Origin: Candidatus Omnitrophota bacterium
Lineage (GTDB): Bacteria > Omnitrophota > Omnitrophia > Omnitrophales > Aquincolibacteriaceae
Assembly (NCBI GenBank): GCA_022709525.1
Contig: JAKLIQ010000006.1
Span: 2,708 to 66,707 of the forward strand
Reading direction: 5' to 3'
Length of the DNA stretch: 64,000 nt
Below are positions 1 to 64,000 of this stretch, piece after piece; positions within the stretch are counted from its first letter, which is position 1; every line of letters starts with the position of its first letter. The notes beneath the pieces are model-generated. The model was not told the DNA's origin and did no database searches. It was given only the letters and a program-made list of their open reading frames with translations. The translations under genes were made by a program, and so were the position numbers.

Positions 1-1
1 G

Positions 2-280
2 GGGTTTTTACCGATCGAGCGGGCCTGGATGGACAAGTGGGTTGCCGACGGGCAGGTGGATATTTTCCGCGAATTCCATAAAGAACCGGGGCATTACAGC
101 TGGTGGGACCTGAAATCCGGCGCCCGTGACCGGAATGTCGGCTGGCGGATCGATTATCATTTTGTGACCCAGGATCTTGTCCCGAAGATCAAAAGCGCCA
201 CGATTCTTCGGGATGTGATAGGGTCGGACCATACACCTGTTTTAATAGAATTAAAACCGGGAATCGGGACTCGTTCCTAG
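2..280 (+). CDS. Exodeoxyribonuclease III (EEP family) C-terminal fragment, 5'-truncated by the window edge. The last 5 codons and the TAG stop come from a GGGACTCG repeat.
   Basis: ORF open from nt 2. Tail ...RDVIGSDHTPVLIEL matches the ExoIII/APE C-terminal SDH[AT]PV motif. Ends ...KPGIGTRS* inside repeat 260-337. Confidence 0.55.
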   Translation, partial: GFLPIERAWMDKWVADGQVDIFREFHKEPGHYSWWDLKSGARDRNVGWRIDYHFVTQDLVPKIKSATILRDVIGSDHTPVLIELKPGIGTRS

Positions 281-337
281 GGACTCGTTTGGGCTCCTCG
301 TTTTACAAGGGGCGAGTCCCGAGCTACGAGTCCCTAC
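260..337. repeat. GGGACTCG palindromic miniature element: two direct GGGACTCG units, a spacer, then two inverted CGAGTCCC units.
   Basis: gggaatcgggactcgttcctagggactcgtttgggctcctcgttttacaaggggcgagtcccgagctacgagtccc. Confidence 0.85.
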
Positions 338-345
338 TTTAAAAA

Positions 346-804
346 ATGAATTCACTCAAAAAACAAATACTCATCAACGCTCCGCTTGAAAAGACCTGGG
401 CGATCCTTGCGGATGTGTCGCGGACACCCGAATGGGTGGACGGCGTCAAAGAAAGCGAGCGGACCGGCCCGGTGCGCGAGGGCAAAGGCGCGCGTTGGCG
501 CGAAAGCTGCGTCCTCGACCGTCAACACATCGAAGTCGAGCACGAAATGACCGTTTGGGAGCCCATGAAGAAAGCCGTCATCCAAAGTTCGCTTCCCATG
601 AACGGCTCGATGACGCGGACGCTTGTCCTGCATCAAAAGCCGGAAGGTGTTGAGATCTCCGTGGAATTTGCTTGGGACCTCGGGATCGCCGGGATGATCT
701 TAGGAGAAGAAAAAGTTCGCAAGATCCTCGATCAAAGCTTTACGAATACGCTCGCCAACTGGAAAGATTTAGCAGAAAAACCGGGACTCGGGACTCGTTC
801 CTAG
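346..804 (+). CDS. SRPBCC (START/Bet v1/polyketide-cyclase fold) family protein. C-terminal ...KPGLGTRS* is supplied by a repeat.
   Basis: 152 aa. Bet v1-like pattern (INAPLEKTWAILADVSRTPEW...). Stop TAG lies inside repeat 782-849. Confidence 0.55.
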   Translation: MNSLKKQILINAPLEKTWAILADVSRTPEWVDGVKESERTGPVREGKGARWRESCVLDRQHIEVEHEMTVWEPMKKAVIQSSLPMNGSMTRTLVLHQKPEGVEISVEFAWDLGIAGMILGEEKVRKILDQSFTNTLANWKDLAEKPGLGTRS

Positions 805-849
805 GGACTTGTTTTTGGTTTCTCGTCTTTTTTCGAGGGGCGAGTCCCT
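782..849. repeat. GGGACTCG palindromic miniature element between convergent genes.
   Basis: cgggactcgggactcgttcctagggacttgtttttggtttctcgtcttttttcgaggggcgagtccc. Confidence 0.85.
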
Positions 850-854
850 TTATT

Positions 855-2966
855 TTAAGCGGCTTTTTCGGGAAGTTCCTGCGACAGCATCTCGGAAACA
901 AGATTCTCCAGAAGCGCCAGGAATTCCGGGTTTTTGGCGGACTGGTACAGGTTCGGGTTCAAGGCGATGATCCGGTAAAGAACGAGCGAGATGGGCCGTT
1001 CCGGCAGCACCACATACACACCGCTTTTATAACCTTCCTTCATGATCGCGAACGGGAATTTTTTCGCGAATCGCTGGAATTTCGGGGTTTGGTTCATCAG
1101 CGTATCCAGATCCTCGACCTCAAAACGCTCGATCCCCCGGGAAGCCAGAAAGATCTCGGGAACTTCCGCGAGAGGCACATCCTGGACCAGAACGAGAAAA
1201 TCGTTGCTCTTGACGATCCCTTCGATCAAGCCCGGGACTTTTTCATCTTCGAGAAGTCTCTTTAAAATACTGACCTGCGAGACCAGCATGGCTTTGCCGT
1301 GAACGCCTTGGATCCTTTCAAACCAGCCGCGGACGATACGAAGCTGTTCCGCGCCCCCCAGGAGCTTGAATGATGTCTCGTCGAAGGTTGTGGCGGGAAG
1401 CGCCGCGCGGCGCGTGGCGGTCTGTGAAAGGGGGGAATTTCCGGTGAACGCGGCCACGGCTTTGCGGACATCGTTGGTCGCGAGAAGGACTCCATAGCTT
1501 GCTTGGAACCTATCGTCGAACCACTCAAGCGCATTTCGGAGTTCCGAAAGCGTCTGATCTTTCACCCTGTCGAGACCCGGCCTTAACCCTGTAGAGACCG
1601 GGTCTCTGAGGGGTCCGCCCATTCTTTGGGCGTAAAGCTTTTCATTCATGGAGGCGCCACCAAGGTCCGGGGCGACGGTGATATAAGAGATCCCCGACTC
1701 TCGGAATTTCTGGGACAATCCGTCCGTATGAAATCCGCCCGTGACGACCGCGATATTGCCGGCCAAAGCAGGATCGTTCATGATCTTTTCAAAAAAGATA
1801 TCATCGCGTTTTTTGACCGTGTCGTAGAAATCAAGCGACAAGACAAGCTCCTCGGCCAGACCGATCCCCGCCAGCTCGGGCTCAAGCGCGATCTTTTCAT
1901 TCTCGTAGATCTTAAGGTCTTTCGGCATGGCTTTAAGGAGCAGCAACCGTTCCGCCAGGTAGAACCGTTCGGTCTTATCCCATAGGGCCTGTTCCTCGGT
2001 GGTTTTGATGAGCTTTTCAAGGACGCGGCCGGTCAAAATTTCGATCTGGGACATCAGATCTTCGAGAGAAATACGGTCCTGTAACTGGTAAATGCGGTTC
2101 AGTTTTTTGATCTCGGGGTAAAGGAGCATTTTCTCTTCCGGGATCTTGCCGCCGCGGACCAGCTCCTCGAGATTCCAGGAGGAGTTCTTGTATTTCTGCA
2201 TCAGGTCGCGGACTTCGGCCTCAAGCCGCTCTTTCGAGACTGATTTTTCTTCCGTCATGATCTCCTGAAGAAGCGCGATCTGGTCGAGGTCGGAGTAAAT
2301 GGCGCCAATACTTTCCGCAGTTTTTAAAAGCAAAGGAAAAAATTTGCCAAGGTCCGAAGTTTCGCGGAATTCTCCGAAGGCCTTCCCGAAATTCTGAAGT
2401 TCCGGCCCCCAGACCGATCCCTGGGAATTTTTTAACGAAGCGCCGTAATCAAGGAGTTTTTGGCGGATCTCCGGCTCTTTTTGAAGATGGGCGAGGAATA
2501 GCTGGCGGTTCTTTTCATACAAAGCGGCGTCTTCCATCCCGATGAGCATGATCGGTTCGGGCGACATGATCGCGGCATGAACGGGTCCGGAGATTCTATC
2601 GTCCTCCAACAGTGCATTAGCAAGAAGCATTTTCTCGCGCGAAGTTGGGATCGCATGGCTTTTGGGAAGGGAAGTTGAAGACCAGGCGCCTTCAAGCGCG
2701 GCTTTTTCAACGCCAAAGACGGTTCGCAGCCGCTCTAAAAGCGCCGCGATATTCTGCTGCGCGATCATATGCGCGTGAACATCCTGGATCTGGATGATGA
2801 TCCTCGGGCTCCCGCCGCCAAAACGCTCCTGAACCTTTCCGATCCCTTCAGGCGCCGCAAAATCGGCAAGGTCCGGAAGAGCTTCAGCTGTTTGCGCGCC
2901 GGCGACGGGGGAAAAGATCAAGGAAAGGACAAGCGAGGCAAAAAGAGGTTTGAAGATCATTCTCAT
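855..2966 (-). CDS. Stand-alone paralogue (703 aa) of the giant-protein N-terminal domain. Secreted or anchored TraB/GumN/Tiki-like domain protein plus a C-terminal extension.
   Basis: N-terminal signal MRMIFKPLFASLVLSLIFSPVAGAQT. Motifs IIIQIQDVHAH...LEGAW...VVTGGFHTDG...ISYITVAP are collinear with giant 1 (LIHIQEAHAN...LLEGAG...LITGGFHTDG...SSYIGITP) and giant 2 (LIVHLEDAHG...VEGGLG...LITGGFHSEG...VSYVRIAP). GGAGG lies 5 nt upstream of the ATG. Confidence 0.8.
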   Translation of the reverse strand: MRMIFKPLFASLVLSLIFSPVAGAQTAEALPDLADFAAPEGIGKVQERFGGGSPRIIIQIQDVHAHMIAQQNIAALLERLRTVFGVEKAALEGAWSSTSLPKSHAIPTSREKMLLANALLEDDRISGPVHAAIMSPEPIMLIGMEDAALYEKNRQLFLAHLQKEPEIRQKLLDYGASLKNSQGSVWGPELQNFGKAFGEFRETSDLGKFFPLLLKTAESIGAIYSDLDQIALLQEIMTEEKSVSKERLEAEVRDLMQKYKNSSWNLEELVRGGKIPEEKMLLYPEIKKLNRIYQLQDRISLEDLMSQIEILTGRVLEKLIKTTEEQALWDKTERFYLAERLLLLKAMPKDLKIYENEKIALEPELAGIGLAEELVLSLDFYDTVKKRDDIFFEKIMNDPALAGNIAVVTGGFHTDGLSQKFRESGISYITVAPDLGGASMNEKLYAQRMGGPLRDPVSTGLRPGLDRVKDQTLSELRNALEWFDDRFQASYGVLLATNDVRKAVAAFTGNSPLSQTATRRAALPATTFDETSFKLLGGAEQLRIVRGWFERIQGVHGKAMLVSQVSILKRLLEDEKVPGLIEGIVKSNDFLVLVQDVPLAEVPEIFLASRGIERFEVEDLDTLMNQTPKFQRFAKKFPFAIMKEGYKSGVYVVLPERPISLVLYRIIALNPNLYQSAKNPEFLALLENLVSEMLSQELPEKAA

Positions 2967-3221
2967 GGCGTTCCTCCGTTGGCAAGGATATATATAACGC
3001 AGAACCTGTTTAAAATCAACAAGTTATGCCTATTTTTTCATCCAGAAGCTCTATTTTCTTATATAGCAGAAAATAGCAATATTATCTAATAAACCGCTTC
3101 TGGGAAATATATTGAGCATGGGTTGTTAAATACTTTTTCAACCCCTTGAAATTTGAGAAACTTGTGTTACCTTTCCCATGAGTTTTCTCAATTCCAGGTT
3201 CCGAAAGGGCAAGATCAACGC
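2967..3221. promoter_or_regulatory. AT-rich divergent promoter region between the 703-aa paralogue (-) and giant gene 1 (+). Contains the GTGTTACCTTT motif (3164-3174) also found upstream of giant gene 2.
   Basis: About 35% GC against about 55% for the flanks. Small inverted repeat ctattttcttatatagcagaaaatag. Motif is shared with 36021-36031. Confidence 0.4.
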
Positions 3222-6200
3222 ATGGATTGTCTTAAGAATTTAAGGCGGTTTTTGGCGGGTATTGTCGCCTTCACATTCTTCGCGACGAACACTCTCACCC
3301 CAACTCCGAGCGCCTATGCGGCGAACGTAGAGTCTCCGTCCTTTGTTTCTTCTTTTAAGATCCCCGCAGAATTCGGCAAAGTCACCGATATTTTCTTAGG
3401 GACTCGGGACTCGTTCCTAGGGACTCGTAGCACAAAGAACTCAAACGAGTCCCGCGTATTAATTCATATCCAGGAAGCCCACGCCAATTATGACGCCCAG
3501 AAGAATATCCGGAATATCCTTGAGTATTTATCCCAAAATTACGGTATCAAGCTCGTCCTTTTAGAAGGCGCCGGGAACAAACTCCAGCCCGAACTTTTCA
3601 GGTTTTTCCCGCAGGACGCGGAACTTCAGCAGGCGGTGAATGACAAGCTGATGGAGATCGGCGAACTGAACGGCGCGGAAGTGTTTATGATTGAAAATAC
3701 GGGACTCGGGGCTCGACCCTTGGGACTCGATAAAACTAGGAACAAAAACGAGTCCCTAGTCCCTAGTGACGAGTCCCGCTCCGAAAGCGTTGCCGCTTTC
3801 GGTGTTGAGAATACAGCCGCCTATGTCAAAAATCTCGCTAGCTACCGGGAGGTTTTTGAAGGACGCAAGATCGCGGATGATTTTCTCGGAGCTTTCTATA
3901 CCCGATGGCAGAGATCGGCCGACCTTTCCATGAATAAATCCCTGCGCGAATTCCTGGGCCGCGAGACGGCATTCGAAGAGGATCGCGTTCCGCTCCAGGA
4001 TTGGCTGGAATCCTTGAAGAAAACGGCTTCCCGGGAGCTCGAACTGGACCTTGATAATGTTCGCGTGCAAAACGACTGGCCCGTGCTTGTCCGCTACTTT
4101 CGGCTGAAGCAGATCGCCCCGAAGATCAATGCGGCAAAAGCCCGGCAGGAAAAAGAAGTATTTTTACAGGACCTCAAAGCCCGCCGGATCCCTTCGGAAC
4201 TCCTTCAGGAGATCACAAAACTCCTCGAGCACAAAAAAGACGGGGACCTTCCTCCTTACAAAACCCGTTTTGCCTTCGAAAAACTCATGGATCTTCTGCC
4301 GACGGATTATTCGTTCGAACAATACCCCAATTTTAAGCTGCATCTCCAGCAGTTGATCCTTTTAAGCGAGCTCCAGAGCGATCAGCTTCAGGAAGAGATT
4401 GCGAAGCTCACCGAAAAACTCACAGTCCGTCTTACTCAAACTGAAAATGATAAACAACTCGTCGCGGTTTTGCATGATTACCGCCTTGTTAAAAAATTAT
4501 TTCAGCTCGAATTGAATCGTGGTGAATACCAGCAGCTTTTATCCCGCAATGTTTCACCCGCAAACATTATTAAGGGACTCGGGACTAGTTCCTCGGGACT
4601 CGGGAATCCAGGAAAAACGAGGAGCGAGTCCCGAATGACGAGGCTCGAGCTTCTCTACGGGACGGCAATCCGGTTTTACGAGGGAGCGATCGAGCGTGAG
4701 CATTGGATGATGCAAAAAGCGCTCGAGCGGATGCGGGAACGTAAACAGGCCAAGGCGGTCCTGATCACCGGCGGTTTTCACACCGACGGCTTTAGGGAAA
4801 AGATCCTCGCCGGCGGCAGTTCCTATATCGGGATCACCCCGCGCATCGGCGAGATCACCGCTGATTCTCAGAAGAATTATATTCAAACCTTGTTGGGTTT
4901 GAACGGGACTAGCGCCTCGCACCTCGGGACTCGTAAAAACGAGGAACAAAAACAAGTCCCGAGTCCCGAGTCCCGAGTCCCTGTCGCTGTAAGCGACATC
5001 GCTGCCACCCCTCGCTCTGACATCCGGCTCATGGCGGAAACGGGAGCGCTCGATCACTCCTTAAGCCGCATCGAGGCCGCCTCGATCGACATCGTTGCTT
5101 CTACTCGTCCCGAAAACCGCGAAACCTACCAAGCCCAATTAACCCAAGGCATTCAAACCATTAAAGACGAAGTTTTTAGTGGGCCAACTTCTACCGTACG
5201 CGCCGAAATGCGGAGAGCAATCAGGGTCGAGATTCCGGAACAGGTGAATAACGCCTTGAATTTGGAGCAATACCTTCGCAGTCTTTTGGGTAAAGCGGAG
5301 TACGGAACGCAAAATGTAACGCTCGAAGCGATCGCCGCGGGTGAATGGCGCATTGTCCTCGTTACCCAAAAAGGAGAAACGATCCCTACTTCCAATATGG
5401 CCCTCGCAAGTTCGATTCTTTCCGAGAAGGGCTATCATAACGGCATTCGCGATCTTCAAGCTATTGAATTCCATCCTCGCTCCGAAATGCGGGAGCGGAT
5501 CCTGCTTGTCGATGACAGCGAATCGGACCGCGCGCTCTTTCGGGTTATCCTGGAAAGCAAAAAGTATGAAGTGGTTGTTGTTGAAAGCGCCGAAGAAGCT
5601 CTCGAAGAGTACGCAAGAGCCAAAAAAGAAGGGAAGCCCTTCGCTGCCGTTGTTTCTGATTGGAATATGCCGAAAATGAAAGGCGACGAGCTGGCGCGCC
5701 GGATCACGGACGTGCCCTTTATCCTTCAAAGCTCGAACATCCTTGAGGACGGCACCGCGGAGAACCCCGCCGAACAGAAGATCCTGGATGAACTGGCCGC
5801 CTTAAACCCTTTTTTCAGGACCCATTCCAAAAACGAGCTGGGATTTTTGGCCGAGAAGCTGGCGGGACTCATTTTTGCCGCGAAACCCCCCGTTTTAAGC
5901 TTTTTGGAAATGCACAGCGCATTTACCGCGATCGCCAAAGAAGCCGCCGGCAACGATGATCTTGTCAAATTCATCAATGATAAATGGGAGCCCTTTTTGA
6001 CCACGGGCCCACTCACGAAAACAAAAGAGAAACCTTTAAAAACCGGGCAGGACTGGCAGCAATATTTCCTGAAATTGGGCCGCTTGAACCACGACCCCGA
6101 TATCGCCGCCGAAGCCTACAGACGCTTTCAGGCAATGGTGAAAAAAAATACAGGCAAGGAGTTGCCGCCCTTGCGCGAGGGGCCCCGCCAGCGTTCTGAA

Positions 6201-9200
6201 ATACGCACAACGGCAAAAAAAGCTGCTGATGCAAAACGAACCATCAAAAATATCGCGGATTATGTTCGGCCCGAACAAGGACAGAAAAAAGGGATCGGAA
6301 AGATCACGATACCTTATTACAAAGGCGGTGTCGAAATCAGCTATCGATTCGAACGTCTTAAAGAAAAAAAGAAAGAAATTATCGAAGTTTTCAAGAATTT
6401 GATAGCGGCTTTGGAACTCGAAGCTGAGGAGGAGCCGGAAATAGGCAGGCATTTTGAAGAGGGTATGAGCCATCAGGACCTCGTAGGCGTTTTCCGTTAT
6501 GACTTGGAGCAGAACCATATTTTTATGTTGCTTGCTTGGCTCAAAGCGTTGGGATTTCTGGACCTTTCCCCGACCCAGCAGGCGCTTTTGGAAAAAATGA
6601 AAGAAACTAAAAGCGCAGACAAGATCAAGCTCTACCCTAGAATCTTAAATATTGATTTAAAAGTTTTAAAACCCGAAGTTGAAAAATCGAGCGTCACAAG
6701 AGAAGCCGAAGAAGAGGATCTCGAGCCGGACGCAAACGACCTTGAAGGCGAAGACGCGGAAGCGCGCGCAGAAGTCAGGGCCTCTCAACCTGCCGGGAAA
6801 ACCGGTTTCGGCATCTTTTATCGTTTTAAACTTGCCCTGGCCATCGGGATCATCGGACTCTGGTCCGCGATCATGGCGCGGGCCCAGACCGTATTTCCCG
6901 GCAAACCTTACCTCGAGCATTACGCGGGGCTTTCCGGATCAGGGTCGATCGCGCAATATAGCAGCGCTCATTTCAAATGGAATTTCCGCATTTGGAACCC
7001 CGGCTACTCATTAGCCGTTTATAATTTTGGAACAACCGCTCAAGGCCCGCAAAATCTAAGCGGTTACACCAGTTTTAGTTGGGACGTCCGCTCCTACATT
7101 AACAACACCACAGGCCATCAGGGTGTTTTCCGGGTCGAATTCAAAGACACGGACGGCGATATCGCCAGCAAGACCGTTAGCGGCATTTATAGCAACTATC
7201 AGACCGTTACGATCACTTTGGCGGAACTTCTCGCCAGCAATCCTGCCTACAACCCTCAAAACACCAAAGAGATCGTTTGGGTCGCGGACAGCAATGCTTA
7301 TATGCCAGATGACTATGAAGGGTGGGCTGAATTTAAAACGGGCGGGCTTTTCTTCACCACGAATATTTCTCCCAACGCCTCTTATACCCTTTATGACACG
7401 ACCGAGCTTCCCGAAGGGACCGAAGGCGCGGTGGACCCTGTCACGGTCTATCCCGTCGGCGCGTCGGTGACAGCCAGCAATCAGGACCACGGGATCGCGT
7501 TCACTTATAACACGGGCGGCCAGACATGGGCCGGCGCCGGCATGGCGTTCGATGATTTCGGAACAGTACCTGTCGGCACAGGGGATTTGAGCGGTTTTTC
7601 GAACCTTGTTTTTGGCATTAAGGCCACCGGGACCACGCAGCTTAAGATGGAAATCGTGGATAGCGCCGAGAACAAGGAATATGTCTACTTAAACGGCATG
7701 AATGCCGGGTACCAGACATGGGTCATCCCGATGAGCTTTTTTGCCGGCATCGATCTTGAGAACGTCAAAGTCATTTATTTTATCGTCGAGGGCGCAGGCA
7801 AAAGCGGCACCGTCTCTATTAACCACATTCCCGAGACGATTGACATTACTGGCGTCAGACGTCAGCAAAATAATGATGTCGTCACTTTTTCAAGCATTTC
7901 AGGGCTTACCTATCGCGTGGATCAGAGCGCGGCCGGCCTTGTCAGTCCGAATTGGCAGACAGGCGCCACCACAAGAGCTCTCGGCCCCTCCGCGACGATC
8001 ACCAACAGCACCGGGTCTTCTTCTAATACCGTTGTGACACGGGTGATTTATAACCGTTCTGAGGCGAGGGAAGAAAAAACCCCGGCCTATAAGATCAAGT
8101 CGGAAGAAGTAAGCGTTTATGATCCGTCTAGTCCGAAAAGCGAGCCGTATGCCGTCGCCATGGACCTTGTTGAAGAGGTCCGGATATCCGAGACAAGAAC
8201 AGTTTATTTCAAAAAAGCCGCTTTTGAGGAGGCCTATGAAATTTATCTTAAGGGCGTGCCCAACGCTCTCGGCCTTTTGAAAGAAGGCGTCAGGACCCGA
8301 ATAGGCGATCTTCCGTTCCGTTTTATCGCCCGGGAAGGAAAACTGATCATCCTGGCGGAAAAACCCGGCATTGTTGTGATGAAGAAAATCCCGCAAACAG
8401 AAGCCGCGATAGCCAAGAAAACGCCCTTAGCCGCGAAAGCGCCGCTTCGGATCAAAAAATCCGAACTTACCAAGATCCAGGGAGAGGGAAGGAGCCGCTC
8501 CGAAGCGCGGCTTGATATCGAAAAGGAAATGTTCAAAAGTTTTTCGGAGCTTTCTTCCGACCTGCGGGTAAAGCTCAAGACCGAATGGAGCCGTTTCAGG
8601 CGTTTCGGCGGCAACTCACTTGAAAAAGCGCTGCGTGAAGACAATGAGGCGGGCGTTTTAACCCTCCTGGAATATTACTGGGAATTCGTCGGGGAGAAGA
8701 TCGTGCCTCCCGATGTCCTTTCCGGCAAGGTATCGATGGTGGCCCTGTCGCTGACCGGGGCTTGCGTTATGGGGCTCGTGGGTCTGACAGAAATACCGGT
8801 CCACGCCTTATTGATCAACCTTTCGATCTGGAGTTTTATCGCGGCAAGCGGTGTGTTCGCGGTTTCTTTGGCCGGAAGCCTTATTGGCAATCGGATGAAA
8901 CATAGCGAACTGGCCCGCGTCGATCACCTCATCAAATTAATGAGAGAGCTTATGGTCCGCCGGAACCATCTCCCCCTTTCGACTTTGGAGGAAAAAACGC
9001 TTTCGGGCGCATCTTCCGGCGCTCCCGTCGAAGCGGTTTACCGGCCGCCCCGAATGATCCAATTTTCGGAGCCGTTTGTGGAAGGCGAACGTCCCGGTAA
9101 AAGACCGCCTGAAGTGGAACCGCCTGCCCGTGCCGAACTAAGAGGTTTTGGATTCGATGTTCCGGATTGGGCCGTTGGAAGCGCTTCGAACTACCTCAAG

Positions 9201-12200
9201 CTTCAGGGTTTTGAGGAAACGGATCTTCGCGACGCAAAGGTTTTGGTCAAGAAAAGATCTGACGGAATGGTTTACAATGTCACGCTTCCTTCCGAATTTT
9301 CGCAGCCCTTTGACGCTTTAGACACGCTTCTTAAAGAGATCGAGATATTAGAAGTTTCCCAGATCAGCCACATCGAAGTTGAAAGCCGCGCGTACATCCT
9401 GAAACACTTACTTGCCATAGCCCGGGGGTATGACCAGGAAGCCGCCCAAAAGGCCGGTGCGTTGCTCCGAAGACTCAATAAGCCCCATTCAGCCGCCGCC
9501 GCGATGGAAGAAGCCAAAAAACTTATTTCATCGTCTCGATCCGAAGCAAGAGCCGCCGGAACCGAAGAGAATCCCGCTTTTGAAAAGATCAGAAAGGCCG
9601 TCGTGGAGCTTGCTTTCGAATTGGCCCAAAAGCCGTGGTACAAGGTCCCCAAGGCCGGAGAAGATTTTGACGCGATGGTCAGGATCTTGTCGGAGCACAA
9701 CCAGAAAAGGATCCTCGGGATCGTCGCCTCAAGGATCGAACAATTCGCCGGCGAGATCAGAAGGTCCATGAAAGACGGTTCCACCTGGAAAATGCTCCGA
9801 AGCCGCTATGAGACGGCGCTTGACGCGTCGCGGAAGGTTTCCGGGGCCCCGTCCTCTCTTGAGGAACTTATCACGGAAATGCCTTTTGTTTTTGTGGACC
9901 GTATCGTCCAATTCGGGAAGGCACAAAGGCCTCTCGAAGAAAGATTGGCGCAGGCCGTAGAAGCGCTTGCTGAGATCCAGCGGGGTTCTTACGGATTGGA
10001 GAACGCAAAGACGGCGCATGAGCTCGAAACCAGACTCAGCCGCCGCGGCAGCGAGAGATTTATGGATGTCCTGGAAAGCGCGGAAGATTTCTCTCGCGCC
10101 GTCTTATCCCAGCGCTCCGAAGTCCGCGACAACACCAATACCATTGACGGCTATACGGTCGTCAGCCGCCAACTTGAAGCCGGCCTTGACCGCAGCATTC
10201 TTGAAGCTCTTAACAAAAAACTAAGCCGCCGGTTCCCTAATCTGGGGCATATGATCCGTCGTTATGTGGGGCTTGTCGCCGAAACAACGCTGACGGGCGG
10301 GTTGGGCGCGTTGATGCATGACCTTTTTCCGGCATGGGGGAAGAATTTTGGCTCCCAGGAAAAACGCGAAAAGGACCTTGTGGCGATCAATGTTGTTTAT
10401 GAAAGCATCAAAGGGCAGCGGTATGCGAAGTATTTGCCGGCGGAGATCCAGGAGGGAAGAAAAACGCTCGGGGATTACCTGCGCGGCGTTCTCAAATCCG
10501 ATAAAAGTCTCAGTCTTTCTTTTGAGCTCGAAATAGGGGACGATTTTAGAAGGAAGGCCGCCGACGAAGAGCGTTTTGCCGCCTCGTATGGCAGCGCCGA
10601 ATACCGTGTTTTCGCCCATAAAGCCAAACAGATCATCGGACAAAAGATCTATGTGGAGGTCTATCCGACCGAAACGCATTTTGGCCGTGTTCCCAACTAC
10701 TATGTGGACGCCTATTTTATTGACAACGAAGGCGAAAAAATCAGCATTTTTGACGAGGTCTATCCCGACGCGCCGCATGGGCACCCTAATTTGTGGCGCG
10801 ATGTCCATATGGCCGTTTACAGTTTGGCAAGCCAGCATCTCCTGGAAAAGCTTCGCAGGAAAGGCGTTGTTAAGAGCAAATTCCTTTTTGTGGATAACGA
10901 AGTTTTTGTCAGCACGCCCACGCCCCTTTTCCCCGACGCGATCCATCATCACGTCAACCACACGGTTTTCCGTCCCGGGCTTTACATGCCGGATGAAGCT
11001 TCCTATGAAATGCTCGGATTCCCGGAGGTGCAGCGCAAATACATCGTCAAGGACGGGAAGATCAACATCATTGATGCCGTCGGGATCTCTTCCCATCTGA
11101 TCACCGGGGTCGCCTTGTATGAACACACACCGGTCCTGGCCAAAGACATCATGGCGGCCCATGTCCATAAACTCGAAAGTTACAACAAAGAAGGCGTCCG
11201 CAACACCAACGGGGTTTATCTCGAACAGTGGCAATCGCCCCTTTTGACGGATCTGATCAGCCAGTACAAAGCAAAGATCGGCTTGGAGCCGGAGGATTCC
11301 AACCAGGCGTTCTATCGAGAGATCCAGAAAACCACCCACGCGAGGATCCTGGAAGAATTCGAAGAGAAAGCGGAATTCATCAAGGCGGTCCATGCGGCCG
11401 AACTCCTGCTTTGGCTTAAGGAAGACCAGAATTATTCTCTTTGGTTCGATGAGATGCTCGAAGCGTTTCAGGGCCAGCGCGGCGTTGCGGGCGGGGAATG
11501 GCATCTTGATATCGCTGACGCGGGGAAATTCGTCGAAGGGTTCCGGCAAGCCGTTCAAGATGCCGTCATAGACCCGGCGGGGTGGCAGCACTTCAAGGCG
11601 GGCCCCATGTTCTTCCTGAAAGAACTCCTCTTGCGGGAGCCCATCATTTCCAATGTCCGTCGACAGGTTTCTTATAAAGGGCCGGATAAATGGCTTGAGA
11701 TCTTAAGAAAACTGCAGCGCGATCCTCACGCCTTGGCTCAGTTCAAAGAAAATGCTCCCCGCGTTATTCTGGGCGGACGCGAATTTGGCGAAGAGGCGCA
11801 CGGCATGTTTTTAGAGATCCAAGGCCTCATCAGAGCCCTTGGGTTGCAAGACCGTTTCGCGACCGTCGACGACTACAATAACTACATTGCCCCGATCATT
11901 TTCCAGGGCGTTTCCGGCTCCGTGATGCTTTCCGACGAATTCCTGGAAGCTTCCGCGACCAGCATGATGAAGGCGATTGCGAACGGGGCGGCTCTGATCG
12001 GGGTTTGGGGCGGAGCGGATCCCGAGATCTTCACGATCGTTGATCATAAAACAAAACGCGAGCTGGATGTTTTTAAAGACCATGTCACCCATGACGAACT
12101 CGTTAAAAATCTAAGAACCGGCGCATGGAAGATCACGAACGGTTTTCTGATCGAATATAGCTCTCAAGAGAACAGCACGCAGCCGGGAGGGGGAAGGCGT

Positions 12201-15200
12201 CCGTCCGCCGATTCGCTTCTTCGCGCTCTTTTAGACCTGAACGAGCAATACCAGGATCCGGAAGCGAGGCGCCGGCTTCAATTCAATACGCTCGCATCTT
12301 CTTTAAAGGTCGATATGGCCGAAGGGCAAGCGCTGGCCCACAAAATGTTGTGGGAAGAGGCGATCAGGATCCTTCAGGAAGAGGACAAGGTTTTTGAAGG
12401 GCTGAAGATCTCCCAAGAGGACTCGGAGGCCCTTCTTTCCCGCTCGATCCGCGGCCAAGGTATTGTGGATTTTATCGAGGAATTCCGTTATCTGCGCATG
12501 AAGGGCCGTGAAAGTTACGACCGGGTCGCTTTTTACGCGACACAGGGGCTTCAAGGGAGCATTTTTGGTTTTCTCAATGAATTTTTTAAAGATTTTGACC
12601 ACACGCTCGAACCTGTCATCCGCAAGATCCATGAACTTTCCGTTCGCGCCGAAACCACGACCAACCTTCAGGAGAAAGTCATCGCCAATCTGGAAGCTCT
12701 GGAGATCGTGGAGCGGCTCACGGTGGAAGTTTCCGTCGCTCTTTTTGAGCATTATGTGCTTTCCGGGGATAAGGCGCTCGAACCGTATCTTGCCAAGCCG
12801 ATCATTCGCGAGAATCTGGCCCGCTATTTCGATGAACACGCAGTCGCGCTTGAATCGATCGCTAAAAAGATCCCGGGTTATACCGTTTCAATAGGCGATA
12901 AAAATTACCTCGTGGCACTAAATCTCGGCGAATTCAGTTACGTTGGCCCTTCGGGAGAAAAAGCGCGGGGCGATTTTTACGGCGAAGAAGGCATTAAGGC
13001 CCTTATTGGGGAAGAAGCGGCCAAAAACGATGCGAGCATTTTCCAGCTTGTGGATGCGATCACAGATCAGCGTTACGGCACTTATCCCGTCTGGAAGATG
13101 ATGGAAAGATTTCCGATCGGCGTGCCTTATCCCGGGGTTCAAGTTCTTCGCGTCGAAGATACAGGCCAGCAGTCGGAAGAAAAAGAAACAAGGCTTCGCA
13201 ACGACATTCTGCATTATCTCGAAGCCCTGGCCAACAATCGCCTGGTGAGCGATGGAAAACCGATCACTCAGTTGCTGCTCCAGAAGATCCAGACGGTTGT
13301 GGAGGATCCGGCCAAGCTTTCCAAAATGCTCAAGGTCGTGGCTAACCTCTCTCGCGAAGAGGCCATTGTCAAGTTTACCCGGGGCGGCGTTCCCGCAGTC
13401 ATGGCTTTTATCGCTATTTTGTCGCCGGAACTGCTTGAAGATGTCAAACATTGGAATCCCGATGTTTATAAAAAACTAAATGCGGTGATCCAAGATCCCG
13501 CGTTTGAAAAGAACTTCAAAGAAGGGAAGATCTGGTTCCATAAGGTGGACCGCGACAGCGCCCTTGTCATTTCAAGGAACCTGCCCGGACAGGATATCCC
13601 GCCCGTGATCGTCCCGATCCATTTCCCGGACAGGCCTTACCGCGCCGATGACGGAAAAGCCTGGTTCAGGTTGCTTGATGTGCGGAATTTAGGCGTTGAG
13701 AACTCTGACAAGATCGAATATCAAGTTTATGACGCCATCCTTCAAAAGGCTTATGAGCCGAAAACCGGCGCCAAGCTTCATAGCGAAAAATGGCATTTAG
13801 GCGTTCCCGTTGAGGGCGCGGGGTACCGGTTTCAAATCCTACAGGTCCAACTCGTCAGCGCCGCCCGTTCGGAAACCCGCGGAGTAAGCAATGAAGAAAC
13901 CGAGGAATGGACAAAACATATCAATGACTGGATTAAGCATACCCCTGAAAAAGTACTTATTTTGGGGCTGGGGTTTGTGGGTCTTACAAAGCTTGTACTC
14001 GGAGTGACGGATCATGGATGGGATGCTGTCGGCCTGGAAATCGTTCCCTCCAAAGCGAACATGATCTCGCAAGGCGGAATGCCTTTTTTTGCGGACATGA
14101 TGGAGCCGGAGTATGATAAGGAAGGGAAAATGAAAGATCCAGGCCTGCTTCAAACCGCCATCGAAAGCGGAAGATTTCATGTTACCTCAAGCTACGACGA
14201 AGCTCTGAAAGACCCCGAGAGAGACATTATTTTTCTCGCCGTTCAAACCCCTCAAAGCAACGATGGACGGGCGGATACATTTTATCTTGAATACGCCGTG
14301 CGAGAAGTCGCGCGAAGGACTTTCAGTTATCCCAGAATCATTGTAGGGAAAAGTACGGCACCTCCCAAAACTACCGTGGAAAAACTCAGAATCTCTGTAG
14401 AGGAAGCTCGCGCAGAGAGAATGCAGGAAGTTTTCATCAAACAGCTTCATGACGCATCAATGCAGACAGAAAGATCCGGGGACGAGGCAATCTTCAAATT
14501 AGTACAAGGCTTTCTTTCGGAACAGCTTATAAAACAAAAAATGGTTTTAGATTCCGAAAAATCTTACCTGGAAGCAGTAAGCCGGGAAGACTGGGCGGGC
14601 GACGTCAGACGAACAGAAAAAAAATTAAGAACAATTCATAGGGATAATCCTGAAAATATTAAGACGACCCTTGATTTACTTCGCGAGACAATCGGAGAGG
14701 GGAAATTTAATTCTCTTTTCAACAGCAAGGAAATTTTAGACCAAACAATCCCCATTGAATTTGCTTGGGAACCGGAATTTTTACGTGAAGGAAAAGAGGT
14801 CGTCGACGATCGTGGAGAAGCCGGGCGCATAGTGATCGGAGCCGAAAACCTTAAGGCGGCGCAAAAGGTCAAAGCCCTCTACGAACATTATAACCCCAAT
14901 CTGAATCCCCCTCGTCAGCAAGTTCCTATTGTTATCACAGATCTTGCAAGCGCTCAAACCGTCAAGTATGCCGCTAATACTTACCGCGCGATAAAAATAT
15001 CTTTCATTAATTATATCGGCTGGCTTTGTCAGGTGATGGGTTACGATGTGAATAAGATAGCAGATATTATAGGAATAGAAGGCAATGTTCGAAGGGCGTT
15101 TTTAAATGCAAGTCTTGGTTTTGGCGGATCGTGTTTTCCTAAAGATTTGGCGGCTTTTGTTAAATTATGTAGGGAGCTTGGCCTTTTACCCAATTTGGTA

Positions 15201-18200
15201 TTAGACGCTCTTGCGGTCAATGAAGTTCAGATAAGGAGGTTCGTGAATTTAATTGTCAAACAATTAGACGGCGTCAAAGATAAAACCATTGTTGTGCTTG
15301 GCGGTGCTTTTAAACCCGAAACGAGCGATACGCGAGATTCCAGAGCCGTTCGCGTCATGCAGGATCTGTTGCAAAAAGGAGCCAAGATCAGGGTTGTAGA
15401 TCCTAAAGCTATACCGGAGCTTCAAAGAATGTTTAAGGCGTATCCCCCCGGAGTCATTGAATACTTCGAGAATTTAGATGATTTTGAAAACGTCTTTAAA
15501 GAAGCAGACGGCATTGTACTCGCTACAGAGTGGGAAATATTTAGAGATAAAAGAATAGATCCTAAAAATGGAAAAATGGATTTTGAAAAAATAGCGGCAC
15601 TTTTTACTCATAGACAGTCACTTCCTCATATTTTTGACGGCCGAAACTTATTTGAAAGAAAAGCAGTTAAAGAATTTGGCTTTTCGTATATTGATATTGG
15701 ACGCGCCGAATTACTTAAATCAGACAAAGAACATGTCGCATTTGCAAAACAAGTCAAAGAAGTTTTTCTGGCAGGGAGAGTTTCTCATATCAATGATGTC
15801 GCAGAACTTGCAGAGAAAACCGGAGCCAACGCCTTGGATATCCGAAAAGGATTTGGGTTAGATCCCGTCGTCGGAGAGAGCTATTTAGATCCCGGCATTG
15901 GTTGGGGCGGTCATGACCTTGTGAATTCGCTCCGAGCTCTTGAGAAGCAATCTTGGGATAATATTAAAGATTTGTTGGATGAATATCGCGAAGCCAGGAA
16001 AGATTTTATGAAGCAGTTTGGTTTTAGCGAAAATGAGTTTCCTGATGACGAAAACAGAGTTCCTTTCGTAACAGCTAGCCGCGAAATCAACAAAAAGCAG
16101 ATCGGACTTTATTTAAATAAGGTCAAAACTATTTTAGGCCCTGATCTTAACGGAAAGGACATAACGCTCATCGGTTTGGCCTATAAGATCGGCACTTATT
16201 CTCTCGAAGAATCGCCTTCTATTCATCTCATCGAGGCTCTTTTGCAAGAAGGGGCGATCGTTCATATTGCGGATGAAAATCTTGCTGCTACCGCCAATAC
16301 GAAGGATTATTTTAGCAGATTTCAACACGGAAAATTCGTAGAAAATATTCGCCTTTATAACAATCTTTCCGACGCAATTGTCAATGGGAAGGATTTGCAA
16401 GTTTTAGTGAATCTTTCAGAACGCTACTCTGAAGAATCAGAATGGGCAAAACTCGGATTAAAGAAAGTTTTAGACGCCAGACATTTTTTTAATGATCCGG
16501 TTTCTCTTAAAAAGACGGGTATCAGTTATTTTGCTTTAGGGATACCCGAGGTGAGTTTAGCTGAGGAAGAAGTGTTGAGGCAAAGGGAAATGGAAAGTCG
16601 CGCTGTTCTGAGCCAAATGCAAAAAGCGATTGTCTTTTATAAAGACAAAGTTATGATCGAAGAAAGGGAAGATGAAACATATAAAGTTACCGCATTTGTA
16701 AAAATAGAGGATTCCTGGCTACAAAGAGCCGATTTTTATATTTTTTATGGACCTTATCCCCATGAGCGTCAAACTTTTGATTGGTATGCCCAAGAAGTTT
16801 TGGGCGGGAACATTCGAAAGATAGAACAAACACCCGATTTTTATCAGATCAAACTTATTATCTCACCTAAGAACAATTTTCCAGCTGTTGAGGGGAGGTA
16901 CGGCCTTACCCTTTTTGCCGTTCCTAAAACCATGGCAGAAACGGATCCGGGTTTTCGAAAAGTTCGGTTATGGGCCGCTAAGCCTTTTGACGACACTCCC
17001 TTTATCGTACGTCGTACCGAGCGTTCGGAGCTGCGCAGTCCCGTGGAGGATTTCAGGGCGGAGATCGAAGCGGGCAAAGTCACATTCATCATGTTCAAAG
17101 AAGACGCAGTGAGGGGCCGGAACGAAGAGGGATTGATGGTTCCTCAAATGCTCGAGCGGCTTAGAGACCACGGGTTTGAATTGGTGTATCTTGGCGCTCA
17201 GACCGAATTTACTCAGGAACAGGCCCGGGAGTTTTACGCGGTGCATCAGGGCAAGTGGTTTTATGAACCGTTGGTCCAATACATTACTTCAGGGCCCGCT
17301 ATCCCCGCGTTGGTACGGTATCATGGAGAAGGCCCGGCGGTTCAGGCGATCCGCAGCATTCTGCCGTCGTTGCGCCAGGAGTTCGGGATCGAGAAGGGGG
17401 ATCCGGAGCTCAAAAAAGTTGAACGCAACAAGATCCACGCTTCCGATTCACCCGAGAACGTGTTCTATGAAGGCGCGATCGCTTTCCGCTCCGAGCTCCG
17501 GACGCTGGATGTCGAGGCGCTCGTTGCAACGATCGCCGAACCGGTCTCCGCGATCGATCTTTTCAAGAAAATAGGGCAAAATTCCGCCTTAAGGCAGATC
17601 CGCGCTCTGAAAGAACAAATCATCAAGGCATCTTCCGAGTTCAATCAATCCAAACGCCAGGCCGAAGAAGTCCAGGAGATCGGCGATCTGGGGCTCAAGA
17701 TCGCAAAGCTTCTTTCCCAGGAAAATTATTCTCCCGAAAAGACCCAAGGGATCCTTCAAAAGGCGGTTTCAGAACTTTCTGAGGCGTTGGGGCTTATTCT
17801 TAGATTGCTGACTTACGCGGCAACGGCTAACACCAAAAGTATCCAGCCGTCGGTTTCCGTTGAAGCTCAAAAAATGGTCAAGAAGATCGAAGCGGCGATG
17901 GAGCGGCCTGCGCGCGAAAAGAAAGCTACGGAAACGGCGTCTCCCCGTTCCGAACTGCGGAACGTCGCGGCGCTGATCGCGACAGGAGTTGAGGTCAGGA
18001 CGCCCGAGGAATTCTTCCGGCGCAATCTCGAACAGGGCGGCGGCCATGAACAGGGCGTCCGGAGCGTTACGGAAAAGGTCATGGATGGGATCTATTCGCT
18101 TCTGGCTCATAGCTTTGATGCCGCAAAAGTCATTTCCTCCGCTTTCTTTCCGGAAGCTTATGCTCAAGAGATGTTAACCATGGCTTCCAAGCCCGAAATG

Positions 18201-18698
18201 TTCCTCACAAAGATGCGGTTTGCCGCCGCCAAGGCCGCGCTCGGCATTAAAACATTCAGCGCCGGCGATGTGCTTGTGATCGGGAGGGGATTTGCCCTCG
18301 AGCAGGGCGCGATCGCCGCAGTGCGGACGGTCTTTGGCGATATACCCGTTTTAATTTACACAGATCAAGCGGAGGACGTCGGCTTCCTCGAACAACTCAA
18401 TGTCCAGCTTGCCCAAGCCCATCGGCCGCCAGTCCTGGTGGCTCGGAATCCGGATGAAGCGAGAAAACTCCTGGACGAGGAAGCCGCACGGCTCCGCCAA
18501 GCAGGCGTTAGTTCGATCCATTTTAAGGCCATGGTCTACGAAGCGGAGACCCTGCCTGAAGCTCTCCGGAAGCAGCTTTCCGATGTGACGGTCGTGACAT
18601 CCCGCATGTTCAAGCATTTCCTCAATCTTGCCGGCTCCCGCATTGCCGCGCTGGCGCAGGAAGTCCAGGTCAAGTTCGCCTTCGCGCGGTCGGCATAA
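3222..18698 (+). CDS. Giant multidomain protein 1 (about 5,160 aa; the ORF is open from TTG 3153). Order: N-terminal signal/anchor, TraB/Tiki-like domain, REC, TM, CBM-like beta-rich region, 2 TM, GT35 alpha-glucan phosphorylase, UDP-glucose 6-dehydrogenase, nucleoside-diphosphate kinase, shared C-terminal domain.
   Basis: Single uninterrupted 15.5-kb ORF. The first ATG (MDCLKNLRRFLAGIVAFTFFATN...) is followed by a hydrophobic segment. Domain motifs are listed in the separate features. Confidence 0.85.
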   Translation: MDCLKNLRRFLAGIVAFTFFATNTLTPTPSAYAANVESPSFVSSFKIPAEFGKVTDIFLGTRDSFLGTRSTKNSNESRVLIHIQEAHANYDAQKNIRNILEYLSQNYGIKLVLLEGAGNKLQPELFRFFPQDAELQQAVNDKLMEIGELNGAEVFMIENTGLGARPLGLDKTRNKNESLVPSDESRSESVAAFGVENTAAYVKNLASYREVFEGRKIADDFLGAFYTRWQRSADLSMNKSLREFLGRETAFEEDRVPLQDWLESLKKTASRELELDLDNVRVQNDWPVLVRYFRLKQIAPKINAAKARQEKEVFLQDLKARRIPSELLQEITKLLEHKKDGDLPPYKTRFAFEKLMDLLPTDYSFEQYPNFKLHLQQLILLSELQSDQLQEEIAKLTEKLTVRLTQTENDKQLVAVLHDYRLVKKLFQLELNRGEYQQLLSRNVSPANIIKGLGTSSSGLGNPGKTRSESRMTRLELLYGTAIRFYEGAIEREHWMMQKALERMRERKQAKAVLITGGFHTDGFREKILAGGSSYIGITPRIGEITADSQKNYIQTLLGLNGTSASHLGTRKNEEQKQVPSPESRVPVAVSDIAATPRSDIRLMAETGALDHSLSRIEAASIDIVASTRPENRETYQAQLTQGIQTIKDEVFSGPTSTVRAEMRRAIRVEIPEQVNNALNLEQYLRSLLGKAEYGTQNVTLEAIAAGEWRIVLVTQKGETIPTSNMALASSILSEKGYHNGIRDLQAIEFHPRSEMRERILLVDDSESDRALFRVILESKKYEVVVVESAEEALEEYARAKKEGKPFAAVVSDWNMPKMKGDELARRITDVPFILQSSNILEDGTAENPAEQKILDELAALNPFFRTHSKNELGFLAEKLAGLIFAAKPPVLSFLEMHSAFTAIAKEAAGNDDLVKFINDKWEPFLTTGPLTKTKEKPLKTGQDWQQYFLKLGRLNHDPDIAAEAYRRFQAMVKKNTGKELPPLREGPRQRSEIRTTAKKAADAKRTIKNIADYVRPEQGQKKGIGKITIPYYKGGVEISYRFERLKEKKKEIIEVFKNLIAALELEAEEEPEIGRHFEEGMSHQDLVGVFRYDLEQNHIFMLLAWLKALGFLDLSPTQQALLEKMKETKSADKIKLYPRILNIDLKVLKPEVEKSSVTREAEEEDLEPDANDLEGEDAEARAEVRASQPAGKTGFGIFYRFKLALAIGIIGLWSAIMARAQTVFPGKPYLEHYAGLSGSGSIAQYSSAHFKWNFRIWNPGYSLAVYNFGTTAQGPQNLSGYTSFSWDVRSYINNTTGHQGVFRVEFKDTDGDIASKTVSGIYSNYQTVTITLAELLASNPAYNPQNTKEIVWVADSNAYMPDDYEGWAEFKTGGLFFTTNISPNASYTLYDTTELPEGTEGAVDPVTVYPVGASVTASNQDHGIAFTYNTGGQTWAGAGMAFDDFGTVPVGTGDLSGFSNLVFGIKATGTTQLKMEIVDSAENKEYVYLNGMNAGYQTWVIPMSFFAGIDLENVKVIYFIVEGAGKSGTVSINHIPETIDITGVRRQQNNDVVTFSSISGLTYRVDQSAAGLVSPNWQTGATTRALGPSATITNSTGSSSNTVVTRVIYNRSEAREEKTPAYKIKSEEVSVYDPSSPKSEPYAVAMDLVEEVRISETRTVYFKKAAFEEAYEIYLKGVPNALGLLKEGVRTRIGDLPFRFIAREGKLIILAEKPGIVVMKKIPQTEAAIAKKTPLAAKAPLRIKKSELTKIQGEGRSRSEARLDIEKEMFKSFSELSSDLRVKLKTEWSRFRRFGGNSLEKALREDNEAGVLTLLEYYWEFVGEKIVPPDVLSGKVSMVALSLTGACVMGLVGLTEIPVHALLINLSIWSFIAASGVFAVSLAGSLIGNRMKHSELARVDHLIKLMRELMVRRNHLPLSTLEEKTLSGASSGAPVEAVYRPPRMIQFSEPFVEGERPGKRPPEVEPPARAELRGFGFDVPDWAVGSASNYLKLQGFEETDLRDAKVLVKKRSDGMVYNVTLPSEFSQPFDALDTLLKEIEILEVSQISHIEVESRAYILKHLLAIARGYDQEAAQKAGALLRRLNKPHSAAAAMEEAKKLISSSRSEARAAGTEENPAFEKIRKAVVELAFELAQKPWYKVPKAGEDFDAMVRILSEHNQKRILGIVASRIEQFAGEIRRSMKDGSTWKMLRSRYETALDASRKVSGAPSSLEELITEMPFVFVDRIVQFGKAQRPLEERLAQAVEALAEIQRGSYGLENAKTAHELETRLSRRGSERFMDVLESAEDFSRAVLSQRSEVRDNTNTIDGYTVVSRQLEAGLDRSILEALNKKLSRRFPNLGHMIRRYVGLVAETTLTGGLGALMHDLFPAWGKNFGSQEKREKDLVAINVVYESIKGQRYAKYLPAEIQEGRKTLGDYLRGVLKSDKSLSLSFELEIGDDFRRKAADEERFAASYGSAEYRVFAHKAKQIIGQKIYVEVYPTETHFGRVPNYYVDAYFIDNEGEKISIFDEVYPDAPHGHPNLWRDVHMAVYSLASQHLLEKLRRKGVVKSKFLFVDNEVFVSTPTPLFPDAIHHHVNHTVFRPGLYMPDEASYEMLGFPEVQRKYIVKDGKINIIDAVGISSHLITGVALYEHTPVLAKDIMAAHVHKLESYNKEGVRNTNGVYLEQWQSPLLTDLISQYKAKIGLEPEDSNQAFYREIQKTTHARILEEFEEKAEFIKAVHAAELLLWLKEDQNYSLWFDEMLEAFQGQRGVAGGEWHLDIADAGKFVEGFRQAVQDAVIDPAGWQHFKAGPMFFLKELLLREPIISNVRRQVSYKGPDKWLEILRKLQRDPHALAQFKENAPRVILGGREFGEEAHGMFLEIQGLIRALGLQDRFATVDDYNNYIAPIIFQGVSGSVMLSDEFLEASATSMMKAIANGAALIGVWGGADPEIFTIVDHKTKRELDVFKDHVTHDELVKNLRTGAWKITNGFLIEYSSQENSTQPGGGRRPSADSLLRALLDLNEQYQDPEARRRLQFNTLASSLKVDMAEGQALAHKMLWEEAIRILQEEDKVFEGLKISQEDSEALLSRSIRGQGIVDFIEEFRYLRMKGRESYDRVAFYATQGLQGSIFGFLNEFFKDFDHTLEPVIRKIHELSVRAETTTNLQEKVIANLEALEIVERLTVEVSVALFEHYVLSGDKALEPYLAKPIIRENLARYFDEHAVALESIAKKIPGYTVSIGDKNYLVALNLGEFSYVGPSGEKARGDFYGEEGIKALIGEEAAKNDASIFQLVDAITDQRYGTYPVWKMMERFPIGVPYPGVQVLRVEDTGQQSEEKETRLRNDILHYLEALANNRLVSDGKPITQLLLQKIQTVVEDPAKLSKMLKVVANLSREEAIVKFTRGGVPAVMAFIAILSPELLEDVKHWNPDVYKKLNAVIQDPAFEKNFKEGKIWFHKVDRDSALVISRNLPGQDIPPVIVPIHFPDRPYRADDGKAWFRLLDVRNLGVENSDKIEYQVYDAILQKAYEPKTGAKLHSEKWHLGVPVEGAGYRFQILQVQLVSAARSETRGVSNEETEEWTKHINDWIKHTPEKVLILGLGFVGLTKLVLGVTDHGWDAVGLEIVPSKANMISQGGMPFFADMMEPEYDKEGKMKDPGLLQTAIESGRFHVTSSYDEALKDPERDIIFLAVQTPQSNDGRADTFYLEYAVREVARRTFSYPRIIVGKSTAPPKTTVEKLRISVEEARAERMQEVFIKQLHDASMQTERSGDEAIFKLVQGFLSEQLIKQKMVLDSEKSYLEAVSREDWAGDVRRTEKKLRTIHRDNPENIKTTLDLLRETIGEGKFNSLFNSKEILDQTIPIEFAWEPEFLREGKEVVDDRGEAGRIVIGAENLKAAQKVKALYEHYNPNLNPPRQQVPIVITDLASAQTVKYAANTYRAIKISFINYIGWLCQVMGYDVNKIADIIGIEGNVRRAFLNASLGFGGSCFPKDLAAFVKLCRELGLLPNLVLDALAVNEVQIRRFVNLIVKQLDGVKDKTIVVLGGAFKPETSDTRDSRAVRVMQDLLQKGAKIRVVDPKAIPELQRMFKAYPPGVIEYFENLDDFENVFKEADGIVLATEWEIFRDKRIDPKNGKMDFEKIAALFTHRQSLPHIFDGRNLFERKAVKEFGFSYIDIGRAELLKSDKEHVAFAKQVKEVFLAGRVSHINDVAELAEKTGANALDIRKGFGLDPVVGESYLDPGIGWGGHDLVNSLRALEKQSWDNIKDLLDEYREARKDFMKQFGFSENEFPDDENRVPFVTASREINKKQIGLYLNKVKTILGPDLNGKDITLIGLAYKIGTYSLEESPSIHLIEALLQEGAIVHIADENLAATANTKDYFSRFQHGKFVENIRLYNNLSDAIVNGKDLQVLVNLSERYSEESEWAKLGLKKVLDARHFFNDPVSLKKTGISYFALGIPEVSLAEEEVLRQREMESRAVLSQMQKAIVFYKDKVMIEEREDETYKVTAFVKIEDSWLQRADFYIFYGPYPHERQTFDWYAQEVLGGNIRKIEQTPDFYQIKLIISPKNNFPAVEGRYGLTLFAVPKTMAETDPGFRKVRLWAAKPFDDTPFIVRRTERSELRSPVEDFRAEIEAGKVTFIMFKEDAVRGRNEEGLMVPQMLERLRDHGFELVYLGAQTEFTQEQAREFYAVHQGKWFYEPLVQYITSGPAIPALVRYHGEGPAVQAIRSILPSLRQEFGIEKGDPELKKVERNKIHASDSPENVFYEGAIAFRSELRTLDVEALVATIAEPVSAIDLFKKIGQNSALRQIRALKEQIIKASSEFNQSKRQAEEVQEIGDLGLKIAKLLSQENYSPEKTQGILQKAVSELSEALGLILRLLTYAATANTKSIQPSVSVEAQKMVKKIEAAMERPAREKKATETASPRSELRNVAALIATGVEVRTPEEFFRRNLEQGGGHEQGVRSVTEKVMDGIYSLLAHSFDAAKVISSAFFPEAYAQEMLTMASKPEMFLTKMRFAAAKAALGIKTFSAGDVLVIGRGFALEQGAIAAVRTVFGDIPVLIYTDQAEDVGFLEQLNVQLAQAHRPPVLVARNPDEARKLLDEEAARLRQAGVSSIHFKAMVYEAETLPEALRKQLSDVTVVTSRMFKHFLNLAGSRIAALAQEVQVKFAFARSA
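3396..3458. repeat. In-frame GGGACTCG element inside giant 1, encoding ...LGTRDSFLGTRSTKNSNESR.
   Basis: ttagggactcgggactcgttcctagggactcgtagcacaaagaactcaaacgagtcccgcg. Confidence 0.8.
3700..3780. repeat. In-frame GGGACTCG element inside giant 1 (centre in inverted orientation), encoding GLGARPLGLDKTRNKNESLVPSDESR.
   Basis: gggactcggggctcgacccttgggactcgataaaactaggaacaaaaacgagtccctagtccctagtgacgagtcccgc. Confidence 0.8.
4574..4637. repeat. In-frame GGGACTCG element inside giant 1, encoding GLGTSSSGLGNPGKTRSESRMTR.
   Basis: gggactcgggactagttcctcgggactcgggaatccaggaaaaacgaggagcgagtcccgaatgacg. Confidence 0.8.
4905..4982. repeat. In-frame GGGACTCG element inside giant 1 with 4 tandem CGAGTCCC octamers, encoding ...HLGTRKNEEQKQVPSPESRVP.
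   Basis: gggactagcgcctcgcacctcgggactcgtaaaaacgaggaacaaaaacaagtcccgagtcccgagtcccgagtccc. Confidence 0.8.
5494..5860 (+). other. Response-regulator receiver (REC, CheY-like) domain in giant 1.
   Basis: RILLVDDSESDRALFRVILESKKYEVVVVESAEEALEEY...PFAAVVSDWNMPKMKGDELARRI. This fits the DD ... D-x-x-MP-x-M-x-G pattern of REC domains. An RSEMR motif lies immediately upstream. Confidence 0.7.
6803..8050 (+). other. TM helix (6803-6877) followed by a Thr/Gly/Asn/Tyr-rich beta-sandwich-like extracytoplasmic region, possibly a carbohydrate-binding module.
   Basis: FGIFYRFKLALAIGIIGLWSAIMA, then QTWAGAGMAFDDFG...FSNLVFGIKATGTTQLKMEIVD...VKVIYFIVEGAGKSGTVSINHI. Confidence 0.35.
10150..12120 (+). other. 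Glycosyltransferase family 35 alpha-glucan (glycogen/maltodextrin) phosphorylase domain in giant 1.
   Basis: TLTGGLGALMHD (compare GNGGLGRLAAC) at 10292-10327. SDEFLEASATSMMKAIANGAALIGVWGGADPEI (11930-12030) matches the PLP-lysine signature EASGTSNMKFxLNGALTIGTxDGANVE. Confidence 0.7.
13950..16330 (+). other. UDP-glucose/GDP-mannose 6-dehydrogenase family domain in giant 1 (NAD-binding, central and UDP-binding parts, plus a duplicated C-terminal UDP-binding domain). The region is lower in GC than the rest of the gene.
   Basis: KVLILGLGFVGL (GxGxxG), IVGKSTAPPKTT (compare STVPPGTT), GFGGSCFPKDL catalytic Cys at 15118-15150, KTIVVLGGAFKPETSDTRDS. Second copy DITLIGLAYKIGTYSLEESPS. Confidence 0.8.
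17077..17490 (+). other. Nucleoside-diphosphate kinase (NDK) domain in giant 1, bracketed by RSELR motifs.
   Basis: KVTFIMFKEDAV (compare TFIMIKPD), YITSGPAIPALVRYHGEG (compare YMxSGPVVAMVWEG), RNKIHASDSPENV (compare RNIIHGSDSVESA; catalytic His present). Confidence 0.7.
18000..18695 (+). other. C-terminal domain of unknown function shared by both giant proteins.
   Basis: ...SSIHFKAMVYEA...TSRMFKHFLNLAGSRIAALAQEVQVKFAFARSA* in giant 1 against ...RSVHFKAMAGAN...TERTFENFLNIAGVSALVNAMTVQYKATAKSA* in giant 2. Confidence 0.6.
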
Positions 18699-18745
18699 TC
18701 CAAATACCGGGACTGGGTCTGCCTGCCGGCCAGGCAGGGACTCGT
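18699..18745 (+). terminator. GC-rich hairpin immediately after the giant 1 stop. Candidate intrinsic terminator, merged into the repeat complex.
   Basis: gggtctgcctgccggccaggcaggg (ctgcctgcc / ggccaggcag stem). Confidence 0.3.
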
Positions 18746-18882
18746 TCCTCGCCTGGCTCTCATTAATTCTTTATTGGAAGCCAGCGCAGCGCTTTAGTGC
18801 GGGACTTGTTCGGTCTCTCGTTTTTATTTTACGTTTCCCGAGTCCCGAATCCCGTTTTACGCGAATCGGGATTGCGTTATAA
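18705..18882. repeat. Composite array of GGGACTCG-family units and variants (GGGACTTG, CGAGTCCCGAATCCCG).
   Basis: ...cagggactcgttcctcgcctgg...gcgggacttgttcggtctctcgtttttattttacgtttcccgagtcccgaatcccgttttacgcgaatcgggattgcg. Confidence 0.7.
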
Positions 18883-18892
18883 TCCCTCCCTT

Positions 18893-19774
18893 ATGACTAA
18901 CTTTAAAACAATCCCGATTCGGATAGGCCACAGTCCGGATCCTGACGATGCGTTCATGTTCTACGCCCTCGCGCATGAAAAAATTGATATGCGCGGTTTT
19001 AAAGTAGGGCATGTGATCGAAGATATCGAATCCCTCAATCAGCGCGCGCTTAAGGGTGAACTTGACGTGACGGCGGTTTCCTGCCACGCCTATGCTTATC
19101 TTGCGGACCGCTATGCCGTCATGCGTTCAGGAGCAAGCGTGGGGGATAATTATGGGCCGATTCTTGTTGCCCGGGACTCGTCCCTCGGGACTCGTCCCTC
19201 GTTTTCTGGTAAAAAGATAGCCGTACCAGGCAAGTTGACGACAGCGTTTCTTATTTTCCAACTTTTTCTGGATGATGTTTTTAAAAAAACAAGTCGCGAG
19301 TCCCGAGTCCCGAATTTTGTATTCGTTCCATTCGACAAGATCTTTGACGCCGTAAAGAACGGCGACGCGGACTACGGTCTCATCATCCACGAAGGTCAGA
19401 TCACGTATCAAAAACACGGCCTTGAAAAAACGGTGGATCTTGGAGAATGGTGGCATAAAAGAACAAAACTGCCGCTGCCGCTCGGGATCGATGTGATCCG
19501 AAAAGATCTTGGGCAGGAAACCATAAGGTCTTTCGCGGCGCTTTTTAAGGAAAGTATCGAATACGCCTTGAACCACCGGAAAGATGCCTTAGAATACGCA
19601 AGCCGGTTCGGCCGCGGCATTTCCGAAGACCTGAACGACCGGTTTGTCGGGATGTACGTGAACGATCGGACGGTCGATCTCGGCAAGGACGGCGAGGCGG
19701 GCTTCCGGCGGCTTCTAGATGAGGCTTATCGCGCCGGGATCATCCCGGAGAAGGTGAAGCTGGAATTTATATAA
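18893..19774 (+). CDS. mqnD: Menaquinone (futalosine pathway) MqnD/MqnA-family protein, probably 1,4-dihydroxy-6-naphthoate synthase. Carries two in-frame repeat-arm insertions.
   Basis: IRIGHSPDPDDAFMFYAL, GELDVTAVSCHAYAYL, GPILVA, KIAVPGKLTTAFLIF, DYGLIIHEGQITYQKHGLEKTVDLGEWWHKRTKLPLPLGIDVIRKDLG all match the MqnA/MqnD (PBP-like) family. The start is taken at MTNFKT; the track ORF opens at 18797 inside the repeats. Confidence 0.6.
   Translation: MTNFKTIPIRIGHSPDPDDAFMFYALAHEKIDMRGFKVGHVIEDIESLNQRALKGELDVTAVSCHAYAYLADRYAVMRSGASVGDNYGPILVARDSSLGTRPSFSGKKIAVPGKLTTAFLIFQLFLDDVFKKTSRESRVPNFVFVPFDKIFDAVKNGDADYGLIIHEGQITYQKHGLEKTVDLGEWWHKRTKLPLPLGIDVIRKDLGQETIRSFAALFKESIEYALNHRKDALEYASRFGRGISEDLNDRFVGMYVNDRTVDLGKDGEAGFRRLLDEAYRAGIIPEKVKLEFI
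19172..19205. repeat. Solo left arm of a GGGACTCG element (2 units) in frame in mqnD, encoding RDSSLGTRPS.
   Basis: cccgggactcgtccctcgggactcgtccctcg. Confidence 0.75.
19291..19315. repeat. Solo right arm (CGAGTCCC x2) in frame in mqnD, encoding SRESRVP. About 85 bp of native mqnD sequence lies between the two arms.
   Basis: aagtcgcgagtcccgagtcccgaatttt. Confidence 0.75.
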
Positions 19775-19780
19775 TCTAAT

Positions 19781-19859
19781 GGGACTAGGGACTCGGGACT
19801 GGGGACTCGCTTTGGTTCCTCGTTCATTCGAGTCCCGAGGTGCGAGTCCCGAGCAACGA
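19781..19859. repeat. GGGACTCG palindromic element in the intergenic gap before 19867.
   Basis: gggactagggactcgggactggggactcgctttggttcctcgttcattcgagtcccgaggtgcgagtcccgagcaacgag. Confidence 0.85.
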
Positions 19860-19866
19860 GGGTATT

Positions 19867-20466
19867 ATGGCTAACGACGAATTACGCGCTAAAACACAGG
19901 AAATCGCCAAGAAACACAAAGCTTCCTGGATCGAGCTTGGGCAGTATCTTTTCTCGATCTATAAGAACAAGCTTTATAAGGAATGGGGTTACCAGCAGTT
20001 TGAGACCTATTGCCAAAAAGAGCTGAATATCAGGAACACCACCGCTTCCAAGCTTATCCGTTCCTATTCTTTCCTCGAAAAGGAAGAGCCGCGGATCGTA
20101 AAGCCGGACTTCACGGAAGGAGAAACGCCGAAGAAGATCCCGGATTATGAGGCGGTCAATCTCTTAAGACTTGCCAAAAACAACAAGACTATTCCCGCCA
20201 ACGAATTTGCCGAACTCCGGAACGATGTTCTGAACGAGGGGAAGGAACCCAAAGAAGTGCGGGCCGCGGTCAAAAAGATCCTCGAGACCCATGCGCCGAA
20301 AGAAACGCCGGAGATGAAGGACCAGAAACGGGGTTCGATCTTACGCCGGCTGATCGGATTTCTTAATTCGGCCAAAAGCCAACTTGAGGAAGAGGATCTT
20401 GTGCCGGATTATTTACTCAAACAGATCGATACGCTGACGCAGAAACTCGAAGACCAGCTCAACTAA
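19867..20466 (+). CDS. Hypothetical protein (about 200 aa), flanked on both sides by GGGACTCG elements.
   Basis: Start MANDELRAK with GAGGG upstream. The segment ASWIELGQYLFSIYKNKLYKEWGYQQFETYCQKEL might be a DNA-binding/HTH-like region. The rest is a Lys/Glu-rich helix. No confident family assignment. Confidence 0.5.
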   Translation: MANDELRAKTQEIAKKHKASWIELGQYLFSIYKNKLYKEWGYQQFETYCQKELNIRNTTASKLIRSYSFLEKEEPRIVKPDFTEGETPKKIPDYEAVNLLRLAKNNKTIPANEFAELRNDVLNEGKEPKEVRAAVKKILETHAPKETPEMKDQKRGSILRRLIGFLNSAKSQLEEEDLVPDYLLKQIDTLTQKLEDQLN

Positions 20467-20866
20467 GGACGGGACTCGATACTCGTTCCTCGGGACTCGC
20501 TTTGGTTCCTCGTTTTCTCGAGTCCCTAGTCCCCAGCGACGAGTCCCGCTTTGATCGCTTTTTTGCGACCAAAGCTGCTTTTTTAGAGCGCGGCCACTCT
20601 TTCACTTCGCATTCCCGGATAAGCGCGCGCGACCGGTCGCCGCATGTTTCGGAATAAAGCATTTCTACAGGCCTGCGGGTACGGGTATAACGGGACGCTT
20701 TACCGTCTTGATGCATCTTGAAGCGCCGCTCGATATCGTTGGTGATCCCCGTATAAAACGATCCATCGCAGCATTTCAGAATGTAAAGCGACCATGCCTC
20801 CGCGGTTTTCCCAGCGGTTTTTTCTTTTTTAAGACCCGCGAGCATTCGTTTATAGGTGGGATGCAT
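20459..20866 (-). CDS. GIY-YIG nuclease-family protein (UPF0213/YhbQ-like) with a 30-aa repeat-encoded C-terminal extension.
   Basis: WSLYILKCCDGSFYTGITNDIERRFKMHQDGKASRYTRTRRPVEMLYSETCGDRSRALIRECEVKEW. The tail ...RDSSLGTRDSRKRGTKASPEERVSSPVLS comes from the repeat. Confidence 0.65.
   Translation of the reverse strand: MHPTYKRMLAGLKKEKTAGKTAEAWSLYILKCCDGSFYTGITNDIERRFKMHQDGKASRYTRTRRPVEMLYSETCGDRSRALIRECEVKEWPRSKKAALVAKKRSKRDSSLGTRDSRKRGTKASPEERVSSPVLS
20471..20549. repeat. GGGACTCG palindromic element. It overlaps the 3' end of the GIY-YIG gene and encodes its C-terminal tail.
   Basis: gggactcgatactcgttcctcgggactcgctttggttcctcgttttctcgagtccctagtccccagcgacgagtcccgc. Confidence 0.85.
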
Positions 20867-20875
20867 ATCAACAAC

Positions 20876-20952
20876 CGGGACTCGTTCCTCGGGATTCGTA
20901 CCTCAAAAATGAGAAACCAAAACGAATCCCGAGGGGCTAGTCCCGAGTCCCC
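20876..20952. repeat. GGGACTCG-family element (GGGATTCG variant) between GIY-YIG and the SemiSWEET-like gene.
   Basis: cgggactcgttcctcgggattcgtacctcaaaaatgagaaaccaaaacgaatcccgaggggctagtcccgagtcccc. Confidence 0.8.
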
Positions 20953-21221
20953 CTTTTTTTAAATACATGATGGTACTTCACTGTGACGACCACCACACCG
21001 CTGAAAAAGACAAGATTCATCCAGCCAAAAACGCGGAACGCGAAATCCTGGGATTGTAGGGCGGCGGGCGACATCAGAAGGATGCAGATCCACACCCCGA
21101 AGACCCAAACGAGACTGATGTCATCGGCGGATTTCCGTTTGATGATGCGGATGATCAGGGGAACATTAAAAAGAGGCAGCATCGCTCCCGCCCACGCGCT
21201 GATGTGATGTAGAATTTCCAT
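20937..21221 (-). CDS. SemiSWEET/PQ-loop family small membrane transporter (3 TM). The C-terminal ...KKRGTRD* is supplied by a repeat.
   Basis: MLPLFNVPLIIRIIKRKSADDISLVWVFGVWICILLM aligns with the SemiSWEET FLPQVLRVVMTKQTRDISRNMYIMFFLGVVLW pattern. Confidence 0.55.
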   Translation of the reverse strand: MEILHHISAWAGAMLPLFNVPLIIRIIKRKSADDISLVWVFGVWICILLMSPAALQSQDFAFRVFGWMNLVFFSGVVVVTVKYHHVFKKRGTRD

Positions 21222-21227
21222 GAAATT

Positions 21228-22352
21228 TTAAACCTCAAGTTTCTTTGGGAATTTTGTAAGATTAACACAGCCGGTCTTGGTGATCAAAACAACGTCTTCT
21301 AAGCGCACGCCGCCAACCCCTTGGTAATAAAGGCCGGGTTCCACCGTGACGATTTGTCCCGAGCTTAAAATATCGTCGCCAACGCTGATGCGCGGCGGTT
21401 CATGGACATCAAGCCCCAGTCCGTGGCCCGTGCTATGAAAAAATCCCTGCATGCGACCTTTCCTAAGTCCTGTATTGAAGCCAACTTGTGTAAAATACGT
21501 CCGGATCGCTTCGTGGACCTTTTTGGCGCGGGTTCCGGCGCGCAGCATCTTGAACGCGATTTCCTGTCCTTTTCTGACAGCGGCGTACATTTTTTTAAGT
21601 TTCGTGGAAGCTTTTCCGCGGACCACGGTGCGCGTGAAATCCGCGTAATAAAGCGTTTTTTCGCTGCGCGGAAAAATATCCATCACGATCGGCTGATGAG
21701 CGCGAAGCGGGCCGGATCCCCGGTCATGCGGATCGATCGAATGCCGGCCGCAGGAAACGATCGTGTGCTCTCCCGCGCAACCTTCTTCTAAAAGCGTTTG
21801 GTGGATGACTTTTCTTAAGAATTCGGATGTAAGGACTTTGCCGCGGAAATAAAGTTTATCTTTTCGGATCGCCGAACGTTCCAGGATACGGATGGCTTCA
21901 TGGGCCGCTTTTTCTGTCGCGCGAAGCGCCTGCTTGATCGCCGCGATCTCAAAGCGGTCCTTGATGAGACGTTTTTCAAAAAAGATCCCATGTTTGCAGC
22001 AGATTTTAAGACCGGCGCGTTTGAGAGGTTCATAGTACCGAACGGGGAAACTCCCGGGGACGGTCAGGCGTTTTACTTTTTGTTTTTTCAGGAAATAAAG
22101 AACAAGGTCCGCGAAAGAAGGCGGTTTCCCGTATTTTTGTTTATATTCCGAGGCGAGGCGGGAGGTCGAAAGGACTTGATCAACACAGGCTTCTTTTTTA
22201 GCGCGGTCGATCTCAAGATCGCTTACGAGGATGTATTTTTTTCCGCGGATCCGGGCGAAAGCAAAAGCATCGGGCGCGATGAATTTCGTCGCGTAATAAA
22301 GGTCCGCATCCTTTTCGCTTGAGGCGATGATAAGGAGATTTTCCCGTCGCAT
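21228..22352 (-). CDS. pepP: M24-family Xaa-Pro aminopeptidase/dipeptidase.
   Basis: Creatinase-N-like N-terminus. HGLGLDVHEPPRISVGDDILSSGQIVTVEPGLYYQGVGGVRLEDVVLITKTG (pita-bread fold metal ligands). Confidence 0.8.
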   Translation of the reverse strand: MRRENLLIIASSEKDADLYYATKFIAPDAFAFARIRGKKYILVSDLEIDRAKKEACVDQVLSTSRLASEYKQKYGKPPSFADLVLYFLKKQKVKRLTVPGSFPVRYYEPLKRAGLKICCKHGIFFEKRLIKDRFEIAAIKQALRATEKAAHEAIRILERSAIRKDKLYFRGKVLTSEFLRKVIHQTLLEEGCAGEHTIVSCGRHSIDPHDRGSGPLRAHQPIVMDIFPRSEKTLYYADFTRTVVRGKASTKLKKMYAAVRKGQEIAFKMLRAGTRAKKVHEAIRTYFTQVGFNTGLRKGRMQGFFHSTGHGLGLDVHEPPRISVGDDILSSGQIVTVEPGLYYQGVGGVRLEDVVLITKTGCVNLTKFPKKLEV

Positions 22353-22406
22353 AGGGAAAGAGTATCATGTCAAGGGCGCAGCGCGCAACGCCTGTCTGGT
22401 AAAAAA

Positions 22407-22483
22407 GGACTCGTTGCTCGCCCCTCGGGACTTGTTTCGCTCCTCGTTTTTACGAGTCCCTAGTCCCGAGAAACAAGTCCCGG
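22407..22483. repeat. GGGACTCG-family element in the divergent pepP/tkt intergenic region.
   Basis: aggactcgttgctcgcccctcgggacttgtttcgctcctcgtttttacgagtccctagtcccgagaaacaagtcccgg. Confidence 0.8.
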
Positions 22484-22568
22484 TTTTTATCATTGACGCC
22501 ACCCATGAAAGCCGCTACACTTCCATGTCTTTTCCCCCTATACAAATGAGCCGGAGCCTTCATTTTTA

Positions 22569-23387
22569 ATGGAAAAGCTTTCCATCGAACAACTTAAACA
22601 AAAGGCAAGACTGATCCGCCGTCATATCGTCGAAATGACCGGGGCCGCGGCTTCGGGGCACCCGGGAGGTTCTCTCTCCGCCACCGAAATACTGGTCGCT
22701 CTCTATTTTGACCTCATGAACCACAATCCCCAGGACCCGCAATGGCCGGACCGCGACCGTTTGGTCCTAAGCAAAGGCCACGCCTCACCCGCCCTTTATG
22801 CCGCATTGGCCGAGGCGGGATATTTCGACCCCAAGACACTTAAAGATTTCCGGAAACTCGGCAGCCCTCTTCAGGGACATCCGGACCGGCGTAAACTCCC
22901 GGGCGTAGAAGCCTCCACAGGTTCGCTGGGACAGGGGCTTTCCATCGGGATCGGCATGGCGCTCGCGCGGCGGCTTGATCAAAAGAACTATTACACTTAC
23001 GTGATCACAAGCGACGGCGAATTAAATGAGGGACAAACCTGGGAAGCGGCGGCGATGGCGGCCCATCACAAGGTCGATCACCTGATCGCTTTTCTGGACG
23101 ATAACAAATTCCAGCTTGATGATGCCACGGAGAATATTTGCGACATGAGGCCCGTGGCCGACAAATGGAAAGCTTTCCGCTGGCGGACCTTCGAGATCGA
23201 CGGGCATGACCTTAAGGAGATCCTTAAAACCGTAGAAAAAGCCAAAAAGATCAAAGGCCAACCGGTCATCATCATCGCGCACACGGTCAAAGGAAAAGGC
23301 GTTTCTTTTATGGAAGGGAACAACGCCTTTCACGGCGTCGCGCCAACAGAAGAACAAGTCCAAAAAGCTCTGAAGGAACTCGAGTAA
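22569..23387 (+). CDS. tktA_N: Transketolase, N-terminal (TPP-binding) subunit of a split transketolase.
   Basis: GHPGGSLSATEILVALYF...SKGHASPALYAALAEAGYF...GSLGQGLSIGIGMA. Confidence 0.9.
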   Translation: MEKLSIEQLKQKARLIRRHIVEMTGAAASGHPGGSLSATEILVALYFDLMNHNPQDPQWPDRDRLVLSKGHASPALYAALAEAGYFDPKTLKDFRKLGSPLQGHPDRRKLPGVEASTGSLGQGLSIGIGMALARRLDQKNYYTYVITSDGELNEGQTWEAAAMAAHHKVDHLIAFLDDNKFQLDDATENICDMRPVADKWKAFRWRTFEIDGHDLKEILKTVEKAKKIKGQPVIIIAHTVKGKGVSFMEGNNAFHGVAPTEEQVQKALKELE

Positions 23388-23388
23388 A

Positions 23389-24330
23389 ATGGAAAAGAAA
23401 TTCGGAAAAGCCACACGGGACGCTTACGGGGAAGCTCTTGTCGAGATCGGCGGGAAGGACCCCAGCGTGGTCGTCATGGACGCCGACCTTTCCAAGTCCA
23501 CCAAATCCGCGCTTTTCGGCGAAAAATTCCGGGACCGTTTTTTCAATGTCGGGATCCAGGAAGCGAATCTGGTCGGAGTGGCTGCCGGTCTTGCTTCCTG
23601 CGGGAAGATCCCTTTCATCTCCAGTTTTGCGTCCTTTCTGGTCAGTAAAGGTTTCGATCAATTTCGCATGGCGGTCGCTTTTTCGGAGCTAAATGTGAAA
23701 GTGGTCGGTTCCCACGGCGGGATCACGGTCGGAGAGGACGGCGCTTCCCAGATGTCGATCGAAGATATCGCGCTTATGACAAGCCTTCCTGGCTTCGTCG
23801 TGATTTTACCCTGCGATGAAGTGTCTGCGCGGGCGCTTGTTTTCGAAATGGCAAAACATGTCGGGCCCGTTTATATGCGCACAGGACGGCCCAAAGCTCC
23901 GGTCATTTATAAATCCGGGACCGAGTTCAAGATCGGCAAAGGCGTTCGTTTGCGCGAAGGTAAAGACATCACAATCATCGCCAACGGTTTTGAGGTGTTC
24001 GAATCCCTTGAAGCGGCTGATCGGCTGGCGGACGAAGGCATCAGCGCGAGCGTGATCGACATGCATACCGTCAAGCCGCTTGATACGGATCTGATCCTCG
24101 AAGAAGCCAGGCGGACCGGGCATGTTCTGGTCGCCGAAGAGCATCAGATTTGGGGTGGTCTCGGAAGCGCGATCGCGACATTTCTCGCTAAAAAACACCC
24201 CTGCAAGATGGGTTTTGTGGCCATTCAGGATACTTTTGCCGAATCGGGCAAAGCGGAAGAGCTTTTAGAAAAATACGGGCTGACATCCCCCCACATCGTC
24301 AAAACCGCAAAAAAGATCCTGGGGCGTTAA
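23389..24330 (+). CDS. tktA_C: Transketolase, C-terminal (pyrimidine-binding) subunit.
   Basis: RDAYGEALVEIGGKDPSVVVMDADLSKSTKS...FNVGIQEANLVGVAAGLA...SHGGITVGEDGASQ. Confidence 0.9.
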   Translation: MEKKFGKATRDAYGEALVEIGGKDPSVVVMDADLSKSTKSALFGEKFRDRFFNVGIQEANLVGVAAGLASCGKIPFISSFASFLVSKGFDQFRMAVAFSELNVKVVGSHGGITVGEDGASQMSIEDIALMTSLPGFVVILPCDEVSARALVFEMAKHVGPVYMRTGRPKAPVIYKSGTEFKIGKGVRLREGKDITIIANGFEVFESLEAADRLADEGISASVIDMHTVKPLDTDLILEEARRTGHVLVAEEHQIWGGLGSAIATFLAKKHPCKMGFVAIQDTFAESGKAEELLEKYGLTSPHIVKTAKKILGR

Positions 24331-24362
24331 CGCAACATATTCCCGAAGTTCGAGGTCCCAAA

Positions 24363-26006
24363 GTGCCTCTTAAGAAGATGCTCATTTCCTTCCTGGCCGT
24401 TTTTCTCCTTTCTGTTTTTCCTTCTCTCTTCGTCCAGGCCGCCGAAGGCAAAAAAGCCATGGCAGTCACGCCGGACCCTCGCGCGACGCAAGCCGCCTTA
24501 GAGATCCTGGAAGAAGGCGGCAACGCCGTCGACGCGGCCGTGGCGGCTCAATGGGTCTTGAGCGTTGTTATGCCCCAGGCCACGGGGCTTGGGGGAAGCG
24601 GCCTTTTCCTTTTTTACGACATCGGAACGCGCCGCATTCTTTTTTTTGACGGAAGCGCGGCCGCGCCGGCAAAGAGTTCCGCCGATCTGTTTTTCGATAA
24701 GAACGGCGGTCTCCTTCCGTACGCGCCCGACCGGAATACAGGGGGGGCCTCGGTCGGCGTTCCGGGACTTTTAAAATTGGCCGAAGAAGTTCACGCGAAA
24801 TACGGAACGCGTAAATTCCCGTTCGCGAAACTTTTTGAAAAAGCGATCCGCGAAGCGGAAGACGGAACGGAAATAAACAAGCCGCTTGCTGAAGCGCTTA
24901 AAAAGAACGAACAACGAATAGCCCTTACGGGGCCCTTTCCCGCGGTTTTTTCGGAAGAGGAAGGGGTGATCGTTCAGCATGGTCTGGCTAAGGCGTTCCG
25001 CTTGATCCAAGCCAAGGGAACGGACGTTTTTTATAAGGGAACGATCGCGAAGGCGATTGAAAAAGCGGTGCGCAAGGATGCCTATCGCCCCGCTTCTTTG
25101 ACCGGTCGTGCTCTGGGGTCCTACAGCGTGAAAACGCGCGATCCCGTTCACACCACCTATCAAGGATACGATCTTTTCAGCGCGGGTCCTCCCGCAAGCG
25201 GCGGCATGATGCTTTTTCGCGCGCTTCATGTCCTTTCCCGTTTCGGCATGTCGGGTTTCGGGCAGGCGCCGGAGATGTACCACCTTCTCGGGGAGACGCA
25301 AAAGGCGGCTTTGTTCAACCGTTCCGCCGTTGCGGATCCGGATTTTTTTGATGTTCCTTTCGAAGAGGTCCTTTCGGAGGCGTGGGCTGAAAATCATGCC
25401 GCCTCCATTAAATTCGACCGTGTTTCAAAAGAAGGGGAAGTCCCGAAAGAAACTCCGGAAGAAAGCCCGGGAAGGGACGGCGTTTCGGTCATGGTCGTGG
25501 ATCCCCAAGGCAATATTGCAGCGATCTCGTCGACCCTTGGCGACGCGTTCGGGTCCGGTTTGTTCGTGGCGGAATACGGGTTCTTTTTAAATAATCTTCT
25601 CGCGGGTTTCAGTGAAGGGCGGATCTCCGCGGGAGAAAGGCCGCCCGGAAGAGAAGCCCCGACGCTTGTTTTCAAAGAAGGGAGGCCCGCGGTCCTTCTG
25701 GATGCATATGGCCCCAGCGACCCCGCGGCATTGCTTTTAAATATTCTGGTCCAAAAAATCGATTCCGGAGCGTCGTGCGCCGCCGCGATCGAATCCCCCA
25801 GGTTATTGACCCGCGGCAGGACCCTTTTTTTGGAATCCGGGCTCTACCATCAGGAAACAACGCGCTTGAAGCTGGAGCTTTTAGGGCATGCTCTTGAAAA
25901 AAAAGACCCGATCGGTTTTGCGCAAATGGTTTGTTTTGACGAAGGTTCTGATAGAATAGTGGGCGAAAGCGACCCCCGGGGCGGAGGGGAAGCCGCGGGT
26001 TTTTAA
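24363..26006 (+). CDS. Gamma-glutamyltranspeptidase (Ntn-hydrolase) family protein, secreted. The canonical GTTH autoprocessing Thr is not evident.
   Basis: Signal peptide. ALEILEEGGNAVDAAVAAQWVLSVVMPQATGLGGSGLFLFYD (GGT N-terminal signature). The small-subunit junction reads GRDGVSVMVVDPQGN, whereas GGT has GTTHFSVVDxxGN. Confidence 0.6.
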   Translation: MPLKKMLISFLAVFLLSVFPSLFVQAAEGKKAMAVTPDPRATQAALEILEEGGNAVDAAVAAQWVLSVVMPQATGLGGSGLFLFYDIGTRRILFFDGSAAAPAKSSADLFFDKNGGLLPYAPDRNTGGASVGVPGLLKLAEEVHAKYGTRKFPFAKLFEKAIREAEDGTEINKPLAEALKKNEQRIALTGPFPAVFSEEEGVIVQHGLAKAFRLIQAKGTDVFYKGTIAKAIEKAVRKDAYRPASLTGRALGSYSVKTRDPVHTTYQGYDLFSAGPPASGGMMLFRALHVLSRFGMSGFGQAPEMYHLLGETQKAALFNRSAVADPDFFDVPFEEVLSEAWAENHAASIKFDRVSKEGEVPKETPEESPGRDGVSVMVVDPQGNIAAISSTLGDAFGSGLFVAEYGFFLNNLLAGFSEGRISAGERPPGREAPTLVFKEGRPAVLLDAYGPSDPAALLLNILVQKIDSGASCAAAIESPRLLTRGRTLFLESGLYHQETTRLKLELLGHALEKKDPIGFAQMVCFDEGSDRIVGESDPRGGGEAAGF

Positions 26007-26009
26007 ATT

Positions 26010-26090
26010 TTCCGCCAAACAGCGCGGCGGACCCGTCCGACAAAGCGCTGTTGGGACGGACCCGCCAACGCTTTGTGGCGGGCAAATTTC
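26010..26090. repeat. Second small repeat family (REP/terminator-like hairpin ...cccgccaacgctttgtggcgggcaaattt) immediately after the GGT stop. A related copy is at 27990-28040.
   Basis: Shared cgccaaacagcg...ggacccgccaRcgYtttgtggcgggcaaattt. Stem ccgcca/tggcgg. Confidence 0.55.
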
Positions 26091-26101
26091 AGGTTTCAAA
26101 A

Positions 26102-26611
26102 ATGAAGACGACCCTGCATAAAGGAAAACATCTCGATCTGATCCGGGAGGACAACTGGGAATATGTCCGGCGGACCACCTGCAACGGCATCGTGGTGATT
26201 GTCCCCATGACGGCCGATGGCAAGGTGATCTTTGTCGAGCAGTTCCGCAGGCCCGTCGAAGCTCATGTGATCGAATGGCCGGCCGGGCTCGTCAACGACC
26301 GGATCCTGGCAGATCCGGAAACGATGGAAGCCGCCGCTCGCCGGGAGCTTCTTGAAGAGACCGGTTACGAGGCCGAACATTTTTCATTTCTTGTGCGGGG
26401 CCCCGTCTCAAGCGGCTTGAGTTCCGAGATCATCACGCTCTACCAGGCGCTGGATGTCGTTAAAAAAGGACCCGGCGGCGGCGATGCTACGGAATCGATC
26501 CGGGTCCACGAAGTGCCGCTTAAAGAAGCGGACCTTTGGCTTTATGAAATGGAGAAAAAAGGATTTTTAGTCGATCCAAAAGTTTACGTCGGATTGTATT
26601 TTCTGAAATGA
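26102..26611 (+). CDS. NUDIX hydrolase (ADP-ribose pyrophosphatase-like).
   Basis: Nudix box EWPAGLVNDRILADPETMEAAARRELLEETGY (GX5EX7REUXEEXGU). Confidence 0.8.
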   Translation: MKTTLHKGKHLDLIREDNWEYVRRTTCNGIVVIVPMTADGKVIFVEQFRRPVEAHVIEWPAGLVNDRILADPETMEAAARRELLEETGYEAEHFSFLVRGPVSSGLSSEIITLYQALDVVKKGPGGGDATESIRVHEVPLKEADLWLYEMEKKGFLVDPKVYVGLYFLK

Positions 26612-26818
26612 CGGCATCATTTATGAATGCGAAGCAAACATAAATGATAAGCCGGAATTTCACCCAGCACTAATTTTTCAGAACAGAATCAAATGACTTC
26701 AATAGAAAAAAGCGTAACTAATTTAAAAATGATGGAATGCAGCTTTGAAATTAGTGCTGGGTTTAATTCGCCCAGACAACTTACGCTCACTGCGTTCCGT
26801 AAGTTGAGGGCTCATTAA
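26612..26818. promoter_or_regulatory. AT-rich intergenic region with a 15-bp inverted repeat (cacccagcactaattt / aaattagtgctgggt) flanking a 70-bp A/T-rich core, and a second hairpin (aacttacg...cgtaagtt) just upstream of the RBS of the ArsC-family gene.
   Basis: Sequence inspection. GC is far below the window average. Confidence 0.3.
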
Positions 26819-27232
26819 ATGGCGGAGATCACGATTTATCAAAAACCGTCCTGCACGACCTGCAAGGAAGTTTTTCAGATCCTCAAAGAGGCGAATGTCG
26901 ATTTTGATTCAGTTGATTATTTTGTCGATCCGATCCCCAAGACAAAGCTTCAAGAACTGATCCAGAAACTTGGCGTTCGGGTCGAAGACCTGATCCGGAA
27001 AAAGGACCAGCTTTATGAGGATCTCCGCTTGGGTGAAAAACAGCTTACGGAAGGGCAGTGGCTGGATCTTTTGGCCATTTATCCCGACCTTCTTCAGCGG
27101 CCGATCGTCGAAAAAGGCGATCAGGCGATCCTGGCGCGTCCTGCCAGAAAAATAAAAGAATTTCTTGTCCCGCCCACACCTGCGGATATTCCGGCGTCCG
27201 GCGCGACGGAAACGCCGAGCGCTAACCGTTGA
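26819..27232 (+). CDS. ArsC/Spx/YffB-family (arsenate-reductase-like, thioredoxin fold) protein.
   Basis: ITIYQKPSCTTCKEVFQILKEANVDFDSVDYFVDPIPKTKLQELI. Confidence 0.7.
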   Translation: MAEITIYQKPSCTTCKEVFQILKEANVDFDSVDYFVDPIPKTKLQELIQKLGVRVEDLIRKKDQLYEDLRLGEKQLTEGQWLDLLAIYPDLLQRPIVEKGDQAILARPARKIKEFLVPPTPADIPASGATETPSANR

Positions 27233-27288
27233 GAGACAAAAGGATTTTAGTTAAAATACCGCTCTAAAACATTTTTAAGGAGGCCACG

Positions 27289-27975
27289 ATGAACGACCCG
27301 AAAAATTATCCATACCAGGATTCGCAAGAAGCGGTTTTTTCCAACTTCATGCAGCGCGTGTACCAATGGATGGCCATGGGGCTTGCGCTTACCGGCCTTC
27401 TAGCCTTCATGACGCTTCAGAATGTTCCCCTGATGCGTTTTCTTTTAAGCGGGGGGATGTGGCTTTTCTTCATCGTAGAGCTCGGGATCGTGATCTGGCT
27501 CTCGGCGAGCATCCGGAAAATATCCGCCCAAGCGGCCACCTTGGGATTTTTGATCTACTCGGCTTTGAACGGCGTCACTCTTTCCGGGATCTTTCTTTAC
27601 TATACGGCCGCTTCGATCTCCTCGACATTTTTTATCACAGCCATGACATTTGCCGGCGTGAGTATCTATGGATGGGTGACCAAGCACGATCTGACTTCGA
27701 TCGGAAGTTTTTGTTTCATGGCTCTCATCGGAGTGATCATTGCGAGCGTTCTGAATTATTTTTTCCGATCGCCCGCTTTTTATTGGATCGTTTCCTATGC
27801 CGGCGTCGCGGTCTTTATCGGTCTTACGGCTTATGACACGCAAAAGCTTAAAATGATCCACCAAGGCATGCCGAACGCGCCCGAACAGCTCGCCATCTTC
27901 GGGGCGTTGATGCTTTATCTGGATTTTATCAATATGTTCTTATTCCTCCTGCGCATCTTCGGCCGCCGGCGATAA
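27289..27975 (+). CDS. Bax inhibitor-1/YccA-family membrane protein.
   Basis: 7-TM pattern. The conserved C-terminal ...LYLDFINMFLFLLRIFG is typical of BI-1/YccA. Confidence 0.75.
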   Translation: MNDPKNYPYQDSQEAVFSNFMQRVYQWMAMGLALTGLLAFMTLQNVPLMRFLLSGGMWLFFIVELGIVIWLSASIRKISAQAATLGFLIYSALNGVTLSGIFLYYTAASISSTFFITAMTFAGVSIYGWVTKHDLTSIGSFCFMALIGVIIASVLNYFFRSPAFYWIVSYAGVAVFIGLTAYDTQKLKMIHQGMPNAPEQLAIFGALMLYLDFINMFLFLLRIFGRRR

Positions 27976-27989
27976 CAGATCTCAGATCT

Positions 27990-28040
27990 TTCGCCAAACA
28001 GCGTGTCGGACCCGCCAGCGTTTTGTGGCGGGCAAATTTA
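27990..28040. repeat. Copy of the second REP/terminator-like repeat family (see 26010-26090), after the BI-1 stop.
   Basis: ttcgccaaacagcgtgtcggacccgccagcgttttgtggcgggcaaattt. Confidence 0.55.
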
Positions 28041-28053
28041 AAATTTTAAAACA

Positions 28054-28803
28054 ATGATCGACGTTCAATCGCTTACAATGCATTACGGTTCCGTGACCGC
28101 TCTGGAAAATGTTTCATTCCGGGCGAATGCGGGTGAGATCCTCGGCCTTCTCGGGCCGAATGGGGCGGGGAAGACCACCGCCATGAGGATCCTTACAACT
28201 TACCTTTATCCTTCTTCGGGGACCGCCAAGGTTGACGGATTCGATATTTTGGAAGCCCCCATCGAAGTGCGGAGACGCATCGGTTACCTGCCGGAAACCG
28301 TACCGCTTTATACGGATATGCGGGTTGACGAGTATCTGACTTTTGTGGGGAAAGCGCGTTCGCTTGAAGGCGCGAAACTCGCCGAACGGCTTGAAAAGGT
28401 CCGGGAAGCGTGCCGCCTCAAGCCCGTATGGAAACATCTTCTGGGAGAGCTTTCCAAAGGGTTCGGCCAGCGCGTGGGTCTTGCGCAGGCGCTTATTCAC
28501 GACCCCAAAGTTTTGATCCTTGATGAACCCACTTCCGGTCTTGATCCGATCCAGATCATCGAGATCCGGGCGCTTGTCAAAAGTCTCGCCAAAGAAAAAA
28601 CCATTATTTTTTCCACGCATATCCTTCAAGAGGTGGAGGCGCTTGCCGACCGGATCGTGATCATCAACGAAGGGAAACTTGTCGCCCAAGGGACCCGGCG
28701 CGAATTAGCTGAAAAAGTTCCCGATCCCGGGAAATCCCCGCAGGACCTTACTCTCGAAGAGATCTTTATCGGGCTTCTTAAGCCGCAAAAAGCAGTCTCA
28801 TGA
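28054..28803 (+). CDS. ABC transporter ATP-binding protein (GldA-like).
   Basis: Walker A GLLGPNGAGKTT, signature LSKGFGQRVGLAQAL, Walker B LILDEPTSGLD. Confidence 0.85.
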   Translation: MIDVQSLTMHYGSVTALENVSFRANAGEILGLLGPNGAGKTTAMRILTTYLYPSSGTAKVDGFDILEAPIEVRRRIGYLPETVPLYTDMRVDEYLTFVGKARSLEGAKLAERLEKVREACRLKPVWKHLLGELSKGFGQRVGLAQALIHDPKVLILDEPTSGLDPIQIIEIRALVKSLAKEKTIIFSTHILQEVEALADRIVIINEGKLVAQGTRRELAEKVPDPGKSPQDLTLEEIFIGLLKPQKAVS

Positions 28804-31310
28804 AAAAACTCTCTAATTTCACGATTGTCCTGAACAGGGAAATGGCCGCCTATTTTAATTCCGCCATCGCCTACATTTTCATGATCATTTTTACGCTCCT
28901 CAATAACGGTCTTTTCATGACCCAGTTCTTTCTTACGGGCCGCGCCGACATGCGGGCGCTTTTTTACACGCTGCCGGTCTTCCTTTCGGTTTTTTTGCCC
29001 GCGGTCTCGATGCGGCTTTGGGCGGAGGAAAGGCGCGGAAACACGCAGGAACTTCTTTTGACCTTTCCCCTCGCGCCGCAGGAACTGGTGCTCGGGAAGT
29101 TTTTCGCGAGCTTTCTTTTTTATCTCATGACATTAGCCTGCACGTTGCCGATCCCGGTGATGCTTCTCGCGCTCGGCCGTCCGGATATCGGCGTGATCTT
29201 AAGCGGTTATATCGGCGCTGCGCTGCTGGGCGGTTTTTTTCTCGCGATCGGAACGCTCGTGTCGGGTTTTTGCCGCGACCAGATCGTGGCGTTCATTCTT
29301 TCCATGATGATCTGCTTCGGGTTTTATCTTGCCGGGACGGAATTCGTGGCATCCTCGCTTGACGGATGGATCGCGGGGTTCGGGACCTTCCTCCGGCGTT
29401 TCTTGGGCACCGCAGACCATTACGCGACATTCGCCAAAGGCGTGATCGATATACGCGACGTGCTTTATTTCGTCATCGGCAGCGCTGTGGCTTTGGTGCT
29501 TAACGGATTCTGGATCGAAGGACGCATGCGGCCCAAGGCCGCCTCGATCTTTGCCGCCGCCGCCGCGATCTGCGCCGCGATCTTTCTTTTAAGCAACGGT
29601 TTGGTGGCCGATATGCCGCTTGGCCGGTTCGATATCAGTGAGGGAAAAATTTATACGGTTTCCGAGGCTTCCCGGAAGATCTTAAAAAGCCTTTCGTCGC
29701 CCGTTCTTGCGAAATTGTATATTTCTTCCGTCGACAAGATGCCGACGGCGATGAAAACGCTTGAGCAAGATGTGCGGGATAAGCTGGAAGAGTTCCGCAT
29801 CGCCTCCGAAGGCCGGTTCCAATATAAGATCATCCATATGGATGTGGCCGCAGCGGCGGAGAAAACTAAAAAAGAGGATTCTCAGGAAGAGCAGCTCTTA
29901 CAAAAAGGGATCCGCCCCTTTCAGGTTGAATCCATCCAGGCCGACGAACTGGGCGTTCGTCTTGTTTACTCCGGGATCACGCTTTCCTATAGGGAAAAAC
30001 CGGAGGAGATCCTCCCGCAGATCCATCCCGGGAACCTTGATGATCTGGAATACGCCGTTGTTTCCAAGGTCTATCGCATGATGCTGCCTGAGATCCCGAA
30101 AGTCGCGCTGATGGCCCCCTACCAGGAACGCTCCGTCGACCCTAACCTCATGATGCTGCTCCAGCAACTCGGAGGGCAAGTCCCTGAAAGTTATCGCGAT
30201 GATCCGTATGAATATCTTCAAATGGGCCTTGAAGCGGAGGGCTATCCCGTAACCCGTATTTCGATCAGCGAAAAATCCCCGATCCCGGACGGGACCAAAA
30301 CGCTCGCCGTGGTCGGTCCAGGCGGTCTCAATGAACGTCAAAAATATGAGATCAACCGCTTCCTCTGCGAGGGGGGCTCTGTTTTTATGGCCGTCCAAAA
30401 CTACGAATTCAATTACAAGCCCGAAACGGACGGGTCGATCACGCTGGTCCCGAGCGAAAAAGACCCCGGGGTCAACGACCTGCTTTCGGCCTGGGGATTC
30501 GAGGTGAATACCCGCGTGTTGGCCGACGAACAAAGCGAGGCCATCAGCCTCACGGGCAGCGGCCGCTCCGCGCTTTTAGGCGTTTCGATCCCCGTGAAGA
30601 TGCCGGTTCAGATCCTTTTAACCGGCGCGGAAATGAATGAGAGGGTTTCCATCACTTCGCGTCTTCCCGCATTTTTCTATCTTTGGGGCAGCGCGCTTAA
30701 ACTTGATGAAGCTAAGATCAAGTCCCAAGAGCTTAAGATCGAAACTCTTCTTCATTCAAGCAAGCGTTCTTGGACCGTCCCGTTTAAGCCGGGGAGCATG
30801 ACCTCCGAAGATCTTGAATTCAAAGATAAAACCGCGGCCGGCCCTTTCTCTCTCGCCGTGCTTGCGGAGGGAAAATTTGAGAATGCTTTCAAAGGCAAAA
30901 CAACGCCTGATTGGCCCGCGCAAGAAACTTCCGCCGGCGAGCCTTCTTCTGAAGCCGGCTCAAAAGAAAAAAATAAGGAACCCGCCGGGCCTCTTGAGAC
31001 CAAGCCCGGAAAACTTCTTCTCATGGGGGCTTCCACGCCTTTTCAAAAACAACTTATGCAGAACGGAGCCCATTTGAATTTCTTCTTAAATGCGATCGAT
31101 GCCATGACTTTAGGCGATGTGTTGATCGGGATCCGGTCGAAAGGACAAGCGAATCGCGTTCTTCCCAAGATCTCGGCGCCGGTCAAAGTGGCCTGGCGCC
31201 TTTTTGTCGTGTTCTTCATGCCCGCGATTATCGCCCTGCTCGGATTTTTACGGGCCTACATGCGCCGCCGCGCAAAACAGATTTATTTAAAAAATTTAGC
31301 CACCATTTAG
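28800..31310 (+). CDS. Fused ABC-2 permease (GldF-like, 6 TM) and GldG-like large periplasmic domain with a C-terminal TM.
   Basis: N-terminal polytopic ABC-2 segment, then a roughly 550-aa soluble domain ending in the TM WRLFVVFFMPAIIALLGFL. ATGA overlap with the upstream ATPase gene. Confidence 0.6.
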   Translation: MKKLSNFTIVLNREMAAYFNSAIAYIFMIIFTLLNNGLFMTQFFLTGRADMRALFYTLPVFLSVFLPAVSMRLWAEERRGNTQELLLTFPLAPQELVLGKFFASFLFYLMTLACTLPIPVMLLALGRPDIGVILSGYIGAALLGGFFLAIGTLVSGFCRDQIVAFILSMMICFGFYLAGTEFVASSLDGWIAGFGTFLRRFLGTADHYATFAKGVIDIRDVLYFVIGSAVALVLNGFWIEGRMRPKAASIFAAAAAICAAIFLLSNGLVADMPLGRFDISEGKIYTVSEASRKILKSLSSPVLAKLYISSVDKMPTAMKTLEQDVRDKLEEFRIASEGRFQYKIIHMDVAAAAEKTKKEDSQEEQLLQKGIRPFQVESIQADELGVRLVYSGITLSYREKPEEILPQIHPGNLDDLEYAVVSKVYRMMLPEIPKVALMAPYQERSVDPNLMMLLQQLGGQVPESYRDDPYEYLQMGLEAEGYPVTRISISEKSPIPDGTKTLAVVGPGGLNERQKYEINRFLCEGGSVFMAVQNYEFNYKPETDGSITLVPSEKDPGVNDLLSAWGFEVNTRVLADEQSEAISLTGSGRSALLGVSIPVKMPVQILLTGAEMNERVSITSRLPAFFYLWGSALKLDEAKIKSQELKIETLLHSSKRSWTVPFKPGSMTSEDLEFKDKTAAGPFSLAVLAEGKFENAFKGKTTPDWPAQETSAGEPSSEAGSKEKNKEPAGPLETKPGKLLLMGASTPFQKQLMQNGAHLNFFLNAIDAMTLGDVLIGIRSKGQANRVLPKISAPVKVAWRLFVVFFMPAIIALLGFLRAYMRRRAKQIYLKNLATI

Positions 31311-31349
31311 GCCCTCTTGCAAAAAACCGGGTCTTTATAAAGTGTTCTT

Positions 31350-32405
31350 ATGAATAAAAAACAGATCGTTATTTTAGCGATGATCCTTGGTGTTCTCGCG
31401 CTTGGAACGCTTCTCAAGTTATGGGTCCGTTTCGTGGAAGAAAGAGCGATCTCGGCTCAAAAGACCGGAACTGCGATCATGAAATTCGATCCCGCCAAGG
31501 CGGAGCGTATTTTGATAGACCGTCCCGGAAAACAGACGGAGCAGAAGGCGCAATCTTCTCCGGTAGAATTGACCAAGGAAAACAATGTCTGGAAAGTCAG
31601 AAGCCTTTGGGGTGTTGAAGCGGATCCCGCCAAAGCGGAAACCTTGATCCGGACGCTGGGCGCGCTTTCAGGCGAAGTCCGGGGAACAGGCAAGAAACTT
31701 TTTCCGGATTTCGGGATCCGGGAGGACGATGCCATCTCCATCAAGGTTTTTGACGCAGAGAACCGCCCGCTTTCGGATCTTTGGCTCGGGACAAAACAAG
31801 CCGGTAACGGTTATTTTGTCCGTAAGGCCGCCGGTGAAGAAATTTATTTTGTAGAATCCGATATGCCGGGCCTGCTGGCGATCTACACGGGCTTGGCGGA
31901 GGCGGCCCCTTTAAGCGAGAACTGGGCGGACCTCACACTGTTTAACCTTGATCCGGCCAAAGTCGTCAAGATCACGGCCTCCCAGATCAAAGGCGACGAA
32001 AAGACCCTGGTTCTTGGTTTGATCCTGGAAGCCGATCCGAACGATCCTGGTAAGAAGATCTGGAAATTCATGCGTAAGGATATGAAATTCTCTCCTGATC
32101 CCGAAAAAATCGCCGGGTTTTTCGCCGTTTTAAAGGGAATCAAAGCTCAAAAAGTTATGGATCCCGCCGGGAAAGAATATGGCGTTGAAAATCCCGTGTG
32201 GCAGCTTGCGGTAACGGCAGAAGACGGGAAAACAATCCTTAACGCGAGCGCGAAGGATGCGAAAGAAGAGCTCTGTTATGTCAAACTTTCAAACAAGGTC
32301 ACGGTTTTCGGCTTGGCGGCGCATGATTTTGACGATCTGAATGTGGATGATACGCATTTTGTAAAAGAAGCCGTTTCGAAAAACGCGGAAGGGAACCGCG
32401 CGTGA
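31350..32405 (+). CDS. DUF4340-like protein commonly found next to GldG-type ABC genes. N-terminal TM anchor.
   Basis: [25 protein letters not shown] anchor. The operon context is GldA/F/G-like. Confidence 0.45.
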
Positions 32406-33196
32406 AGACCTATCTGGACCTTTTGCGGCACATTCTGGACCACGGAACCGAAAAAAAGGACCGTACCGGGACCGGCACGATCAGCACTTTCGGTTATCAG
32501 ATGCGTTTCGATCTCGCTCAAGGGTTTCCGCTCCTGACCACCAAAAAGATCTACACCAAAGCCGTGATCTACGAACTCCTCTGGCTCCTGAAAGGGGATA
32601 CGAACATCAAATTCCTCAAAGATAACGGCGTGACGATCTGGGATGAATGGGCGGATGTCAAAGGCGACCTCGGCCCGGTCTACGGGGCCCAGTGGCGCGC
32701 GTGGAAAAGGCCGGATGGGACTACCGTCGATCAGATCGCGCAAGCGGTGGAAATGATTCGGAAAAACCCGGAAAGCCGGCGGATCATCGTAAGCGCCTGG
32801 AACGTCGGGGAGATCGAAAAAATGGCGCTTCCGCCCTGCCACGCGTTTTTCCAGTTCTATGTTCTTGACGGAAAACTTTCCTGCCAGCTTTACCAGCGAA
32901 GCGCCGATGTTTTTCTAGGCGTACCGTTCAATATCGCCTCCTACGCTTTACTAACCTTGATGATGGCGCAAATCACGGGGCTGAAACCCGGCGAATTCAT
33001 CCACACGTTCGGCGATGTGCATATTTATGTCAATCACGTCGAACAGGTCAAACTGCAGCTTTCCCGGACGCCGCGGCCGCTGCCTCAAATGAAACTTAAT
33101 CCGGCCGTCAAAAACATCTTTGATTTCAAATATGAGGATTTTACCCTCGAAAATTACGACCCTCATCCGGCCATTAAAGCGCCCGTAGCGGTCTAA
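32402..33196 (+). CDS. thyA: Thymidylate synthase.
   Basis: IWDEWAD...GPVYGAQWR...[13 protein letters not shown]...[21 protein letters not shown]. Confidence 0.95.
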
Positions 33197-33208
33197 AAAG
33201 GAGAGAAC

Positions 33209-33709
33209 ATGCTTTATCACATTGTCGCTGTCGCGAATAACCGCGTGATCGGAAAAGCGAACCAGCTTCCGTGGCATTTTTCAAAGGACCTTCAGCACTT
33301 CAAGAAAACAACGACGGGCCAGACCGTGATCATGGGCCTGAAGACCTTCGAAAGCCTTGGCTGTAAACCGCTGCCCGGGCGCGAAAATATCATTCTCGAT
33401 CGCAGCGGGCAAAAGCCTTACCCGGGGCAGACGTTTTTCTCTTCGCTGGATGATGCTTTGAAGCATGTGAAGACCGAGCACGCTTTTATCATCGGAGGGG
33501 CCGAACTTTACAGGACTTCGATCGATCGCGTTGACGGTCTTTACATCACCCGCATTCACGCCGATTTTGACGGCGACGTGTTTTATCCCGAGATCCCGCC
33601 CGCTTTCAAAGAAATGTCACGATTCAAACTTCAGGACGATCCCGCGCTCGAAGTGATCTATTACGAAAAAGCTACAGTCCACAGTCATCGGACCACAGAC
33701 CACGGCTAA
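33209..33709 (+). CDS. folA: Dihydrofolate reductase.
   Basis: MLYHIVAVANNRVIGKANQLPWHFSKDLQHFKKTTTGQTVIMGLKTFESLG. Confidence 0.9.
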   Translation: MLYHIVAVANNRVIGKANQLPWHFSKDLQHFKKTTTGQTVIMGLKTFESLGCKPLPGRENIILDRSGQKPYPGQTFFSSLDDALKHVKTEHAFIIGGAELYRTSIDRVDGLYITRIHADFDGDVFYPEIPPAFKEMSRFKLQDDPALEVIYYEKATVHSHRTTDHG

Positions 33710-33712
33710 AGC

Positions 33713-34063
33713 ATGTTTAAATTCGAAAATCTGGAAGTTTGGAAAAAAGCTCTATCTTTGACGAAAGATATTCATGATCTAACTCGAAAATTCCCCAGGG
33801 AAGAACTTTTCGTTCTTACAGCTCAGATCAAAAGAGCGGCAGATTCTGTGGGTCTTAATATTGCGGAAGGATCAACAGGACAAAGCAATGCCGAATTTCG
33901 GCTTTTTGTTGGATATGCTATTCGATCCGCGGTGGAAGTTGTCGCATGTCTTTTTATCGGTGAAAAAAGAAATATCATCAAAAAAGAGGATTTCCAACGA
34001 TTATCAGTGGAATCGGAAACCCTCATCAAAATGCTGCAGGCTCTTCGTAAATCATTGAAATAA
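33713..34063 (+). CDS. Four-helix-bundle protein (TIGR02436 / 23S rRNA intervening-sequence protein family).
   Basis: FENLEVWKKALSLTKDIHDLTRKFPREELFVLTAQIKRAADSVGLNIAEGS. Confidence 0.7.
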   Translation: MFKFENLEVWKKALSLTKDIHDLTRKFPREELFVLTAQIKRAADSVGLNIAEGSTGQSNAEFRLFVGYAIRSAVEVVACLFIGEKRNIIKKEDFQRLSVESETLIKMLQALRKSLK

Positions 34064-34067
34064 AACT

Positions 34068-34688
34068 ATGGACTGTCGACCATTAGCTGTGGACCAACTC
34101 TATTTCAAACAGATCCCCGTCGGCTATATGGGGAATTTTGTGTATCTCATCGGGGATAAAAAGAAAAAAGAATGCGCCGTGGTCGATCCCGCCTGGGACG
34201 TGGACGCGGTGTTAAAAAAAGCCACCCAAGACGGCATGACGGTAACGGCGGGGATCCTGACGCATACGCATTTTGATCACGTGAACGGCGTCGAGGACCT
34301 GATTCGCAAGACCGGTGCGAAGATCTACGTCCATGAACTCGAAGCGAAATATCTTAAAAGTATCCAAAAGCATCTTGTCGAGACCCGGGAAGGTTCCAAG
34401 CTTAAGATCGGGGATATCGAGATGACCTTTCTCCATACGCCCGGCCATACCGAAGGCGCGCAATGTATTTTGGTGGGCGACCGGCTCGTGACCGGCGACA
34501 CGCTTTTTGTCGGGGCTTGCGGCCGCTGCGATCTTCCGGGCGGCAGTGAGCAGAAAATAATGCAGAGCTTGAAACGCCTCGCATCCTTGGACGGATCGCT
34601 TAAGGTTTTTCCCGGCCACGCCTATGGCGACGCGGATTCTTCCACGATCGAACACGAAAAGAAAACCAACCCTTTCATGCGATTCTGA
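34068..34688 (+). CDS. MBL-fold metallo-hydrolase (glyoxalase II-like).
   Basis: LTHTHFDHVNG...HTPGHTEGA...D...FPGH. Confidence 0.8.
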   Translation: MDCRPLAVDQLYFKQIPVGYMGNFVYLIGDKKKKECAVVDPAWDVDAVLKKATQDGMTVTAGILTHTHFDHVNGVEDLIRKTGAKIYVHELEAKYLKSIQKHLVETREGSKLKIGDIEMTFLHTPGHTEGAQCILVGDRLVTGDTLFVGACGRCDLPGGSEQKIMQSLKRLASLDGSLKVFPGHAYGDADSSTIEHEKKTNPFMRF

Positions 34689-34693
34689 GGACC

Positions 34694-35188
34694 ATGGACG
34701 CTTTTGATCCCGCCAACAAAGAGGAAGCCGCCGCGCAGCTTTTGCAACAGGCCTATGACCTTCAAATGGCCGGTAAAGTCGACGACGCGATCGCGCTTTA
34801 TCTGAAGTCGATCGCCTCGCAGCCGACCGCCGAGGCGCATACCTGCCTCGGGTGGGCCTATAGTGTCAAAGGCCGGTTCGGGGATGCGATCCGGGAATGC
34901 GAAAAAGCGGTTCGGCTCGATCCCGGTTATGGGAATCCCTATAATGACATCGGCGCTTACTTGATCGAAACAGGCCGGTGGGAGGACGCCATTCCTTGGC
35001 TTGAGAAGGCCGCCGCTGCGGAACGTTATGACGGCCGTTTTTACGCTTGGTACAATTTAGGAAGAGTTTGGGAGCATCAGGGGGACTGGGCGCAGGCGCT
35101 TGACGCCTACCGCCATGCGGCAGAACTTAATCCGGAATATTCTTTGGCCGCAAAGGCCGTCTCAAGAATGCAGTCGATGCTTAACTGA
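34694..35188 (+). CDS. TPR-repeat protein.
   Basis: Repeated AxxxYxxAxxxxP / W..LG TPR-like pattern. Confidence 0.65.
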   Translation: MDAFDPANKEEAAAQLLQQAYDLQMAGKVDDAIALYLKSIASQPTAEAHTCLGWAYSVKGRFGDAIRECEKAVRLDPGYGNPYNDIGAYLIETGRWEDAIPWLEKAAAAERYDGRFYAWYNLGRVWEHQGDWAQALDAYRHAAELNPEYSLAAKAVSRMQSMLN

Positions 35189-35220
35189 ATTGAAGGGACG
35201 AATCCCGAGTCCAAAAAAAT

Positions 35221-35802
35221 TTACCCTTGTAAATTTTTTTCCACGAAATCCCAATTCACCAGATTCCAGAACGTTTCTACGTATTTCGCCCGCGCATTCC
35301 GGTAGTCGATGTAATAAGCGTGTTCCCAGACATCACAGGTCATAAGAGGCGTCTGTCCGTTCGTCAGGGGATTTCCGGCGTTTGAGATCGCTTCCACCCC
35401 GAGCGTTCCGTCACTGTCTTTGACAAGCCAGGCCCAGCCGGAGCCGAAAAGGCCTACCGCCATCGTGGTAAAAAGCGTTTTAAACTCTTCAAAACTTCCG
35501 AACGAAGCATTGATCGCTTCAAGCAGTTTTCCCGAAGGAAGGCCGCCCCCGTTCGACTTAAGACAATTCCAGCAGAACGTGTGGTTCCAAACCTGGGCTG
35601 CGTTGTTGAAAATAGGGCCTTTGGCGGTTTTGATAAGCTCTTCCAGGGTTTTTGAGGCCTCGGGCTTTCCCTCGGTAAGTTTGTTGAGGTTTGTCACGTA
35701 GGCGTTATGGTGTTTGCCGTAGTGGTATTCAAGCGTTTCCTTGCTGATATGCGGCGCCAAAGCGTCCATAGCATAGGGGAGTTCGGGAAGGGTAAAAGGC
35801 AT
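35221..35802 (-). CDS. sodA: Fe/Mn superoxide dismutase.
   Basis: HHxKHH N-terminal motif (HYGKHHNAYV) and DVWEHAYYIDY. Confidence 0.9.
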   Translation of the reverse strand: MPFTLPELPYAMDALAPHISKETLEYHYGKHHNAYVTNLNKLTEGKPEASKTLEELIKTAKGPIFNNAAQVWNHTFCWNCLKSNGGGLPSGKLLEAINASFGSFEEFKTLFTTMAVGLFGSGWAWLVKDSDGTLGVEAISNAGNPLTNGQTPLMTCDVWEHAYYIDYRNARAKYVETFWNLVNWDFVEKNLQG

Positions 35803-36060
35803 AAAAAACCTCCTTTTTCTTAGCGGTTAGCCAGGCTTTTTGGCCACCGCACTAAGGTTAAAAACAAGGCCGTTATTATATCACGCCGGACCATGCCGTA
35901 AAGTTCCAAAATCCTCACAAAATCGACCCTAAAGACTAGAATTTGATGCTATAAAAAGTTATAAATTGAGCGTCTATTTTTTAAATACATTTATAAGAAA
36001 GTTGCTAAGCAGGATATCAGGTGTTACCTTTTAGGAACATTCAACCTGTTGTCCTGTCTG
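35803..36060. promoter_or_regulatory. AT-rich promoter region of giant gene 2. Contains GTGTTACCTTT (36021-36031), shared with the giant gene 1 upstream region.
   Basis: About 35% GC. caggtgttaccttttaggaacattc here against cttgtgttacctttcccatgag at 3162-3183. Confidence 0.4.
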
Positions 36061-39000
36061 ATGTTAAGAAAAGATGGGAAATCAAAAGTGAAGGGGCTAA
36101 GCGCGGTTTCTAAAATGCCAGACCATAACAAGACGACATTCTCTCTTCCGGTAAGGGCTATCGCCATGTTCGTTCTTTTTGCCTTTACGAGCACGACCAT
36201 CGCCTGGTCTGCGCCTTCAGTCGGGACTGAGGTGAAAGAGCTGAGTCGCGAGATAAAGATCAACCAGCTTGCAGAACGAATAACAGTTCCTTCCGAAATC
36301 GGCATCATCAAAGAAATACACACCGCTTCTCCCGCCTCAGCGCTCAGTCCTCAGTTCTCAGGGCTTATTGTTCACCTCGAAGACGCGCACGGGAGCGTGG
36401 AAGCCCAACTCCACCAGGAAGCAATCCTTCGCCACCTTCGAAAAGAGTACGGCCTGGATACGATCTTCGTTGAAGGCGGGCTCGGCGATCTCCGGCCGGA
36501 GCTTTTGAGTTTTCTAGAAGATGAGAAACGGAATAGCGAACTCATCAACAAACTGACCGAAAAAGGATTGGTCGGAGGCGTTGAGCGATTTTTGGCGACG
36601 AAGTCGCCAGACCAGAGACTACAGACCGCAGACCACAGCCTAAAGACAAAAGATTTTAAAGCAATTGCTCCGGTCTCAAGTCTTAAGTCTTCAGTCCGCG
36701 CTTTCGGGGTAGAAAGCGCAGAGCTTTACCGCCGCGAACTTGAACTTTTCCGGGAAGTCTATGCGCACAAAGCCGAAAGCGATCAATTCCTGAACGGGAT
36801 CCGCCGCCAACTTTTAGCGCAAAGCGCTTCCGGTTTTAACAAAGAACTCAAAGCATTCTTCAAGGAATGGCTCTTTCAAGAAGAGGTCCAGAAAGACATT
36901 CTTTCCCATCTTTCCTTCCTTCAGAAATATGCCGTCGAAACACTGAATCTTGATCTGACGGATGCCCGCGAACAGTACGATTGGCCGCAGCTTGTCAGAT
37001 TTTTCAAGTTGAAAAACCTGGAGGGACTCGTTCCTAGGGACTCGGAACTTGCCAGGGATGAAATGCAAAAATTGGCACAATGGCTGAATGATCAAAAGCT
37101 GGATGATCTCAATAAAGAATTGGAATTATTTTTTAACGAGCCCCGAGGAGCGAGCTTCGAGTCCCGCGGCGAAACTTTCAGGACGAGAATGGAAAAATTC
37201 TATGCGAAAGTTTCGCCACGGGGTTTCCGGTTTGAGGACTATCCCGCTCTTACCAAACGGATCGGTTCGATCATCCTAAGCCAGGAGATCCAGACCGGCG
37301 AGCTCCTTCAGGAAATGGAGCGGCTCAACGCGAAGATCCTCGAAGCGCTCGCTAAAACCCAGGAAGAGAAGCGAGGCATTGCGCAATATCAGGAGTATTT
37401 ACTGCTTAAGAAATTGTTTTCGCTTGAATTGACGAGAGAGGAATTTAAACAAATGGGACTCGCTCCTCGCGACTCGCTCCTCGAAAAAACAAGGGGCCAA
37501 GCCGAGTCCCGAATCCCTAGTTCCGAGCCCCCCGCGAGGGAGGTTTATTCCCGCGCGCTTGAGTTTTATGAAATCGCCCAACAGCGCGAAGAAGCTATCT
37601 TCAAGAATATGCTCGCCAAGATGAAAAGCATCAAACAACCGAACGCCGTCCTGATCACCGGCGGTTTCCACTCCGAGGGGCTTTCGGAATTCCTCAAAGC
37701 AAAAGGCGTTTCTTATGTCCGTATCGCGCCCCGCATTTCCGGGAAGATGGACGACGCAAATTATCTCCGGATCATGACTTTGGGACAGTGCGCACCGGCC
37801 GCTCGGTCTTCTGCCCGCTTCGCAACACTCACCAATGATCCTAAAAGTCTCGATGCTGCCACAGTTGAGTTTATTCGCGCGGAGCTTCGTACTTCTATAC
37901 GAGAAATCGCGGACGATGTGATCCCTTCTAATGAGTGGATTATCTCCAAAGACCTCTTGGGACGGCAGTCCGAAGCTATGGTTCCTCGGGACTCGGGACT
38001 CGGGACTGGTTTTAAAAACGAGTCCCTAGGCACAAGCGACAAGTCCCGCGCCGAAGGACGCTCCGAGGCCCGGGAAGAAGAAAAAGATCCGTCCGCTTTG
38101 GAAAAGGAATTTGAAAGATTGTTTCCTTCAAATAAAGAATTAATGCTGGCTCTGTTCGGGGAAATCGTTCTTCAAAATAAGAATATTGAAAAGTTTTTTT
38201 ATCAGCTCATGGCCATTTATGGTCTTGCATCCTGGGATGGCGAACATTATCAATCGACCACCAAAAGGCCCTTGTCTCCGGAGCAGGCTCTTTATTTTGT
38301 TTCTTTGTTGCGCTTGGAGGGAGGAGGATTTTTAGGGGATGAATATGAATTTATTTATAAAACGAAAAAAGGAAAAAGGACCGTCGAAAAAACCGTCGCC
38401 TACACCGATCTCGATCCGGAATACCTGGAATGGGCCGTAAAATACAAGATTCCCATAGAATATTTTCCCCTCACCTATAGCCTCTTTATCGATAAGAAAG
38501 AAGGCCTTCCTCAAACGGGCACCACAAAAATAGCGATCCGAGCCGGGAATCAATTGGGCGAGGAATTGTTTCGCGAGTTTATCGAAAAGCGCGGGCCGCG
38601 CGTTCGCGAACCTCTTGTTAACGCAAAAGGCGTCGATCCCAAAAATCTTCGATGGTTGAAAATTCATCCCGACAGCCATCTAAGCAAGATCGCCGATTCC
38701 CATGGGATCGATCCCAAGGATTTGAAGTTGGGGTTCGAGAAAGAAGGGGATCAACATTCCGTTTACCTTTTTACGGCAAACGAAACTTTTAACGCCGAAG
38801 CGAGTCGGCGGTTTGATGCTTCTCATGTCGCTTCAATTCCGATCGGTTTTGTTTCGATCCGCTATGACGGAAATACCCCTTTTATTTATGGTTATCAGCC
38901 GAGATTCTTTATTCCTTCTCATGGAAAAGAAGACGCGAACGATGTCGTCGGAAGAACTATCAAGGGCGGTATGCTCTTTCTCGAAGCGTTTTTGGAAAAA

Positions 39001-42000
39001 GAAATTTCAAAAATTGTTTCCGCGAAAAAACCAGTTAAAAAACTTCATTTTCCTACCCCTAGCTGGCATTTGGTAAACAGTAAAGTTGCCGGGACAACAG
39101 CTTTTCGATATTACTACGAATTTCCAAAAGAACAGGGATTTCAGCTTGTTCTCGCCACGCCAGAATCCAAGGCCTTTAATATGGGCAAATCTTGGCAACC
39201 TCATTGGCTTCTGGAAAAACATATCGAAAAAAACCGTTCCGAGATGCGCGGAAGCTCGATCTCGGTGAAATGGAGCGAAAAAATCGCCAAACTCAAACAA
39301 ACCCCGGATTATCGGCTGCTTGCCTACCTTTTAAAAAATACGGGCCTTTCGGAGATCGAAAAAAACAGATATATCACTCTTTGGCTCATGATGGCGATCT
39401 CGGCGCCGCTGACCGGCAGCCTGAAATTTGTTTTTGCCGCCGGGGCCGCCTCGCTTGCGGCCGTTTCGCCCTGGTTCGTTATGGCCCCGCCTCTTGTGGT
39501 GTTGCTCTTAAGCCCCCTCTTCCGGCTCGTGTTCTTTGTGGGGCCTTTCTGGGCCGCTTCCGGTTTTAAAATGAAACTCGATTGGCTGATCCCGGCGAAT
39601 TTTGTGCCCGGTTTGGGCGCTTTTATCGCCGTTCCCGCGCAGATCCTCAAATCCTTAAAAGGCGAATACCGGCAATATCAGAACATGTCGGTCAGAAAGC
39701 TCCGGCAGCTTGTCTATCAACTCGACGGCATTCTCTCCGAACACAGAATGAACCTCCCGCAGGAAGACCTGGACGCCATAAGATCCAGACTGCCCATGAT
39801 GGCTTTTAAGGTGCTGGAATTCCAGGCGGCTCATCCCGGGTTTTCTTTAAAAAAGAACGGAAAAGAAAACCCCGAAGCCATCCTCCATCTCGAAAGCGTC
39901 GATCTTTTGCCCGTCCGTCTCGAGAGTTTGATCCGGGAAAAGACGCCCACGATCTTTTTGGGTTCGGGCCAGGAAAGTTTTAATACTCTGCGGCAAAGGA
40001 TCCCGCCAGACCGGTTGCCCGGCCTGGATTTTTATCAATTTGACCTCAGCCAGGAGCCCGGGATCGAGAAAGATTCGATCCAGCCGCTTGCCGCGAGATC
40101 TGAGGCCAGACACAAAGGTTTATTTTCTAACGTAACACCGTTAGATAAGATCGTTGAGAAACACAAACAATGGAACCTCCATAAGGTAGTCGATGTGTTG
40201 GATCGTAAGGCGAGGGAAATAAAGACTTTTTTTTGGTGGGAGCTTTTAGAGCAATGGCGAACCGATGGCGGCTCTTTTTATTTTACCTCTGAAGAGAAAA
40301 ATTTTTCCGAATCATTACGCCGGGCCAGCGATGATCAATTCAAGGAGCAGGTTGAACGTCTTCTCAGGACCTCTTTTGCAAAAAGAGACCTTATTCTTTC
40401 AAGCAAAAAAGACTATCCGACTTTCGATGAACTCATAAACAGCTTTGAAACCGGATTTTTGTCATTTTATTCCAACCTTTTCGGTGTTTTAGCGGATGAA
40501 GCCGTAAGCGGAAGACTTCCTGCGGCGGAAAAGAATTGGAAAGTTTTGATGCCCGAGCTCATTCGTCGTTGGAATGAGAACGATTCAGCCCGCTCGGAAA
40601 TGAGAAATGATATCGAAAAAAATATTGAAAAGATCCTTGAACAGGCGGATGTCCGGATCCGTTCCGGCGATGAGGTAGAGTCAGAGCCGGGAGTTTACGC
40701 GGCAACGCCCCCAGTTTATTTGACCGCTATTGAAAAAGTGCTCCAAATAGATCCTCGCAAAGAATTAATCTTGATCGAAGCAGGACACGCACAGGGACTT
40801 CTCGCCCTAAGACTTGCCATGAAACATCCTAATCTTCGAATCATCGGCATCGAAGGACGCCCCAGTCTTTACGAGGACAGCAAAAAGATCCTTGAGGCCG
40901 CTATAGAGCTTCGCTTTTTAAGACCGGAACAGGTCCATTTTTATGAAGGTGATTTGAATGATGAAGAATTCAGCAAAGACTATGAAGCCGCGGATATCGT
41001 CTATTACTACAACTATGGCGCGGACGATGAGACAAAATTCGCTCTTACCCTGGCGGATCATTTGAAATATGGTGCGCGCGTTGTTGTTTTTGACGGTTTT
41101 TTAGATGGCGGGGAGGCCGATCATTTTAGCCAGGCCTTGCGGGAGACCGAAGTTTTTGAAGGAACGATTGTTCAGGGGGTCCGTAGCATACCTGTTTTCA
41201 AAAAAACGCTGGACACTCAAGATGTCTCTTTAGAAGGGAATCGCTCCGAGGTCCGGAACGAGGCGGCGACCTCAAGGGCTCTTCCCGGCGCCTCGAAACG
41301 CTTTGCGTACGCCGAAGAAGTGGCCCGCGTGGTCGGTCTTTTAGGAGAGCTCCGGCAGCTGGATAATACCCGCGTTCTAGCTCAAACCGAAAACGGGGTC
41401 GGCGAAGAAAACTGGAGCCGGTGGATCCAACACCATATGGCGGGAAAATTGCACGTTTTCTTCGGCTATTGGAATTCTTTCAATGAATCGGGGGACATCG
41501 AGGATCTTGAGACCGCGGAAAAAGGGTTGCAAGAGGCGGAAAATATTTTTGAGAGCCGAAAATCGTTCAAAGAGGCCCTTCAAAACGATTTTGATCATTT
41601 TCACCTGAATCCTCCTTTGGAAAAGGTCAGGAGCGGAAAACCGCTGTTTCCCCTCGAACTTGTCCATTATTTCCTTCACAAAGTTTTTGTCGAAAACCCC
41701 AATGCGCAAAAAAACCGCGAGGTTTATGCCCGCGTCATCCAGGATCTTGAAGAGGCCTTTTATGAGATGCGGGAGGCTTTTGAGAGGGTCAAGACCGAAA
41801 AATATTTTAAAACGGCGGAAGAACTGGAAAAAAATCCGCCGGCCAATGTTTCTTCTCAAAAAGCTTCTTCAGAGGTTCTGCGTCATTTTCGCGTCTATGA
41901 CGGTATGGATGGGAAACTTTACGCGGATCCGCGCGTCTGGTACCGCGAGAATTTTTCGGGCTTCGACCACTTCGCTGCCATTGGGCCCGGGGAAATTGTT

Positions 42001-45000
42001 TTTCTCACCCTCGATGAAGGAGCGACCGGCGCCGTGGCTTCGCTGGGTCATCACGAGTGTCTCTCGTTGGCGATCCGCGCGCGGGCCGGGAACAAGAACG
42101 TGATCGGCCTCGCCCATGTCTTTTATGACATCATGGCCGGAAACTCCCAGGATTCTTACGTCAAGTACCTCAAGATCCTCGATCATCTCCACGCTCAAAA
42201 AGAGTGGTCGGATATCCAGATCATACTGACCGAAAATAACGTTTTTCACGGTTTTCCGAAAGGTATGAATCTGGATGTTCTCAAGCGGGAAGCCGCCGAC
42301 CGCGGCATCCAGGTTTCTTCCGCCGAGGTCTGGAAATTCGGAACGGATGCCTGGGTGGACATCATTGCCACACCCCAAGAGGTTTTTCTTCGGAAAAGGG
42401 AAGGAACGGCTCCTTTCCGTTATGAACCAAAAGATTGGGGCGCGCCAATTCGGACGGACCCGGGCGATCCTCGCACGGTTTCGTTCATGCCTTCCACGCT
42501 CGTCAGTGAGGATGGAGAGGAATTTGAGGTGTCCTACGAGGACGGATCTGTCGACGGTCAAAGAACGATCAAGCTTTTATACGATGGTCAACCGGTCGCG
42601 ACCGTTGATTTCAGGATCGATCCCAAACAGAATGCGGCCATTCTGGATTACAACAATGATGGTCCCAAGCGCTATGTTGGGATCGAAGTAAATCAGTTTT
42701 TTAGCGAACGTTATTCGGGCATTGGTACTGCGCTCATGGGGCTGGCATTCCGCGTAGCGCGCGATGAAGGTATTCCGGAATTTTATGTTCTACATTCCAA
42801 GGCGGATGGTTTTTATGAAAAGCTTGGCATGATTAAGATTCGCGACGGCGTTTTTCGCTTTCCCTTGGAAGATTCTGAAAGGGAGAAACAACGCCTTTCC
42901 TTTCCTCCGCTTCGCATTCGCTCCAACCCCCGCTCCGAATTAAGAAAGAAAAAAGAGGAAGATCCGAATCAATTAAAACTGTTTGAAGCGTCCGAAACAA
43001 AAGAGCTCGATCCCGAAAATGCCCTCATGAGGCAACTGGGCTATGCCTGGGAGCAGATGAAGCAGGCCATTCAAAGCCCCGAAGAACTTGAAAAAGCTCT
43101 CTATGAAAAGATCCCAGCCGTTAAGAAGGCGGTTGAATTCCTCGGGTTCCAGGTCGTCGAAGAGAACAGGAAGCTTTTTGTCACAGATCCCGTTTTCAAA
43201 CGGAAGATCCAATTCCGCGCTTATCAGGTGCTTCTGGCCGCTCATGCCGCGCGGGGCGATGCGATGGTGATCTTGCCGACCGGTCTGGGGAAAACGATCG
43301 TCGCCGTGCTTGTCGTGGGTTATCTGCTGAAACAAGCCCCTCAGAAAAAGATCCTGATCACGGCGAATTCCAACCTGCTCGTTGAACAGCATGCCGACAC
43401 CTTTGATCAATATTTTGAGTCCGACATTATTGCCAAAATAGGCGAGAGCGATAACGAAGAAGGCCGACGAAGCTTGTGGCGAAGAGCGCGCATCGTGATC
43501 GCCACCAACGACCTTGTAGTTGCCGACCCCGGCGTCTTTTTGATCGACGATATAGGTTATTTGATCGTTGATGAAGCGCACAGGGTTGGTGCGGCTCCCG
43601 ACGACCGTTACGCCGGTACCCGGCTCGTTCAGGCTTATCGCGAAAAAAATCCCGATGGCAAATTGCTCGGCTTGACCGCTTCTCCGCGCCCCAAAAAGGA
43701 ACTGAAGGGGTGGCAGCAAAATCTCCGGCTCAGCGATACGGATTTTTTTGCGGCTTCGGAAGAAGACTCGTGGATCTATCCTTATGTGATCAAGCGCAAC
43801 GCCGAGATTGCTCGAGCCGAACGGGACGCCAAATTCCCCCTTCTTTTCATGATCCTCAGATTCCTGGAAGATGTTTTTAAGGTAGTCAGGACAACAGATA
43901 TTCGGGCCGATTTCGAAGATGCCCGTCAGAAAGTCCTGAATGCATGGCTCGAAGAGAATGACGAAAAGATCCAGAAGGTCTTTGACGGATTTTTGCAGGA
44001 TACCGCTCGTCAAGCGGCTGCAAGCAGCCAGCGCGTGTTAATGCAGGAACAGTACGGGCCGGTCTTGGAGCTTATCCGTAAAGTCCGCACAGAACTCGTT
44101 CCTCAGATGTTCGATTTAAAAGCCTCGAAAGCGGTCCGTATCGCGGAATGGGCCGCTCTTTTTGAAAAACCCGTTTTTTCCGACCCAAAATTTTTAGAAC
44201 TATCTGTCGCCGTTCGAACCTCTTTTGAGACGGAGCTTTTCAGAAAAGCAGCTCAAGACCTCGAAACGCTCATCGACAGGCAAAAATACAGGATCTATGA
44301 GCTTTGGCAGCAAAACCTTCAAAAATCCCTTTTGAATGTCAAAGGCGATATGTCCCGGCTGTCTCATGAAAAGATCGAAAGGCTCTGGGAAAAGACCTCC
44401 GAGGAATTCCGCGACAATCCCGACGATTTTGGAGTGGCTTATAAAGCGGCTGTGGAAGCAAAAAACTGGAAGGAAAAAGACAGGCTGGATGTCCTCGTAA
44501 CGCTCAACCAACTTTGGCATCTAAGGGGCGATTGGATCAAATACGGCCCCGAAAAATTCACAGGAACGATCCAGACAAAAGATTTGGAAGCGAAAGCCAG
44601 CTGGAAAAAAAGGACCCGGCCTGCGCTTGAAAGAACGAGCGTCCTTGACGCGGCAAGCTGGTTTCAAAAGAGCCGCGAAATCTTCCCCAAAGAAAAAATA
44701 CTTTTAGACCTGCTTCGACCCGTCCAGGGAAAACCTCACGACAGGACCGCGATCTTTGTTGATGATAAAAAAATGGCGCGGCGTCTCGTAGAGCTGATCA
44801 AAAAAGAATTTCCGGACCTTCGGGTCGCCATGCTCGTAGGACGCGGCATGGGGGGATCCGACGAAGGAATGACCCCCCGCGAACAAGAACGGGTCAGGGA
44901 TGATTTTAATAAAGGGAAATTGGATATTCTGGTGGGAACCGATGTCATGGCGGAAGGCCTGAACCTCCAGGGCCTTCGCCGCGTTATTGAATATACGCCC

Positions 45001-48000
45001 GCCCGGCGCGCCATTGAAAAGATCCAACGGCAAGGCCGCGTTTCTCGCTTTGAAGAGGGTTGGGTACTCAGTCTCGTGACGCCTTGGGACAGAAGCATTT
45101 ATTTTGGAACGCAGCAACGCGTGGAAGCGACCCGTCGGCTTATTCGGGACCTTCAAAAACGCAACCCCTACACGGAATTCCGTTCGGAGACGCGTATCAG
45201 TCTCCGCACTGAGAGAAACGAAGTTCCCGTACGTGCCGAGATGCGGGCGTCGGTTGCCGAAGAGATCGAGGAACGGGTTAGCAGCATGTATGACAAAGGC
45301 GATCTTGAGGTCGGTTATTGGTGGTTCGATTTCGAAGAATATGACGCCCGGCGCAAAGATCCCGACTATCCCACCCTCCCTACAGATCGTATCTCGAAGA
45401 TCCGTGAAGCTATGGAAGAATTCCGGGATCTTAGGACGGATAAAAATCAGATGATCTATGCGCGGAATATTCATTGGATCCTGGGGGTTCCGTCCGTCGG
45501 GATCATGTTGATTCATCTGCTTCTCCTTGCGCAGGGCGATGGGGAGGTCTACTGGAAGACATCCTTCGGTCTTTTAGGGGCAGTGGCTCTCTTGAATTAT
45601 TTCTTCAGCCGGGTGGTCGACTACACGACCAATGAACATCCTTACGAGAAGATCCTTGATATCTTGGAATCCATCGACAGGCAAGGACCGGACGAATCGC
45701 AGGGACCTTCCGTTCGCTCGGAAGCGCGGGATCGCGTATCCCAGCTTGCGCAAAATTTTGTGATCCAAAACCCGAACGGGATCCATCTGCGGCCCGCGGC
45801 CGGCATTGTCAAAATAGCGCAGCAGATCTTTGCGGCGCTCGGCATTACCGTATGGCTGCAAAAAAGTGGCCAGGGAGAACGGGTCCCGGCCCAAAGCGAA
45901 ACAAAAGTCGCCCTCCTTGGGTTGAGGCAGGGTGATTCAGTAACGGTCATTTTGGATTCGCGAGAAGGCGAATCCTATCCCCGCCGGTTCTTTGAAAAGA
46001 TCATGAAGCTTTGGAAGAAACTTTTTAACGACCCCGAAGCGCTCAAGGCCGGTCTTTCCGGGGAGAAAGGCCTCCCGTATTTTAGCGCCATCACTTCCCT
46101 GGTTCCGGAAAAAGACGCATCCCGTCGTTCCGAGATACGGACAAAACATCCGCCGCAGAAACGTGTTATGAAGTTCCGGGACGTCGCCTATTACTACAAC
46201 AATTTTGACAAGGCCGCCGAGATATTCAAAAAGATCCTCAAGGCAAGCGAAAAGGGCGTGATCAACGCCGGAGACCGCATCTGGCGCGAAACGCTTCCCG
46301 CGATCAAAAGTTATTACGATGCCTACAACAAAAGAGGGGAGATCCCTGAAGATTTCAGGGTCATGGCTATGCTTGTCCGCGCCATCATGATCTTTCAAAT
46401 GCTTATGGGCAAGAAAACTTCGATTCCCCAAACATCCAAGCCCGCGAAAAGAAGCGCCGTTTCAGAAAACCATTTTAAAGACCGGTACCGTTTCTGGTCT
46501 GACGCGGCACTATTCAATAAAATCGCCGAAGTCCTCAAGGCCCTGAAAAACCCGGACATGGCCGCCAAGATCCGGGATCCGAAACTGGGACTTCCCCAAT
46601 TCGACACGCCTCAGATGACGCGCCTCAATGAACTGGCCGCTATGGATCGATTCGTTCATCCCGAAAAACTCGAATTGGAGGATATTTTTACCCGCTTTGA
46701 TCGCCGTCATGCTGCGGCCCGAGGAGAGACCTCTTTTCGTTCGGAAACGAGGGAGCCGCTTCTTCTGGATGGTAATGTCAAACTGACCGCGATCCGGGAA
46801 AAACTCTCTGACATCAGCGAACTTCACCTCGACCGGGATATCCGCAAGGCCGTCGCCATGCAGATCCGCCGTGTCATTTTGGCGAAACAGGACCGGCTGG
46901 GATGGGAGGACCTTCAAAAGATCGAAGGGCTGGAAGATCTGAACCTTTCTGTCTTGAAGGAAAATTTCAAATTGCCCGTCAAAACTCCCGTAAGATCCCT
47001 GAAATACAGCCGCCGCTTCGCATGGGGCTTGGCCGGCCTGCTCGCCGCATCGGCACTTTCGATCGCCGGCTGGTTCAAGTGGGAATCTTCTAGAGCAAGA
47101 CAGTCTTTGACAGCAACATTCCAGAAGGCGGGAGACGTCAAAAGCGAGATTTATCAAGATTTGGAAAAAGTTTATTTTGAAAAAATGCCTCTCTATAACG
47201 TTTTTCCAGCTGCGCTTTATAAAGATCCGCTTTATTTCCCGAATCAGGAATGGGGCAATTATCACCTGACTGTTATTGGCGATATTCACACACATCCGGA
47301 CACCCCCGCGCTGATTTTGGATGCCGCCCGTTTGATTGCTGAAGATCCCCAGCAGTGGGTTCTTTTAGTGGAAGGGTATGAGGAGTGGAAAAAGAACAGA
47401 AATGAGAATGCCGTGGATCTGGTACTTCTGGATGAACTTATCAAGAGAACAAAAGCTCCTGTTCTGGATTTTGTTCCATTGCCTAGCGATGCTGATGTTC
47501 TCGAAGGGATCCAGGAACGTCTCGAATTTTCAAAAGAAGAGATTTTAAATATTTCATGTTTTCTTAAACTTGGTTTTTATTTTACCGTGGCTGATGATTC
47601 CGGTCGCCCTCAGGAGTGGGCCTTGGAAAAAACTCTTAACCTTATGTCATCCCGAACAGGCCTACCCAAAGAATATTTTTTAAACCAGCTCACGGCATTG
47701 GCGCAGTCCCTAAAGGATTTAGATGATGTTGGTTTAAAAAAAGTCTGGGAGAAAATAGTTCGCTTTCAGCTTATAGAAATTGAAGCGCGCAACACAGTGG
47801 GTCAAAAACGTGTTCGGGAATTTTTATCAAAATACCCAAACCGTAAGAATATTTTTGTTATTACCGGATCCTTACATCTCCCCATCTTTGATATTCGCTT
47901 ACCTCCCGAGCATCAACCAATGACATTGCCCTATGATTTTTTTACCGAATCTCTGTCGCGTTATTACAGCGTCTTAGAACTCAATGCATCTTCTTTCCGC

Positions 48001-51000
48001 TCGGAAATCCGCGGCGATACGAAAGATTCCGCGTTAGCGTGGTCGCACAAACGCACCAAAGAGCTTTTGGCGGCGATGTCTCCTGCCGTCCAGGATACGA
48101 TCTCCAAATTCTTGAAGGAAAAGATCCTTCGCCACCGGAACAATCGTTTGATGGAATGGAGCAGATCGCTTAAAAATCAAAGTCATGCTGCAAAAATAAA
48201 AAATGATATAGAGCAATGGTCTGGCGGAATAGAGTCCCCAAAGGGTAAGAAAAACGAAGAAATTATAGCCCTAATCGAGCCTTGGCTTGATGGAGATTAT
48301 TTCTGGTTTGATGAGATTGCCTGGAATCCCATCCAGGTAACTGAGTATATGCTACAAGTTTTTTTAAGCCACACGAGCCCGGCTTTTTCAAATTGGGCAG
48401 AAGAGAAAGCCGCTCAATTCAACATGACCCGTGAAGAATTTTTAACCCGGCTTCTGACGGATATCCGCCTGATCGAGCTTCTCGTCATTGTTTTTATGCA
48501 AAGCAACCTTCACTCGACTTTCCCGGGCATGCCGGTGACAATTCTTACCCTCAAAGACGAGGTTCTGGCAAGCGCGACCCATACGGGAGATACGATCGCA
48601 AACGGACAGAATCCACTCGAAACAATCCCCGAAAAGAAAAAAGAACCCTGGCTCGAAGTTCTGAAACGGTCATTTCAGAAACCGCAGCCTGTTTCCAAAA
48701 AAGAGCCCGAAAAAGTCGCTTGGTATAGGCGCGTGATCGCAGTGAGCGAGGAGAAGATCCGCGGTCTGGTGGATGCGAAAGCGCGCGAAAAGGGGACCGA
48801 GGAGTTCCTCGATAGCTTTATTCCGGAATTGATCCATTTCGTCAAGCATTCGCGGGATTTTAAAGCTTCGGAACATGAACTTGTCAGCATGAAAAAAGAG
48901 CTGGATCGATATGTCGGCCTTAAAAATCTTTTTTCATTCATCCCGCGCTCCGATCCGCCTGCAAGGCAGGACGGATCTCCGACAAAGAACTCGACGGATC
49001 CGTCCGGCCCCGTGGCGGACGTCCTGCTTTCCCGGGCGGAAATGCGGATCTCCGCGGCGGAACTCGTCAAGAGGGAACGCCAATTGGATCAATGGGCGCT
49101 TATGGCGGAAGAACTCAAAAAAATAAAGCGCTTGCAGGATACCTCGGAAAAAGCGTTCCGCAGACAACGCGAAAGCATCGCCGAGCAGGTCATGAATTAC
49201 GCGATGTCGGATGAAGTGTTCATGGACCGTTTGATTACCGCCGATTTTGAGGCCGCGGCCGGTATGTTGACATCATTCCCTTACCTGAAAAAAGAAGACC
49301 AGCCGATTTTAAAAGTCATGCTGGAGATCGTTTTCCCGCCCGAAGCGGCGACGCGGCATTTGAAGGCCTCGTGGCTCCAAGTGATCTGCTGCGGCGTTTC
49401 AGGATTAGGTCTTTTTTTAAAAAACATTTTGCGGCCTAAGAAGACCTTTCAAAACGGAACTCAAGGATCAAAAAGCGAAAGCCCCGCAGTTTTTACCGAT
49501 ACCACTTCTTCGGCTGGCCGGCGTTCCGAAATGCGCGCAGAAGAAAAAAACCTGCCGCAGACCGAAGGAAAGCTCTTCAACAACCTTTCGCTGGATACGT
49601 TGGCGGAGACCCTTGCGCCCGTTGTTTTAGATATGCGGGATAGGCGGGAAAATGTTTATGTTGAGGGCAAAAACAAAAGAAGGGAAGTAATTGGAGTTGT
49701 TCGTTTTCAGCCCGGACTTCAGATCGCTCTGGCGCCAAGGTTTGCTGGCAGATCATTTTATAATTCGCATGACGAGTTCGCTCAGAAAGCAGGTTTTACC
49801 GAAACGGTTGATGAGAAAGGATATGCCCGACTATGGTTAACCTTTAATGAAGAAAAAGAACTGATCAGGATCGGCCTCTCCCCGGATGCGGACAAAATCA
49901 TTTCTTCTGATGAAAAGCGAAAACAGCTTGCCGCTCTGGCGCTTATGACAGCCAAGATCTTAAGAAGTCTCGAAGATCACGATCTCGATTTTAAGCTCGG
50001 AGGTTTTGCTTTGGAGATCGGCGGGAGGACGAGTTTATTGGGTGACCATGAACGCAACGCCGTTTGGGGTCAAAGCCAGTCTTCGATCGAGATGCTGGAC
50101 CGGCTTTCGACGCTTGGAACAACCGAACCCGGGGTCCAAGAAATGCGGAGCGAACTTCGCGAAACAACGGGCGATATTGTGTTAAGACAAAAAGGCCGGG
50201 ACATGTGGGAGACCGAGCGCAAGCCCGATAAGATGGTTTTTCATTTCGAAACGCTCGAGATGCAGAAGCTTCCTAAAGGAAGCCAGCGTTCCCGGGCCTA
50301 TGAATTCCGGACTGTTTTCAAGACGTTATTTCCCGCTCTGGCTTATGAAGCTTATAAAGGTGAACGGAGCTTCGCCTTAAATCCCGACCGGATCAACGTC
50401 CTTCTTCTTTCGGAAGGAAAACCCGCCGGCTTTTACAGCTATTCCAAATTACCTTATCAGCGCAACCAGTTGTTGGGTTTCGGCGTGATCCAGGATTATC
50501 GCGGCACTGGCGCCGAAGACGTGCTTTGGGAAGATATCAAAGCCCGCGTTTTTTACAATAACCCCAAGGCCAGGATCATTGTACCGGATATAGCATTGCT
50601 CAATTCCCGGGCCGCGCCGGGCCGGTTTGAAGGCACGGCTGAAGATTTAAAATCAGCCCTAGGCATTGAAGGCGCTGCTCCAAAAGAGGAAAGCAGTGCC
50701 GGACAAGGTGTAAGAGCCGATGAGACGATCGCTCAAGAGCATGCTTTTGAAGCTTATACCAAAAGGATCTTCACGCCTGAATTCTTGAAAAAATACGAAA
50801 CGAAGCTCGCCGAGATGAGAGATGCGATCGGCCTGACTTTAAGGTCCTATGGGCACCAGCTCGTGAACCGGCAGGAAATGGCCAAAGAGATCGTGGACTT
50901 TTTGGAACAATCCGCCGCTACTACTGAAACAAGGCTTTCTTTGGCGAAGCTGCCGCAAGGCGTCACCCAAGAGGGATCAAAGCGAGCCACCTTCTTCTTT

Positions 51001-54000
51001 TTTATAAATGAAGAATATCTGGAATTTATCGGAGGCGCGCGCTATGACGAGAAAGGCGAAGAATATCACCACGGACGCTTGGCTCAGGCCTTTGAGATCG
51101 ACCTCACTCAATTTGACCATGTGCTTATTTACGGTTCTGCGGAAGGCGCCTCTCCGAAAAACCCGGAAGGAGAGATCAGTTTGACATTCTTAGAGAATCA
51201 TTACCCGCAGGAAAAGGGAAAATTCCTGGCGACGCTTCTTGCGGCAGGCGGGGTCCCGCTTTCGAAAAAAATAAATGTCCGGAACAATTCCGTTCCCGTC
51301 AAATCCATCAAAACCCTCGCTGACATGCTTTCGTTTAATGACGGCTCTTCAGCTCCGCGTTCGGAAACGCGCGCGCCGCTCAACTTGACGATTCGATACT
51401 CCCAGGATTTTTATAATGTGATCGCCCGGATGCAGGCGAATGAGCGGTACGCTTTGATGAACCGGCTATATCGATTCCTGAGAAGCGCTCAGCATACCAC
51501 AAGCACCACGGGAGTCGGCAAGCCCTTGACCGGCGGTTTGAACATGTACAAAGAGTTCCAGTGGGGGGATTACAGGATCCTGTTCATTTATAATATCCAT
51601 CGAAATTTTCCGGAAAATGATCCGGCGCGCCGCGAATTCATCCTTTTCCTCTGCTGGTACAAAAAATGGAGCATTGATAGTCAAAAACCTTTGAATGACG
51701 AAGCCCGTAACAATAAAGCCATTCAAAAAATACTGGATCCGGCTTTGCCGCAGGACGGAGAAAAGATCCAACAGCTCCTCAAGTGGTTTTATGAGGAGCG
51801 CGAAGAAAAACCAATAGCCGATCTGGAAGATTTTGATTTTTTAAATCAGGTTGCGCCTTCGCTCCTTTTTTCCCCCATTCAAAAATTAGACCTTGAAGAT
51901 CTAAGGGGGACCCTTGAAGCCAATCTCAAAGTTAAAGAAAGTTTTACGAATGCTCCCATTTTATACTTTGCCATTCACGACATGCAGGCGGCGCTGGAAA
52001 AAGAACCCGACAATTTAGAAAAAGCCGCGCATCTCTGGCTGGGCAAGAGCGGGACAGTGCCGCGGGAAGAAGCCGAGCGGGCGAAGCAGTTTTTAAGGCA
52101 ATGGACCAGCGCTGAATACCGGCTCTTGGCGTTGATCGAAAATGATTTAAAAGAAAATGAATCCGCTCAAGGTTTTCGCAAGGCGCTTGGTAACATTGCG
52201 TGGGTTTATTTCGAACTCGCGGAAAAACCTTTCAGAAAAAAGATCCAGCAGAAAATAGAAGAATGGGCGCAGCGCCGGCCCGAGACCTCCAAAGGGTTGG
52301 GGCAGATCCAAGCGGCCTATGCTCAATTAAGGAAAGGAAATGCGGGGGAAGATGTTTTTTCGAGCCCTCTCGTTGAAAAAATGATCGAAGCGCGGAAGGA
52401 ATGGCTGCGTTCGCCGCCAGTCGTAAAAAAGCCTGTGTTAAAACCGGAACCGGCCGCTGTATCGCCGGCAGAAGTTACGCCTGTTTTGGCGATTCGCAGG
52501 GAGCCGGAACCGGCTTCCGTTCCACCGTCCATCGAGCGCGAACCTTTGAAACTTCCGGACACGCCGGTTGTTAAGGAAGCGATTGGGAAAGCCAAGAAGC
52601 TTTTTGAAGATTGTAAAATCCGGCCCGATCTAATAACGGACGCCAACGCCGAAACCGCTTTGGCCGTAGCGCTGGATCCCCAATACACGTTCAAAGAAGC
52701 GGGAGCGAAGCTCGAGAAGCTTTTTGAATCTTCAATCGGCGAAAATACGGCTAAGGATCTTCGCAAAGAGCTCGAACAGCTCGGTTTTTTAGCGGCTTTG
52801 CATCAAATGAACCAAATCCGGGCCCTTAAACATTTGACACAAATGTTTAGCAAGGCAGAAGTTTCCTTCGAGTCAGGAGACGTTATTCAAGCCGAAACTC
52901 TTGTAAAGTCGGCTATCGTCGCGGATGGTTACGGCCGGCCCACTGAAGGCAAAAGCTCTCTTGATAGCTTATTGGGGAAAATAAAGGAGCTCGAAGAGTC
53001 GATCAAAGCGTTGAAGAAATGGACGGCGGTTCTGCTCGAAAATCCTGAAACCTCGGCGCCCTTATCAAAAGCGGACCTGGATAAATTGGTTGCTGAGTGG
53101 GATGGTTTTTCAAAAAAACAGCAAAAAGCCGCCGAGCATCTTTTGTCTTCCGAAACAAGCCGGGGCCGCTTGAAGGACAACCTAGCAAACTCCTTTTTTG
53201 TCGCCGCTTTTCTCCTGCCGTTTGTTAGGGAGCACAAGGCCAGTTCCGGATGGGTAGAGATTCTCATCAAGGACCCCGCCATGATAAGAGATATGAACAG
53301 AGAGCTTATAAACCGTGGGGCAAAGGTTTTGACCGAGACGCAACATGTTTTCCCCGTAAGCCCAAAAGGGTCTCTCCGTTCGGAGGTAAGAGGAAAAAAA
53401 GAAGTTACGCTCGTCATGCCAAAGGGTCCGTACGTTTTTTCTGATTTTGAAAGTCAAGAAGACCTGGCGCCGGAGGTCAGGGCTTTTGATTTAAAAGATC
53501 ACGACATGGAGTTAAGTTTTAACTTCGAAGCCTTTGATGCTCAGGGGAAAAGCCGGTTCTATTTCGATCGTATTCACAATATACTTTTTTTCAACGGCGT
53601 ACCGCTTGCTTTCTACGGTAAAGAACGGGACGAGAATTCTCCTCTCGAAGAGATCTATCAAACGCCGGACGAATTGGCGGCAGGCCATTCGCCAAGCAAA
53701 GTCGATGCCATCCTTCCGAGCGGCAATTTGGGGCAAAATGATTGGTTCGTTGCTATTGTGGACGACAAGGTTTACCACTATTCGAAGGACCCGCTTGACC
53801 GAGTTTACGACATGCTTCTTGTCAAAGAAGACGGTACGCTTGAGGTCCGCAGCCTTCGATTTAAAGATCAGAAAGGAATGCGCGGGATTTATGATAAAAA
53901 CTATCGTTCGATCCCTTTCAAGATCCGTTACGGGTTTTACGGGCAGCGCCTCGTTAAAGACAGGAAGCTCAATCTTGCGGGGGTCGCCACACAGTTCGAT

Positions 54001-56841
54001 GATCTCAGGCATCTTTTCCGTTTTCCTAGATTCAAATTTTCGGACGACCGAGAAGTCCATCTTGGATTCAGCGACGACGAGGGCGAACTTTACCGGGACC
54101 CTCATAAGATCGAGAAAGCTTTGCGCGGCGAAACCATCGGCCTTTCCTTAAGGCCCCTCCTCGATATGGGGGTTTCTGTCGACCAGGTCGAAGCTATTTT
54201 TGAGGCGTGGGGTTATATTCGATTGGTAATGCCGGTACCGCTCGCGGAATTCAAACCGGGCGAATATTTCATCAACGAAGAGAAGAACATAATCTGGGTG
54301 AAATTACTTCCCGGCATTCATCCGCACAATTTCTTCGGTTTGGACCAAAACGGAAAATTCCTTACCGGCGCTGTCCCGGGCGACACGCATTTTGAAGGGG
54401 CAACCCTCGAAACCCTCGGGAATCATTTGATCGAAAGATATCGGGCCAGGGATATCTTTATTTGGGGGAACGGTAAGGATTCGGTTCTAAGTCTTCCTCG
54501 GGAAAAGGAGGTTTTTGGCGCGAAACATAAGCGCGAAAAATTCTTAAGCGCCATTTTAGTGGTTCCCAAACAATTCCGTTCCGAAACGCGGGAGTCTGAA
54601 ATCCGCGGAAAAGAAGAACAAGCGGTTCTTGATCGCATCGAAGCTTATCTGGCCGCCATGAAAATAGGGGATGAGCTCGAGCTTGACATCATGAAGGCGC
54701 AGTGGATGGATGAGCTCGGGAGGGCGGGAAGCAGGATGATGTGGAGCGATCTTTACGGGATCCTTTCAGTACAGCTTTTTCCAAAATACGGCATTGTCTA
54801 TGAGCCCCACAAGACCGGCGGGTATTTCAAACGTTTTCCAACCAAAGGGCCGGCTCAAGAAAATATTCGCACGCCTGAACTTGCTCCGGCGGAAGAGTTA
54901 AAAATGCAGGCAGAAGCGGAAATGAACCGAGAAGAGCTTCAAGTGCCGGAGGATCTTAAGGATAAGATTTTTATCCATGACAGTCACCGGTTTGCCTATT
55001 ATCAGATCAAAAAAGCCGTGGAAACCCAGAAGATTCCTAGCGGACTGCCGCTTCTTTTGCTGGACCAGCATAGCGACAATAAAGGCATTATGCTGGAAAA
55101 TGTTGCCGAATGGCATGGCATCACATGGAAAATCCCCGCCGAAATGGACCGCGCTTCCGGACAGAACATCCTCGATTCCGGCAACTGGATCAATTATCTT
55201 CAAAAAGACAAATTGGTTGGGCCGGTTTTCTGGGCTTATCCCTATGGTCGTGAAATTTTTATGGGCGAAGGGCAGCAAGCCTTTGAAGCCCAGGGAGCCA
55301 CTCTGCGCAAGATCTTGAAAGATCATCCGGGATCTTTTCAAGACGGCGTAATCCTTTCCCTGGACCTGGATTATTTTGCTTCTCAAGCGAATGACAAAGG
55401 GGAAAAAGGTTACCGGCCGCCCAAGGGCGAGATCAAACAAAAAATGGAAAATATTTTTAATTTGCTCAGAACGTATGGCGTCAAGATCCGTTTGCTCAAT
55501 GCTGCTTATTCTCTGACGCCGTTTTCTTACGCGCCCTCCGACTATAAACCGGAATTTCAGGAAGCCCTCCGGGAAACCATCCGGGCCAATACCGAACTTT
55601 TTGTTCGCTCGGAAGCGCGGAAAAAAGAAAGTTCACAGGAATATACAGAACAGGTTGAAAAGGTTCTTGATCTGCTGGGTGGCATGAAAGCGAGTAAAGG
55701 CCGGGAGAGGCAAAAAGCCTTTGAAAAAATACAGCAATGGCAGAATTGGGTCGCTCCGGAAGATCAATATGCCGCTGATCGTTTTAAACGAAAAGATGAA
55801 AGGGTGTATGCCCCGCTGGAGATCATCACGGGACATTTGAAGAATCCAAGATTCTATCCCGAATTCGAGCAAGAAATTGTTGAATTCTTGTTTTGGGTCC
55901 ATGCGGACGATCAGCCGCTCTTTGAAAAGACCGTCGAAGTTTTATTTGAAGACGCTGCTTTTCAACGTCAAAGTCCTGATGAAGGAAAGCGCAAACAAGG
56001 CGAGGCGAGCACGGGTCTTCTCCGCGAATTATTGATGCAAGCGAGCAGCCGGGATAATAAAACCTTTTTGCGTTATCTGGAAAAAATGTTCCGTGGCCTC
56101 GGGAAAAACCGTTCTACGGCCGAAAAATTCATCGGGGAACTGATGGTCACCCATAAAAATGACGCCATGGGCAGAGGATTGCGCGACGCCTTGGATAAGG
56201 TTTGGCCCTCAAGAGCCGAAATAAGGGTTTCGATGGATGCGGCGGAGGGGACGTTCCGGCAAAGCAAAGTTTCAAAAATGACGCGCTCGGAGTTAAGAGA
56301 TTTATTGGAACAGGTGATGCCAAACGCTTACCCTGAAAAAACCATACAAGCCACCCGTTTTGCCAAAGCGAGGGAAATGCTTGGCGTCAAAACCGTGGAG
56401 ACCCAAGACGCTCTTATCCTTACCAAGGAATTCGCGTTCGATCGTAAAGCCCTGCTGGCGGTTCAAAAAGTTTTCAGCGGTACGGAGATCGTTGTCTTAG
56501 CCGATGAAGACCAGCTTAGTCAAGCTGACCGTGATTTTCTTGACCAACTTCCTCAAGCCAACCGGCCTTATTTGGTCTCTGCTGCCCTTTTGAATCATCC
56601 GAAAGTCTTTTCGGATGCGCTGAGAAAACTCCTGGGCCGTACAGCCGTCGGCCGCTCCGTTCATTTTAAGGCTATGGCCGGAGCGAACGATCCTGCGGCG
56701 GAGCTTTTGAAATCCCAGTTTGACGATGATGCGATCCTTTTGACCGAGCGGACATTCGAAAACTTCCTCAACATCGCCGGCGTTAGCGCTCTTGTAAATG
56801 CCATGACGGTCCAATACAAAGCCACGGCGAAGTCGGCGTAA
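36061..56841 (+). CDS. Giant multidomain protein 2 (about 6,920 aa; the ORF is open from TTG 36049; an alternative ATG is at 36115). Order: signal, TraB/Tiki-like domain, unknown module, 4-TM cluster, methyltransferase-like, GNAT, Hef/RIG-I-like SF2 helicase, 2 TM, HPr-like, TM plus a second TraB/Tiki-like domain, GNAT-like, RelE/ParE-like, arginase-fold, shared C-terminal domain.
   Basis: Single uninterrupted 20.8-kb ORF. The signal-like MPDHNKTTFSLPVRAIAMFVLFAFTSTTIAWSAP segment. Domain motifs are listed separately. Confidence 0.85.
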   Translation: MLRKDGKSKVKGLSAVSKMPDHNKTTFSLPVRAIAMFVLFAFTSTTIAWSAPSVGTEVKELSREIKINQLAERITVPSEIGIIKEIHTASPASALSPQFSGLIVHLEDAHGSVEAQLHQEAILRHLRKEYGLDTIFVEGGLGDLRPELLSFLEDEKRNSELINKLTEKGLVGGVERFLATKSPDQRLQTADHSLKTKDFKAIAPVSSLKSSVRAFGVESAELYRRELELFREVYAHKAESDQFLNGIRRQLLAQSASGFNKELKAFFKEWLFQEEVQKDILSHLSFLQKYAVETLNLDLTDAREQYDWPQLVRFFKLKNLEGLVPRDSELARDEMQKLAQWLNDQKLDDLNKELELFFNEPRGASFESRGETFRTRMEKFYAKVSPRGFRFEDYPALTKRIGSIILSQEIQTGELLQEMERLNAKILEALAKTQEEKRGIAQYQEYLLLKKLFSLELTREEFKQMGLAPRDSLLEKTRGQAESRIPSSEPPAREVYSRALEFYEIAQQREEAIFKNMLAKMKSIKQPNAVLITGGFHSEGLSEFLKAKGVSYVRIAPRISGKMDDANYLRIMTLGQCAPAARSSARFATLTNDPKSLDAATVEFIRAELRTSIREIADDVIPSNEWIISKDLLGRQSEAMVPRDSGLGTGFKNESLGTSDKSRAEGRSEAREEEKDPSALEKEFERLFPSNKELMLALFGEIVLQNKNIEKFFYQLMAIYGLASWDGEHYQSTTKRPLSPEQALYFVSLLRLEGGGFLGDEYEFIYKTKKGKRTVEKTVAYTDLDPEYLEWAVKYKIPIEYFPLTYSLFIDKKEGLPQTGTTKIAIRAGNQLGEELFREFIEKRGPRVREPLVNAKGVDPKNLRWLKIHPDSHLSKIADSHGIDPKDLKLGFEKEGDQHSVYLFTANETFNAEASRRFDASHVASIPIGFVSIRYDGNTPFIYGYQPRFFIPSHGKEDANDVVGRTIKGGMLFLEAFLEKEISKIVSAKKPVKKLHFPTPSWHLVNSKVAGTTAFRYYYEFPKEQGFQLVLATPESKAFNMGKSWQPHWLLEKHIEKNRSEMRGSSISVKWSEKIAKLKQTPDYRLLAYLLKNTGLSEIEKNRYITLWLMMAISAPLTGSLKFVFAAGAASLAAVSPWFVMAPPLVVLLLSPLFRLVFFVGPFWAASGFKMKLDWLIPANFVPGLGAFIAVPAQILKSLKGEYRQYQNMSVRKLRQLVYQLDGILSEHRMNLPQEDLDAIRSRLPMMAFKVLEFQAAHPGFSLKKNGKENPEAILHLESVDLLPVRLESLIREKTPTIFLGSGQESFNTLRQRIPPDRLPGLDFYQFDLSQEPGIEKDSIQPLAARSEARHKGLFSNVTPLDKIVEKHKQWNLHKVVDVLDRKAREIKTFFWWELLEQWRTDGGSFYFTSEEKNFSESLRRASDDQFKEQVERLLRTSFAKRDLILSSKKDYPTFDELINSFETGFLSFYSNLFGVLADEAVSGRLPAAEKNWKVLMPELIRRWNENDSARSEMRNDIEKNIEKILEQADVRIRSGDEVESEPGVYAATPPVYLTAIEKVLQIDPRKELILIEAGHAQGLLALRLAMKHPNLRIIGIEGRPSLYEDSKKILEAAIELRFLRPEQVHFYEGDLNDEEFSKDYEAADIVYYYNYGADDETKFALTLADHLKYGARVVVFDGFLDGGEADHFSQALRETEVFEGTIVQGVRSIPVFKKTLDTQDVSLEGNRSEVRNEAATSRALPGASKRFAYAEEVARVVGLLGELRQLDNTRVLAQTENGVGEENWSRWIQHHMAGKLHVFFGYWNSFNESGDIEDLETAEKGLQEAENIFESRKSFKEALQNDFDHFHLNPPLEKVRSGKPLFPLELVHYFLHKVFVENPNAQKNREVYARVIQDLEEAFYEMREAFERVKTEKYFKTAEELEKNPPANVSSQKASSEVLRHFRVYDGMDGKLYADPRVWYRENFSGFDHFAAIGPGEIVFLTLDEGATGAVASLGHHECLSLAIRARAGNKNVIGLAHVFYDIMAGNSQDSYVKYLKILDHLHAQKEWSDIQIILTENNVFHGFPKGMNLDVLKREAADRGIQVSSAEVWKFGTDAWVDIIATPQEVFLRKREGTAPFRYEPKDWGAPIRTDPGDPRTVSFMPSTLVSEDGEEFEVSYEDGSVDGQRTIKLLYDGQPVATVDFRIDPKQNAAILDYNNDGPKRYVGIEVNQFFSERYSGIGTALMGLAFRVARDEGIPEFYVLHSKADGFYEKLGMIKIRDGVFRFPLEDSEREKQRLSFPPLRIRSNPRSELRKKKEEDPNQLKLFEASETKELDPENALMRQLGYAWEQMKQAIQSPEELEKALYEKIPAVKKAVEFLGFQVVEENRKLFVTDPVFKRKIQFRAYQVLLAAHAARGDAMVILPTGLGKTIVAVLVVGYLLKQAPQKKILITANSNLLVEQHADTFDQYFESDIIAKIGESDNEEGRRSLWRRARIVIATNDLVVADPGVFLIDDIGYLIVDEAHRVGAAPDDRYAGTRLVQAYREKNPDGKLLGLTASPRPKKELKGWQQNLRLSDTDFFAASEEDSWIYPYVIKRNAEIARAERDAKFPLLFMILRFLEDVFKVVRTTDIRADFEDARQKVLNAWLEENDEKIQKVFDGFLQDTARQAAASSQRVLMQEQYGPVLELIRKVRTELVPQMFDLKASKAVRIAEWAALFEKPVFSDPKFLELSVAVRTSFETELFRKAAQDLETLIDRQKYRIYELWQQNLQKSLLNVKGDMSRLSHEKIERLWEKTSEEFRDNPDDFGVAYKAAVEAKNWKEKDRLDVLVTLNQLWHLRGDWIKYGPEKFTGTIQTKDLEAKASWKKRTRPALERTSVLDAASWFQKSREIFPKEKILLDLLRPVQGKPHDRTAIFVDDKKMARRLVELIKKEFPDLRVAMLVGRGMGGSDEGMTPREQERVRDDFNKGKLDILVGTDVMAEGLNLQGLRRVIEYTPARRAIEKIQRQGRVSRFEEGWVLSLVTPWDRSIYFGTQQRVEATRRLIRDLQKRNPYTEFRSETRISLRTERNEVPVRAEMRASVAEEIEERVSSMYDKGDLEVGYWWFDFEEYDARRKDPDYPTLPTDRISKIREAMEEFRDLRTDKNQMIYARNIHWILGVPSVGIMLIHLLLLAQGDGEVYWKTSFGLLGAVALLNYFFSRVVDYTTNEHPYEKILDILESIDRQGPDESQGPSVRSEARDRVSQLAQNFVIQNPNGIHLRPAAGIVKIAQQIFAALGITVWLQKSGQGERVPAQSETKVALLGLRQGDSVTVILDSREGESYPRRFFEKIMKLWKKLFNDPEALKAGLSGEKGLPYFSAITSLVPEKDASRRSEIRTKHPPQKRVMKFRDVAYYYNNFDKAAEIFKKILKASEKGVINAGDRIWRETLPAIKSYYDAYNKRGEIPEDFRVMAMLVRAIMIFQMLMGKKTSIPQTSKPAKRSAVSENHFKDRYRFWSDAALFNKIAEVLKALKNPDMAAKIRDPKLGLPQFDTPQMTRLNELAAMDRFVHPEKLELEDIFTRFDRRHAAARGETSFRSETREPLLLDGNVKLTAIREKLSDISELHLDRDIRKAVAMQIRRVILAKQDRLGWEDLQKIEGLEDLNLSVLKENFKLPVKTPVRSLKYSRRFAWGLAGLLAASALSIAGWFKWESSRARQSLTATFQKAGDVKSEIYQDLEKVYFEKMPLYNVFPAALYKDPLYFPNQEWGNYHLTVIGDIHTHPDTPALILDAARLIAEDPQQWVLLVEGYEEWKKNRNENAVDLVLLDELIKRTKAPVLDFVPLPSDADVLEGIQERLEFSKEEILNISCFLKLGFYFTVADDSGRPQEWALEKTLNLMSSRTGLPKEYFLNQLTALAQSLKDLDDVGLKKVWEKIVRFQLIEIEARNTVGQKRVREFLSKYPNRKNIFVITGSLHLPIFDIRLPPEHQPMTLPYDFFTESLSRYYSVLELNASSFRSEIRGDTKDSALAWSHKRTKELLAAMSPAVQDTISKFLKEKILRHRNNRLMEWSRSLKNQSHAAKIKNDIEQWSGGIESPKGKKNEEIIALIEPWLDGDYFWFDEIAWNPIQVTEYMLQVFLSHTSPAFSNWAEEKAAQFNMTREEFLTRLLTDIRLIELLVIVFMQSNLHSTFPGMPVTILTLKDEVLASATHTGDTIANGQNPLETIPEKKKEPWLEVLKRSFQKPQPVSKKEPEKVAWYRRVIAVSEEKIRGLVDAKAREKGTEEFLDSFIPELIHFVKHSRDFKASEHELVSMKKELDRYVGLKNLFSFIPRSDPPARQDGSPTKNSTDPSGPVADVLLSRAEMRISAAELVKRERQLDQWALMAEELKKIKRLQDTSEKAFRRQRESIAEQVMNYAMSDEVFMDRLITADFEAAAGMLTSFPYLKKEDQPILKVMLEIVFPPEAATRHLKASWLQVICCGVSGLGLFLKNILRPKKTFQNGTQGSKSESPAVFTDTTSSAGRRSEMRAEEKNLPQTEGKLFNNLSLDTLAETLAPVVLDMRDRRENVYVEGKNKRREVIGVVRFQPGLQIALAPRFAGRSFYNSHDEFAQKAGFTETVDEKGYARLWLTFNEEKELIRIGLSPDADKIISSDEKRKQLAALALMTAKILRSLEDHDLDFKLGGFALEIGGRTSLLGDHERNAVWGQSQSSIEMLDRLSTLGTTEPGVQEMRSELRETTGDIVLRQKGRDMWETERKPDKMVFHFETLEMQKLPKGSQRSRAYEFRTVFKTLFPALAYEAYKGERSFALNPDRINVLLLSEGKPAGFYSYSKLPYQRNQLLGFGVIQDYRGTGAEDVLWEDIKARVFYNNPKARIIVPDIALLNSRAAPGRFEGTAEDLKSALGIEGAAPKEESSAGQGVRADETIAQEHAFEAYTKRIFTPEFLKKYETKLAEMRDAIGLTLRSYGHQLVNRQEMAKEIVDFLEQSAATTETRLSLAKLPQGVTQEGSKRATFFFFINEEYLEFIGGARYDEKGEEYHHGRLAQAFEIDLTQFDHVLIYGSAEGASPKNPEGEISLTFLENHYPQEKGKFLATLLAAGGVPLSKKINVRNNSVPVKSIKTLADMLSFNDGSSAPRSETRAPLNLTIRYSQDFYNVIARMQANERYALMNRLYRFLRSAQHTTSTTGVGKPLTGGLNMYKEFQWGDYRILFIYNIHRNFPENDPARREFILFLCWYKKWSIDSQKPLNDEARNNKAIQKILDPALPQDGEKIQQLLKWFYEEREEKPIADLEDFDFLNQVAPSLLFSPIQKLDLEDLRGTLEANLKVKESFTNAPILYFAIHDMQAALEKEPDNLEKAAHLWLGKSGTVPREEAERAKQFLRQWTSAEYRLLALIENDLKENESAQGFRKALGNIAWVYFELAEKPFRKKIQQKIEEWAQRRPETSKGLGQIQAAYAQLRKGNAGEDVFSSPLVEKMIEARKEWLRSPPVVKKPVLKPEPAAVSPAEVTPVLAIRREPEPASVPPSIEREPLKLPDTPVVKEAIGKAKKLFEDCKIRPDLITDANAETALAVALDPQYTFKEAGAKLEKLFESSIGENTAKDLRKELEQLGFLAALHQMNQIRALKHLTQMFSKAEVSFESGDVIQAETLVKSAIVADGYGRPTEGKSSLDSLLGKIKELEESIKALKKWTAVLLENPETSAPLSKADLDKLVAEWDGFSKKQQKAAEHLLSSETSRGRLKDNLANSFFVAAFLLPFVREHKASSGWVEILIKDPAMIRDMNRELINRGAKVLTETQHVFPVSPKGSLRSEVRGKKEVTLVMPKGPYVFSDFESQEDLAPEVRAFDLKDHDMELSFNFEAFDAQGKSRFYFDRIHNILFFNGVPLAFYGKERDENSPLEEIYQTPDELAAGHSPSKVDAILPSGNLGQNDWFVAIVDDKVYHYSKDPLDRVYDMLLVKEDGTLEVRSLRFKDQKGMRGIYDKNYRSIPFKIRYGFYGQRLVKDRKLNLAGVATQFDDLRHLFRFPRFKFSDDREVHLGFSDDEGELYRDPHKIEKALRGETIGLSLRPLLDMGVSVDQVEAIFEAWGYIRLVMPVPLAEFKPGEYFINEEKNIIWVKLLPGIHPHNFFGLDQNGKFLTGAVPGDTHFEGATLETLGNHLIERYRARDIFIWGNGKDSVLSLPREKEVFGAKHKREKFLSAILVVPKQFRSETRESEIRGKEEQAVLDRIEAYLAAMKIGDELELDIMKAQWMDELGRAGSRMMWSDLYGILSVQLFPKYGIVYEPHKTGGYFKRFPTKGPAQENIRTPELAPAEELKMQAEAEMNREELQVPEDLKDKIFIHDSHRFAYYQIKKAVETQKIPSGLPLLLLDQHSDNKGIMLENVAEWHGITWKIPAEMDRASGQNILDSGNWINYLQKDKLVGPVFWAYPYGREIFMGEGQQAFEAQGATLRKILKDHPGSFQDGVILSLDLDYFASQANDKGEKGYRPPKGEIKQKMENIFNLLRTYGVKIRLLNAAYSLTPFSYAPSDYKPEFQEALRETIRANTELFVRSEARKKESSQEYTEQVEKVLDLLGGMKASKGRERQKAFEKIQQWQNWVAPEDQYAADRFKRKDERVYAPLEIITGHLKNPRFYPEFEQEIVEFLFWVHADDQPLFEKTVEVLFEDAAFQRQSPDEGKRKQGEASTGLLRELLMQASSRDNKTFLRYLEKMFRGLGKNRSTAEKFIGELMVTHKNDAMGRGLRDALDKVWPSRAEIRVSMDAAEGTFRQSKVSKMTRSELRDLLEQVMPNAYPEKTIQATRFAKAREMLGVKTVETQDALILTKEFAFDRKALLAVQKVFSGTEIVVLADEDQLSQADRDFLDQLPQANRPYLVSAALLNHPKVFSDALRKLLGRTAVGRSVHFKAMAGANDPAAELLKSQFDDDAILLTERTFENFLNIAGVSALVNAMTVQYKATAKSA
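37020..37050. repeat. Solo left arm (GGGACTCG x2) in frame in giant 2, encoding EGLVPRDSE.
   Basis: gagggactcgttcctagggactcgg. Confidence 0.75.
37133..37170. repeat. Solo right arm (CGAGYYYC variants) in frame in giant 2, encoding EPRGASFESRGE. It lies about 85 bp from the left arm, the same spacing as in mqnD.
   Basis: gagccccgaggagcgagcttcgagtcccgcggcg. Confidence 0.65.
37452..37520. repeat. In-frame GGGACTCG-family element in giant 2, encoding GLAPRDSLLEKTRGQAESRIPSSEPP.
   Basis: tgggactcgctcctcgcgactcgctcctcgaaaaaacaaggggccaagccgagtcccgaatccctagttccgagcccc. Confidence 0.8.
37978..38050. repeat. In-frame GGGACTCG element (3 tandem octamers) in giant 2, encoding MVPRDSGLGTGFKNESLGTSDKSRAE.
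   Basis: ggttcctcgggactcgggactcgggactggttttaaaaacgagtccctaggcacaagcgacaagtcccgcg. Confidence 0.8.
39380..39640 (+). other. Cluster of about 4 predicted TM helices in giant 2.
   Basis: ITLWLMMAISAPLTGSLKFVFAAGAASLAAVSPWFVMAPPLVVLLLSPLFRLVFFVGPFWAASGF...FVPGLGAFIAVPAQIL. Confidence 0.5.
40765..41110 (+). other. Rossmann-fold, class I methyltransferase-like module (weak).
   Basis: ELILIEAGHAQGLLALRLAMKHPNLRIIGIEG...FYEGDLND...ADIVYYYNYG...GARVVVFDGF resembles motif I-IV spacing of SAM MTases. The glycine motif is degenerate. Confidence 0.3.
42560..42860 (+). other. GNAT-family N-acetyltransferase-like module.
   Basis: VGIEVNQFFSERYSGIGTALMGLAFRVARDEGIPEFYVLHSKADGFYEKLGM (motif A R-x-x-G-x-G and motif B). 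Confidence 0.5.
43200..45100 (+). other. Superfamily-2 helicase of the Hef/FANCM/RIG-I-like type, with a roughly 330-aa insertion between RecA-like domains.
   Basis: Motif I MVILPTGLGKT (43264-43296), motif II VDEAH (43568-43582), motif III GLTASPRP (43671-43694), motif V VGTDVMAEGLNL, motif VI QRQGRVSR (45024-45047). Confidence 0.8.
45750..46000 (+). other. HPr-like phosphocarrier domain (PTS HPr fold), flanked by TM helices and RSE[AI]R motifs.
   Basis: FVIQNPNGIHLRPAAGIVKIAQQIF (compare HPr [23 protein letters not shown], with the His15 equivalent present), ...ETKVALLGLRQGDSVTVILDSREGES. Confidence 0.5.
47240..47900 (+). other. Second, internal TraB/GumN/Tiki-like domain in giant 2, preceded by a TM helix. 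It carries the canonical G-x-x-H first motif.
   Basis: YHLTVIGDIHTHPDTP (47262-47309), VLLVEGYEEW, NIFVITGSLHLPIF (47850-47891). Confidence 0.5.
50300..50560 (+). other. Second GNAT-like module.
   Basis: NVLLLSEGKPAGFYSY...LLGFGVIQDYRGTGAEDVLWEDIKARVFYNNPKARIIV. Confidence 0.35.
51500..51680 (+). other. RelE/ParE-like toxin-fold module (weak).
   Basis: LTGGLNMYKEFQWGDYRILFIYNIHRNF...EFILFLCWYKKW resembles the ...R-[IL]-[IL]-[FY]...H-R-x-x-[FY] arrangement of RelE/ParE. Confidence 0.25.
54950..55560 (+). other. Arginase/deacetylase-fold (UPF0489-like) module (weak).
   Basis: KIFIHDSHRF...LLLLDQHSDN...VILSLDLDYFAS resemble the D-x-H-x-D and S-x-D-x-D metal-binding motifs of the arginase/HDAC fold. 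Confidence 0.3.
56300..56838 (+). other. C-terminal domain shared with giant 1.
   Basis: See 18000-18695. ...RSVHFKAMAGAN...FENFLNIAGVSALVNAMTVQYKATAKSA*. Confidence 0.6.
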
Positions 56842-56887
56842 AAAGCCAAAGTTTTTCACTTCATTCTTCTTGAGGTATAATCCCTTC

Positions 56888-58636
56888 ATGACAGATCGGA
56901 AAAAATTCCTGCCTATTTCCAAAGAAGACCTCGCCGAACGCGGCTGGTCGGAATGCGACATTATCTTGATCACGGGAGATGCTTATGTCGATCATCCTTC
57001 CTACGGCACGGCGGTGATCGGCCGCGTTCTGGAGGACGCCGGTTTCCGCGTCGGCGTCATCGCGCAACCCGACTGGAAAACTTCCAAAGATTTTCTCGCG
57101 CTCGGCCGGCCCAGGCTCTTTTTCGGGGTTTCGGCTGGCAACCTCGATTCGATGGTCAGCAATTACACCGCTTCCAAGAAGCCGCGCCGTAAGGATGAAT
57201 ACGCGCCCGGCGGCCGGGGCGGCCTTCGTCCTAATCGCGCTTCGATCGTCTACACAAGCAAAGTTAAAGAACTTTTTTCCGGCGTTCCGGTGGTGCTCGG
57301 CGGCATCGAAGCCAGCCTGCGCCGTCTCGCGCATTTCGATTACTGGGATGAAGCGGTGCGCCGCTCCATCCTTCTTGACGCCAAGGCGGACCTTTTGATC
57401 TACGGGATGGGCGAAAAACAGATCGTCGAGATCGCGCGCCGCGCCCGGGACGGAGAAGAGATCAGAAAAATGGCCGATATCCGCGGCACCGTAAGTTTGC
57501 AAAGCGACTCCAAGGGCTTTGAAGACGCGGTCAAACTTCCTTCTTTCGAGGAAGTCAGTGCCGACCCGGAAAAATTCAATCAGGCGTTCAAATTATTTTA
57601 TGCCGAAAATGACCCGGTCCGGGGGAGGCCCGTGATCCAGCCTCACGGCGGCCGGTTCGTGATCCAGCAGCCGCCCGCTTTCCCGCTTACCACTGCGGAA
57701 CTGGACCATATCTACCAATTGCCTTTTGCCCGTGATTGGCATCCTGTTTATGGTAAAGAAAAGATCCCGGGGTTTGAGACGACGCGATTTTCCATTACCT
57801 CCCACCGGGGATGCGCGGGGGAATGTAACTTTTGTTCGCTTTTCGCGCATCAGGGGCGGATCGGCCAGAACCGCAGCAGGGAATCGATCCTTCGTGAAGT
57901 AAAACTTCTGGCCGGGCTGAGGGAATTCAGGGGCACGATCACCGATATCGGCGGCCCGACGGCCAATCTCTACGGCGCCGCGTGCGACCAGTGGGAGACG
58001 GCCGGGGCCTGCAAGAACAAACAATGCATGATGCCCGCGAAATGCAAACAGCTGAAGCTTGGATACCAAAAAACAGTCGAGTTATGGCGCGAAGTCATGA
58101 AGGTCCCCGGCGTGAAGCATCTTTTTATCCAAAGCGGCTTGCGTTACGATCTTTTGATCGATAAAGAGTCCGACCCATACCTTCAAGCACTTTGCCAAAG
58201 CCATGTGGGCGGGCAGTTGAAAGTCGCCCCCGAACATGCCGCCGCACCGGTTCTTCGGCTCATGAACAAGCCTTCCGTCAAGGCGTATGAAAAATTCGCC
58301 GAACGCTTTAAAATGCTCAGTCAGAAAGCGGGAAAAAACCAATATCTCGTTAATTATTGGGTCAGCGCCCATCCCGGAGCGACCCTGAAAGAGGCGCGGG
58401 AGCTTGAAAAATATCTTCAAGCGCATCGTCTCAGGCCCGAGCAGGTTCAGGATTTTATTCCGTTGCCGATGACCGTTTCAGCGTGTATGTATTACACCGG
58501 CAAGCATCCTTTTACGGGGGAGGCGGTGCCGGTCGTGAAAACTTACAAAGAACGCGAAGCCCAGCGGCTGCTTCTTCAGCCGAAAAAGACAAAAGGCCCT
58601 CTTTTGCGCCATCGAAAGGACTATGATGCGGTATGA
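56888..58636 (+). CDS. ygiQ: YgiQ-family (UPF0313) radical SAM protein.
   Basis: N-terminal ITGDAYVDHPSYG. Radical SAM cluster motif SHRGCAGECNFCS. C-terminal YgiQ-specific region. Start taken at MTDRKKF, preceded by GAGG. Confidence 0.85.
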   Translation: MTDRKKFLPISKEDLAERGWSECDIILITGDAYVDHPSYGTAVIGRVLEDAGFRVGVIAQPDWKTSKDFLALGRPRLFFGVSAGNLDSMVSNYTASKKPRRKDEYAPGGRGGLRPNRASIVYTSKVKELFSGVPVVLGGIEASLRRLAHFDYWDEAVRRSILLDAKADLLIYGMGEKQIVEIARRARDGEEIRKMADIRGTVSLQSDSKGFEDAVKLPSFEEVSADPEKFNQAFKLFYAENDPVRGRPVIQPHGGRFVIQQPPAFPLTTAELDHIYQLPFARDWHPVYGKEKIPGFETTRFSITSHRGCAGECNFCSLFAHQGRIGQNRSRESILREVKLLAGLREFRGTITDIGGPTANLYGAACDQWETAGACKNKQCMMPAKCKQLKLGYQKTVELWREVMKVPGVKHLFIQSGLRYDLLIDKESDPYLQALCQSHVGGQLKVAPEHAAAPVLRLMNKPSVKAYEKFAERFKMLSQKAGKNQYLVNYWVSAHPGATLKEARELEKYLQAHRLRPEQVQDFIPLPMTVSACMYYTGKHPFTGEAVPVVKTYKEREAQRLLLQPKKTKGPLLRHRKDYDAV

Positions 58637-59876
58637 CGTGATCGTGATTGGCGGCGGCCCCGCCGGGTTGATGGCCGCGATCTTTGCGAAGCGGAAGGGG
58701 AAAAACGTCCTCATCTGCGAAAAAATGCCGAAGCCCGGGAAAAAACTTCTTGTGACCGGCGCCGGACGGTGCAATCTCTTAAACGACACGCTCGACACTT
58801 CTTTTTATCACCCCGGCGCGGAAAAATTGGTCGCTTCTGTCCTTGAAAAATTCGGCAAGGAAGCCATGCTCGGATTTTTTAAAGAGCTGGGCCTCGCGAC
58901 TTATGCGGATGAAACGGGCCGGATCTTTCCCGCGACCAATCAAGCCGCGTCGGTCTTGAAAATTTTTGAAATGGAATTGAAGCGTTTGAAGATTCCGATA
59001 GAGCTAAATTGTGAAGTTAAAAATATTCATGCTATTCAAGACGGATTTGAGCTGAAATTGTCTAAAACAACCCCCTCACCTTTATCCTCTCCCCCTTCCC
59101 AAAGGGGGAGAGGGCAGGGTGAGGGGAAATGCGCGGATATTAAATGCAACAATGTTATTTTGTGCGCCGGAGGAAAGTCCTATCCCGCGCTTGGCGCCGA
59201 CGGGAACGGCTATGCGCTTGCCGCCGCGTTCGGCCATACGATTCTCGAGCCGGTCCCAAGCACGGTCCCGCTGACGGTAAAAGATCCCTGGTGTCATTTC
59301 CTGCAGGGCCAGAAGATCCGCGCGGCGGTCACCAGTTTCATTCAAGGAAAAAAGACGCGGACAGCTTCCGGCGAGCTGCTTTTTACGCAATATGGGCTTT
59401 CCGGTACGGCCATCCTCGATATCAGCGAAGAGATCTCAGTCGCCATGAACCGCGAGCACATCAAAGGCGTTGCCGTGAAAGCCGACATGGTTCCGTTCAT
59501 GGAAGAAAAAGAACTTCGCGCCGAACTTTCTAGAAGGTCAAGCCGCGGTTTTGCCGGAGCAGAGCTCACGGAAGGATTATTGCCGCCTAAAATAGGGGAT
59601 CTTCTCCGGAGGACGCTTAAAACCTCCGATCCCGCTTCGCTTGCGAAGATCCTCAAAGAAAAAGAATTCCAGATCACCGGCACGCGCGGTTGGAATGAAG
59701 CGGAATTCACGGCAGGCGGGATCCCGCCGCAGGAAGTCGATCCCGCCACTTTAGAGTCCAACCTTCAAAAAAGGCTTTATCTCGCCGGGGAGATCCTGGA
59801 TGTCGGGGGAAGGCGCGGCGGTTACAATCTCGCGTGGGCCTGGGCGAGCGGTGCTGTCGCCGGAAGCGAGGCCTAA
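58623..59876 (+). CDS. NAD(P)/FAD-dependent oxidoreductase of the HI0933/BaiN family, with an in-frame 57-bp palindromic insertion.
   Basis: DVIVIGGGPAGLMAA (GxGxxG), ...VILCAGGKSYPALGADGNGY..., C-terminal GEILDVGGRRGGYNLAWAWASG. Confidence 0.8.
   Translation: MMRYDVIVIGGGPAGLMAAIFAKRKGKNVLICEKMPKPGKKLLVTGAGRCNLLNDTLDTSFYHPGAEKLVASVLEKFGKEAMLGFFKELGLATYADETGRIFPATNQAASVLKIFEMELKRLKIPIELNCEVKNIHAIQDGFELKLSKTTPSPLSSPPSQRGRGQGEGKCADIKCNNVILCAGGKSYPALGADGNGYALAAAFGHTILEPVPSTVPLTVKDPWCHFLQGQKIRAAVTSFIQGKKTRTASGELLFTQYGLSGTAILDISEEISVAMNREHIKGVAVKADMVPFMEEKELRAELSRRSSRGFAGAELTEGLLPPKIGDLLRRTLKTSDPASLAKILKEKEFQITGTRGWNEAEFTAGGIPPQEVDPATLESNLQKRLYLAGEILDVGGRRGGYNLAWAWASGAVAGSEA
59071..59127. repeat. 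Nested C-rich/G-rich palindrome (cccctcacc...ggtgagggg and cctctccccc...gggggagagg) inserted in frame in the oxidoreductase, encoding TTPSPLSSPPSQRGRGQGEG.
   Basis: ccccctcacctttatcctctcccccttcccaaagggggagagggcagggtgagggg. Confidence 0.7.
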
Positions 59877-61038
59877 GTTCTAGTAAGCCAGACCAGTACT
59901 TCGATATGCTTTGTGCGGGGGAACATATCGAAGGGAATAATGTCGCGGATCGTATAACCGCCGCCGGCTAAGATGGTCTTAAGGTCCCGGATCAGGATTT
60001 GAAGGTCGCAGGCCAGATAGACGATATTTTCCGCGACATTCTCTTTCGAGAAAAATTCCGCAAGCGACGATGCGATGCCCTGCCTCGGCGGGTCAAGGAA
60101 TACAAAAGTTTTTTCCTTGCGGTGTGGCAAAATGAACGCGGGAAAACGTTTTTCGACTTTTCCTGGATGAATACCTCCCAGAGGAACCCCTAACGCTTTG
60201 AAATTCTTCTCCACGCACGACATGCTGTAGGGATTTTCTTCAAAACAATGGATCTCGGGAACCGCGGAAGCGGCCAAAAGCGAAAAAGTTCCGACGCCGG
60301 AATAAAGGTCAAGGAACCTTACCGGGCCGGTCTCCCGGACCCACGCCTCAAGCTGTTCGGCGATAAGCTCTGTCACCGCGAGATTATTCTGGAAAAATCC
60401 CATCGAATTTGTCTTCAGGGAACAGGAGCCGACCCGCACGCTGTAGATCTTTTCGTTGTCGCTTGAAAAAATGCGGCCTTCCTCATCCGTTTTAAAGACC
60501 CGTTTTTCCTCATTTTTCCCCAAAGTGTGCTCTTCGGTGAAGATCTTTTTTAAAGCGTCTTCGGCAAGGAGGCAGTTTCCGATCAGGATCACGGAACGGT
60601 TATCGCGGCCGATGAAACCGAGCCGCTGCGGTTTGTTGCCTTTTTGCCGGGTCCGGTGAAGCGTGATGCTATTGCGGTAGCCGTATTCCTTCGGCCCGCG
60701 TTGGATGGGGCGGATCATAGACGGGTCAAGTTTCAGCGCCTGCCGGAAGCTTTCTTTGACTTGCTCTTCTTTCCAGCGGAGCTCTTCTTCATAGGGAAGG
60801 TGCTGGTACTGGCAGCCGCCGCAGGCCTGGATATAGGGGCATGGAGGAGCGATGCGGCAAGGCGAAGGTTCCAGGACGCGGATCAGGCGAGCTTTGGCGT
60901 AATTGGGTTTTTCGTGGACGATGCGGGCGAGGACCTTTTCGCCGGGAAGCGCGCCTTCGACGAAACAGGCTTTTTTATCGATAAACCCTAGGCCGTCTCC
61001 GCCAAAGACCAGTTTTTCGATCGTGAGCTCAACATTCA
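59873..61038 (-). CDS. rlmD: 23S rRNA (uracil-5)-methyltransferase RlmD/RumA family (TRAM domain, Fe-S Cys cluster, class I MTase).
   Basis: Start MNVELTIEKLVFGGDGLGFIDKKACFVEGALPGEKV (TRAM). CPYIQACGGCQYQHL. DLYSGVGTFSL. C-terminal catalytic Cys motif. Overlaps the upstream gene by ATGA. The track ORF runs on to 61165. Confidence 0.8.
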
Positions 61039-61923
61039 TTCCGCATTCCGCACTGTGGCGGGCATCTCTTTCCACCGCCGGTGCCCCCAAAGCCACTGTT
61101 CGGGATATTGACGGATCTGGCGCTCGAGGATCCCGTTCAGCTGTTCCGTTAAGACAGTTTCCCAATCCGGGCGGTTCCTATCCCACGCGACGGCTTTCTC
61201 AGCGTGGATCTCATAGCGGCCCGGCTCTTTTCTCAAACAATAAGCCGGAACCAGGGCGCATCCCGTTTTTTCGGCAAGCCGCGCGGGGATCGAAGTGGTC
61301 GAGGTTTTTTCCCCGAAGAATTCCGTCCAAAGGCCCTCCCGGCCGGCCCATTGATCGATCAGGATCGCCACACCGCGCCCCTTTTTTAGTTCGCTTAAAA
61401 CCGTCCTGATCGAACTGTCTTTTGAGATAGGATTCACGGTCATGACACGGCGCATGTCATTGATCGCTTCATTCAGGTAAGGGTTCTTGATGTCTTTAAC
61501 GACGACGGACCAGGGTTGGCCCGTGAGGAAAGGAAGAAAGGAAAGGTATTCCCATGACCCGAGATGGGAGATAACGAGCACGACACCTTTTTTTTCGGCG
61601 AAGGCCTTTTCCAGCGATTCATTGCCGAAAAGCTTGAAACGGTCCCGCGCTGTTTTTTTGATCTTCCTGACCGTGAAAAGTTCTGTCATGGAAAGCGCGG
61701 CGCTTTGAAATGCCGAACGGGTGATCTGTTTTTTTCTGTTGTCCGGAAGGGCGCTGCCGAAAGCGTAAGTTATGTTCTCAAAAGCGATCTTGCGGCGCTT
61801 GCTCAGAATAAGATAGCTCAGGTCCCCGAACCGCCGCGTGACCCAATCCGTCACTTCGACGGGGAAAAGCGTCGCAAGCGCGGCCAGAAGGCGAACAGCC
61901 CAATATTGAAGACGATAATTCAT
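61035..61923 (-). CDS. LpxL/HtrB-family lipid A biosynthesis (lauroyl/myristoyl) acyltransferase. An alternative start is at 61947.
   Basis: MNYRLQYWAVRLLAALATLFPVEVTDWVTRRFGDLSYLILSKRRKIAFENI is a typical HtrB N-terminus. HxxxxD-like VISHLGSWE. Confidence 0.7.
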
Positions 61924-61980
61924 CAAAGGATCCTTTTTGGAACGCATCCCACTTGATACGACTGTCCAAAAAGCTTCGGG

Positions 61981-62280
61981 CTTGAGCCCTCGGCAACACT
62001 TCGGGAATCCCCGGCGCGGATTCCCTCGTTCAGTCTCACTCCTCGCTCCCTGCTTACGCAGGACCATGCCCGCTCGTTCATTCGAACGTGCCTTAAGCTC
62101 AACCCTTCGCCTTTTCTGCAGGAGTGAAGACGGAAAGTGTGTTTAAGCGACGTAAGGAGGCCCGAGCGCCACGGTTCCATCAAGCGAGGACCGACGCCCC
62201 CGAGTGCCGCCACGGCTCGGTGGGCCGTGGCAAACGTTCACGAAACACACTTTCCGGCGGAATAAATATATTGCTTTGAA
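61981..62280 (-). other. GC-rich structured intergenic segment between the Fe-ADH terminator and lpxL. Candidate 5'-leader or small RNA of unknown class.
   Basis: 13-bp closing stem ggaaagtgtgttt ... aaacacactttcc (62136-62148 with 62239-62251). Internal 8-bp hairpin gccacggc/gccgtggc. Direct repeat cccgagYgcc(gc)cacgg. Hairpin gggaatcc/ggattccc at 62004-62030. Confidence 0.2.
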
Positions 62281-62289
62281 AACGACCGC

Positions 62290-62340
62290 AGGAAGCGGGA
62301 GATAACCTTCCTTCTTGTGAATCGTAGCATAAAACCGGAA
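62290..62340 (-). terminator. Candidate intrinsic terminator downstream of the Fe-ADH gene.
   Basis: Minus strand: ggaagg-ttatctcccg-cttcc hairpin followed by a T-rich tract (gcggtcgttttc). Confidence 0.3.
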
Positions 62341-62347
62341 AAGAGCG

Positions 62348-63463
62348 TCAGAAAATCTCGTTTAAAATGTATTCGACATCCTGGCGGGTAATGGGTTTGG
62401 GATTCGCCGCCGTAGAGCCGGATGCGAGCGTTTCGACGATGATCTTTTCTTTTTCGGCGAGAGGTTTTCCCTTAAAAGGGGAGGTGATCTTCAGGGTTTT
62501 TTGCAGTTCATGGACTTTTTGCAGGAGATCCATGCCGACCGCCTGGCTCATTAAAGCGTATTTCTGGTTGCCGATGGCTTCCAAATTCAGCTTAATGGAA
62601 GGCGTGAAGCAGATCGAACAAATAAGCCCGTGCGGCACATCATAAAGAACGCCGAGCGGGTGCGCGATGCCGTGGATCACGCCGAGGCGCGAATGGGAGA
62701 ACGCAACACCGGATAAAAAACTTCCGAGCATCAACCCTTCCAGATCCTCATCCCGTTGGGCATTGAGGGCCGGAACGAGGTGCCGGCTGATAAGCTGCAT
62801 GGCCTTCAGCGCCATGCTTTCGCTGAACCAGCTCGCGTATTTGGAAATGAAGGATTCATAGGCCTGGACCCAGGCGTCCATGCCCGAATGACACATGACC
62901 TCAAAAGGCAGGCCTTTAAGAAGTTCCGGATCGAGAATGACTTTTTTCGCGGTAAAACTTTTATCGCGGATGGAAAGTTTTGATCTTTTTTCCGGGTTAA
63001 TGATCACGGCGTTGGGGGAGGCCTCGGAGCCGCTTCCAGCCGTGGTTGGGATCGCGATAAAAGGGATCCCTTTTTCCTTTAGCGAGCCGCCTTCCTGATA
63101 ATAGGCGGGAGTTTCTTTGGCGTTAAAAAGACCGGCCGCGGCTTTTGCAAGATCCAAAACGCTTCCGCCGCCGATGCCGGCGATCCAATCAATTTTAACT
63201 TTGCGTCCTTGCGCGATCACGGCGCGGATCTCTTCAAGCGTCGGTTCGCCGTGCGTACGAGAAAAAAATTCCGCGAAGATCCCAACATTCTTAAAGTCAT
63301 TCTCGACTTTGCCTTTGAGGCCGTTCTTTTCGAACGAAGCGCCGTGAACGATCAAACCTTGGGAACCCAATTCCGGGACTTCTTTGGCGAGGTCGGCAAG
63401 GCCGCCTTTTTTAAAGAGGATCTTCGGAGGAATAAGGGTTTCCTGCGGGAAGACGGGATGCAT
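62348..63463 (-). CDS. Iron-containing (group III) alcohol dehydrogenase.
   Basis: IAGIGGGSVLDLAKAAA (GGGSxxDxAK), AIPTTAGSGSE, metal-binding His cluster VIHGIAHPLG. Confidence 0.8.
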   Translation of the reverse strand: MHPVFPQETLIPPKILFKKGGLADLAKEVPELGSQGLIVHGASFEKNGLKGKVENDFKNVGIFAEFFSRTHGEPTLEEIRAVIAQGRKVKIDWIAGIGGGSVLDLAKAAAGLFNAKETPAYYQEGGSLKEKGIPFIAIPTTAGSGSEASPNAVIINPEKRSKLSIRDKSFTAKKVILDPELLKGLPFEVMCHSGMDAWVQAYESFISKYASWFSESMALKAMQLISRHLVPALNAQRDEDLEGLMLGSFLSGVAFSHSRLGVIHGIAHPLGVLYDVPHGLICSICFTPSIKLNLEAIGNQKYALMSQAVGMDLLQKVHELQKTLKITSPFKGKPLAEKEKIIVETLASGSTAANPKPITRQDVEYILNEIF

Positions 63464-63810
63464 CAGTATTTGATGATAACTGCGGTCACGACAAGGTCTT
63501 CGTTGCCGGCATTACGGATCGAATGGGAAGCGCCTTGCCCGGTAAGGATCGCGTCGCCGGCCGCGACGGGGAATTCTTTGCCGCCGTCGGTCATGATGCC
63601 GCGGCCTTTTTGGATGATGTAGATCTCATCTTCATCCACATGGTCGTGAACGCCGATGCTTGTGCCGGGAGGGAGAATGAGCTCCGAGCAAAGCCGTGTC
63701 CGCGCCTTGATCTCTTCCGGTTTGAAATAATGCCGGACGGTGATCTCGCCCGTGCCGCCGCGCATGTTCTTGCGGACTTCCGTTTCGCGTTCGGACGATT
63801 TTTTAATCAT
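63463..63810 (-). CDS. Cupin-domain protein.
   Basis: GVHDHVDEDEIYIIQKGRGIMTDGG...GDAILTGQGASHSIRNAGNEDL (cupin motifs 1 and 2). Confidence 0.65.
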   Translation of the reverse strand: MIKKSSERETEVRKNMRGGTGEITVRHYFKPEEIKARTRLCSELILPPGTSIGVHDHVDEDEIYIIQKGRGIMTDGGKEFPVAAGDAILTGQGASHSIRNAGNEDLVVTAVIIKY

Positions 63811-64000
63811 GTCGCACCCAAATCAGCGCCCGGCTCTCGTGAGGGCCGGGCATTGGAAAAGGACCGTTAAGGTTTAAAAAGGAAATTCTTGAATCCCCAG
63901 GGATTTTTCTTATCCAGATGCGAGTTCGGGTTTTCGGGGAAGAAGACCTGATAATTCTTAAAAGGCGTCCAGTCGTAAGCTTCGGAAATGAAGGTGCCAA

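Follow-up and report, generated by a model that had tools for sequence, protein, structure and literature searches.

Two giant Omnitrophota proteins with constant ends, exchangeable cargo and a strict junction motif: putative secreted polyproteins

Two giant genes of an Omnitrophota bacterium have constant ends and, between them, different cargo of 10 to 18 gene-sized modules, and a strict pentapeptide, RSE[AMVLIT]R, marks every junction between their modules (ten copies in G1 and 18 in G2). The genes lie on a 64,000-nt stretch of contig JAKLIQ010000006.1 (positions 2,708 to 66,707; assembly GCA_022709525.1), called the window here, and all coordinates refer to it. The distribution of the pentapeptide suggests that G1 and G2 may well be Sec-exported polyprotein precursors that are processed at these sites, a reading whose chances appear evenly balanced and in which we infer cleavage from the motif.

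Results

The reading frames of both giant genes are unbroken, and their sequences recur in other assemblies. In the ORF listing G1 occupies 3222..18698 (+) and, translated from its ATG (3222), has about 5,158 aa; its frame is open over 3153..18698 (+), which gives 5,181 aa from a TTG start at 3153. G2 occupies 36115..56841 (+) and has about 6,908 aa when read from its ATG (36115), in a frame that is open over 36049..56841 (+) and gives 6,930 aa from a TTG start at 36049. ATG 36115 is the start consistent with the homologs of G2; gene callers begin at 36061 (6,926 aa). Scans for promoters and terminators upstream of G1 and G2 gave nothing better than shuffled sequences did. The original prediction had raised the possibility of chimeras, frameshifts or stops. 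No interruption was found in the 15.5 kb of G1 or the 20.8 kb of G2, and BLASTN finds the sequences in other assemblies at 100% identity. The identical 6,926-aa product of G2 is called in three assemblies, one of which is a 550,887-bp JGI contig, and the first 2,416 aa of G1 (its 5' 7 kb) are identical in a second assembly, ERZ27257456. Samples with this genome are JGI 3300010429, 3300009776 and 3300025706 and ENA ERZ761563 and ERZ27257456. Because identical sequence recurs in this way, the two ORFs are taken to be real. The assemblies that hold the sequence are all short-read metagenomes, a point in favor of regarding the giants as assembly chimeras or gene-calling artifacts. Given the unbroken frames, the recurrence in other assemblies and the hundreds of homologous giants with the same architecture, that explanation is barely credible.

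G1 and G2 resemble each other only at their ends. They had been described as two giant ORFs with common N- and C-terminal domains and different contents between, and BLASTP bears this out. The two regions in common are both terminal: G1 aa 32-629 matches G2 aa 36-622 (29% identity, E 3.7e-57), and G1 aa 5014-5181 matches G2 aa 6762-6930 (35% identity, E 3.5e-18). The description of the giants as not built from repeats also holds; self-comparison finds no internal repeats in either protein, and many distinct Pfam families tile them.

The N-terminal domain is predicted to have the TIKI/EreA/ChaN/TraB/RRSP fold, and this assignment to a superfamily that includes peptidases is supported by the modelled structure. 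G1 begins with a signal-peptide-like segment (MDCLKNLRRFLAGIVAFTFFATNTLTPTPSAYA/ANV; 3222..3320, +), called by eye and with a hydropathy scan, which is preceded by positive charges and kept in homologs. The N-domain itself (about 560-600 aa; 3339..4901, +, in G1) has a core of parallel beta-sheet flanked by helices and resembles solved TIKI/TraB/EreA/ChaN members. The fold thus agrees with the TraB/Tiki-like N-terminus proposed earlier, and the sequence models of the superfamily (Pfam TraB, Erythro_esteras and Cofac_haem_bdg) gave no match to the domain (Pfam E <= 1; NCBIfam E <= 0.01). Two further features set it apart from the TIKI/TraB/PrgY/EreA/ChaN superfamily. An insertion of about 300 aa, helical in structure, divides the core, and the 2His/2Glu set varies at its first Glu, residue 85 being E, D, T, S or N in the family. 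H87, E115, E196, R492 and H520 (numbered from the ATG) are invariant across the family, with H87, E115 and H520 each present in 219-221 of the 221 aligned members. H87 and E115 are 28 residues apart, as are the equivalent pairs His85-Glu113 of Bcr135 and His3902-Glu3930 of RRSP, and RRSP and Tiki are site-specific endopeptidases (PMC6254334). Its fold, invariant His-Glu pair and His520 give the N-domain the look of a catalytically active protein. The fold does not by itself prove peptidase activity, because the TIKI superfamily also has esterases and haem binders.

A stand-alone paralogue of the N-domain, n, is transcribed divergently from G1 at 855..2966 (-). Its existence had been predicted and is confirmed by the ORF listing; the 703-aa product carries a TIKI-like domain as well as a signal peptide. 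In BLASTP its similarity to the N-domain is weak yet significant (E 6e-8 with G1 and 3e-12 with G2), and the conserved N-domain motifs are retained. The protein has no RSExR and ends in ...PEKAA. An n-like partner is placed in the same way in at least 21 related loci with G1-type giants.

The shared C-terminal domain is Rossmann-like (alpha/beta) and is followed by a short conserved tail. Recognized from BLASTP and homologs, it forms the last module of G1 (17961..18695, +, ending in ...FARSA) and of G2 (56299..56838, +, ending in ...TAKSA), and it has no Pfam (E <= 1) or NCBIfam match. The tail of the family has a basic-small-small pattern, -[KR]SA or -xAA, and in the clade of G1 and G2 the Rossmann-like domain of about 180 aa stands directly ahead of it. 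The idea that the tail mimics the ends of cleavage products was dropped, the residues that precede RSExR being unlike the -SA/-AA tail.

The junction motif is far more frequent than chance allows and is found at the edges of domains. The ten motifs of G1 (15 nt each, +) start at 5478, 6192, 8055, 8496, 9537, 10113, 13866, 17022, 17487 and 17946 and span 5478..17960. The 18 motifs of G2 (15 nt each, +) start at 38059, 39235, 40096, 40591, 41242, 42931, 45181, 45715, 46126, 46738, 47998, 49522, 50146, 51358, 53377, 54577, 55606 and 56284 and span 38059..56298. Shuffling gives an expectation of 0.04 for G1 and 0.06 for G2, and all other ORFs of the window lack the motif in frame. In G1 and G2 the motifs never fall within domains. 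They stand directly ahead of the receiver domain, the UDP-glucose dehydrogenase and the C-domain, flank the nucleoside diphosphate kinase and the HPr-like domain, and separate a GNAT domain from the helicase; the same placement at domain edges is seen in four relatives (L006, L012, L016 and L063). Across the family the form R-[S/A/P/T]-E-x-R closes each cargo module, and the modules have a median length of 232 aa. The 78 relatives contain 366 motifs, a density of 1.75 per 1,000 aa in the family ORFs versus 0.059 in 639 flanking ORFs. Some family members lack R-x-E-x-R: L054 repeats LSDSR instead, and L060 has no clear motif.

The second residue of the motif is specific to the genome. It is Pro in CAYQTU and CAZGID (RPExR) and Ala in DAOPYQ (RAExR). 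DAOPYQ has two paralogues whose N-domains belong to different clades, and both use RAExR, while the nearest relatives of these N-domains in other genomes use RSExR. This is the outcome expected if the paralogues share one reader of the motif.

Conservation of the motif is at the level of the peptide. CGN and AGR codons are both used for its Arg residues, as are TCN and AGC codons for its Ser, and the DNA to either side is unrelated. Selection acts on the peptide rather than on the DNA, and a DNA-level repeat at the junctions was rejected because the codons vary. The motif might otherwise have been a translated trace of a recombination site at which cassettes are joined, the peptide itself having no function. 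A mosaic of third-position GC content and the shifting positions of modules do show cassette exchange at the junctions. Against this origin stand the unconserved codons, the unrelated flanks and the persistence of the motif among family members that are about 30% identical, and it is highly improbable.

G1 contains three cargo modules of assignable function, all of them as predicted, and a fourth that is distantly related to phosphorylases. Module 1 (5493..6191, +) is a response-regulator receiver domain (Pfam PF00072, E 9.4e-10) with the acidic pocket LLVDDSE and the SDWNMP segment. Module 7 (13881..17021, +) is a UDP-glucose 6-dehydrogenase with the Cys motif GFGGSCFPKD. PF03721, PF00984 and PF03720 score 81, 142 and 107 bits, all above gathering (E 1e-21 to 4e-41), and the match to PDB 3vtf is 1e-49. 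This module has an insertion of about 175 aa after the NAD domain and about 450 residues without annotation. Module 8 (17037..17486, +) is a nucleoside diphosphate kinase (Pfam NDK, E 1.3e-15; 57.9 bits, gathering 27), in which NKIHASD is the counterpart of the canonical active-site motif NxxHGSD. Module 6 (10128..13865, +; 1,246 aa) had been called a GT35 glycogen phosphorylase. Its PLP site is present, and EASATSMMK aligns with EASGTSNMK of 4bqe. Similarity over the full length of the GT35 catalytic fold was not found at the sequence level: out of 1,246 residues the alignment takes in only about 100, around the PLP-lysine motif, and the scores are 27.8 bits for Pfam GT35 (gathering 27) and 33 bits for TIGR02094 (cut-off 191.7). 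The module is thus best described as distantly alpha-glucan-phosphorylase-like. It recurs in 12 relatives at differing positions, and motifs enclose it in no fewer than five different settings. Module 4 may contain a TM hairpin according to the hydropathy scan.

The cargo of G2 is different and includes a helicase and an HPr-like domain. Module 6 (42946..45180, +) is a Hef/FANCM/RIG-I-like SF2 helicase, as predicted. It matches Pfam DEAD, ResIII and Helicase_C and, in the PDB, Hef (1wp9, 2.6e-37) and FANCM (9el5, 8e-19), and motifs I, II and VI are present (GLGKT, DEAH and QRQGR). The predicted HPr-like domain is equally clear in module 8 (45730..46125, +; Pfam PTS-HPr, E 6.6e-11; 42.6 bits, gathering 23), where GIHLRPAA supplies the motif with the phosphorylatable His. 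Of the two GNAT modules proposed, the acetyltransferase in the C-terminal part of module 5 (41257..42930, +; PF00583, E 4.6e-6) is solid and that of module 13 (50161..51357, +; PF00583, E 0.0045) is weak. The methyltransferase-like module and the arginase fold were recovered only as weak matches. Module 4 (40606..41241, +) matches five class-I methyltransferase Pfam families at E 0.02-0.2. Module 16 (54592..55605, +) matches UPF0489 (PF12640), which we take to be a member of the arginase/deacetylase clan, over just 38 residues at E 0.0033, its 18.3 bits lying below the cut-off of 27. The RelE-like fold found no support at the sequence level: RelE/ParE families were absent from the Pfam matches (E <= 1) of every G2 module and from the PDB matches. 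Modules 2 and 7 may contain TM hairpins (hydropathy scan). A phmmer search of the PDB with G2 aa 3401-6930 returned nothing, the first 3,800 or so aa of the 78 related loci contain no homolog of the G2 cargo, and most cargo modules of G1 and G2 have no match in Pfam (E <= 1) or NCBIfam.

The N-domain defines a large family that, among titled matches, is confined to the Omnitrophota. Word-indexed homolog searches gave few matches (10, 4 and 4); an alignment of six N-domain sequences was used to find related loci, and 78 loci were compared. Genomic relatives of the family number at least 379, and all informatively titled loci are Candidatus Omnitrophota/Omnitrophica MAGs. NCBI names P0161 and P0162 Omnitrophica. 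At 50% identity the family divides into 8,329 clusters, and more than 2,800 of its strong members come with genome context. The domain is always at about residues 1-600, and the longest of the representatives listed has 7,823 aa.

The composition and positions of the modules support the view that they act as exchangeable cassettes. The original prediction of cargo-variable giants with constant ends was borne out by a search for homologous giants with the same termini: complete relatives have the same N- and C-domains and carry other modules. Their cargo includes a methyltransferase with an aldose epimerase, a phosphorylase-like module with UDP-glucose dehydrogenase or with a MraZ-like module, a receiver domain with UDP-glucose dehydrogenase, and UDP-glucose pyrophosphorylase. 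Steps in third-position GC content (GC3) match the motif positions. Module 7 of G1 has a GC3 of 0.39 versus 0.61 and 0.65 for its neighbors, and the values for modules 1-3 of G2 are 0.43, 0.65 and 0.43. Two loci (L074 and L043) in which a stand-alone N-domain is followed by a cargo ORF were set aside as evidence. The split in L074 is likely a sequencing frameshift, because the coverage of this MAG is about 1.7x and its N-domain and cargo ORFs overlap in different frames.

Discussion

In the proposed mechanism, each precursor would be exported once, through one Sec-type signal peptide, and a site-specific protease of the same genome would then cut it at the pentapeptides. Processing would release about 11 separate proteins from G1 and about 19 from G2. 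Enzymes and small membrane proteins would be among them, as would many products without a known function, and their site of action would be extracytoplasmic or inside a host or prey cell. Candidates for the protease are the TIKI-like N-domain, acting in cis, and the stand-alone paralogue n, acting in trans. The concordance of the motif within a genome is more readily explained by one putative factor that acts in trans than by many N-domains that each act in cis. The UDP-glucose dehydrogenase, the nucleoside diphosphate kinase and the helicase depend on NAD or ATP, and a periplasmic role for them is hard to understand without delivery into another cell.

Two other readings take the giants to work as single polypeptides or as a pathway. 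Each giant could be one intact multi-enzyme scaffold, exported or tethered to the membrane, with RSExR as a linker or as an uncleaved docking site for a partner such as an export factor, a chaperone or a surface anchor. Published surveys take Omnitrophota giants to be intact surface or membrane proteins, the possible TM hairpins in module 4 of G1 and modules 2 and 7 of G2 would fit such a protein, and a conserved C-terminal domain and tail suit a single polypeptide. With a purely structural linker, however, there would be no call for four residues to stay invariant at the more than 900 junctions where unrelated modules meet, or for the second residue to switch jointly across the paralogues of one genome. 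In addition, the modules are gene-sized, and the motif stands where normal protein termini would be. An intact scaffold seems rather unlikely, if still a serious alternative to a processed precursor. The cargo of G1 had also been read as a coherent pathway, that is, a cytoplasmic-type metabolon leading from glucan through glucose-1-phosphate to UDP-sugar with regeneration of NTP. In its favor, a phosphorylase-like module, UDP-glucose dehydrogenase and nucleoside diphosphate kinase all occur in G1, relatives have UDP-glucose dehydrogenase, UDP-glucose pyrophosphorylase and aldose epimerase, and a community of sugar-metabolism Pfam families has been reported for Omnitrophota giants. This claim is poorly supported for G1, which lacks the linking UDP-glucose pyrophosphorylase and has an assignable function in just three of its nine cargo modules, the other six having none. 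The phosphorylase call hangs on the short aligned segment, the N-terminal signal peptide with its preceding positive charges predicts export, and the helicase, HPr and GNAT cargo of G2 follows no pathway logic. A metabolon is accordingly improbable, though less so than a trace of recombination.

G1 and G2 belong to the giant-protein phenomenon already described for Omnitrophota. [quoted passage not shown] 2023 preprint, 10.1101/2023.11.21.568195; Seymour et al. 2023, PMC10066038). They have in common with G1 and G2 the phylum, a signal peptide and many normally free-standing enzyme domains (REC, GNAT, methyltransferase and sugar-nucleotide enzymes). The surveys are restricted to proteins that reach 10,000 aa or ORFs longer than 20 kb, while G1 and G2 have about 5,200 and 6,900 aa. 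Thus the two proteins share the Omnitrophota genome and the Pfam tiling of class 1 of Nielsen & Lui and are shorter than its threshold of at least 10,000 aa. None of these three reports mentions a TIKI/TraB-like N-domain, a shared C-domain and tail, a junction motif or processing at defined sites, and the papers searched make no mention of genome-specific motif variants, GC3 steps or a divergent TIKI-like partner gene. West-Roberts et al. raise, as speculation, the possibility that such giants are cut by C39 or S8 peptidase domains (10.1101/2023.11.21.568195); neither domain was found in G1 or G2.

Among other systems, the MARTX toxins and the viral polyproteins come closest. A MARTX toxin is a large exported protein with conserved ends and a variable array of effectors, which are freed when an internal protease cuts the linkers, and the MARTX effector RRSP has the TIKI fold, like the N-domain. 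On the other hand, the RTX/glycine-rich repeats, the C80 cysteine protease domain (Pfam) and the T1SS context of MARTX toxins were not found for G1 and G2. Their sites are a strict pentapeptide instead of Leu-X, export is seemingly by an N-terminal Sec signal, and the cargo is housekeeping-like. Viral polyproteins have junction motifs specific for their proteases, such as the potyvirus NIa and picornavirus 3C sites. The giants are like them in having gene-sized modules in one ORF, a short junction motif that covaries with the lineage, and a candidate protease in the same polypeptide. They differ in that the family is cellular, chromosomal and multi-paralogue and that its cleavage is putative. 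The viral proteases are chymotrypsin-like or papain-like, and the candidate in G1 and G2 is of the TIKI superfamily.

A broader and more tentative proposal is that the Omnitrophota have an unrecognized secreted-polyprotein system. Exchangeable cassettes would be cut apart at R-[S/A/P]-E-x-R by a TIKI-superfamily protease, either the N-domain or its paralogue, the free products would include cytoplasmic-type enzymes for use on a host or prey, and the motif and its reader would co-evolve in each genome. This is somewhat less probable than the processing of G1 and G2 themselves, and possible rather than likely.

The junction motif offers a way into a group of proteins that is hard to interpret. 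Giant ORFs are a hallmark of the Omnitrophota, and published surveys call their roles poorly understood. RSExR divides these sparsely annotated giants into gene-sized units that can be modelled singly. A motif this strict is also a concrete and directly testable hypothesis, as it predicts neo-termini that metaproteomics could detect, and the N-domain and n are named as candidate processing enzymes. If cleavage takes place, this would be, as far as known, an unusually large family of cellular polyproteins, and it would mean that ultra-small, host-dependent bacteria export batteries of enzymes by means of a single signal peptide.

The two giant genes and their shared ends

The two giant proteins of the window are unrelated along most of their length but are alike at both ends. 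Giant 1 (G1) is encoded on the forward strand at 3153-18698 and has 5,181 amino acids from a TTG start, with an ATG at 3222. Giant 2 (G2), also on the forward strand, lies at 36049-56841 and has 6,930 amino acids from a TTG; an ATG at 36115 agrees with the N-termini of homologs. In BLASTP comparison the similarity is limited to an N-terminal region of about 600 amino acids (29% identity, E 3.7e-57) and a C-terminal region of about 180 amino acids (35% identity, E 3.5e-18), here called the N-domain and C-domain, and self-comparison found no internal repeats in either protein. A 703-amino acid protein (n) is encoded divergently from G1 on the reverse strand (855-2966), and its match to the N-domain is weak but significant, with the conserved blocks retained. 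Common ends, a non-repetitive build and a stand-alone N-domain relative had all been proposed in the original prediction, and all are borne out.

The giant genes are real. Both reading frames are uninterrupted. The window derives from NODE_245 (81 kb) of ENA assembly ERZ761563, and BLASTN between the window and other assemblies, all of them short-read, shows 100% identity across 10-15 kb. An identical 6,926-amino acid G2 product is called in two further assemblies (a 550,887-bp JGI contig, 3300010429, and ERZ27257456 k141_778693), and the first 2,416 amino acids of G1 are found in ERZ27257456 k141_22306. Because the frames are open and hundreds of homologs share the same build, chimeras or frameshifts are very unlikely to be the source of these ORFs.

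A peptide motif at module junctions

G1 contains 10 copies of the pentapeptide R-S-E-[AMVLIT]-R (RSExR) and G2 contains 18, which divide the proteins into 11 and 19 pieces of 132-1,246 amino acids. Residue shuffles give expected counts of 0.04 and 0.06, with a highest count of 2, and the motif is absent in frame from every other ORF in the window. Its arginine codons (CGC, CGT, CGA, CGG, AGA, AGG) and serine codons (TCC, TCG, TCT, AGC) vary by site, and the flanking DNA is unrelated between sites; thus RSExR is conserved as a peptide and not as DNA. The motifs coincide with the edges of recognized domains. One is 2 residues ahead of beta-1 of the REC domain and another 9 residues ahead of the HPr core, the NDK and HPr domains are each flanked by motifs on both sides, a motif separates a GNAT domain from the helicase, and motifs directly precede the UDP-glucose dehydrogenase (UGDH) and the shared C-domain. 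A similar sequence, RSESR, at 4620-4634 (residue 490 of G1) lies in a loop of the N-domain that is variable and of low confidence; this copy was excluded from the count since its fourth position is neither hydrophobic nor threonine.

Cargo between the ends

Several of the modules originally proposed as cargo have solid matches. In G1 these are REC (PF00072, E 9e-10), UGDH (three domains at 1e-21 to 4e-41, PDB 3vtf at 1e-49, catalytic motif GFGGSCFPKD) and NDK (E 1.3e-15, motif NKIHASD); in G2 they are a Hef/FANCM/RIG-I-like helicase (1wp9 at 2.6e-37, with GLGKT, DEAH and QRQGR), HPr (E 6.6e-11, motif GIHLRPAA) and the first GNAT (E 4.6e-6). The GT35-like module of G1 is weak, its support being limited to about 100 residues that surround EASATSMMK. 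Pfam scores it at 27.8 bits (gathering score 27) and TIGR02094 at 33 bits (cut-off 191.7), and PDB 4bqe matches at E 1e-3 with a five-sequence profile. The matches of G2 to an MTase-like module (E 0.02-0.2), a second GNAT (E 0.0045) and UPF0489 (E 0.0033) are also weak, and the proposed RelE-like fold found no supporting match in G2. Most of the giant sequence has no match, including 6 of the 9 cargo modules of G1 and 10 of the 17 of G2.

Some modules have additional features. Compared with its relatives in loci L012 and L016, the UGDH of G1 (module 7) has an insertion of about 175 amino acids that separates the NAD-binding domain from the central one. Past the enzyme come about 450 unannotated residues without a delimiter (insertion and tail together, about 14420-14950 and 15660-17021), so a single module can contain more than one domain. 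Strongly hydrophobic segments are present in G1 module 4 (about 8724-8891, residues 1858-1913) and in G2 modules 2 (about 39427-39558, residues 1127-1170) and 7 (about 45469-45537, residues 3141-3163); by hydropathy two resemble transmembrane hairpins and one a single transmembrane helix.

A family with constant ends and variable cargo

Giants of this build form a large family. With a six-sequence N-domain profile, at least 379 relatives were detected across GTDB genomes, often several paralogues in one MAG, and among 78 retained loci all with informative titles are from Candidatus Omnitrophota. An exhaustive HMMER search gave 8,329 clusters (50% identity), of which 2,865 match at E <= 1e-30, with the N-domain always at residues about 1-600; the longest among the proteins listed has 7,823 amino acids. 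In the 78 loci the N-domain-bearing ORF usually extends more than 3,800 amino acids beyond this domain and has 4-17 motifs. Motif density is 1.75 per 1,000 amino acids in family ORFs versus 0.059 in 639 flanking ORFs, and interior modules (n=906) have a median of 232 amino acids (interquartile range 117-463). In L032, L036, L042, L044, L067 and L069 a second motif-bearing giant ORF, in the same orientation as the family member, terminates shortly upstream of it (locus start to about 9.5 kb), showing that some genomes have tandem giant arrays.

The second motif residue varies by genome. CAYQTU and both CAZGID paralogues use RPExR, both DAOPYQ paralogues use RAExR, and protein P0064 is rich in RTExR. 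The DAOPYQ paralogues belong to separate N-domain clades, and their closest relatives elsewhere, 50-59% identical, have RSExR; the variant therefore tracks the genome rather than the lineage of the N-domain, as would be expected from one shared reader of the motif. Two loci lack R-x-E-x-R: L054 (MHFO01000043) repeats LSDSR 11 times and L060 (JAKQXH010000055) repeats (G)ASLG a few times, and these may be alternative delimiters.

Complete relatives with both ends differ in cargo, as the original prediction anticipated: MTase and aldose epimerase in L006, phosphorylase-like and UGDH in L012, REC and UGDH in L016, phosphorylase-like and MraZ-like in L027, and UDP-glucose pyrophosphorylase in L063. 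The 1,246-amino acid phosphorylase-like module recurs in 12 relatives at different positions, its edges close to motifs wherever they could be checked. Protein P0160 is a near-minimal member, consisting of N-domain, motif, phosphorylase-like module, motif and tail.

The C-terminus is also conserved. A C-domain HMM matches 40 family proteins, every time at the extreme C-terminus; the model of this domain (pLDDT 82) is a generic Rossmann-like alpha/beta fold with no specific structural neighbor. A terminal -SA or -AA is found in 100 of 144 family representatives versus 2.3% of flanking ORFs, usually including members without a detectable C-domain. The family pattern is basic-small-small (-RSA, -KSA, -ASA, -xAA), as in ..ARSA of G1 (18684-18695), ..AKSA of G2 (56827-56838) and ..EKAA of n (858-869). 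Such tails resemble the nonpolar tails recognized by tail-specific (Prc/Ctp) proteases or ClpX.

Base composition is a mosaic. GC3 varies by module with steps close to RSExR positions, which points to modules having been gained as cassettes, whether from different sources or on different occasions. Module 7 of G1 (UGDH, 13881-17021) has a GC3 of 0.39 between neighbors of 0.61 and 0.65, and G2 modules 1, 2 and 3 have 0.43, 0.65 and 0.43. Low values (0.39-0.46) are found in this G1 module and in G2 modules 1, 3, 4 and 10 (38074-39234, 40111-41241, 46753-47997). Housekeeping genes have 0.57-0.66, and together with the modules adjoining low-GC3 ones the range is 0.55-0.66.

The N-domain, its partner and the neighboring genes

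The N-domain is TIKI/TraB-like, and no Pfam or NCBIfam model matches it. Across 221 members H87, E115, G194-x-E196, R492 and T-G-G-F-H520 (numbered from the G1 ATG) are invariant or nearly so; the first Glu position is variable. The H87-E115 spacing of 28 residues equals that of His85-Glu113 in Bcr135 and His3902-Glu3930 in RRSP, and the core is split by a helical insertion of about 300 amino acids. Clustering of flanking ORFs identified an n-like gene in at least 21 loci of the G1 clade, 200-500 bp upstream of the giant and divergent, the layout of n and G1. Stand-alone genes of this kind precede the giant in L006, L008, L009, L011-L014, L017-L019, L022, L024, L025, L027, L029, L050 and L070. 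Their products, 705-790 amino acids long, carry a signal peptide and a TIKI-like domain, lack the motif and end in a K-[SA]-[AV] tail. The same genes (SRPBCC, Xth-like nuclease, esterase, ACT-domain) often follow. The N-termini of G1, G2 and n begin with positive charges, followed by a hydrophobic core and a site resembling A-x-A, as judged by eye and hydropathy; these features predict that the proteins are exported through Sec and lie mostly outside.

The surroundings of the giants, like the stretch that separates them, hold ordinary chromosomal genes, including MqnA-like, M24 peptidase, transketolase, GGT, an ABC system, ThyA, DHFR, SOD, a radical-SAM protein and lipid A acyltransferase. Upstream of G2 are a 23S rRNA intervening-sequence protein family member (PF05635, 33713-34063) and, adjoining G2 divergently, the Fe/Mn superoxide dismutase gene (35221-35802). 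Between the giants, 28054-32405 encodes an ABC ATPase, a fused ABC-2 permease with ABC_transp_aux/DUF7088, and a DUF4340 protein, which correspond to a GldA/F/G-like transporter set.

Discussion

The architecture of the giants is shown directly, and the role of the motif is inferred from it. On the simplest account the motif would be a processing site and the giants exported polyproteins, the precursor being cut at the motif; we consider this evenly balanced between right and wrong. It is suggested by the gene-sized modules, by motifs standing where normal protein termini would be, by selection on the motif at the peptide level and by its concerted change within a genome. In addition the N-domain, whose superfamily includes the site-specific endopeptidases Tiki and RRSP, is a constant part of these proteins and has a paralogue encoded adjacently. 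The same fold also occurs in esterases and heme binders, and the main rival, rather unlikely in our judgment, holds that each giant stays intact as a scaffold, with the motif serving as linker or docking site. If a polyprotein precursor is cut, modules with hydrophobic segments would become small membrane proteins.

G1 had been proposed to carry a coherent pathway, and this holds only in part. Relatives do repeat the sugar-nucleotide theme, but G1 lacks the pyrophosphorylase that would link the steps, and most modules have no assignment. Export of NAD- and ATP-dependent enzymes is hard to explain unless they are delivered into another cell, which would fit the predatory or parasitic lifestyle proposed for Omnitrophota (PMC10066038).

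Giant ORFs are well documented in Omnitrophota (10.1101/2023.11.21.568195; PMC10066038), and G1 and G2 are shorter relatives of this phenomenon. A 2026 preprint (10.64898/2026.06.07.730766) sets out a class named 'multi-enzyme metabolic cluster', whose members contain REC, GNAT, MTase and sugar enzymes and mostly have signal peptides or transmembrane helices. Searched in full text, these papers yielded no reference to polyproteins, cleavage, linkers, motifs or a TraB/TIKI domain. West-Roberts et al. (10.1101/2023.11.21.568195) go no further than speculating that C39 or S8 domains might do the cutting; G1 and G2 have neither. The nearest parallels in mechanism are found in MARTX toxins and viral polyproteins; the giants are not MARTX members, because they lack RTX repeats and the C80 domain. 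Overall the original observation is confirmed and its interpretation largely right, for a phenomenon whose outline was known before. Apparently undescribed until now are the motif at the junctions, the conserved tail, the TIKI-like N-domain together with the partner gene, and the mosaic of GC3; these features make the function of the giants testable.

Follow-up and report, generated by a model that had tools for sequence, protein, structure and literature searches.

The R-S-E-x-R pentapeptide at module boundaries of giant Omnitrophota proteins: a candidate cleavage signal of mosaic polyproteins

In the polyproteins of viruses (picorna-like viruses, flaviviruses, alphaviruses and potyviruses), complete proteins are encoded almost without linkers in a single ORF; the cleavage motifs of 4-6 residues co-evolve with the virus's own protease, and leader proteases are found at the N-terminus. 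The polyvalent proteins attributed to Iyer et al. in 2017 reportedly have their genes on phages, plasmids or conjugative elements and are delivered together with the DNA. MARTX proteins are giant secreted toxins of Vibrio and its relatives, up to 5208 aa long, with conserved termini and a central effector mosaic that varies between strains, and an in-cis protease frees the effectors by cutting at fixed points within the unstructured segments between them (PMC5218395, PMC2900308). One such effector, RRSP, is an endopeptidase of the TIKI family; proven endopeptidases of that family include Tiki and RRSP, and the active members of the superfamily carry a catalytic 2His/2Glu set (PMC6254334). For the Tiki/TraB peptidases of bacteria, a role in peptide maturation has been predicted (PMC8939145).

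Giant genes are a hallmark of the Omnitrophota, and whether their products are single molecules or cut pieces is explicitly left open in the literature. The published examples ('Archaeovorins' and dockerin-type giants, West-Roberts et al. 2023; the 'multi-enzyme metabolic clusters' of a 2026 preprint) commonly have a signal peptide or TM helices. In the 2023 preprint, proteolytic processing was suspected from peptidase domains, and the cleavage points were stated to be unknown, which blocked structure-based analysis of the giants (10.1101/2023.11.21.568195). The words 'cleav', 'motif' and 'linker' do not occur in the text of the 2026 preprint. A boundary motif is reported in neither of the two preprints, and no description of the motif was found in the literature on bacterial giant polyproteins or on Omnitrophota together with 'polyprotein'.

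The window, that is, the whole stretch of DNA that was analysed, is 64,000 nt of a Candidatus Omnitrophota bacterium (GCA_022709525.1, contig JAKLIQ010000006.1, positions 2,708-66,707, forward strand), and it contains two giant genes:

3222..18698, + strand: giant 1, likely CDS from Met24 of the ORF 3153-18698
3222..3320, + strand: signal-peptide-like N-terminus of giant 1, MDCLKNLRRFLAGIVAFTFFATNTLTPTPSAYA
36115..56841, + strand: giant 2, CDS from Met23 (6908 aa), identical to database protein P0016

The ORF of giant 1 comprises 5181 aa and its CDS 5,158 aa, laid out as a signal peptide, a TIKI-like N-domain, about 14 modules and a C-terminal module; the ORF of giant 2 (36049-56841, 6930 aa) has the same layout with about 23 modules. 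Self-BLAST showed that the two giants are similar to each other at the N- and C-terminal parts only, and that neither has internal repeats. As in MARTX, a mosaic central array, whose modules are shuffled among relatives, lies between conserved termini, and RRSP is among the structural matches of the N-domain. However, neither RTX or glycine-rich repeats nor a C80 cysteine protease domain were found in either giant (Pfam; self-BLAST for repeats). MARTX has an InsP6-activated C80 protease that cuts after a P1 Leu, whereas the giants here bear RSExR, an N-terminal, TIKI-like candidate protease and an N-terminal Sec-type signal; their cargo resembles enzymes of central metabolism and signalling, unlike known toxins, and their hosts are free-living or predatory Omnitrophota. 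Unlike viral polyproteins and polyvalent proteins, the giant genes are bacterial and chromosomal, their neighbours are housekeeping genes, and the synteny is kept across species. The giants also differ from viral polyproteins in their cargo, which is neither a replication set nor a structural one, in the TIKI fold of the candidate protease, and in the shuffling of modules between paralogs and orthologs. The giants resemble class 1 of the 2026 preprint, in which many distinct Pfams (REC, GNAT, sugar-metabolism enzymes, kinases, hexokinase) tile one polypeptide and none dominates. Nevertheless, the published giants have at least 10-147 kaa against 5-7 kaa here, so that 5,158 and 6,908 aa lie below the preprint's cut-off of >=10,000 aa, and the peptidases noted there are C39 and S8, not TIKI-like.

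In the N-terminus of giant 1 a basic n-region is followed by a hydrophobic core and a final A-x-A, features that are kept in homologs, and an N-terminal hydrophobic segment is present in 132 of 154 family proteins. In addition, Cys makes up only 0.1% of the residues of the giants, as against 0.9% in 24 neighbouring ORFs. The signal peptide and this approximately nine-fold depletion both fit export of the giants, which is likely as far as the sequence indicates. Many cargo modules look like cytoplasmic enzymes dependent on nucleotide cofactors (UGDH, NDK, HPr, helicase, hexokinase); among exported products these would be surprising, except where their site of action is the interior of another cell.

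A regex scan of the six frames of the window gave 28 copies of RSE[AILMVT]R in the two giants, 10 in giant 1 and 18 in giant 2. There were just two extra matches, at 37146 (off-frame) and 49726 (antisense), neither in a plausible gene, and the other genes of the window contain none. The sites, together with seven copies of the variant RAE[ILMV]R, are as follows:

5199..5213, + strand: RAEMR variant, giant 1 aa 683
5478..5492, + strand: RSEMR, giant 1 aa 776, 2 residues ahead of REC
6192..6206, + strand: RSEIR, giant 1 aa 1014
6765..6779, + strand: RAEVR variant, giant 1 aa 1205, bounds a module homologous to L011 aa 689-1114
8055..8069, + strand: RSEAR, giant 1 aa 1635
8496..8510, + strand: RSEAR, giant 1 aa 1782
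9129..9143, + strand: RAELR variant, giant 1 aa 1993
9537..9551, + strand: RSEAR, giant 1 aa 2129
10113..10127, + strand: RSEVR, giant 1 aa 2321, opens the phosphorylase-like module
13866..13880, + strand: RSETR, giant 1 aa 3572, phosphorylase-like/UGDH junction
17022..17036, + strand: RSELR, giant 1 aa 4624, ahead of NDK
17487..17501, + strand: RSELR, giant 1 aa 4779, immediately past NDK
17946..17960, + strand: RSELR, giant 1 aa 4932, ahead of the C-terminal module
37876..37890, + strand: RAELR variant, giant 2 aa 610
38059..38073, + strand: RSEAR, giant 2 aa 671, first site past the N-domain
39235..39249, + strand: RSEMR, giant 2 aa 1063
40096..40110, + strand: RSEAR, giant 2 aa 1350
40591..40605, + strand: RSEMR, giant 2 aa 1515
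41242..41256, + strand: RSEVR, giant 2 aa 1732
42931..42945, + strand: RSELR, giant 2 aa 2295, GNAT module/helicase junction
45181..45195, + strand: RSETR, giant 2 aa 3045, past the helicase
45232..45246, + strand: RAEMR variant, giant 2 aa 3062
45715..45729, + strand: RSEAR, giant 2 aa 3223, ahead of HPr
46126..46140, + strand: RSEIR, giant 2 aa 3360, past HPr
46738..46752, + strand: RSETR, giant 2 aa 3564
47998..48012, + strand: RSEIR, giant 2 aa 3984
49033..49047, + strand: RAEMR variant, giant 2 aa 4329
49522..49536, + strand: RSEMR, giant 2 aa 4492
50146..50160, + strand: RSELR, giant 2 aa 4700
51358..51372, + strand: RSETR, giant 2 aa 5104
53377..53391, + strand: RSEVR, giant 2 aa 5777
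54577..54591, + strand: RSETR, giant 2 aa 6177
55606..55620, + strand: RSEAR, giant 2 aa 6520
56212..56226, + strand: RAEIR variant, giant 2 aa 6722
56284..56298, + strand: RSELR, giant 2 aa 6746, ahead of the C-terminal module

The original prediction had counted about 27 copies (10 + 17). The abundance is real, but the site at 38059-38073 had been overlooked; most of its coordinates match, except that 17021 should read 17022 and 41243 should read 41242. It was right that almost no copies are expected by chance: composition predicts 0.04 and 0.06 copies in the two giants, about 0.1 altogether, and 2000 shuffles of each protein never gave more than 2. Chance or a composition artefact is thus ruled out by the shuffles and controls. 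Moreover, the tripeptide RSE is followed by [AILMVT]R at 18 of 18 occurrences in giant 2 and at 10 of 12 in giant 1. The RAExR variants occupy places equivalent to those of RSExR, and at least aa 1205 of giant 1 is a true module boundary.

As had been claimed, the motif lies between recognisable domains. Each Pfam domain found (REC, phosphorylase, the three UGDH domains, NDK, GNAT, DEAD and Helicase_C, HPr) falls wholly within a single inter-motif segment, and multi-domain enzymes are never divided by the motif, whether UGDH N/central/C, DEAD + Helicase_C, hexokinase_1 + _2 or GDH N + C. The linkers in giant 1 are minimal: REC begins 2 residues past a motif, and the last residue of NDK directly precedes the next one. 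The modules (median length 243 aa) reappear in other giants in changed order. The cargo of the family includes enzymes, receiver domains, helicases and small membrane modules, with hexokinase, GDH, ADK, REC and His_Phos identified in relatives by Pfam. In BLAST HSPs between different giants, 50% of the starts and 32% of the ends lie at -10 to +15 aa of a motif, compared with 7% of random points, and alignments across the junctions pass from unrelated sequence through the aligned RSExR into a conserved module. That is to say, by annotation and alignment, the motif bounds whole proteins rather than domains.

The logo of 415 sites is a five-residue island between flanks of about 0 bits. Across 1,452 sites, hydrophobic residues are scarce on both sides of the motif, and small residues and Pro are enriched; immediately behind the last Arg, Pro falls to 0.26x and Trp/Tyr to <0.1x, and Asp/Glu are at 0.3x directly ahead of the first Arg. 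The flanks are thus unconserved and, by composition, linker-like, and the motif stays invariant at orthologous junctions although the flanks there are at about 20% identity.

On balance, R-[S/A/P]-E-x-R is considered somewhat more probably than not a boundary signal between the mature products of Omnitrophota-specific mosaic polyproteins, and most likely the cut site, since thousands of giants share one layout and each opens with a protease-like domain. Among the readings offered in the original prediction, that of a polyprotein thus fits best. We infer a cleavage process in which the giant chain would be exported via its Sec-type signal peptide, and the first-made TIKI-type domain, or a neighbouring standalone paralog, would recognise the pentapeptide and cut at or beside it. 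The scissile bond would most likely be the one that follows the second Arg, since Pro and aromatic residues are excluded directly behind it. In this way each module would be freed as a separate protein, with a logic akin to that of viral polyproteins or MARTX multi-effector toxins. The parts concerned are as follows:

3321..5072, + strand: N-domain of giant 1, TIKI/ChaN/EreA-like fold
3465-3482, + strand: H105-IQE-A-H110 of giant 1
3564-3566, + strand: E138 of giant 1
4779-4781, + strand: H543 of giant 1
36115..37968, + strand: N-domain of giant 2 including the signal peptide, 29% identity to that of giant 1
855..2966, - strand: standalone 703-aa N-domain paralog, divergent from giant 1

The family N-domain has about 600 aa, of which a helical insertion takes up about 300 aa. 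Its core is a parallel beta-sheet with flanking helices, as in its structural matches ChaN, EreB/C, RRSP C2 and HopBA1, which shows that it has the fold of the TIKI/ChaN/erythromycin-esterase superfamily. With sequence models there was no significant match to PF01963 TraB_PrgY_gumN, PF04187 ChaN or a Tiki model, none in NCBIfam, and none between the N-domain profile and PDB sequences; PF04187 was the sole curated model to surface, in 3 of 5 members, with a best E of 0.0046, below the gathering cut-off. H110, E138 and H543 are invariant in 142/142 giants, H105 is kept in 138/142, and position 108 is E or D in 91/142. As in the 2His/2Glu set of RRSP, E/D-x-H stands on one strand, Glu follows 28 residues on (His110-Glu138, as His3902-Glu3930 of RRSP), and a late GGFH supplies the second His (PMC6254334). 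By sequence positions, then, the N-domain appears to carry the set (E-x-H, Glu, His) of the active TIKI members. It differs from the known superfamily in its insertion, in scoring below all Pfam thresholds, in its fusion to thousands of cargo residues, and in that R-S-E-x-R specificity belongs to no known member. Tiki, PrgY and ChaN are extracytoplasmic, which is also the location proposed for the N-domain. The superfamily also holds esterases and a haem binder, so that the fold alone is no proof of a protease.

The 703-aa paralog has a signal peptide and the segments QDVH, ALEGA and VVTGGFH, bears neither RSExR nor Cys, and ends in ...EKAA. The arrangement of divergent paralog and giant recurs in at least 19 related loci, and the paralog is a candidate trans-acting partner. 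A description of it as N-domain plus C-domain without cargo was not supported, its C-terminal half reaching a probability of 0.3% against the C-module profile in hhalign.

The same motif could serve as an uncleaved handle, bound by a partner (the TIKI-like domain, a chaperone, an export or translocation machine, or a scaffold), while the giant stays as beads on a string for ordered folding, threading or assembly. This reading would also account for the sharp conservation of five residues, for their place at boundaries and for the clade-wise switch of motif described below; within the TIKI superfamily, ChaN is an example of a binder that is not proteolytic, and Omnitrophota giants are usually treated as single surface-associated proteins (PMC10066038). 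Nevertheless, the modules are complete unrelated enzymes almost free of linkers, a scissile bond typically shows just such an exclusion of Pro as is seen directly past the last Arg, and the invariant His/Glu/His set points to catalysis beyond binding, so this reading is regarded as unlikely.

The giant family comprises 8,629 cluster representatives, and from the sequences it appears to be Omnitrophota-specific, with thousands of proteins of one layout. Among the 150 representatives listed, the N-domain is N-terminal in all (150/150), and the longest has 7,818 aa. In 80 loci from GTDB genomes, all relatives come from uncultured MAGs, mostly titled Candidatus Omnitrophota, and contain 270 exact copies of the motif in 208,928 aa; 32 'control' matches at these loci lie nearly all within neighbouring tandem giants. 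A further 142 representatives have 1,025 copies of R[SAP]ExR in 444,794 aa. Thus the motif, which is confined to the two giants in the window, is family-wide in homologous giants, and its invariance at orthologous junctions and its conservation across a family of thousands of proteins bear out the original reading of a peptide-level boundary signal. Some lineages use variants, namely RPExR in L013 (12 copies) and RAExR in L021 (13) and P0030 (18). A separate N-domain clade has zero RxExR and carries [AG][AS]SLG at the equivalent places instead, the first copy at about aa 580-710, with 36-45% of HSP ends coinciding as against 7%. The recognition site therefore looks as if it co-evolves with the N-domain, the motif type following an N-domain phylogeny that is confounded with species phylogeny. 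The alternative motif of this clade, like the signal peptide, the Cys depletion, the conserved C-terminal tail and the standalone paralog, goes beyond the original prediction.

Giants of one genome share one motif type, as a shared trans-acting enzyme would give, and cleavage could accordingly be due to an unrelated protease encoded elsewhere, for instance an Arg-specific serine or cysteine protease, with the N-domain in an esterase, anchor or translocation role. Two Arg residues suit many Arg-specific proteases. S8 or C39 peptidase domains also occur in other Omnitrophota giants (10.1101/2023.11.21.568195). However, the motif-bearing proteins begin with a TIKI-like domain in every family member examined, the motif type switches along with the N-domain clade, and Pfam found no further peptidase domain in giant 1 or giant 2; an unrelated enzyme is consequently held to be improbable.

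A wider picture can be put forward tentatively, with rather more doubt than confidence: across much of the phylum, Omnitrophota would export large sets of complete enzymes as polyproteins, which an N-terminal TIKI-family protease would cut at RSExR in most lineages and at [AG][AS]SLG in another. The released cysteine-free enzymes could plausibly act outside the producer, for example within the cells of prey or hosts, these bacteria being ultra-small and possibly predatory. Cleavage, if confirmed, would represent a rare large-scale polyprotein expression in a cellular organism, a virus-like or MARTX-like 'fuse-and-cleave' strategy, a new substrate specificity for the TIKI superfamily, and possibly a new way to deliver many enzymes together into another cell. 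The motif itself provides a rule by which the giants can be split into units before they are annotated or their structures predicted, and supplies peptide substrates, candidate catalytic residues and specific termini to seek in proteomes.

At the DNA level, the codons of the motif vary, as the original prediction stated, but not freely: of the 28 window sites, 25 use CGY for the first Arg and 27 use TCN for Ser, and over the family sites CGY reaches 76% against 42% expected and TCN 91% against 67%. The fourth codon prefers a G ending; codon 4 overall and the third position of the codons for Glu and for the last Arg follow background usage or vary freely. The original reading, that the peptide rather than a DNA repeat is under selection, was thus mostly right, except that peptide selection alone is insufficient for the bias of the first Arg and Ser codons, to which some influence at the level of DNA, RNA or translation may contribute. 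Since the bias exceeds background, YTCSGAR is self-reverse-complementary, a 4-bp stem shows weak covariation (pair (-1,14), 0.495 vs 0.432 ± 0.022; stem in 20% of family sites), and the breakpoints of module shuffling between giants coincide with the motif, the 15-nt CGY-TCN-GAR-NNN-MGN could be the DNA scar or the recombination site of a cassette-joining mechanism for in-frame module shuffling, the peptide being a by-product. This is very improbable: the amino acids are invariant while the remaining codon positions are free, the sites persist at orthologous junctions with 40-50% protein identity, where synonymous sites are expected to be saturated, the S/A/P alternatives and the wholly distinct [AG][AS]SLG serve the same role, and no recombinase or repeat structure was found among the neighbouring genes, which are housekeeping genes. 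The preferences for CGY, TCN and a G-ending fourth codon could also reflect tRNA-dependent kinetics, in which case the motif would act at the ribosome as a programmed pause or a 2A-like skip of the peptide bond, the modules folding or being released during translation without any protease. Only five residues are conserved and nothing upstream of them, while peptides that cause arrest or skipping depend on a more extended stretch of the nascent chain, and the codon bias is partial, with other codons at 20-25% of sites. To our knowledge the motif is unlike any 2A or arrest peptide, and such a role is hardly to be expected.

Small hairpins had also been remarked at several copies. In the window a modest excess was confirmed, perfect stems of at least 5 bp being present at 9/28 sites against 4.3 ± 1.8 after synonymous randomisation, in differing registers. 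Over 415 sites (63-nt windows), the MFE lies 0.48 kcal/mol under the synonymous-randomised value, compared with 0.62 at control positions, and an RNA hairpin was rejected as a general feature of the sites.

The C-terminal modules that follow the last motif of each giant are as follows:

17961..18695, + strand: conserved C-terminal module of giant 1, ends ...FARSA
56299..56838, + strand: conserved C-terminal module of giant 2, ends ...TAKSA

A mimicry of the P-side of the motif by the C-terminal tail was dropped, since -SA and -AA tails both occur among RSE-type giants and a clean correlation is therefore absent. In the AF2 model of giant 1 aa 4600-5181, which spans three motifs, pLDDT is <50 throughout save for the C-terminal domain, whose confident part is modelled as alpha/beta. 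Across the family, the C-terminal module is conserved and its tail is [S/A]-Ala-COOH.

The two giant genes of the window, giant 1 and giant 2, occupy 3153-18698 (5181 aa) and 36049-56841 (6930 aa), both on the forward strand. When all six reading frames of the window were scanned by regular expression, the pentapeptide RSE[AILMVT]R was found 10 times in giant 1 and 18 times in giant 2, which confirms the recurrence in both giants claimed by the original prediction and, as described below, extends it beyond the window. Most of the sites it listed were recovered, but the copy at 38059 had been overlooked, and two sites were one base off, the correct positions being 17022 and 41242. The composition of the proteins would give 0.04 copies in giant 1 and 0.06 in giant 2, and the maximum reached when each giant was shuffled 2000 times was 2 copies. 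Every RSE tripeptide of giant 2 extends to RSE[AILMVT]R, and the variant RAE[ILMV]R adds seven copies across both giants. Beyond the two giant reading frames, the six-frame scan gave only one off-frame and one antisense match. The motif was not found in the about 24 other genes of the window, all of which are ordinary housekeeping genes; they include MqnA-like, M24 peptidase, transketolase, GGT, NUDIX, ArsC and Bax1-I genes, as well as a gliding-type ABC system, ThyA, DHFR, MBL, TPR, SOD, radical SAM and HI0933.

According to BLASTP, the giants have in common an N-terminal region of about 600 aa (29% identity, 4e-57), referred to here as the N-domain, and their last about 170 aa (35% identity); the stretch between these regions is unrelated, and neither giant contains internal repeats. 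The segments between motifs are called modules, and the variable ones cargo. In both giants, each Pfam domain lies inside a single module, the matches being REC, phosphorylase (weak), three UGDH domains, NDK, GNAT, DEAD with Helicase_C, and HPr. In giant 1, REC beta-1 (RILLVDD) begins two residues past RSEMR, and the NDK match stops one residue ahead of the next RSELR; the linkers between modules are minimal. The true starts are likely Met24 for giant 1 and Met23 for giant 2, and giant 2 read from Met23 is identical to its database entry, P0016. Since the arrangement of SOD and giant has been recovered by independent assemblies in several metagenomes, the giant ORF is not an assembly artefact. 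Long antisense ORFs also occur inside the giants at 10221-11591 (-, 456 aa) and 42973-44013 (-, 346 aa); these probably arise spuriously from the codon composition of the giants.

In BLAST comparisons between different giants, with the N-domain left out, 50% of HSP starts fall within -10 to +15 aa of a motif, as do 32% of HSP ends, compared with 7% for random positions. Together with the Pfam domains lying inside segments, these edges bear out the earlier claim that the motif falls between recognisable domains. At the junctions of the phosphorylase-like module in 19 giants, unrelated upstream sequence is followed by a perfectly aligned RSExR (RAELR in relative locus L022), then by 10-25 variable residues and the conserved module, and the far end of the same module shows the mirror-image pattern. 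The rank of a module differs among giants; for example, the RAEVR-bounded segment aa 1205-1634 of giant 1 matches aa 689-1114 of L011. Multi-domain enzymes are never split by the motif: the N, central and C domains of UGDH form one module, and so do DEAD and Helicase_C, while in L060 hexokinase_1 and hexokinase_2 fill module 1101-1586, and the N and C domains of GDH lie inside 1587-2456. The median length of 1,066 modules is 243 aa (interquartile range 137-442). From the HSP edges, junctions, unsplit enzymes and module lengths, the motif is therefore a boundary between whole proteins and not a generic inter-domain linker. In orthologous loci with conserved flanking genes, the giants have 3,200-5,200 aa and different cargo; that is to say, cargo turnover is fast.

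With the N-terminal region as query, the homologs retrieved were named Candidatus Omnitrophica/Omnitrophota. When one genome per GTDB species was scanned, 175 relatives were obtained, and the best 80 of these 175 loci (L001-L080) all come from uncultured MAGs, mostly titled Candidatus Omnitrophota or Omnitrophica, among which several relatives per genome are common. An exhaustive N-domain profile search over 1.84 billion representatives gave 8,629 matches at E<=1e-3 and 3,312 at E<=1e-30; the domain is the protein N-terminus in 150 of the 150 matches listed, and the longest protein among the matches listed has 7,818 aa. The domain-bearing ORFs of the 80 loci hold 270 exact motifs in 208,928 aa, and nearly all of the 32 "control" matches in these loci lie within adjacent tandem giant ORFs. 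In the 142 further family representatives (P0016-P0157), the broader R[SAP]ExR occurs 1,025 times in 444,794 aa, or about once per 430 aa. The first copy is usually found at aa 580-700, directly past the N-domain.

In the logo of 415 sites, both Arg and the Glu are 100% conserved, the second position is S/A/P (80/13/7%), the fourth is hydrophobic or small (V, A, L, M, I, S, T); the positions to either side are nearly devoid of information. Over 1,452 sites, the approximately 8 residues on each side contain fewer hydrophobics and more small residues and Pro, so the flanks are linker-like in composition. Asp/Glu fall to 0.3x directly ahead of the first Arg. At the position following the last Arg, Pro is present at 0.26x and Trp/Tyr at <0.1x, with Ser, Thr, Asn and Ala increased; everywhere else around the motif Pro is enriched. 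Judging from the general behaviour of proteases, such avoidance of Pro at one flank position would be expected of a scissile bond after the second Arg. The main rival to cleavage at the motif, namely that the motif is a recognition handle which stays uncleaved, is considered improbable.

At the nucleotide level, 333-415 motif sites were analysed for codon use. The Glu and the last Arg follow background usage. For the first Arg, CGY accounts for 76-77% of sites (42% expected) and AGR for 5% (25% background); for the motif Ser, TCN reaches 91% (67% expected), and G is favoured as the last base of the fourth codon. RSE, RAE and RPE sites share this bias equally, and ordinary Arg-Ser dipeptides do not show it. 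A stable RNA structure was rejected as its source; a weak covariation would fit a 4-bp CCGY/RCGG stem, which only 20% of sites possess. With this bias unexplained, a secondary effect at the level of DNA, RNA or translation may exist, while the invariance lies in the amino acids. The idea that the motif is a recombination scar appears very unlikely, and a ribosomal event at the motif is more unlikely still.

The motif also has lineage-specific versions: RPExR in L013 (12 copies), RAExR in L021, L028, P0030 and P0045, and S and A mixed within many giants. RxExR is absent from P0146, P0124, P0136, P0145, P0110, P0137, L050, L062 and L061, which form a separate clade of the family; these giants are enriched in [AG]-[ASQ]-S-L-G and have [AG][AS]SLG at module boundaries, SLG being observed 20 times in P0146 (3.2 expected), 14 in P0124 (2.6), 11 in L062 (1.9) and 9 in L050 (1.4). 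This SLG-type motif behaves identically to RxExR: its first copy lies at aa 580-710, 36-45% of HSP ends fall on it, compared with 7%, and the REC domain of P0110 begins just past GASLG. When giants are clustered by N-domain sequence, most SLG-type giants group together, and among the giants so clustered the two motif types are seldom found together. Such a relation between motif type and N-domain clade is the pattern to be expected if a recognition site co-evolved with its reader, with species phylogeny as a confounder.

The N-domain, which is TIKI/ChaN/EreA-like, is preceded by a canonical signal peptide (KNLRR, then FLAGIVAFTFFATNTL, then TPTPSAYA) that is kept in homologs. Its AF2 model has a mean pLDDT of 64.5, the core being better. 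PF04187 (ChaN, Tiki superfamily) was matched weakly by three of five members, and no curated threshold was reached by the N-domain in Pfam, NCBIfam or PDB sequences. The "2His/2Glu" set (E-x-H, Glu, His) of RRSP, a TIKI-family endopeptidase and MARTX effector, has its counterpart in the N-domain residues H105-I-Q-E108-A-H110, Glu138 (within LLEG) and His543 (within TGGFH); the set is essential in RRSP and common to active TIKI enzymes (PMC6254334). No substitution of H110, E138 or H543 occurs in any of 142 giants, the SLG type included. The superfamily contains the proven endopeptidases Tiki and RRSP (PMC6254334) and peptidases predicted to mature peptides (PMC8939145), and it also holds esterases and a haem binder. 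The following features accompany the giants:

855-2966, reverse strand: standalone N-domain paralog of 703 aa, divergent from giant 1, with its own signal peptide
346-804, forward strand: ORF of 152 aa with a weak, sub-threshold match to Rv0910-family (SRPBCC-like) toxin models
18684-18695 (giant 1) and 56827-56838 (giant 2), forward strand: C-terminal tail, also seen in P0016-P0157
28054-32405, forward strand: gliding-motility-type (GldA/F/G-like) ABC system between the giants, syntenic in L052

The 703-aa paralog retains D-x-H, Glu and GGFH, ends in ...EKAA, and contains neither RSExR nor Cys. The divergent pair of giant and paralog recurs in no fewer than 19 related Omnitrophota loci (47-58% identity), and the paralog is a candidate trans-acting partner or enzyme. 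It is proposed that the pentapeptide would mark the division of an exported mosaic polyprotein into mature proteins, cut at or beside the motif either by the TIKI-type domain heading every member or by its standalone paralog. Polyprotein cleavage at the motif, which was also the leading reading of the original prediction, is the best supported and fits best; it is unproven and, on balance, somewhat probable. That the N-domain family specifically makes the cut is a more doubtful proposition. A protease unrelated to this family could instead cut in trans, which is less likely than the uncleaved handle.

Cys is rare in the giants (6 of 5181 aa in giant 1, 8 of 6930 aa in giant 2, i.e., 0.1%, against 0.9% in 24 neighbouring ORFs), and its average across the whole family is also 0.1%; three of the six Cys of giant 1 are in the central (catalytic) region of UGDH. 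Read from sequence features, Cys depletion and the signal peptide together point to export of the giants. It is puzzling that so much of the cargo has a cytoplasmic look (UGDH, NDK, HPr, helicase, hexokinase, GDH, ADK). If the giants are indeed exported, their products would need to work in a different cell. A predatory or parasitic lifestyle has been proposed for Omnitrophota (PMC10066038), and it may be speculated that such action would fit it.

By analogy, MARTX toxins and viral polyproteins are the closest counterparts. MARTX toxins have conserved ends and a mosaic effector array, from which an in-cis protease frees the effectors at sites in unstructured inter-effector segments (PMC5218395, PMC2900308). 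Unlike them, the giants have no RTX repeats and no CPD, and their site is of a different kind, so they are not members of that family. They are like the Omnitrophota giants of the "multi-enzyme metabolic cluster" class in a 2026 preprint, but shorter. The boundary motif is reported neither there nor in the 2023 giant-gene preprint (10.1101/2023.11.21.568195), which states that the cleavage points of Omnitrophota giants are unknown. No description of the motif was found in the part of the literature searched, and an earlier one may exist elsewhere. An autoprocessed multi-module protein is of a known kind; what would be new is the candidate protease family, the site and the phylum-wide scale.

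The C-terminus of complete family members is nearly always [S/A]-Ala-COOH (...ARSA, ...AKSA, ...SAA, ...AAA). This tail, which has no known role, may serve as a degron, as a PDZ or C-terminal-protease signal or as a signal for secretion. Closer relatives have an alpha/beta C-terminal module in common, and the motif is always ahead of it. Strongly hydrophobic, TM-helix-like segments lie within modules at aa 1860-1912 of giant 1 (8730-8890) and at aa 1127-1168 (39427-39552) and aa 3143-3161 (45475-45531) of giant 2. About 18% of family modules contain a strongly hydrophobic segment, which in 30% of those starts no more than 20 residues from the motif.

The 152-aa ORF at 346-804 has 57-86% identity in 19 related loci, where it always adjoins the 703-aa paralog, and 20 loci were matched overall. 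The ABC system at 28054-32405 comprises an ABC ATPase and a DUF4340 protein, together with an ABC-2 permease that carries a fusion to ABC_transp_aux and DUF7088. Tandem giants are frequent among the relatives (L025, L026, L034, L042, L043 and L067); in L042 and L043 it is interrupted, the ORFs overlapping by about 40 nt, and a frameshift, an error in the sequence or a genuine split of the reading frame may lie behind this. A two-domain hexokinase of eukaryote type (PF00349 and PF03727) is carried as cargo in L026 (aa 3300-3811) and L060 (aa 1120-1578), and other cargo modules in relatives include glutamate dehydrogenase, adenylate kinase and histidine phosphatase.

Follow-up and report, generated by a model that had tools for sequence, protein, structure and literature searches.

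A putative exported hydrolase related to Tiki, TraB, ChaN and erythromycin esterases heads the giant proteins of Omnitrophota

The window analysed here, a stretch of 64,000 nucleotides from a Candidatus Omnitrophota bacterium, encodes two giant proteins, g1 and g2, that begin with the same domain, which raises the question of what this head domain does and whether it could be the enzyme that cuts the giants into pieces. Both resemble the Omnitrophota giant proteins described previously (West-Roberts et al., 10.1101/2023.11.21.568195; 2026 preprint, 10.64898/2026.06.07.730766) in carrying many unrelated enzyme domains in one ORF. For such giants, C39 and S8 peptidase domains were proposed as possible processing enzymes, with the cleavage points given as unknown (10.1101/2023.11.21.568195), and a class of 'multi-enzyme metabolic clusters' has since been defined in a preprint that mentions neither Tiki/TraB nor cleavage (10.64898/2026.06.07.730766). 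A Tiki/TraB-like head is mentioned in neither of the two (10.1101/2023.11.21.568195 and 10.64898/2026.06.07.730766), and our literature search found no paper joining Omnitrophota with Tiki, TraB or GumN.

The head, about 500 aa long and N-terminal, is common to three proteins of the window:

3153-18698, plus strand: g1, giant ORF of 5,181 aa
36049-56841, plus strand: g2, giant ORF of 6,930 aa
855-2966, minus strand: 703-aa ORF, divergent from g1

BLASTP aligned the g1 and g2 heads over 616 aa (E=1e-62, 29% identity), and the 703-aa protein with the g1 head in two collinear segments (E=1e-7 and 2e-5), confirming the original prediction of three paralogous copies at these loci. From M23 onwards, g2 is identical to a protein (P0023) on contig DAOOSW010000001.1 of assembly GCA_035389965.1. 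The motifs that had been quoted for the three copies are all present, with small deviations. The first His motif reads IHIQEAH..AQ in g1, VHLEDAH..AQ in g2 and IQIQDVH..AQ in the 703-aa protein, where Q replaces the first H; the acidic motif reads LLEGAG, FVEGGL and ALEGAW, respectively, so that g2 has VEG for LEG; and the late motif [LV][IV]TGGFH[TS][DE]G...SY[IV]x[IV][AT]P is found in all three heads. The parts of the g1 head are as follows:

3222..3320, plus strand: probable true start M24 and Sec-type signal peptide (MDCLKNLRRFLAGIVAFTFFATNTLTPTPSAYA); A57 follows an AxA site
3450..3863, plus strand: N-terminal half of the TIKI-like alpha/beta core (beta1, beta2, beta3)
3474-3482, plus strand: E108 and H110, in beta1-IHIQEAH
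3564-3566, plus strand: E138, in beta2-LLEGA
3801-3809, plus strand: G217 and E219, in beta3-GVE..Y
3864..4613, plus strand: all-helical insertion of about 250 aa splitting the TIKI-like core, as modelled by AF2
4614..4922, plus strand: C-terminal half of the core, from the AF2 model and the alignment of relatives
4695-4697, plus strand: R515, in the long helix with FY..A..R[ED]
4779-4781, plus strand: H543, in beta4-VLITGGFH
5013..5027, plus strand: RSDIR, a variant form of R[SA]ExR and the first junction-type motif behind the head
5199-5213, plus strand: second junction, RAEMR

M24, taken as the g1 start, is kept in 76% of relatives, and the core ends with beta5-SYIGITP and a last helix carrying Y576. 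The corresponding features of g2, for which the public record likewise has the start at 36115, and of the 703-aa paralogue are:

36115..37824, plus strand: g2 head, signal peptide and TIKI-like domain (BLASTP, alignment)
36115-36210, plus strand: g2 signal peptide
36382-36390, plus strand: g2 D112 and H114
36472-36474, plus strand: g2 E142
36712-36714, plus strand: g2 E222
37585-37587, plus strand: g2 R513
37669-37671, plus strand: g2 H541
37876-37890, plus strand: g2 first junction, RAELR
1602..2966, minus strand: 703-aa paralogue, signal peptide and compact head (D62, H64, E92, E145, R387, H413)
2895-2966, minus strand: signal peptide of the 703-aa paralogue (MRMIFKPLFASLVLSLIFSPVAGA)
855-1601, minus strand: C-terminal region of the 703-aa paralogue (residues ~456 to 703), unrelated to the head

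The head of the 703-aa paralogue has no palindromic-element inserts and no junction motif.

When 1.84 billion cluster representatives were searched exhaustively with a profile, 9,732 of them matched the head at E<=1e-3 (6,699 at E<=1e-30), and the 10 relatives found by a word-indexed homologue search are therefore a misleadingly low count. In the profile search the matched domain always started near residue 40, in host proteins of 500-7,400 aa. Scanning one genome per species gave at least 433 head loci, often with several copies per MAG, and all named records carrying the head belong to Omnitrophota (Candidatus Omnitrophota or Omnitrophica). Since about 400,000 aa of giants scanned with a head HMM contained no internal copy, the domain is strictly N-terminal, a head in the literal sense, and it also occurs alone, without a polyprotein (p703, P0008 and P0009). 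No model in Pfam or NCBIfam covers it; the head is a new Omnitrophota-specific family, outside every existing Pfam family.

We modelled g1 residues 61-586 with AlphaFold2 from a 10-sequence alignment (pLDDT 82, pTM 0.76). The modelled head has the alpha/beta core of the superfamily, a central parallel beta-sheet between helices, in the order beta1 (102-108), helix, beta2 (134-137), two helices, beta3 (214-217), helix and, in the second half, a long helix (488-529), beta4 (534-540), helix, beta5 (557-563), helix. Between the halves lie the insertion helices (model residues 178-427, g1 238-487), mostly with pLDDT above 85 and with L288, Q306, P310, R314, E333, E406 and E415 kept across the family. 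The head is probably a hydrolase core of the Rossmann-like alpha/beta type, interrupted by some 250 aa of inserted helices. The fold matches of the model are given below with rank and score:

Rank 1: 2RAD, Bcr135, erythromycin-esterase family, 10.7
Rank 2: 5T09, HopBA1, 9.9
Rank 3: 2QGM, Bcr136, 9.4
Rank 4: 8BQS_DQ, TraB family protein, 8.9
Rank 5: 6XCQ, EreC, 8.7
Rank 7: 2G5G, ChaN, 8.4
Rank 9: 5W6L, RRSP, 7.7

A Foldseek search of the head against the PDB gave nothing significant, its matches being mostly coiled-coil proteins aligned to the helical insertion. On the modelled structure, the assignment of the head to the superfamily is well supported.

Sequence profiles speak much more softly. 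PF01963 matched none of the three heads, nor any of 30 insertion-deleted heads at E<=10 (gathering threshold 26.8 bits; YbaP, the positive control, scored 150.8 bits), and of the two GxxH motifs of that family the head has the second, as GGFH, while its first is [QE][DE]AH without Gly. Against 91 aligned YbaP/TraB sequences, the head, full or core-only, reached E 0.1-0.3 with a probability <1% in hhalign, which is a weak test because that alignment is shallow (Neff 2.2). PF04187 ('Tiki superfamily, ChaN') scored 7.3 bits with full-length g1 and 16.2 bits with the insertion deleted, below its gathering threshold of 27.7 bits; it matched 12 of the 30 insertion-deleted heads, all sub-threshold, with a best E of 2.4e-4. 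Matches of the same heads to PF05139 (1/30), DUF5694 (8/30) and DUF5682 (7/30) were likewise below gathering scores. Scanned singly against Pfam and NCBIfam, the head sequences returned noise at E>=5 plus one ChaN hint, and PDB sequence-profile searches with full and insertion-deleted head alignments returned nothing related. The TraB/GumN/Tiki likeness proposed for the heads is partly supported: it holds for fold and active-site pattern, but no head matched PF01963, the family named for the profile check, and the first GxxH is absent. Homology is supported by the modelled structure together with the active-site pattern, and by sequence profiles it is only hinted; taking both together, we consider it very likely that the head is homologous to the TIKI/TraB/ChaN/erythromycin-esterase superfamily.

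Active TIKI enzymes use a 2His/2Glu motif, in RRSP E3900-x-H3902, E3930 and H4030; RRSP also requires R4001, 29 residues before H4030, and the catalytic pair of Bcr135 is H85 and E113 (PMC6254334). We aligned with MAFFT 150 relatives, one per 50%-identity cluster, and ten residues are kept in every sequence (H110, E138, G139, G217, E219, R515, G540, G541, H543 and Y576), which is far above chance for relatives at most 50% identical to one another. A further eight are kept in at least 98% (P71, G174, Y224, F508, Y509, F542, P563 and E415). The model places [D/E]108-x-H110, E138 and H543 at the ends of beta1, beta2 and beta4, respectively. Of the heads, 61% have D/E at position 108 and the others T/N/S; E219, after beta3, is an extra invariant Glu, and R515 stands 28 residues before H543 in 140 of the 150 relatives. 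Both the 2His/2Glu motif and the Arg of the pre-His helix are present, and the invariant residues, as aligned, map onto the 2His/2Glu + Arg catalytic set of the superfamily. Judging from this residue set, the head is probably an active hydrolase. By analogy with the Ere enzymes and RRSP, the His-Glu pair would activate water for the hydrolysis of an ester or peptide bond, and help in binding the substrate would come from the Arg. Not all members of the superfamily depend on a metal: RRSP and EreB do without one (PMC6254334).

The head differs from each of its better-known relatives. Only 1 of 30 heads weakly matched the erythromycin esterase family (EreA/B/C, Bcr135 and Bcr136; 2RAD, 3B55, 2QGM, 6XCQ; PF05139), and the helical insertion of the head is larger than that of the Ere enzymes and unrelated to it in sequence. 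While the Ere enzymes act as macrolide esterases in the cytoplasm, the head carries a signal peptide and fronts giant modular proteins. ChaN (2G5G; Cofac_haem_bdg, PF04187), at about 250 aa, lacks a large insertion and is known for binding haem, not as an enzyme. In TraB/PrgY/GumN and Tiki (PF01963; 8BQS chain DQ; E. coli YbaP) the first motif is GxxH, in contrast to [QE][DE]AH in the head. Tiki, PrgY/TraB and ChaN act outside the cytoplasm, as we propose for the head. RRSP (DUF5 of the MARTX toxins, 5W6L) is a cargo effector and cleaves host Ras, not the toxin, the processing of MARTX being the work of a separate cysteine protease domain; moreover, RRSP is internal and without a signal peptide, whereas the head is always N-terminal.

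A fourth and more canonical copy had been claimed inside g2, in a module with the following parts:

47017..47997, plus strand: fourth-copy module (g2 residues ~3657-3984), a TM helix followed by an alpha/beta domain
47017-47076, plus strand: TM helix
47275-47301, plus strand: IGDIHTHPD
47365-47388, plus strand: LVEGYEEW
47857-47883, plus strand: VITGSLHLP

The quoted strings do exist, and GDIH, VEG, ARN (EARN) and GSLH follow one another in the correct order and spacing, with both GxxH motifs present. However, the head HMM did not detect the segment and a word-indexed search found no homologues for it; it is therefore not a sequence-level paralogue of the heads. Aligned by hhalign with the head core and YbaP, its motifs line up at E 0.008-0.02 and probability 2-5%, and its single-sequence AF2 model is weak (pLDDT 61). 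The sole PF01963 match in the area (15.5 bits, E=0.016) was rejected as support, since it maps outside the module, to nt 48007-48171, in the next module past an RSEIR junction, and vanishes with trimmed queries. The HTHP of the fourth copy gives a faint JAB/JAMM-like match. We regard the segment as a possible TIKI-like domain, weakly supported.

The N-terminus bears on where the head would work. A hydrophobic 15-mer starts near residue 9 in 130 of 154 heads, preceded by about 3 K/R and about 0.2 D/E, and the c-region of the signal reads PxPxAxA, the signal peptide being called from these textbook features and not by a dedicated predictor. The 703-aa paralogue also has a Sec-type signal. A Tat signal, considered for g1 because of its RRFLAG, was rejected, as the RR is not kept in relatives (KR, KQ, HR, QK). 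Features of this kind tip the balance slightly towards an exported location.

The giants are punctuated by a recurrent motif at their junctions. For R[SA]ExR, where chance would give 0.1-0.2 occurrences, we counted 14 in g1 and 22-23 in g2, and strict RSExR was observed 538 times in 152 relatives, against 9 expected. Of 143 relatives, 111 have a junction motif no further than 200 aa behind GGFH (median distance 111 aa), and the alignment columns of the first junction hold R/E/R in 72-81% of relatives. Some lineages carry another junction, [AG]xSLG, at equivalent places, including directly after the head; the R-class and SLG-class motifs are chemically unlike. At 6.1% of junctions, compared with 2.3% of random positions (2.7x), a hydrophobic segment starts no more than 40 residues further on, complete signal peptides and a lipobox among them; this enrichment of signal peptides and TM segments speaks for new N-termini arising at junctions. 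The Glu of the motif uses codons near background (GAA:GAG 23:13) and the last Arg uses all six codons, so that selection appears to act mainly on the protein; selection at the RNA level was rejected, only the first two codons being biased (CGY TCS/GCS) and the others at background. The modules that follow the heads are of cytoplasmic type (response-regulator receiver, glycogen phosphorylase, UDP-glucose dehydrogenase, NDK, HPr, GNAT, DEAD helicase). Because junctions precede signal peptides and flank cytoplasmic-type enzymes, a cut there must be made on the cytoplasmic side. From these patterns, processing of the giants at junctions is plausible. As candidates for the protease, we rejected the conserved C-terminal tail, which has no Pfam or PDB similarity, and the M24 peptidase and gamma-glutamyltranspeptidase among the neighbouring genes, which look like housekeeping genes and which nothing ties to the giants.

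Could the head itself be that protease? Tiki and RRSP are site-specific endopeptidases within the TIKI superfamily (PMC6254334), and by analogy the head might be a leader endopeptidase that cuts the giants at R[SA]ExR or AxSLG, its own C-terminal junction first, in the manner of viral leader proteases or of the cysteine protease domain of MARTX. Its strictly N-terminal position, with a junction soon after it in most relatives, would suit such a role, as would the great excess of R[SA]ExR and RSExR in the giants, the signal peptides and TM segments enriched directly behind junctions, and the published statement that it is not known where Omnitrophota giants are cleaved (10.1101/2023.11.21.568195). 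If this were true, dozens of independent enzymes, together with lipoproteins and secreted proteins, would be freed by the leader protease from a single ORF, and bacteria would have an equivalent of the polyprotein processing of viruses. However, the head bears a classical Sec signal, yet the junctions would have to be cut on the cytoplasmic side. A folded 500-aa domain is not exportable through Sec. A protease adapted to either motif might be expected to differ between classes, but no head column differs in conservation between 68 R-class (R[SAT]ExR) and 16 SLG-class (AxSLG) giants; no head residue tracks the junction-motif class, the columns with the highest mutual information being variable in both. 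Heads without any polyprotein also speak against this role. Because of the Sec signal, the cytoplasmic-type modules, the position of the junctions and the absence of a class-tracking column, we hold it unlikely that the head is a leader protease which cuts the giants into pieces. Under such a scheme the stand-alone 703-aa paralogue could act in trans.

The head might, on the other hand, bind a ligand or serve as a scaffold without catalysis, like haem-binding ChaN or the C2 domain of PMT, and its best Pfam likeness is indeed the haem-binding ChaN family, position 108 is not always acidic, and the large conserved helical insertion could serve as an interaction platform. But the exact His/Glu/Arg/His set is invariant throughout the 150 relatives, a pattern typical of catalysis, whereas PMT, the known non-catalytic member, keeps the TIKI fold in its C2 domain and has lost the catalytic motif (PMC6254334); a non-catalytic head is accordingly most improbable. 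That the head is unrelated to TIKI altogether, with a generic three-layer alpha/beta fold and His/Glu motifs acquired by convergence, we consider very unlikely. We prefer an exported Tiki-like hydrolase to a leader protease.

As an exported hydrolase, the head would be the first product released and would act in the periplasm or on the cell surface rather than in the cytoplasm. It is the first module, has a Sec signal and ends at the first junction, and for these reasons it is most likely released first and extracytoplasmic. The signal peptide may in addition bring the translating giant mRNA to the membrane. Overall, there is a good chance that the head is a new Tiki/TraB/ChaN/erythromycin-esterase family, a putative exported hydrolase and the first released module of the giants. 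This reading starts from the observed paralogy, fold similarity, residue invariance, strictly N-terminal position and taxonomic range, from which catalysis, export, release and the substrate are inferred.

The giant genes of Omnitrophota are a current puzzle, and published work gives as unknown whether and where their products are cleaved (10.1101/2023.11.21.568195). The Tiki superfamily would gain a large family that is unannotated in Pfam (about 10,000 clusters at 50% identity) and has an unusual split architecture. For the giants, the head module as read from sequence combines a putative intact Tiki/Ere-fold hydrolase with a signal peptide and a recurrent junction motif as its boundary, and this would provide a first functional handle on the module that heads thousands of Omnitrophota giant proteins.

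The two giant ORFs, g1 (3153-18698, plus strand) and g2 (36049-56841, plus strand), share with the 703-aa paralogue (855-2966, minus strand) an N-terminal TIKI-like domain of about 500 aa, hereafter the head. The TTG starts assigned mechanically to both giants (3153-3221 and 36049-36114) are probably too early: conservation across the family, together with the gene call in the public record, points to M24 in g1 (3222) and M23 in g2 (36115), each directly before a signal peptide. Module boundaries in both giants are marked by the junction motif R[SA]ExR, which g1 contains 14 times and g2 22-23 times where 0.1-0.2 would be expected; its first two codons are skewed to CGY TCS/GCS, the Glu and last Arg codons being at background usage. 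At least 28 head-bearing giants, 1,164 to 7,123 aa in length, end in a conserved C-terminal module (the tail), and their architecture is therefore head, variable cargo, tail. The tail, about 245 aa long, is preceded by the junction motif and closes with an invariant ...xSA-COOH end; a search for similarity to it in Pfam and the PDB found none. The C-terminal ~250 aa of the 703-aa paralogue (855-1601, minus strand) lack the junction motif, and no family was detectable for them.

Junctions and tails in the two giants (plus strand)
5199-5213, 5478-5492: example R[SA]ExR sites, g1
39235-39249, 47998-48012: example R[SA]ExR sites, g2
17961-18695: tail, g1
56299-56838: tail, g2
6765-6860: junction with the signal peptide after it, g1 (RAEVR, then ...FGIFYRFKLALAIGIIGLWSAIMARAQ)

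The original prediction placed a fourth, more canonical TIKI-like copy inside g2 (47240-47900). A weak PF01963 (TraB) match was rejected as support for this possible TIKI-like module (47017-47997), as its coordinates (48007-48171) fall outside it, in the module that follows the RSEIR junction (the ILRHRNNRLMEW region), and the match itself is probably spurious. The copy's IGDIHTHPD (47275-47301) could alternatively be read as a JAMM-like HxHP motif, given a faint Prok-JAB match (E about 0.1, 16 residues), which is unlikely to be meaningful.

The head-coding regions of g1 and g2 also carry, in frame, a palindromic element of ~60-95 nt that occurs in intergenic sites as well and has the form (GGGACTCG)n-loop-(CGAGTCCC)n.

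Copies of the palindromic element
3386-3453, 3688-3785, 4561-4654, 4903-4989: within g1
37003-37173, 37453-37539, 37985-38055: within g2
246-340, 770-820, 19157-19320, 19768-19862, 20458-20555, 20857-20959, 22393-22490: intergenic

Translation of the in-ORF copies, for which stable hairpins are predicted (z -3 to -4), yields the GLGTRDS.../...ESRVPSPES loops of the giants' heads, and their positions are those of the low-pLDDT loops in the AlphaFold2 model of the g1 head. Inserts resembling the element occur at matching head sites in two relatives (P0001 and P0006); the 703-aa paralogue is without them. These in-ORF copies are reminiscent of the Rickettsia palindromic elements, which also insert in frame.

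In a second class of head-bearing giants (relatives P0054, P0070, P0077, P0079, P0110, P0145 and others; loci L048 and L073), R[SA]ExR is wholly absent and the punctuation, including that directly after the head, is [AG]xSLG (e.g. QAASLG, GASLG). One MAG, USST_metabat.84, has two members of this class and SLG is the junction in each, so junction class looks lineage-specific.

Whole signal peptides begin directly after junction motifs, in g1 and in relatives P0035, P0039 and P0113, among them one with a lipoprotein lipobox (SMAGC, P0039), and hydrophobic segments are enriched 2.7-fold within 40 residues downstream of junctions. These sequence features suggest that new N-termini arise at the junctions.
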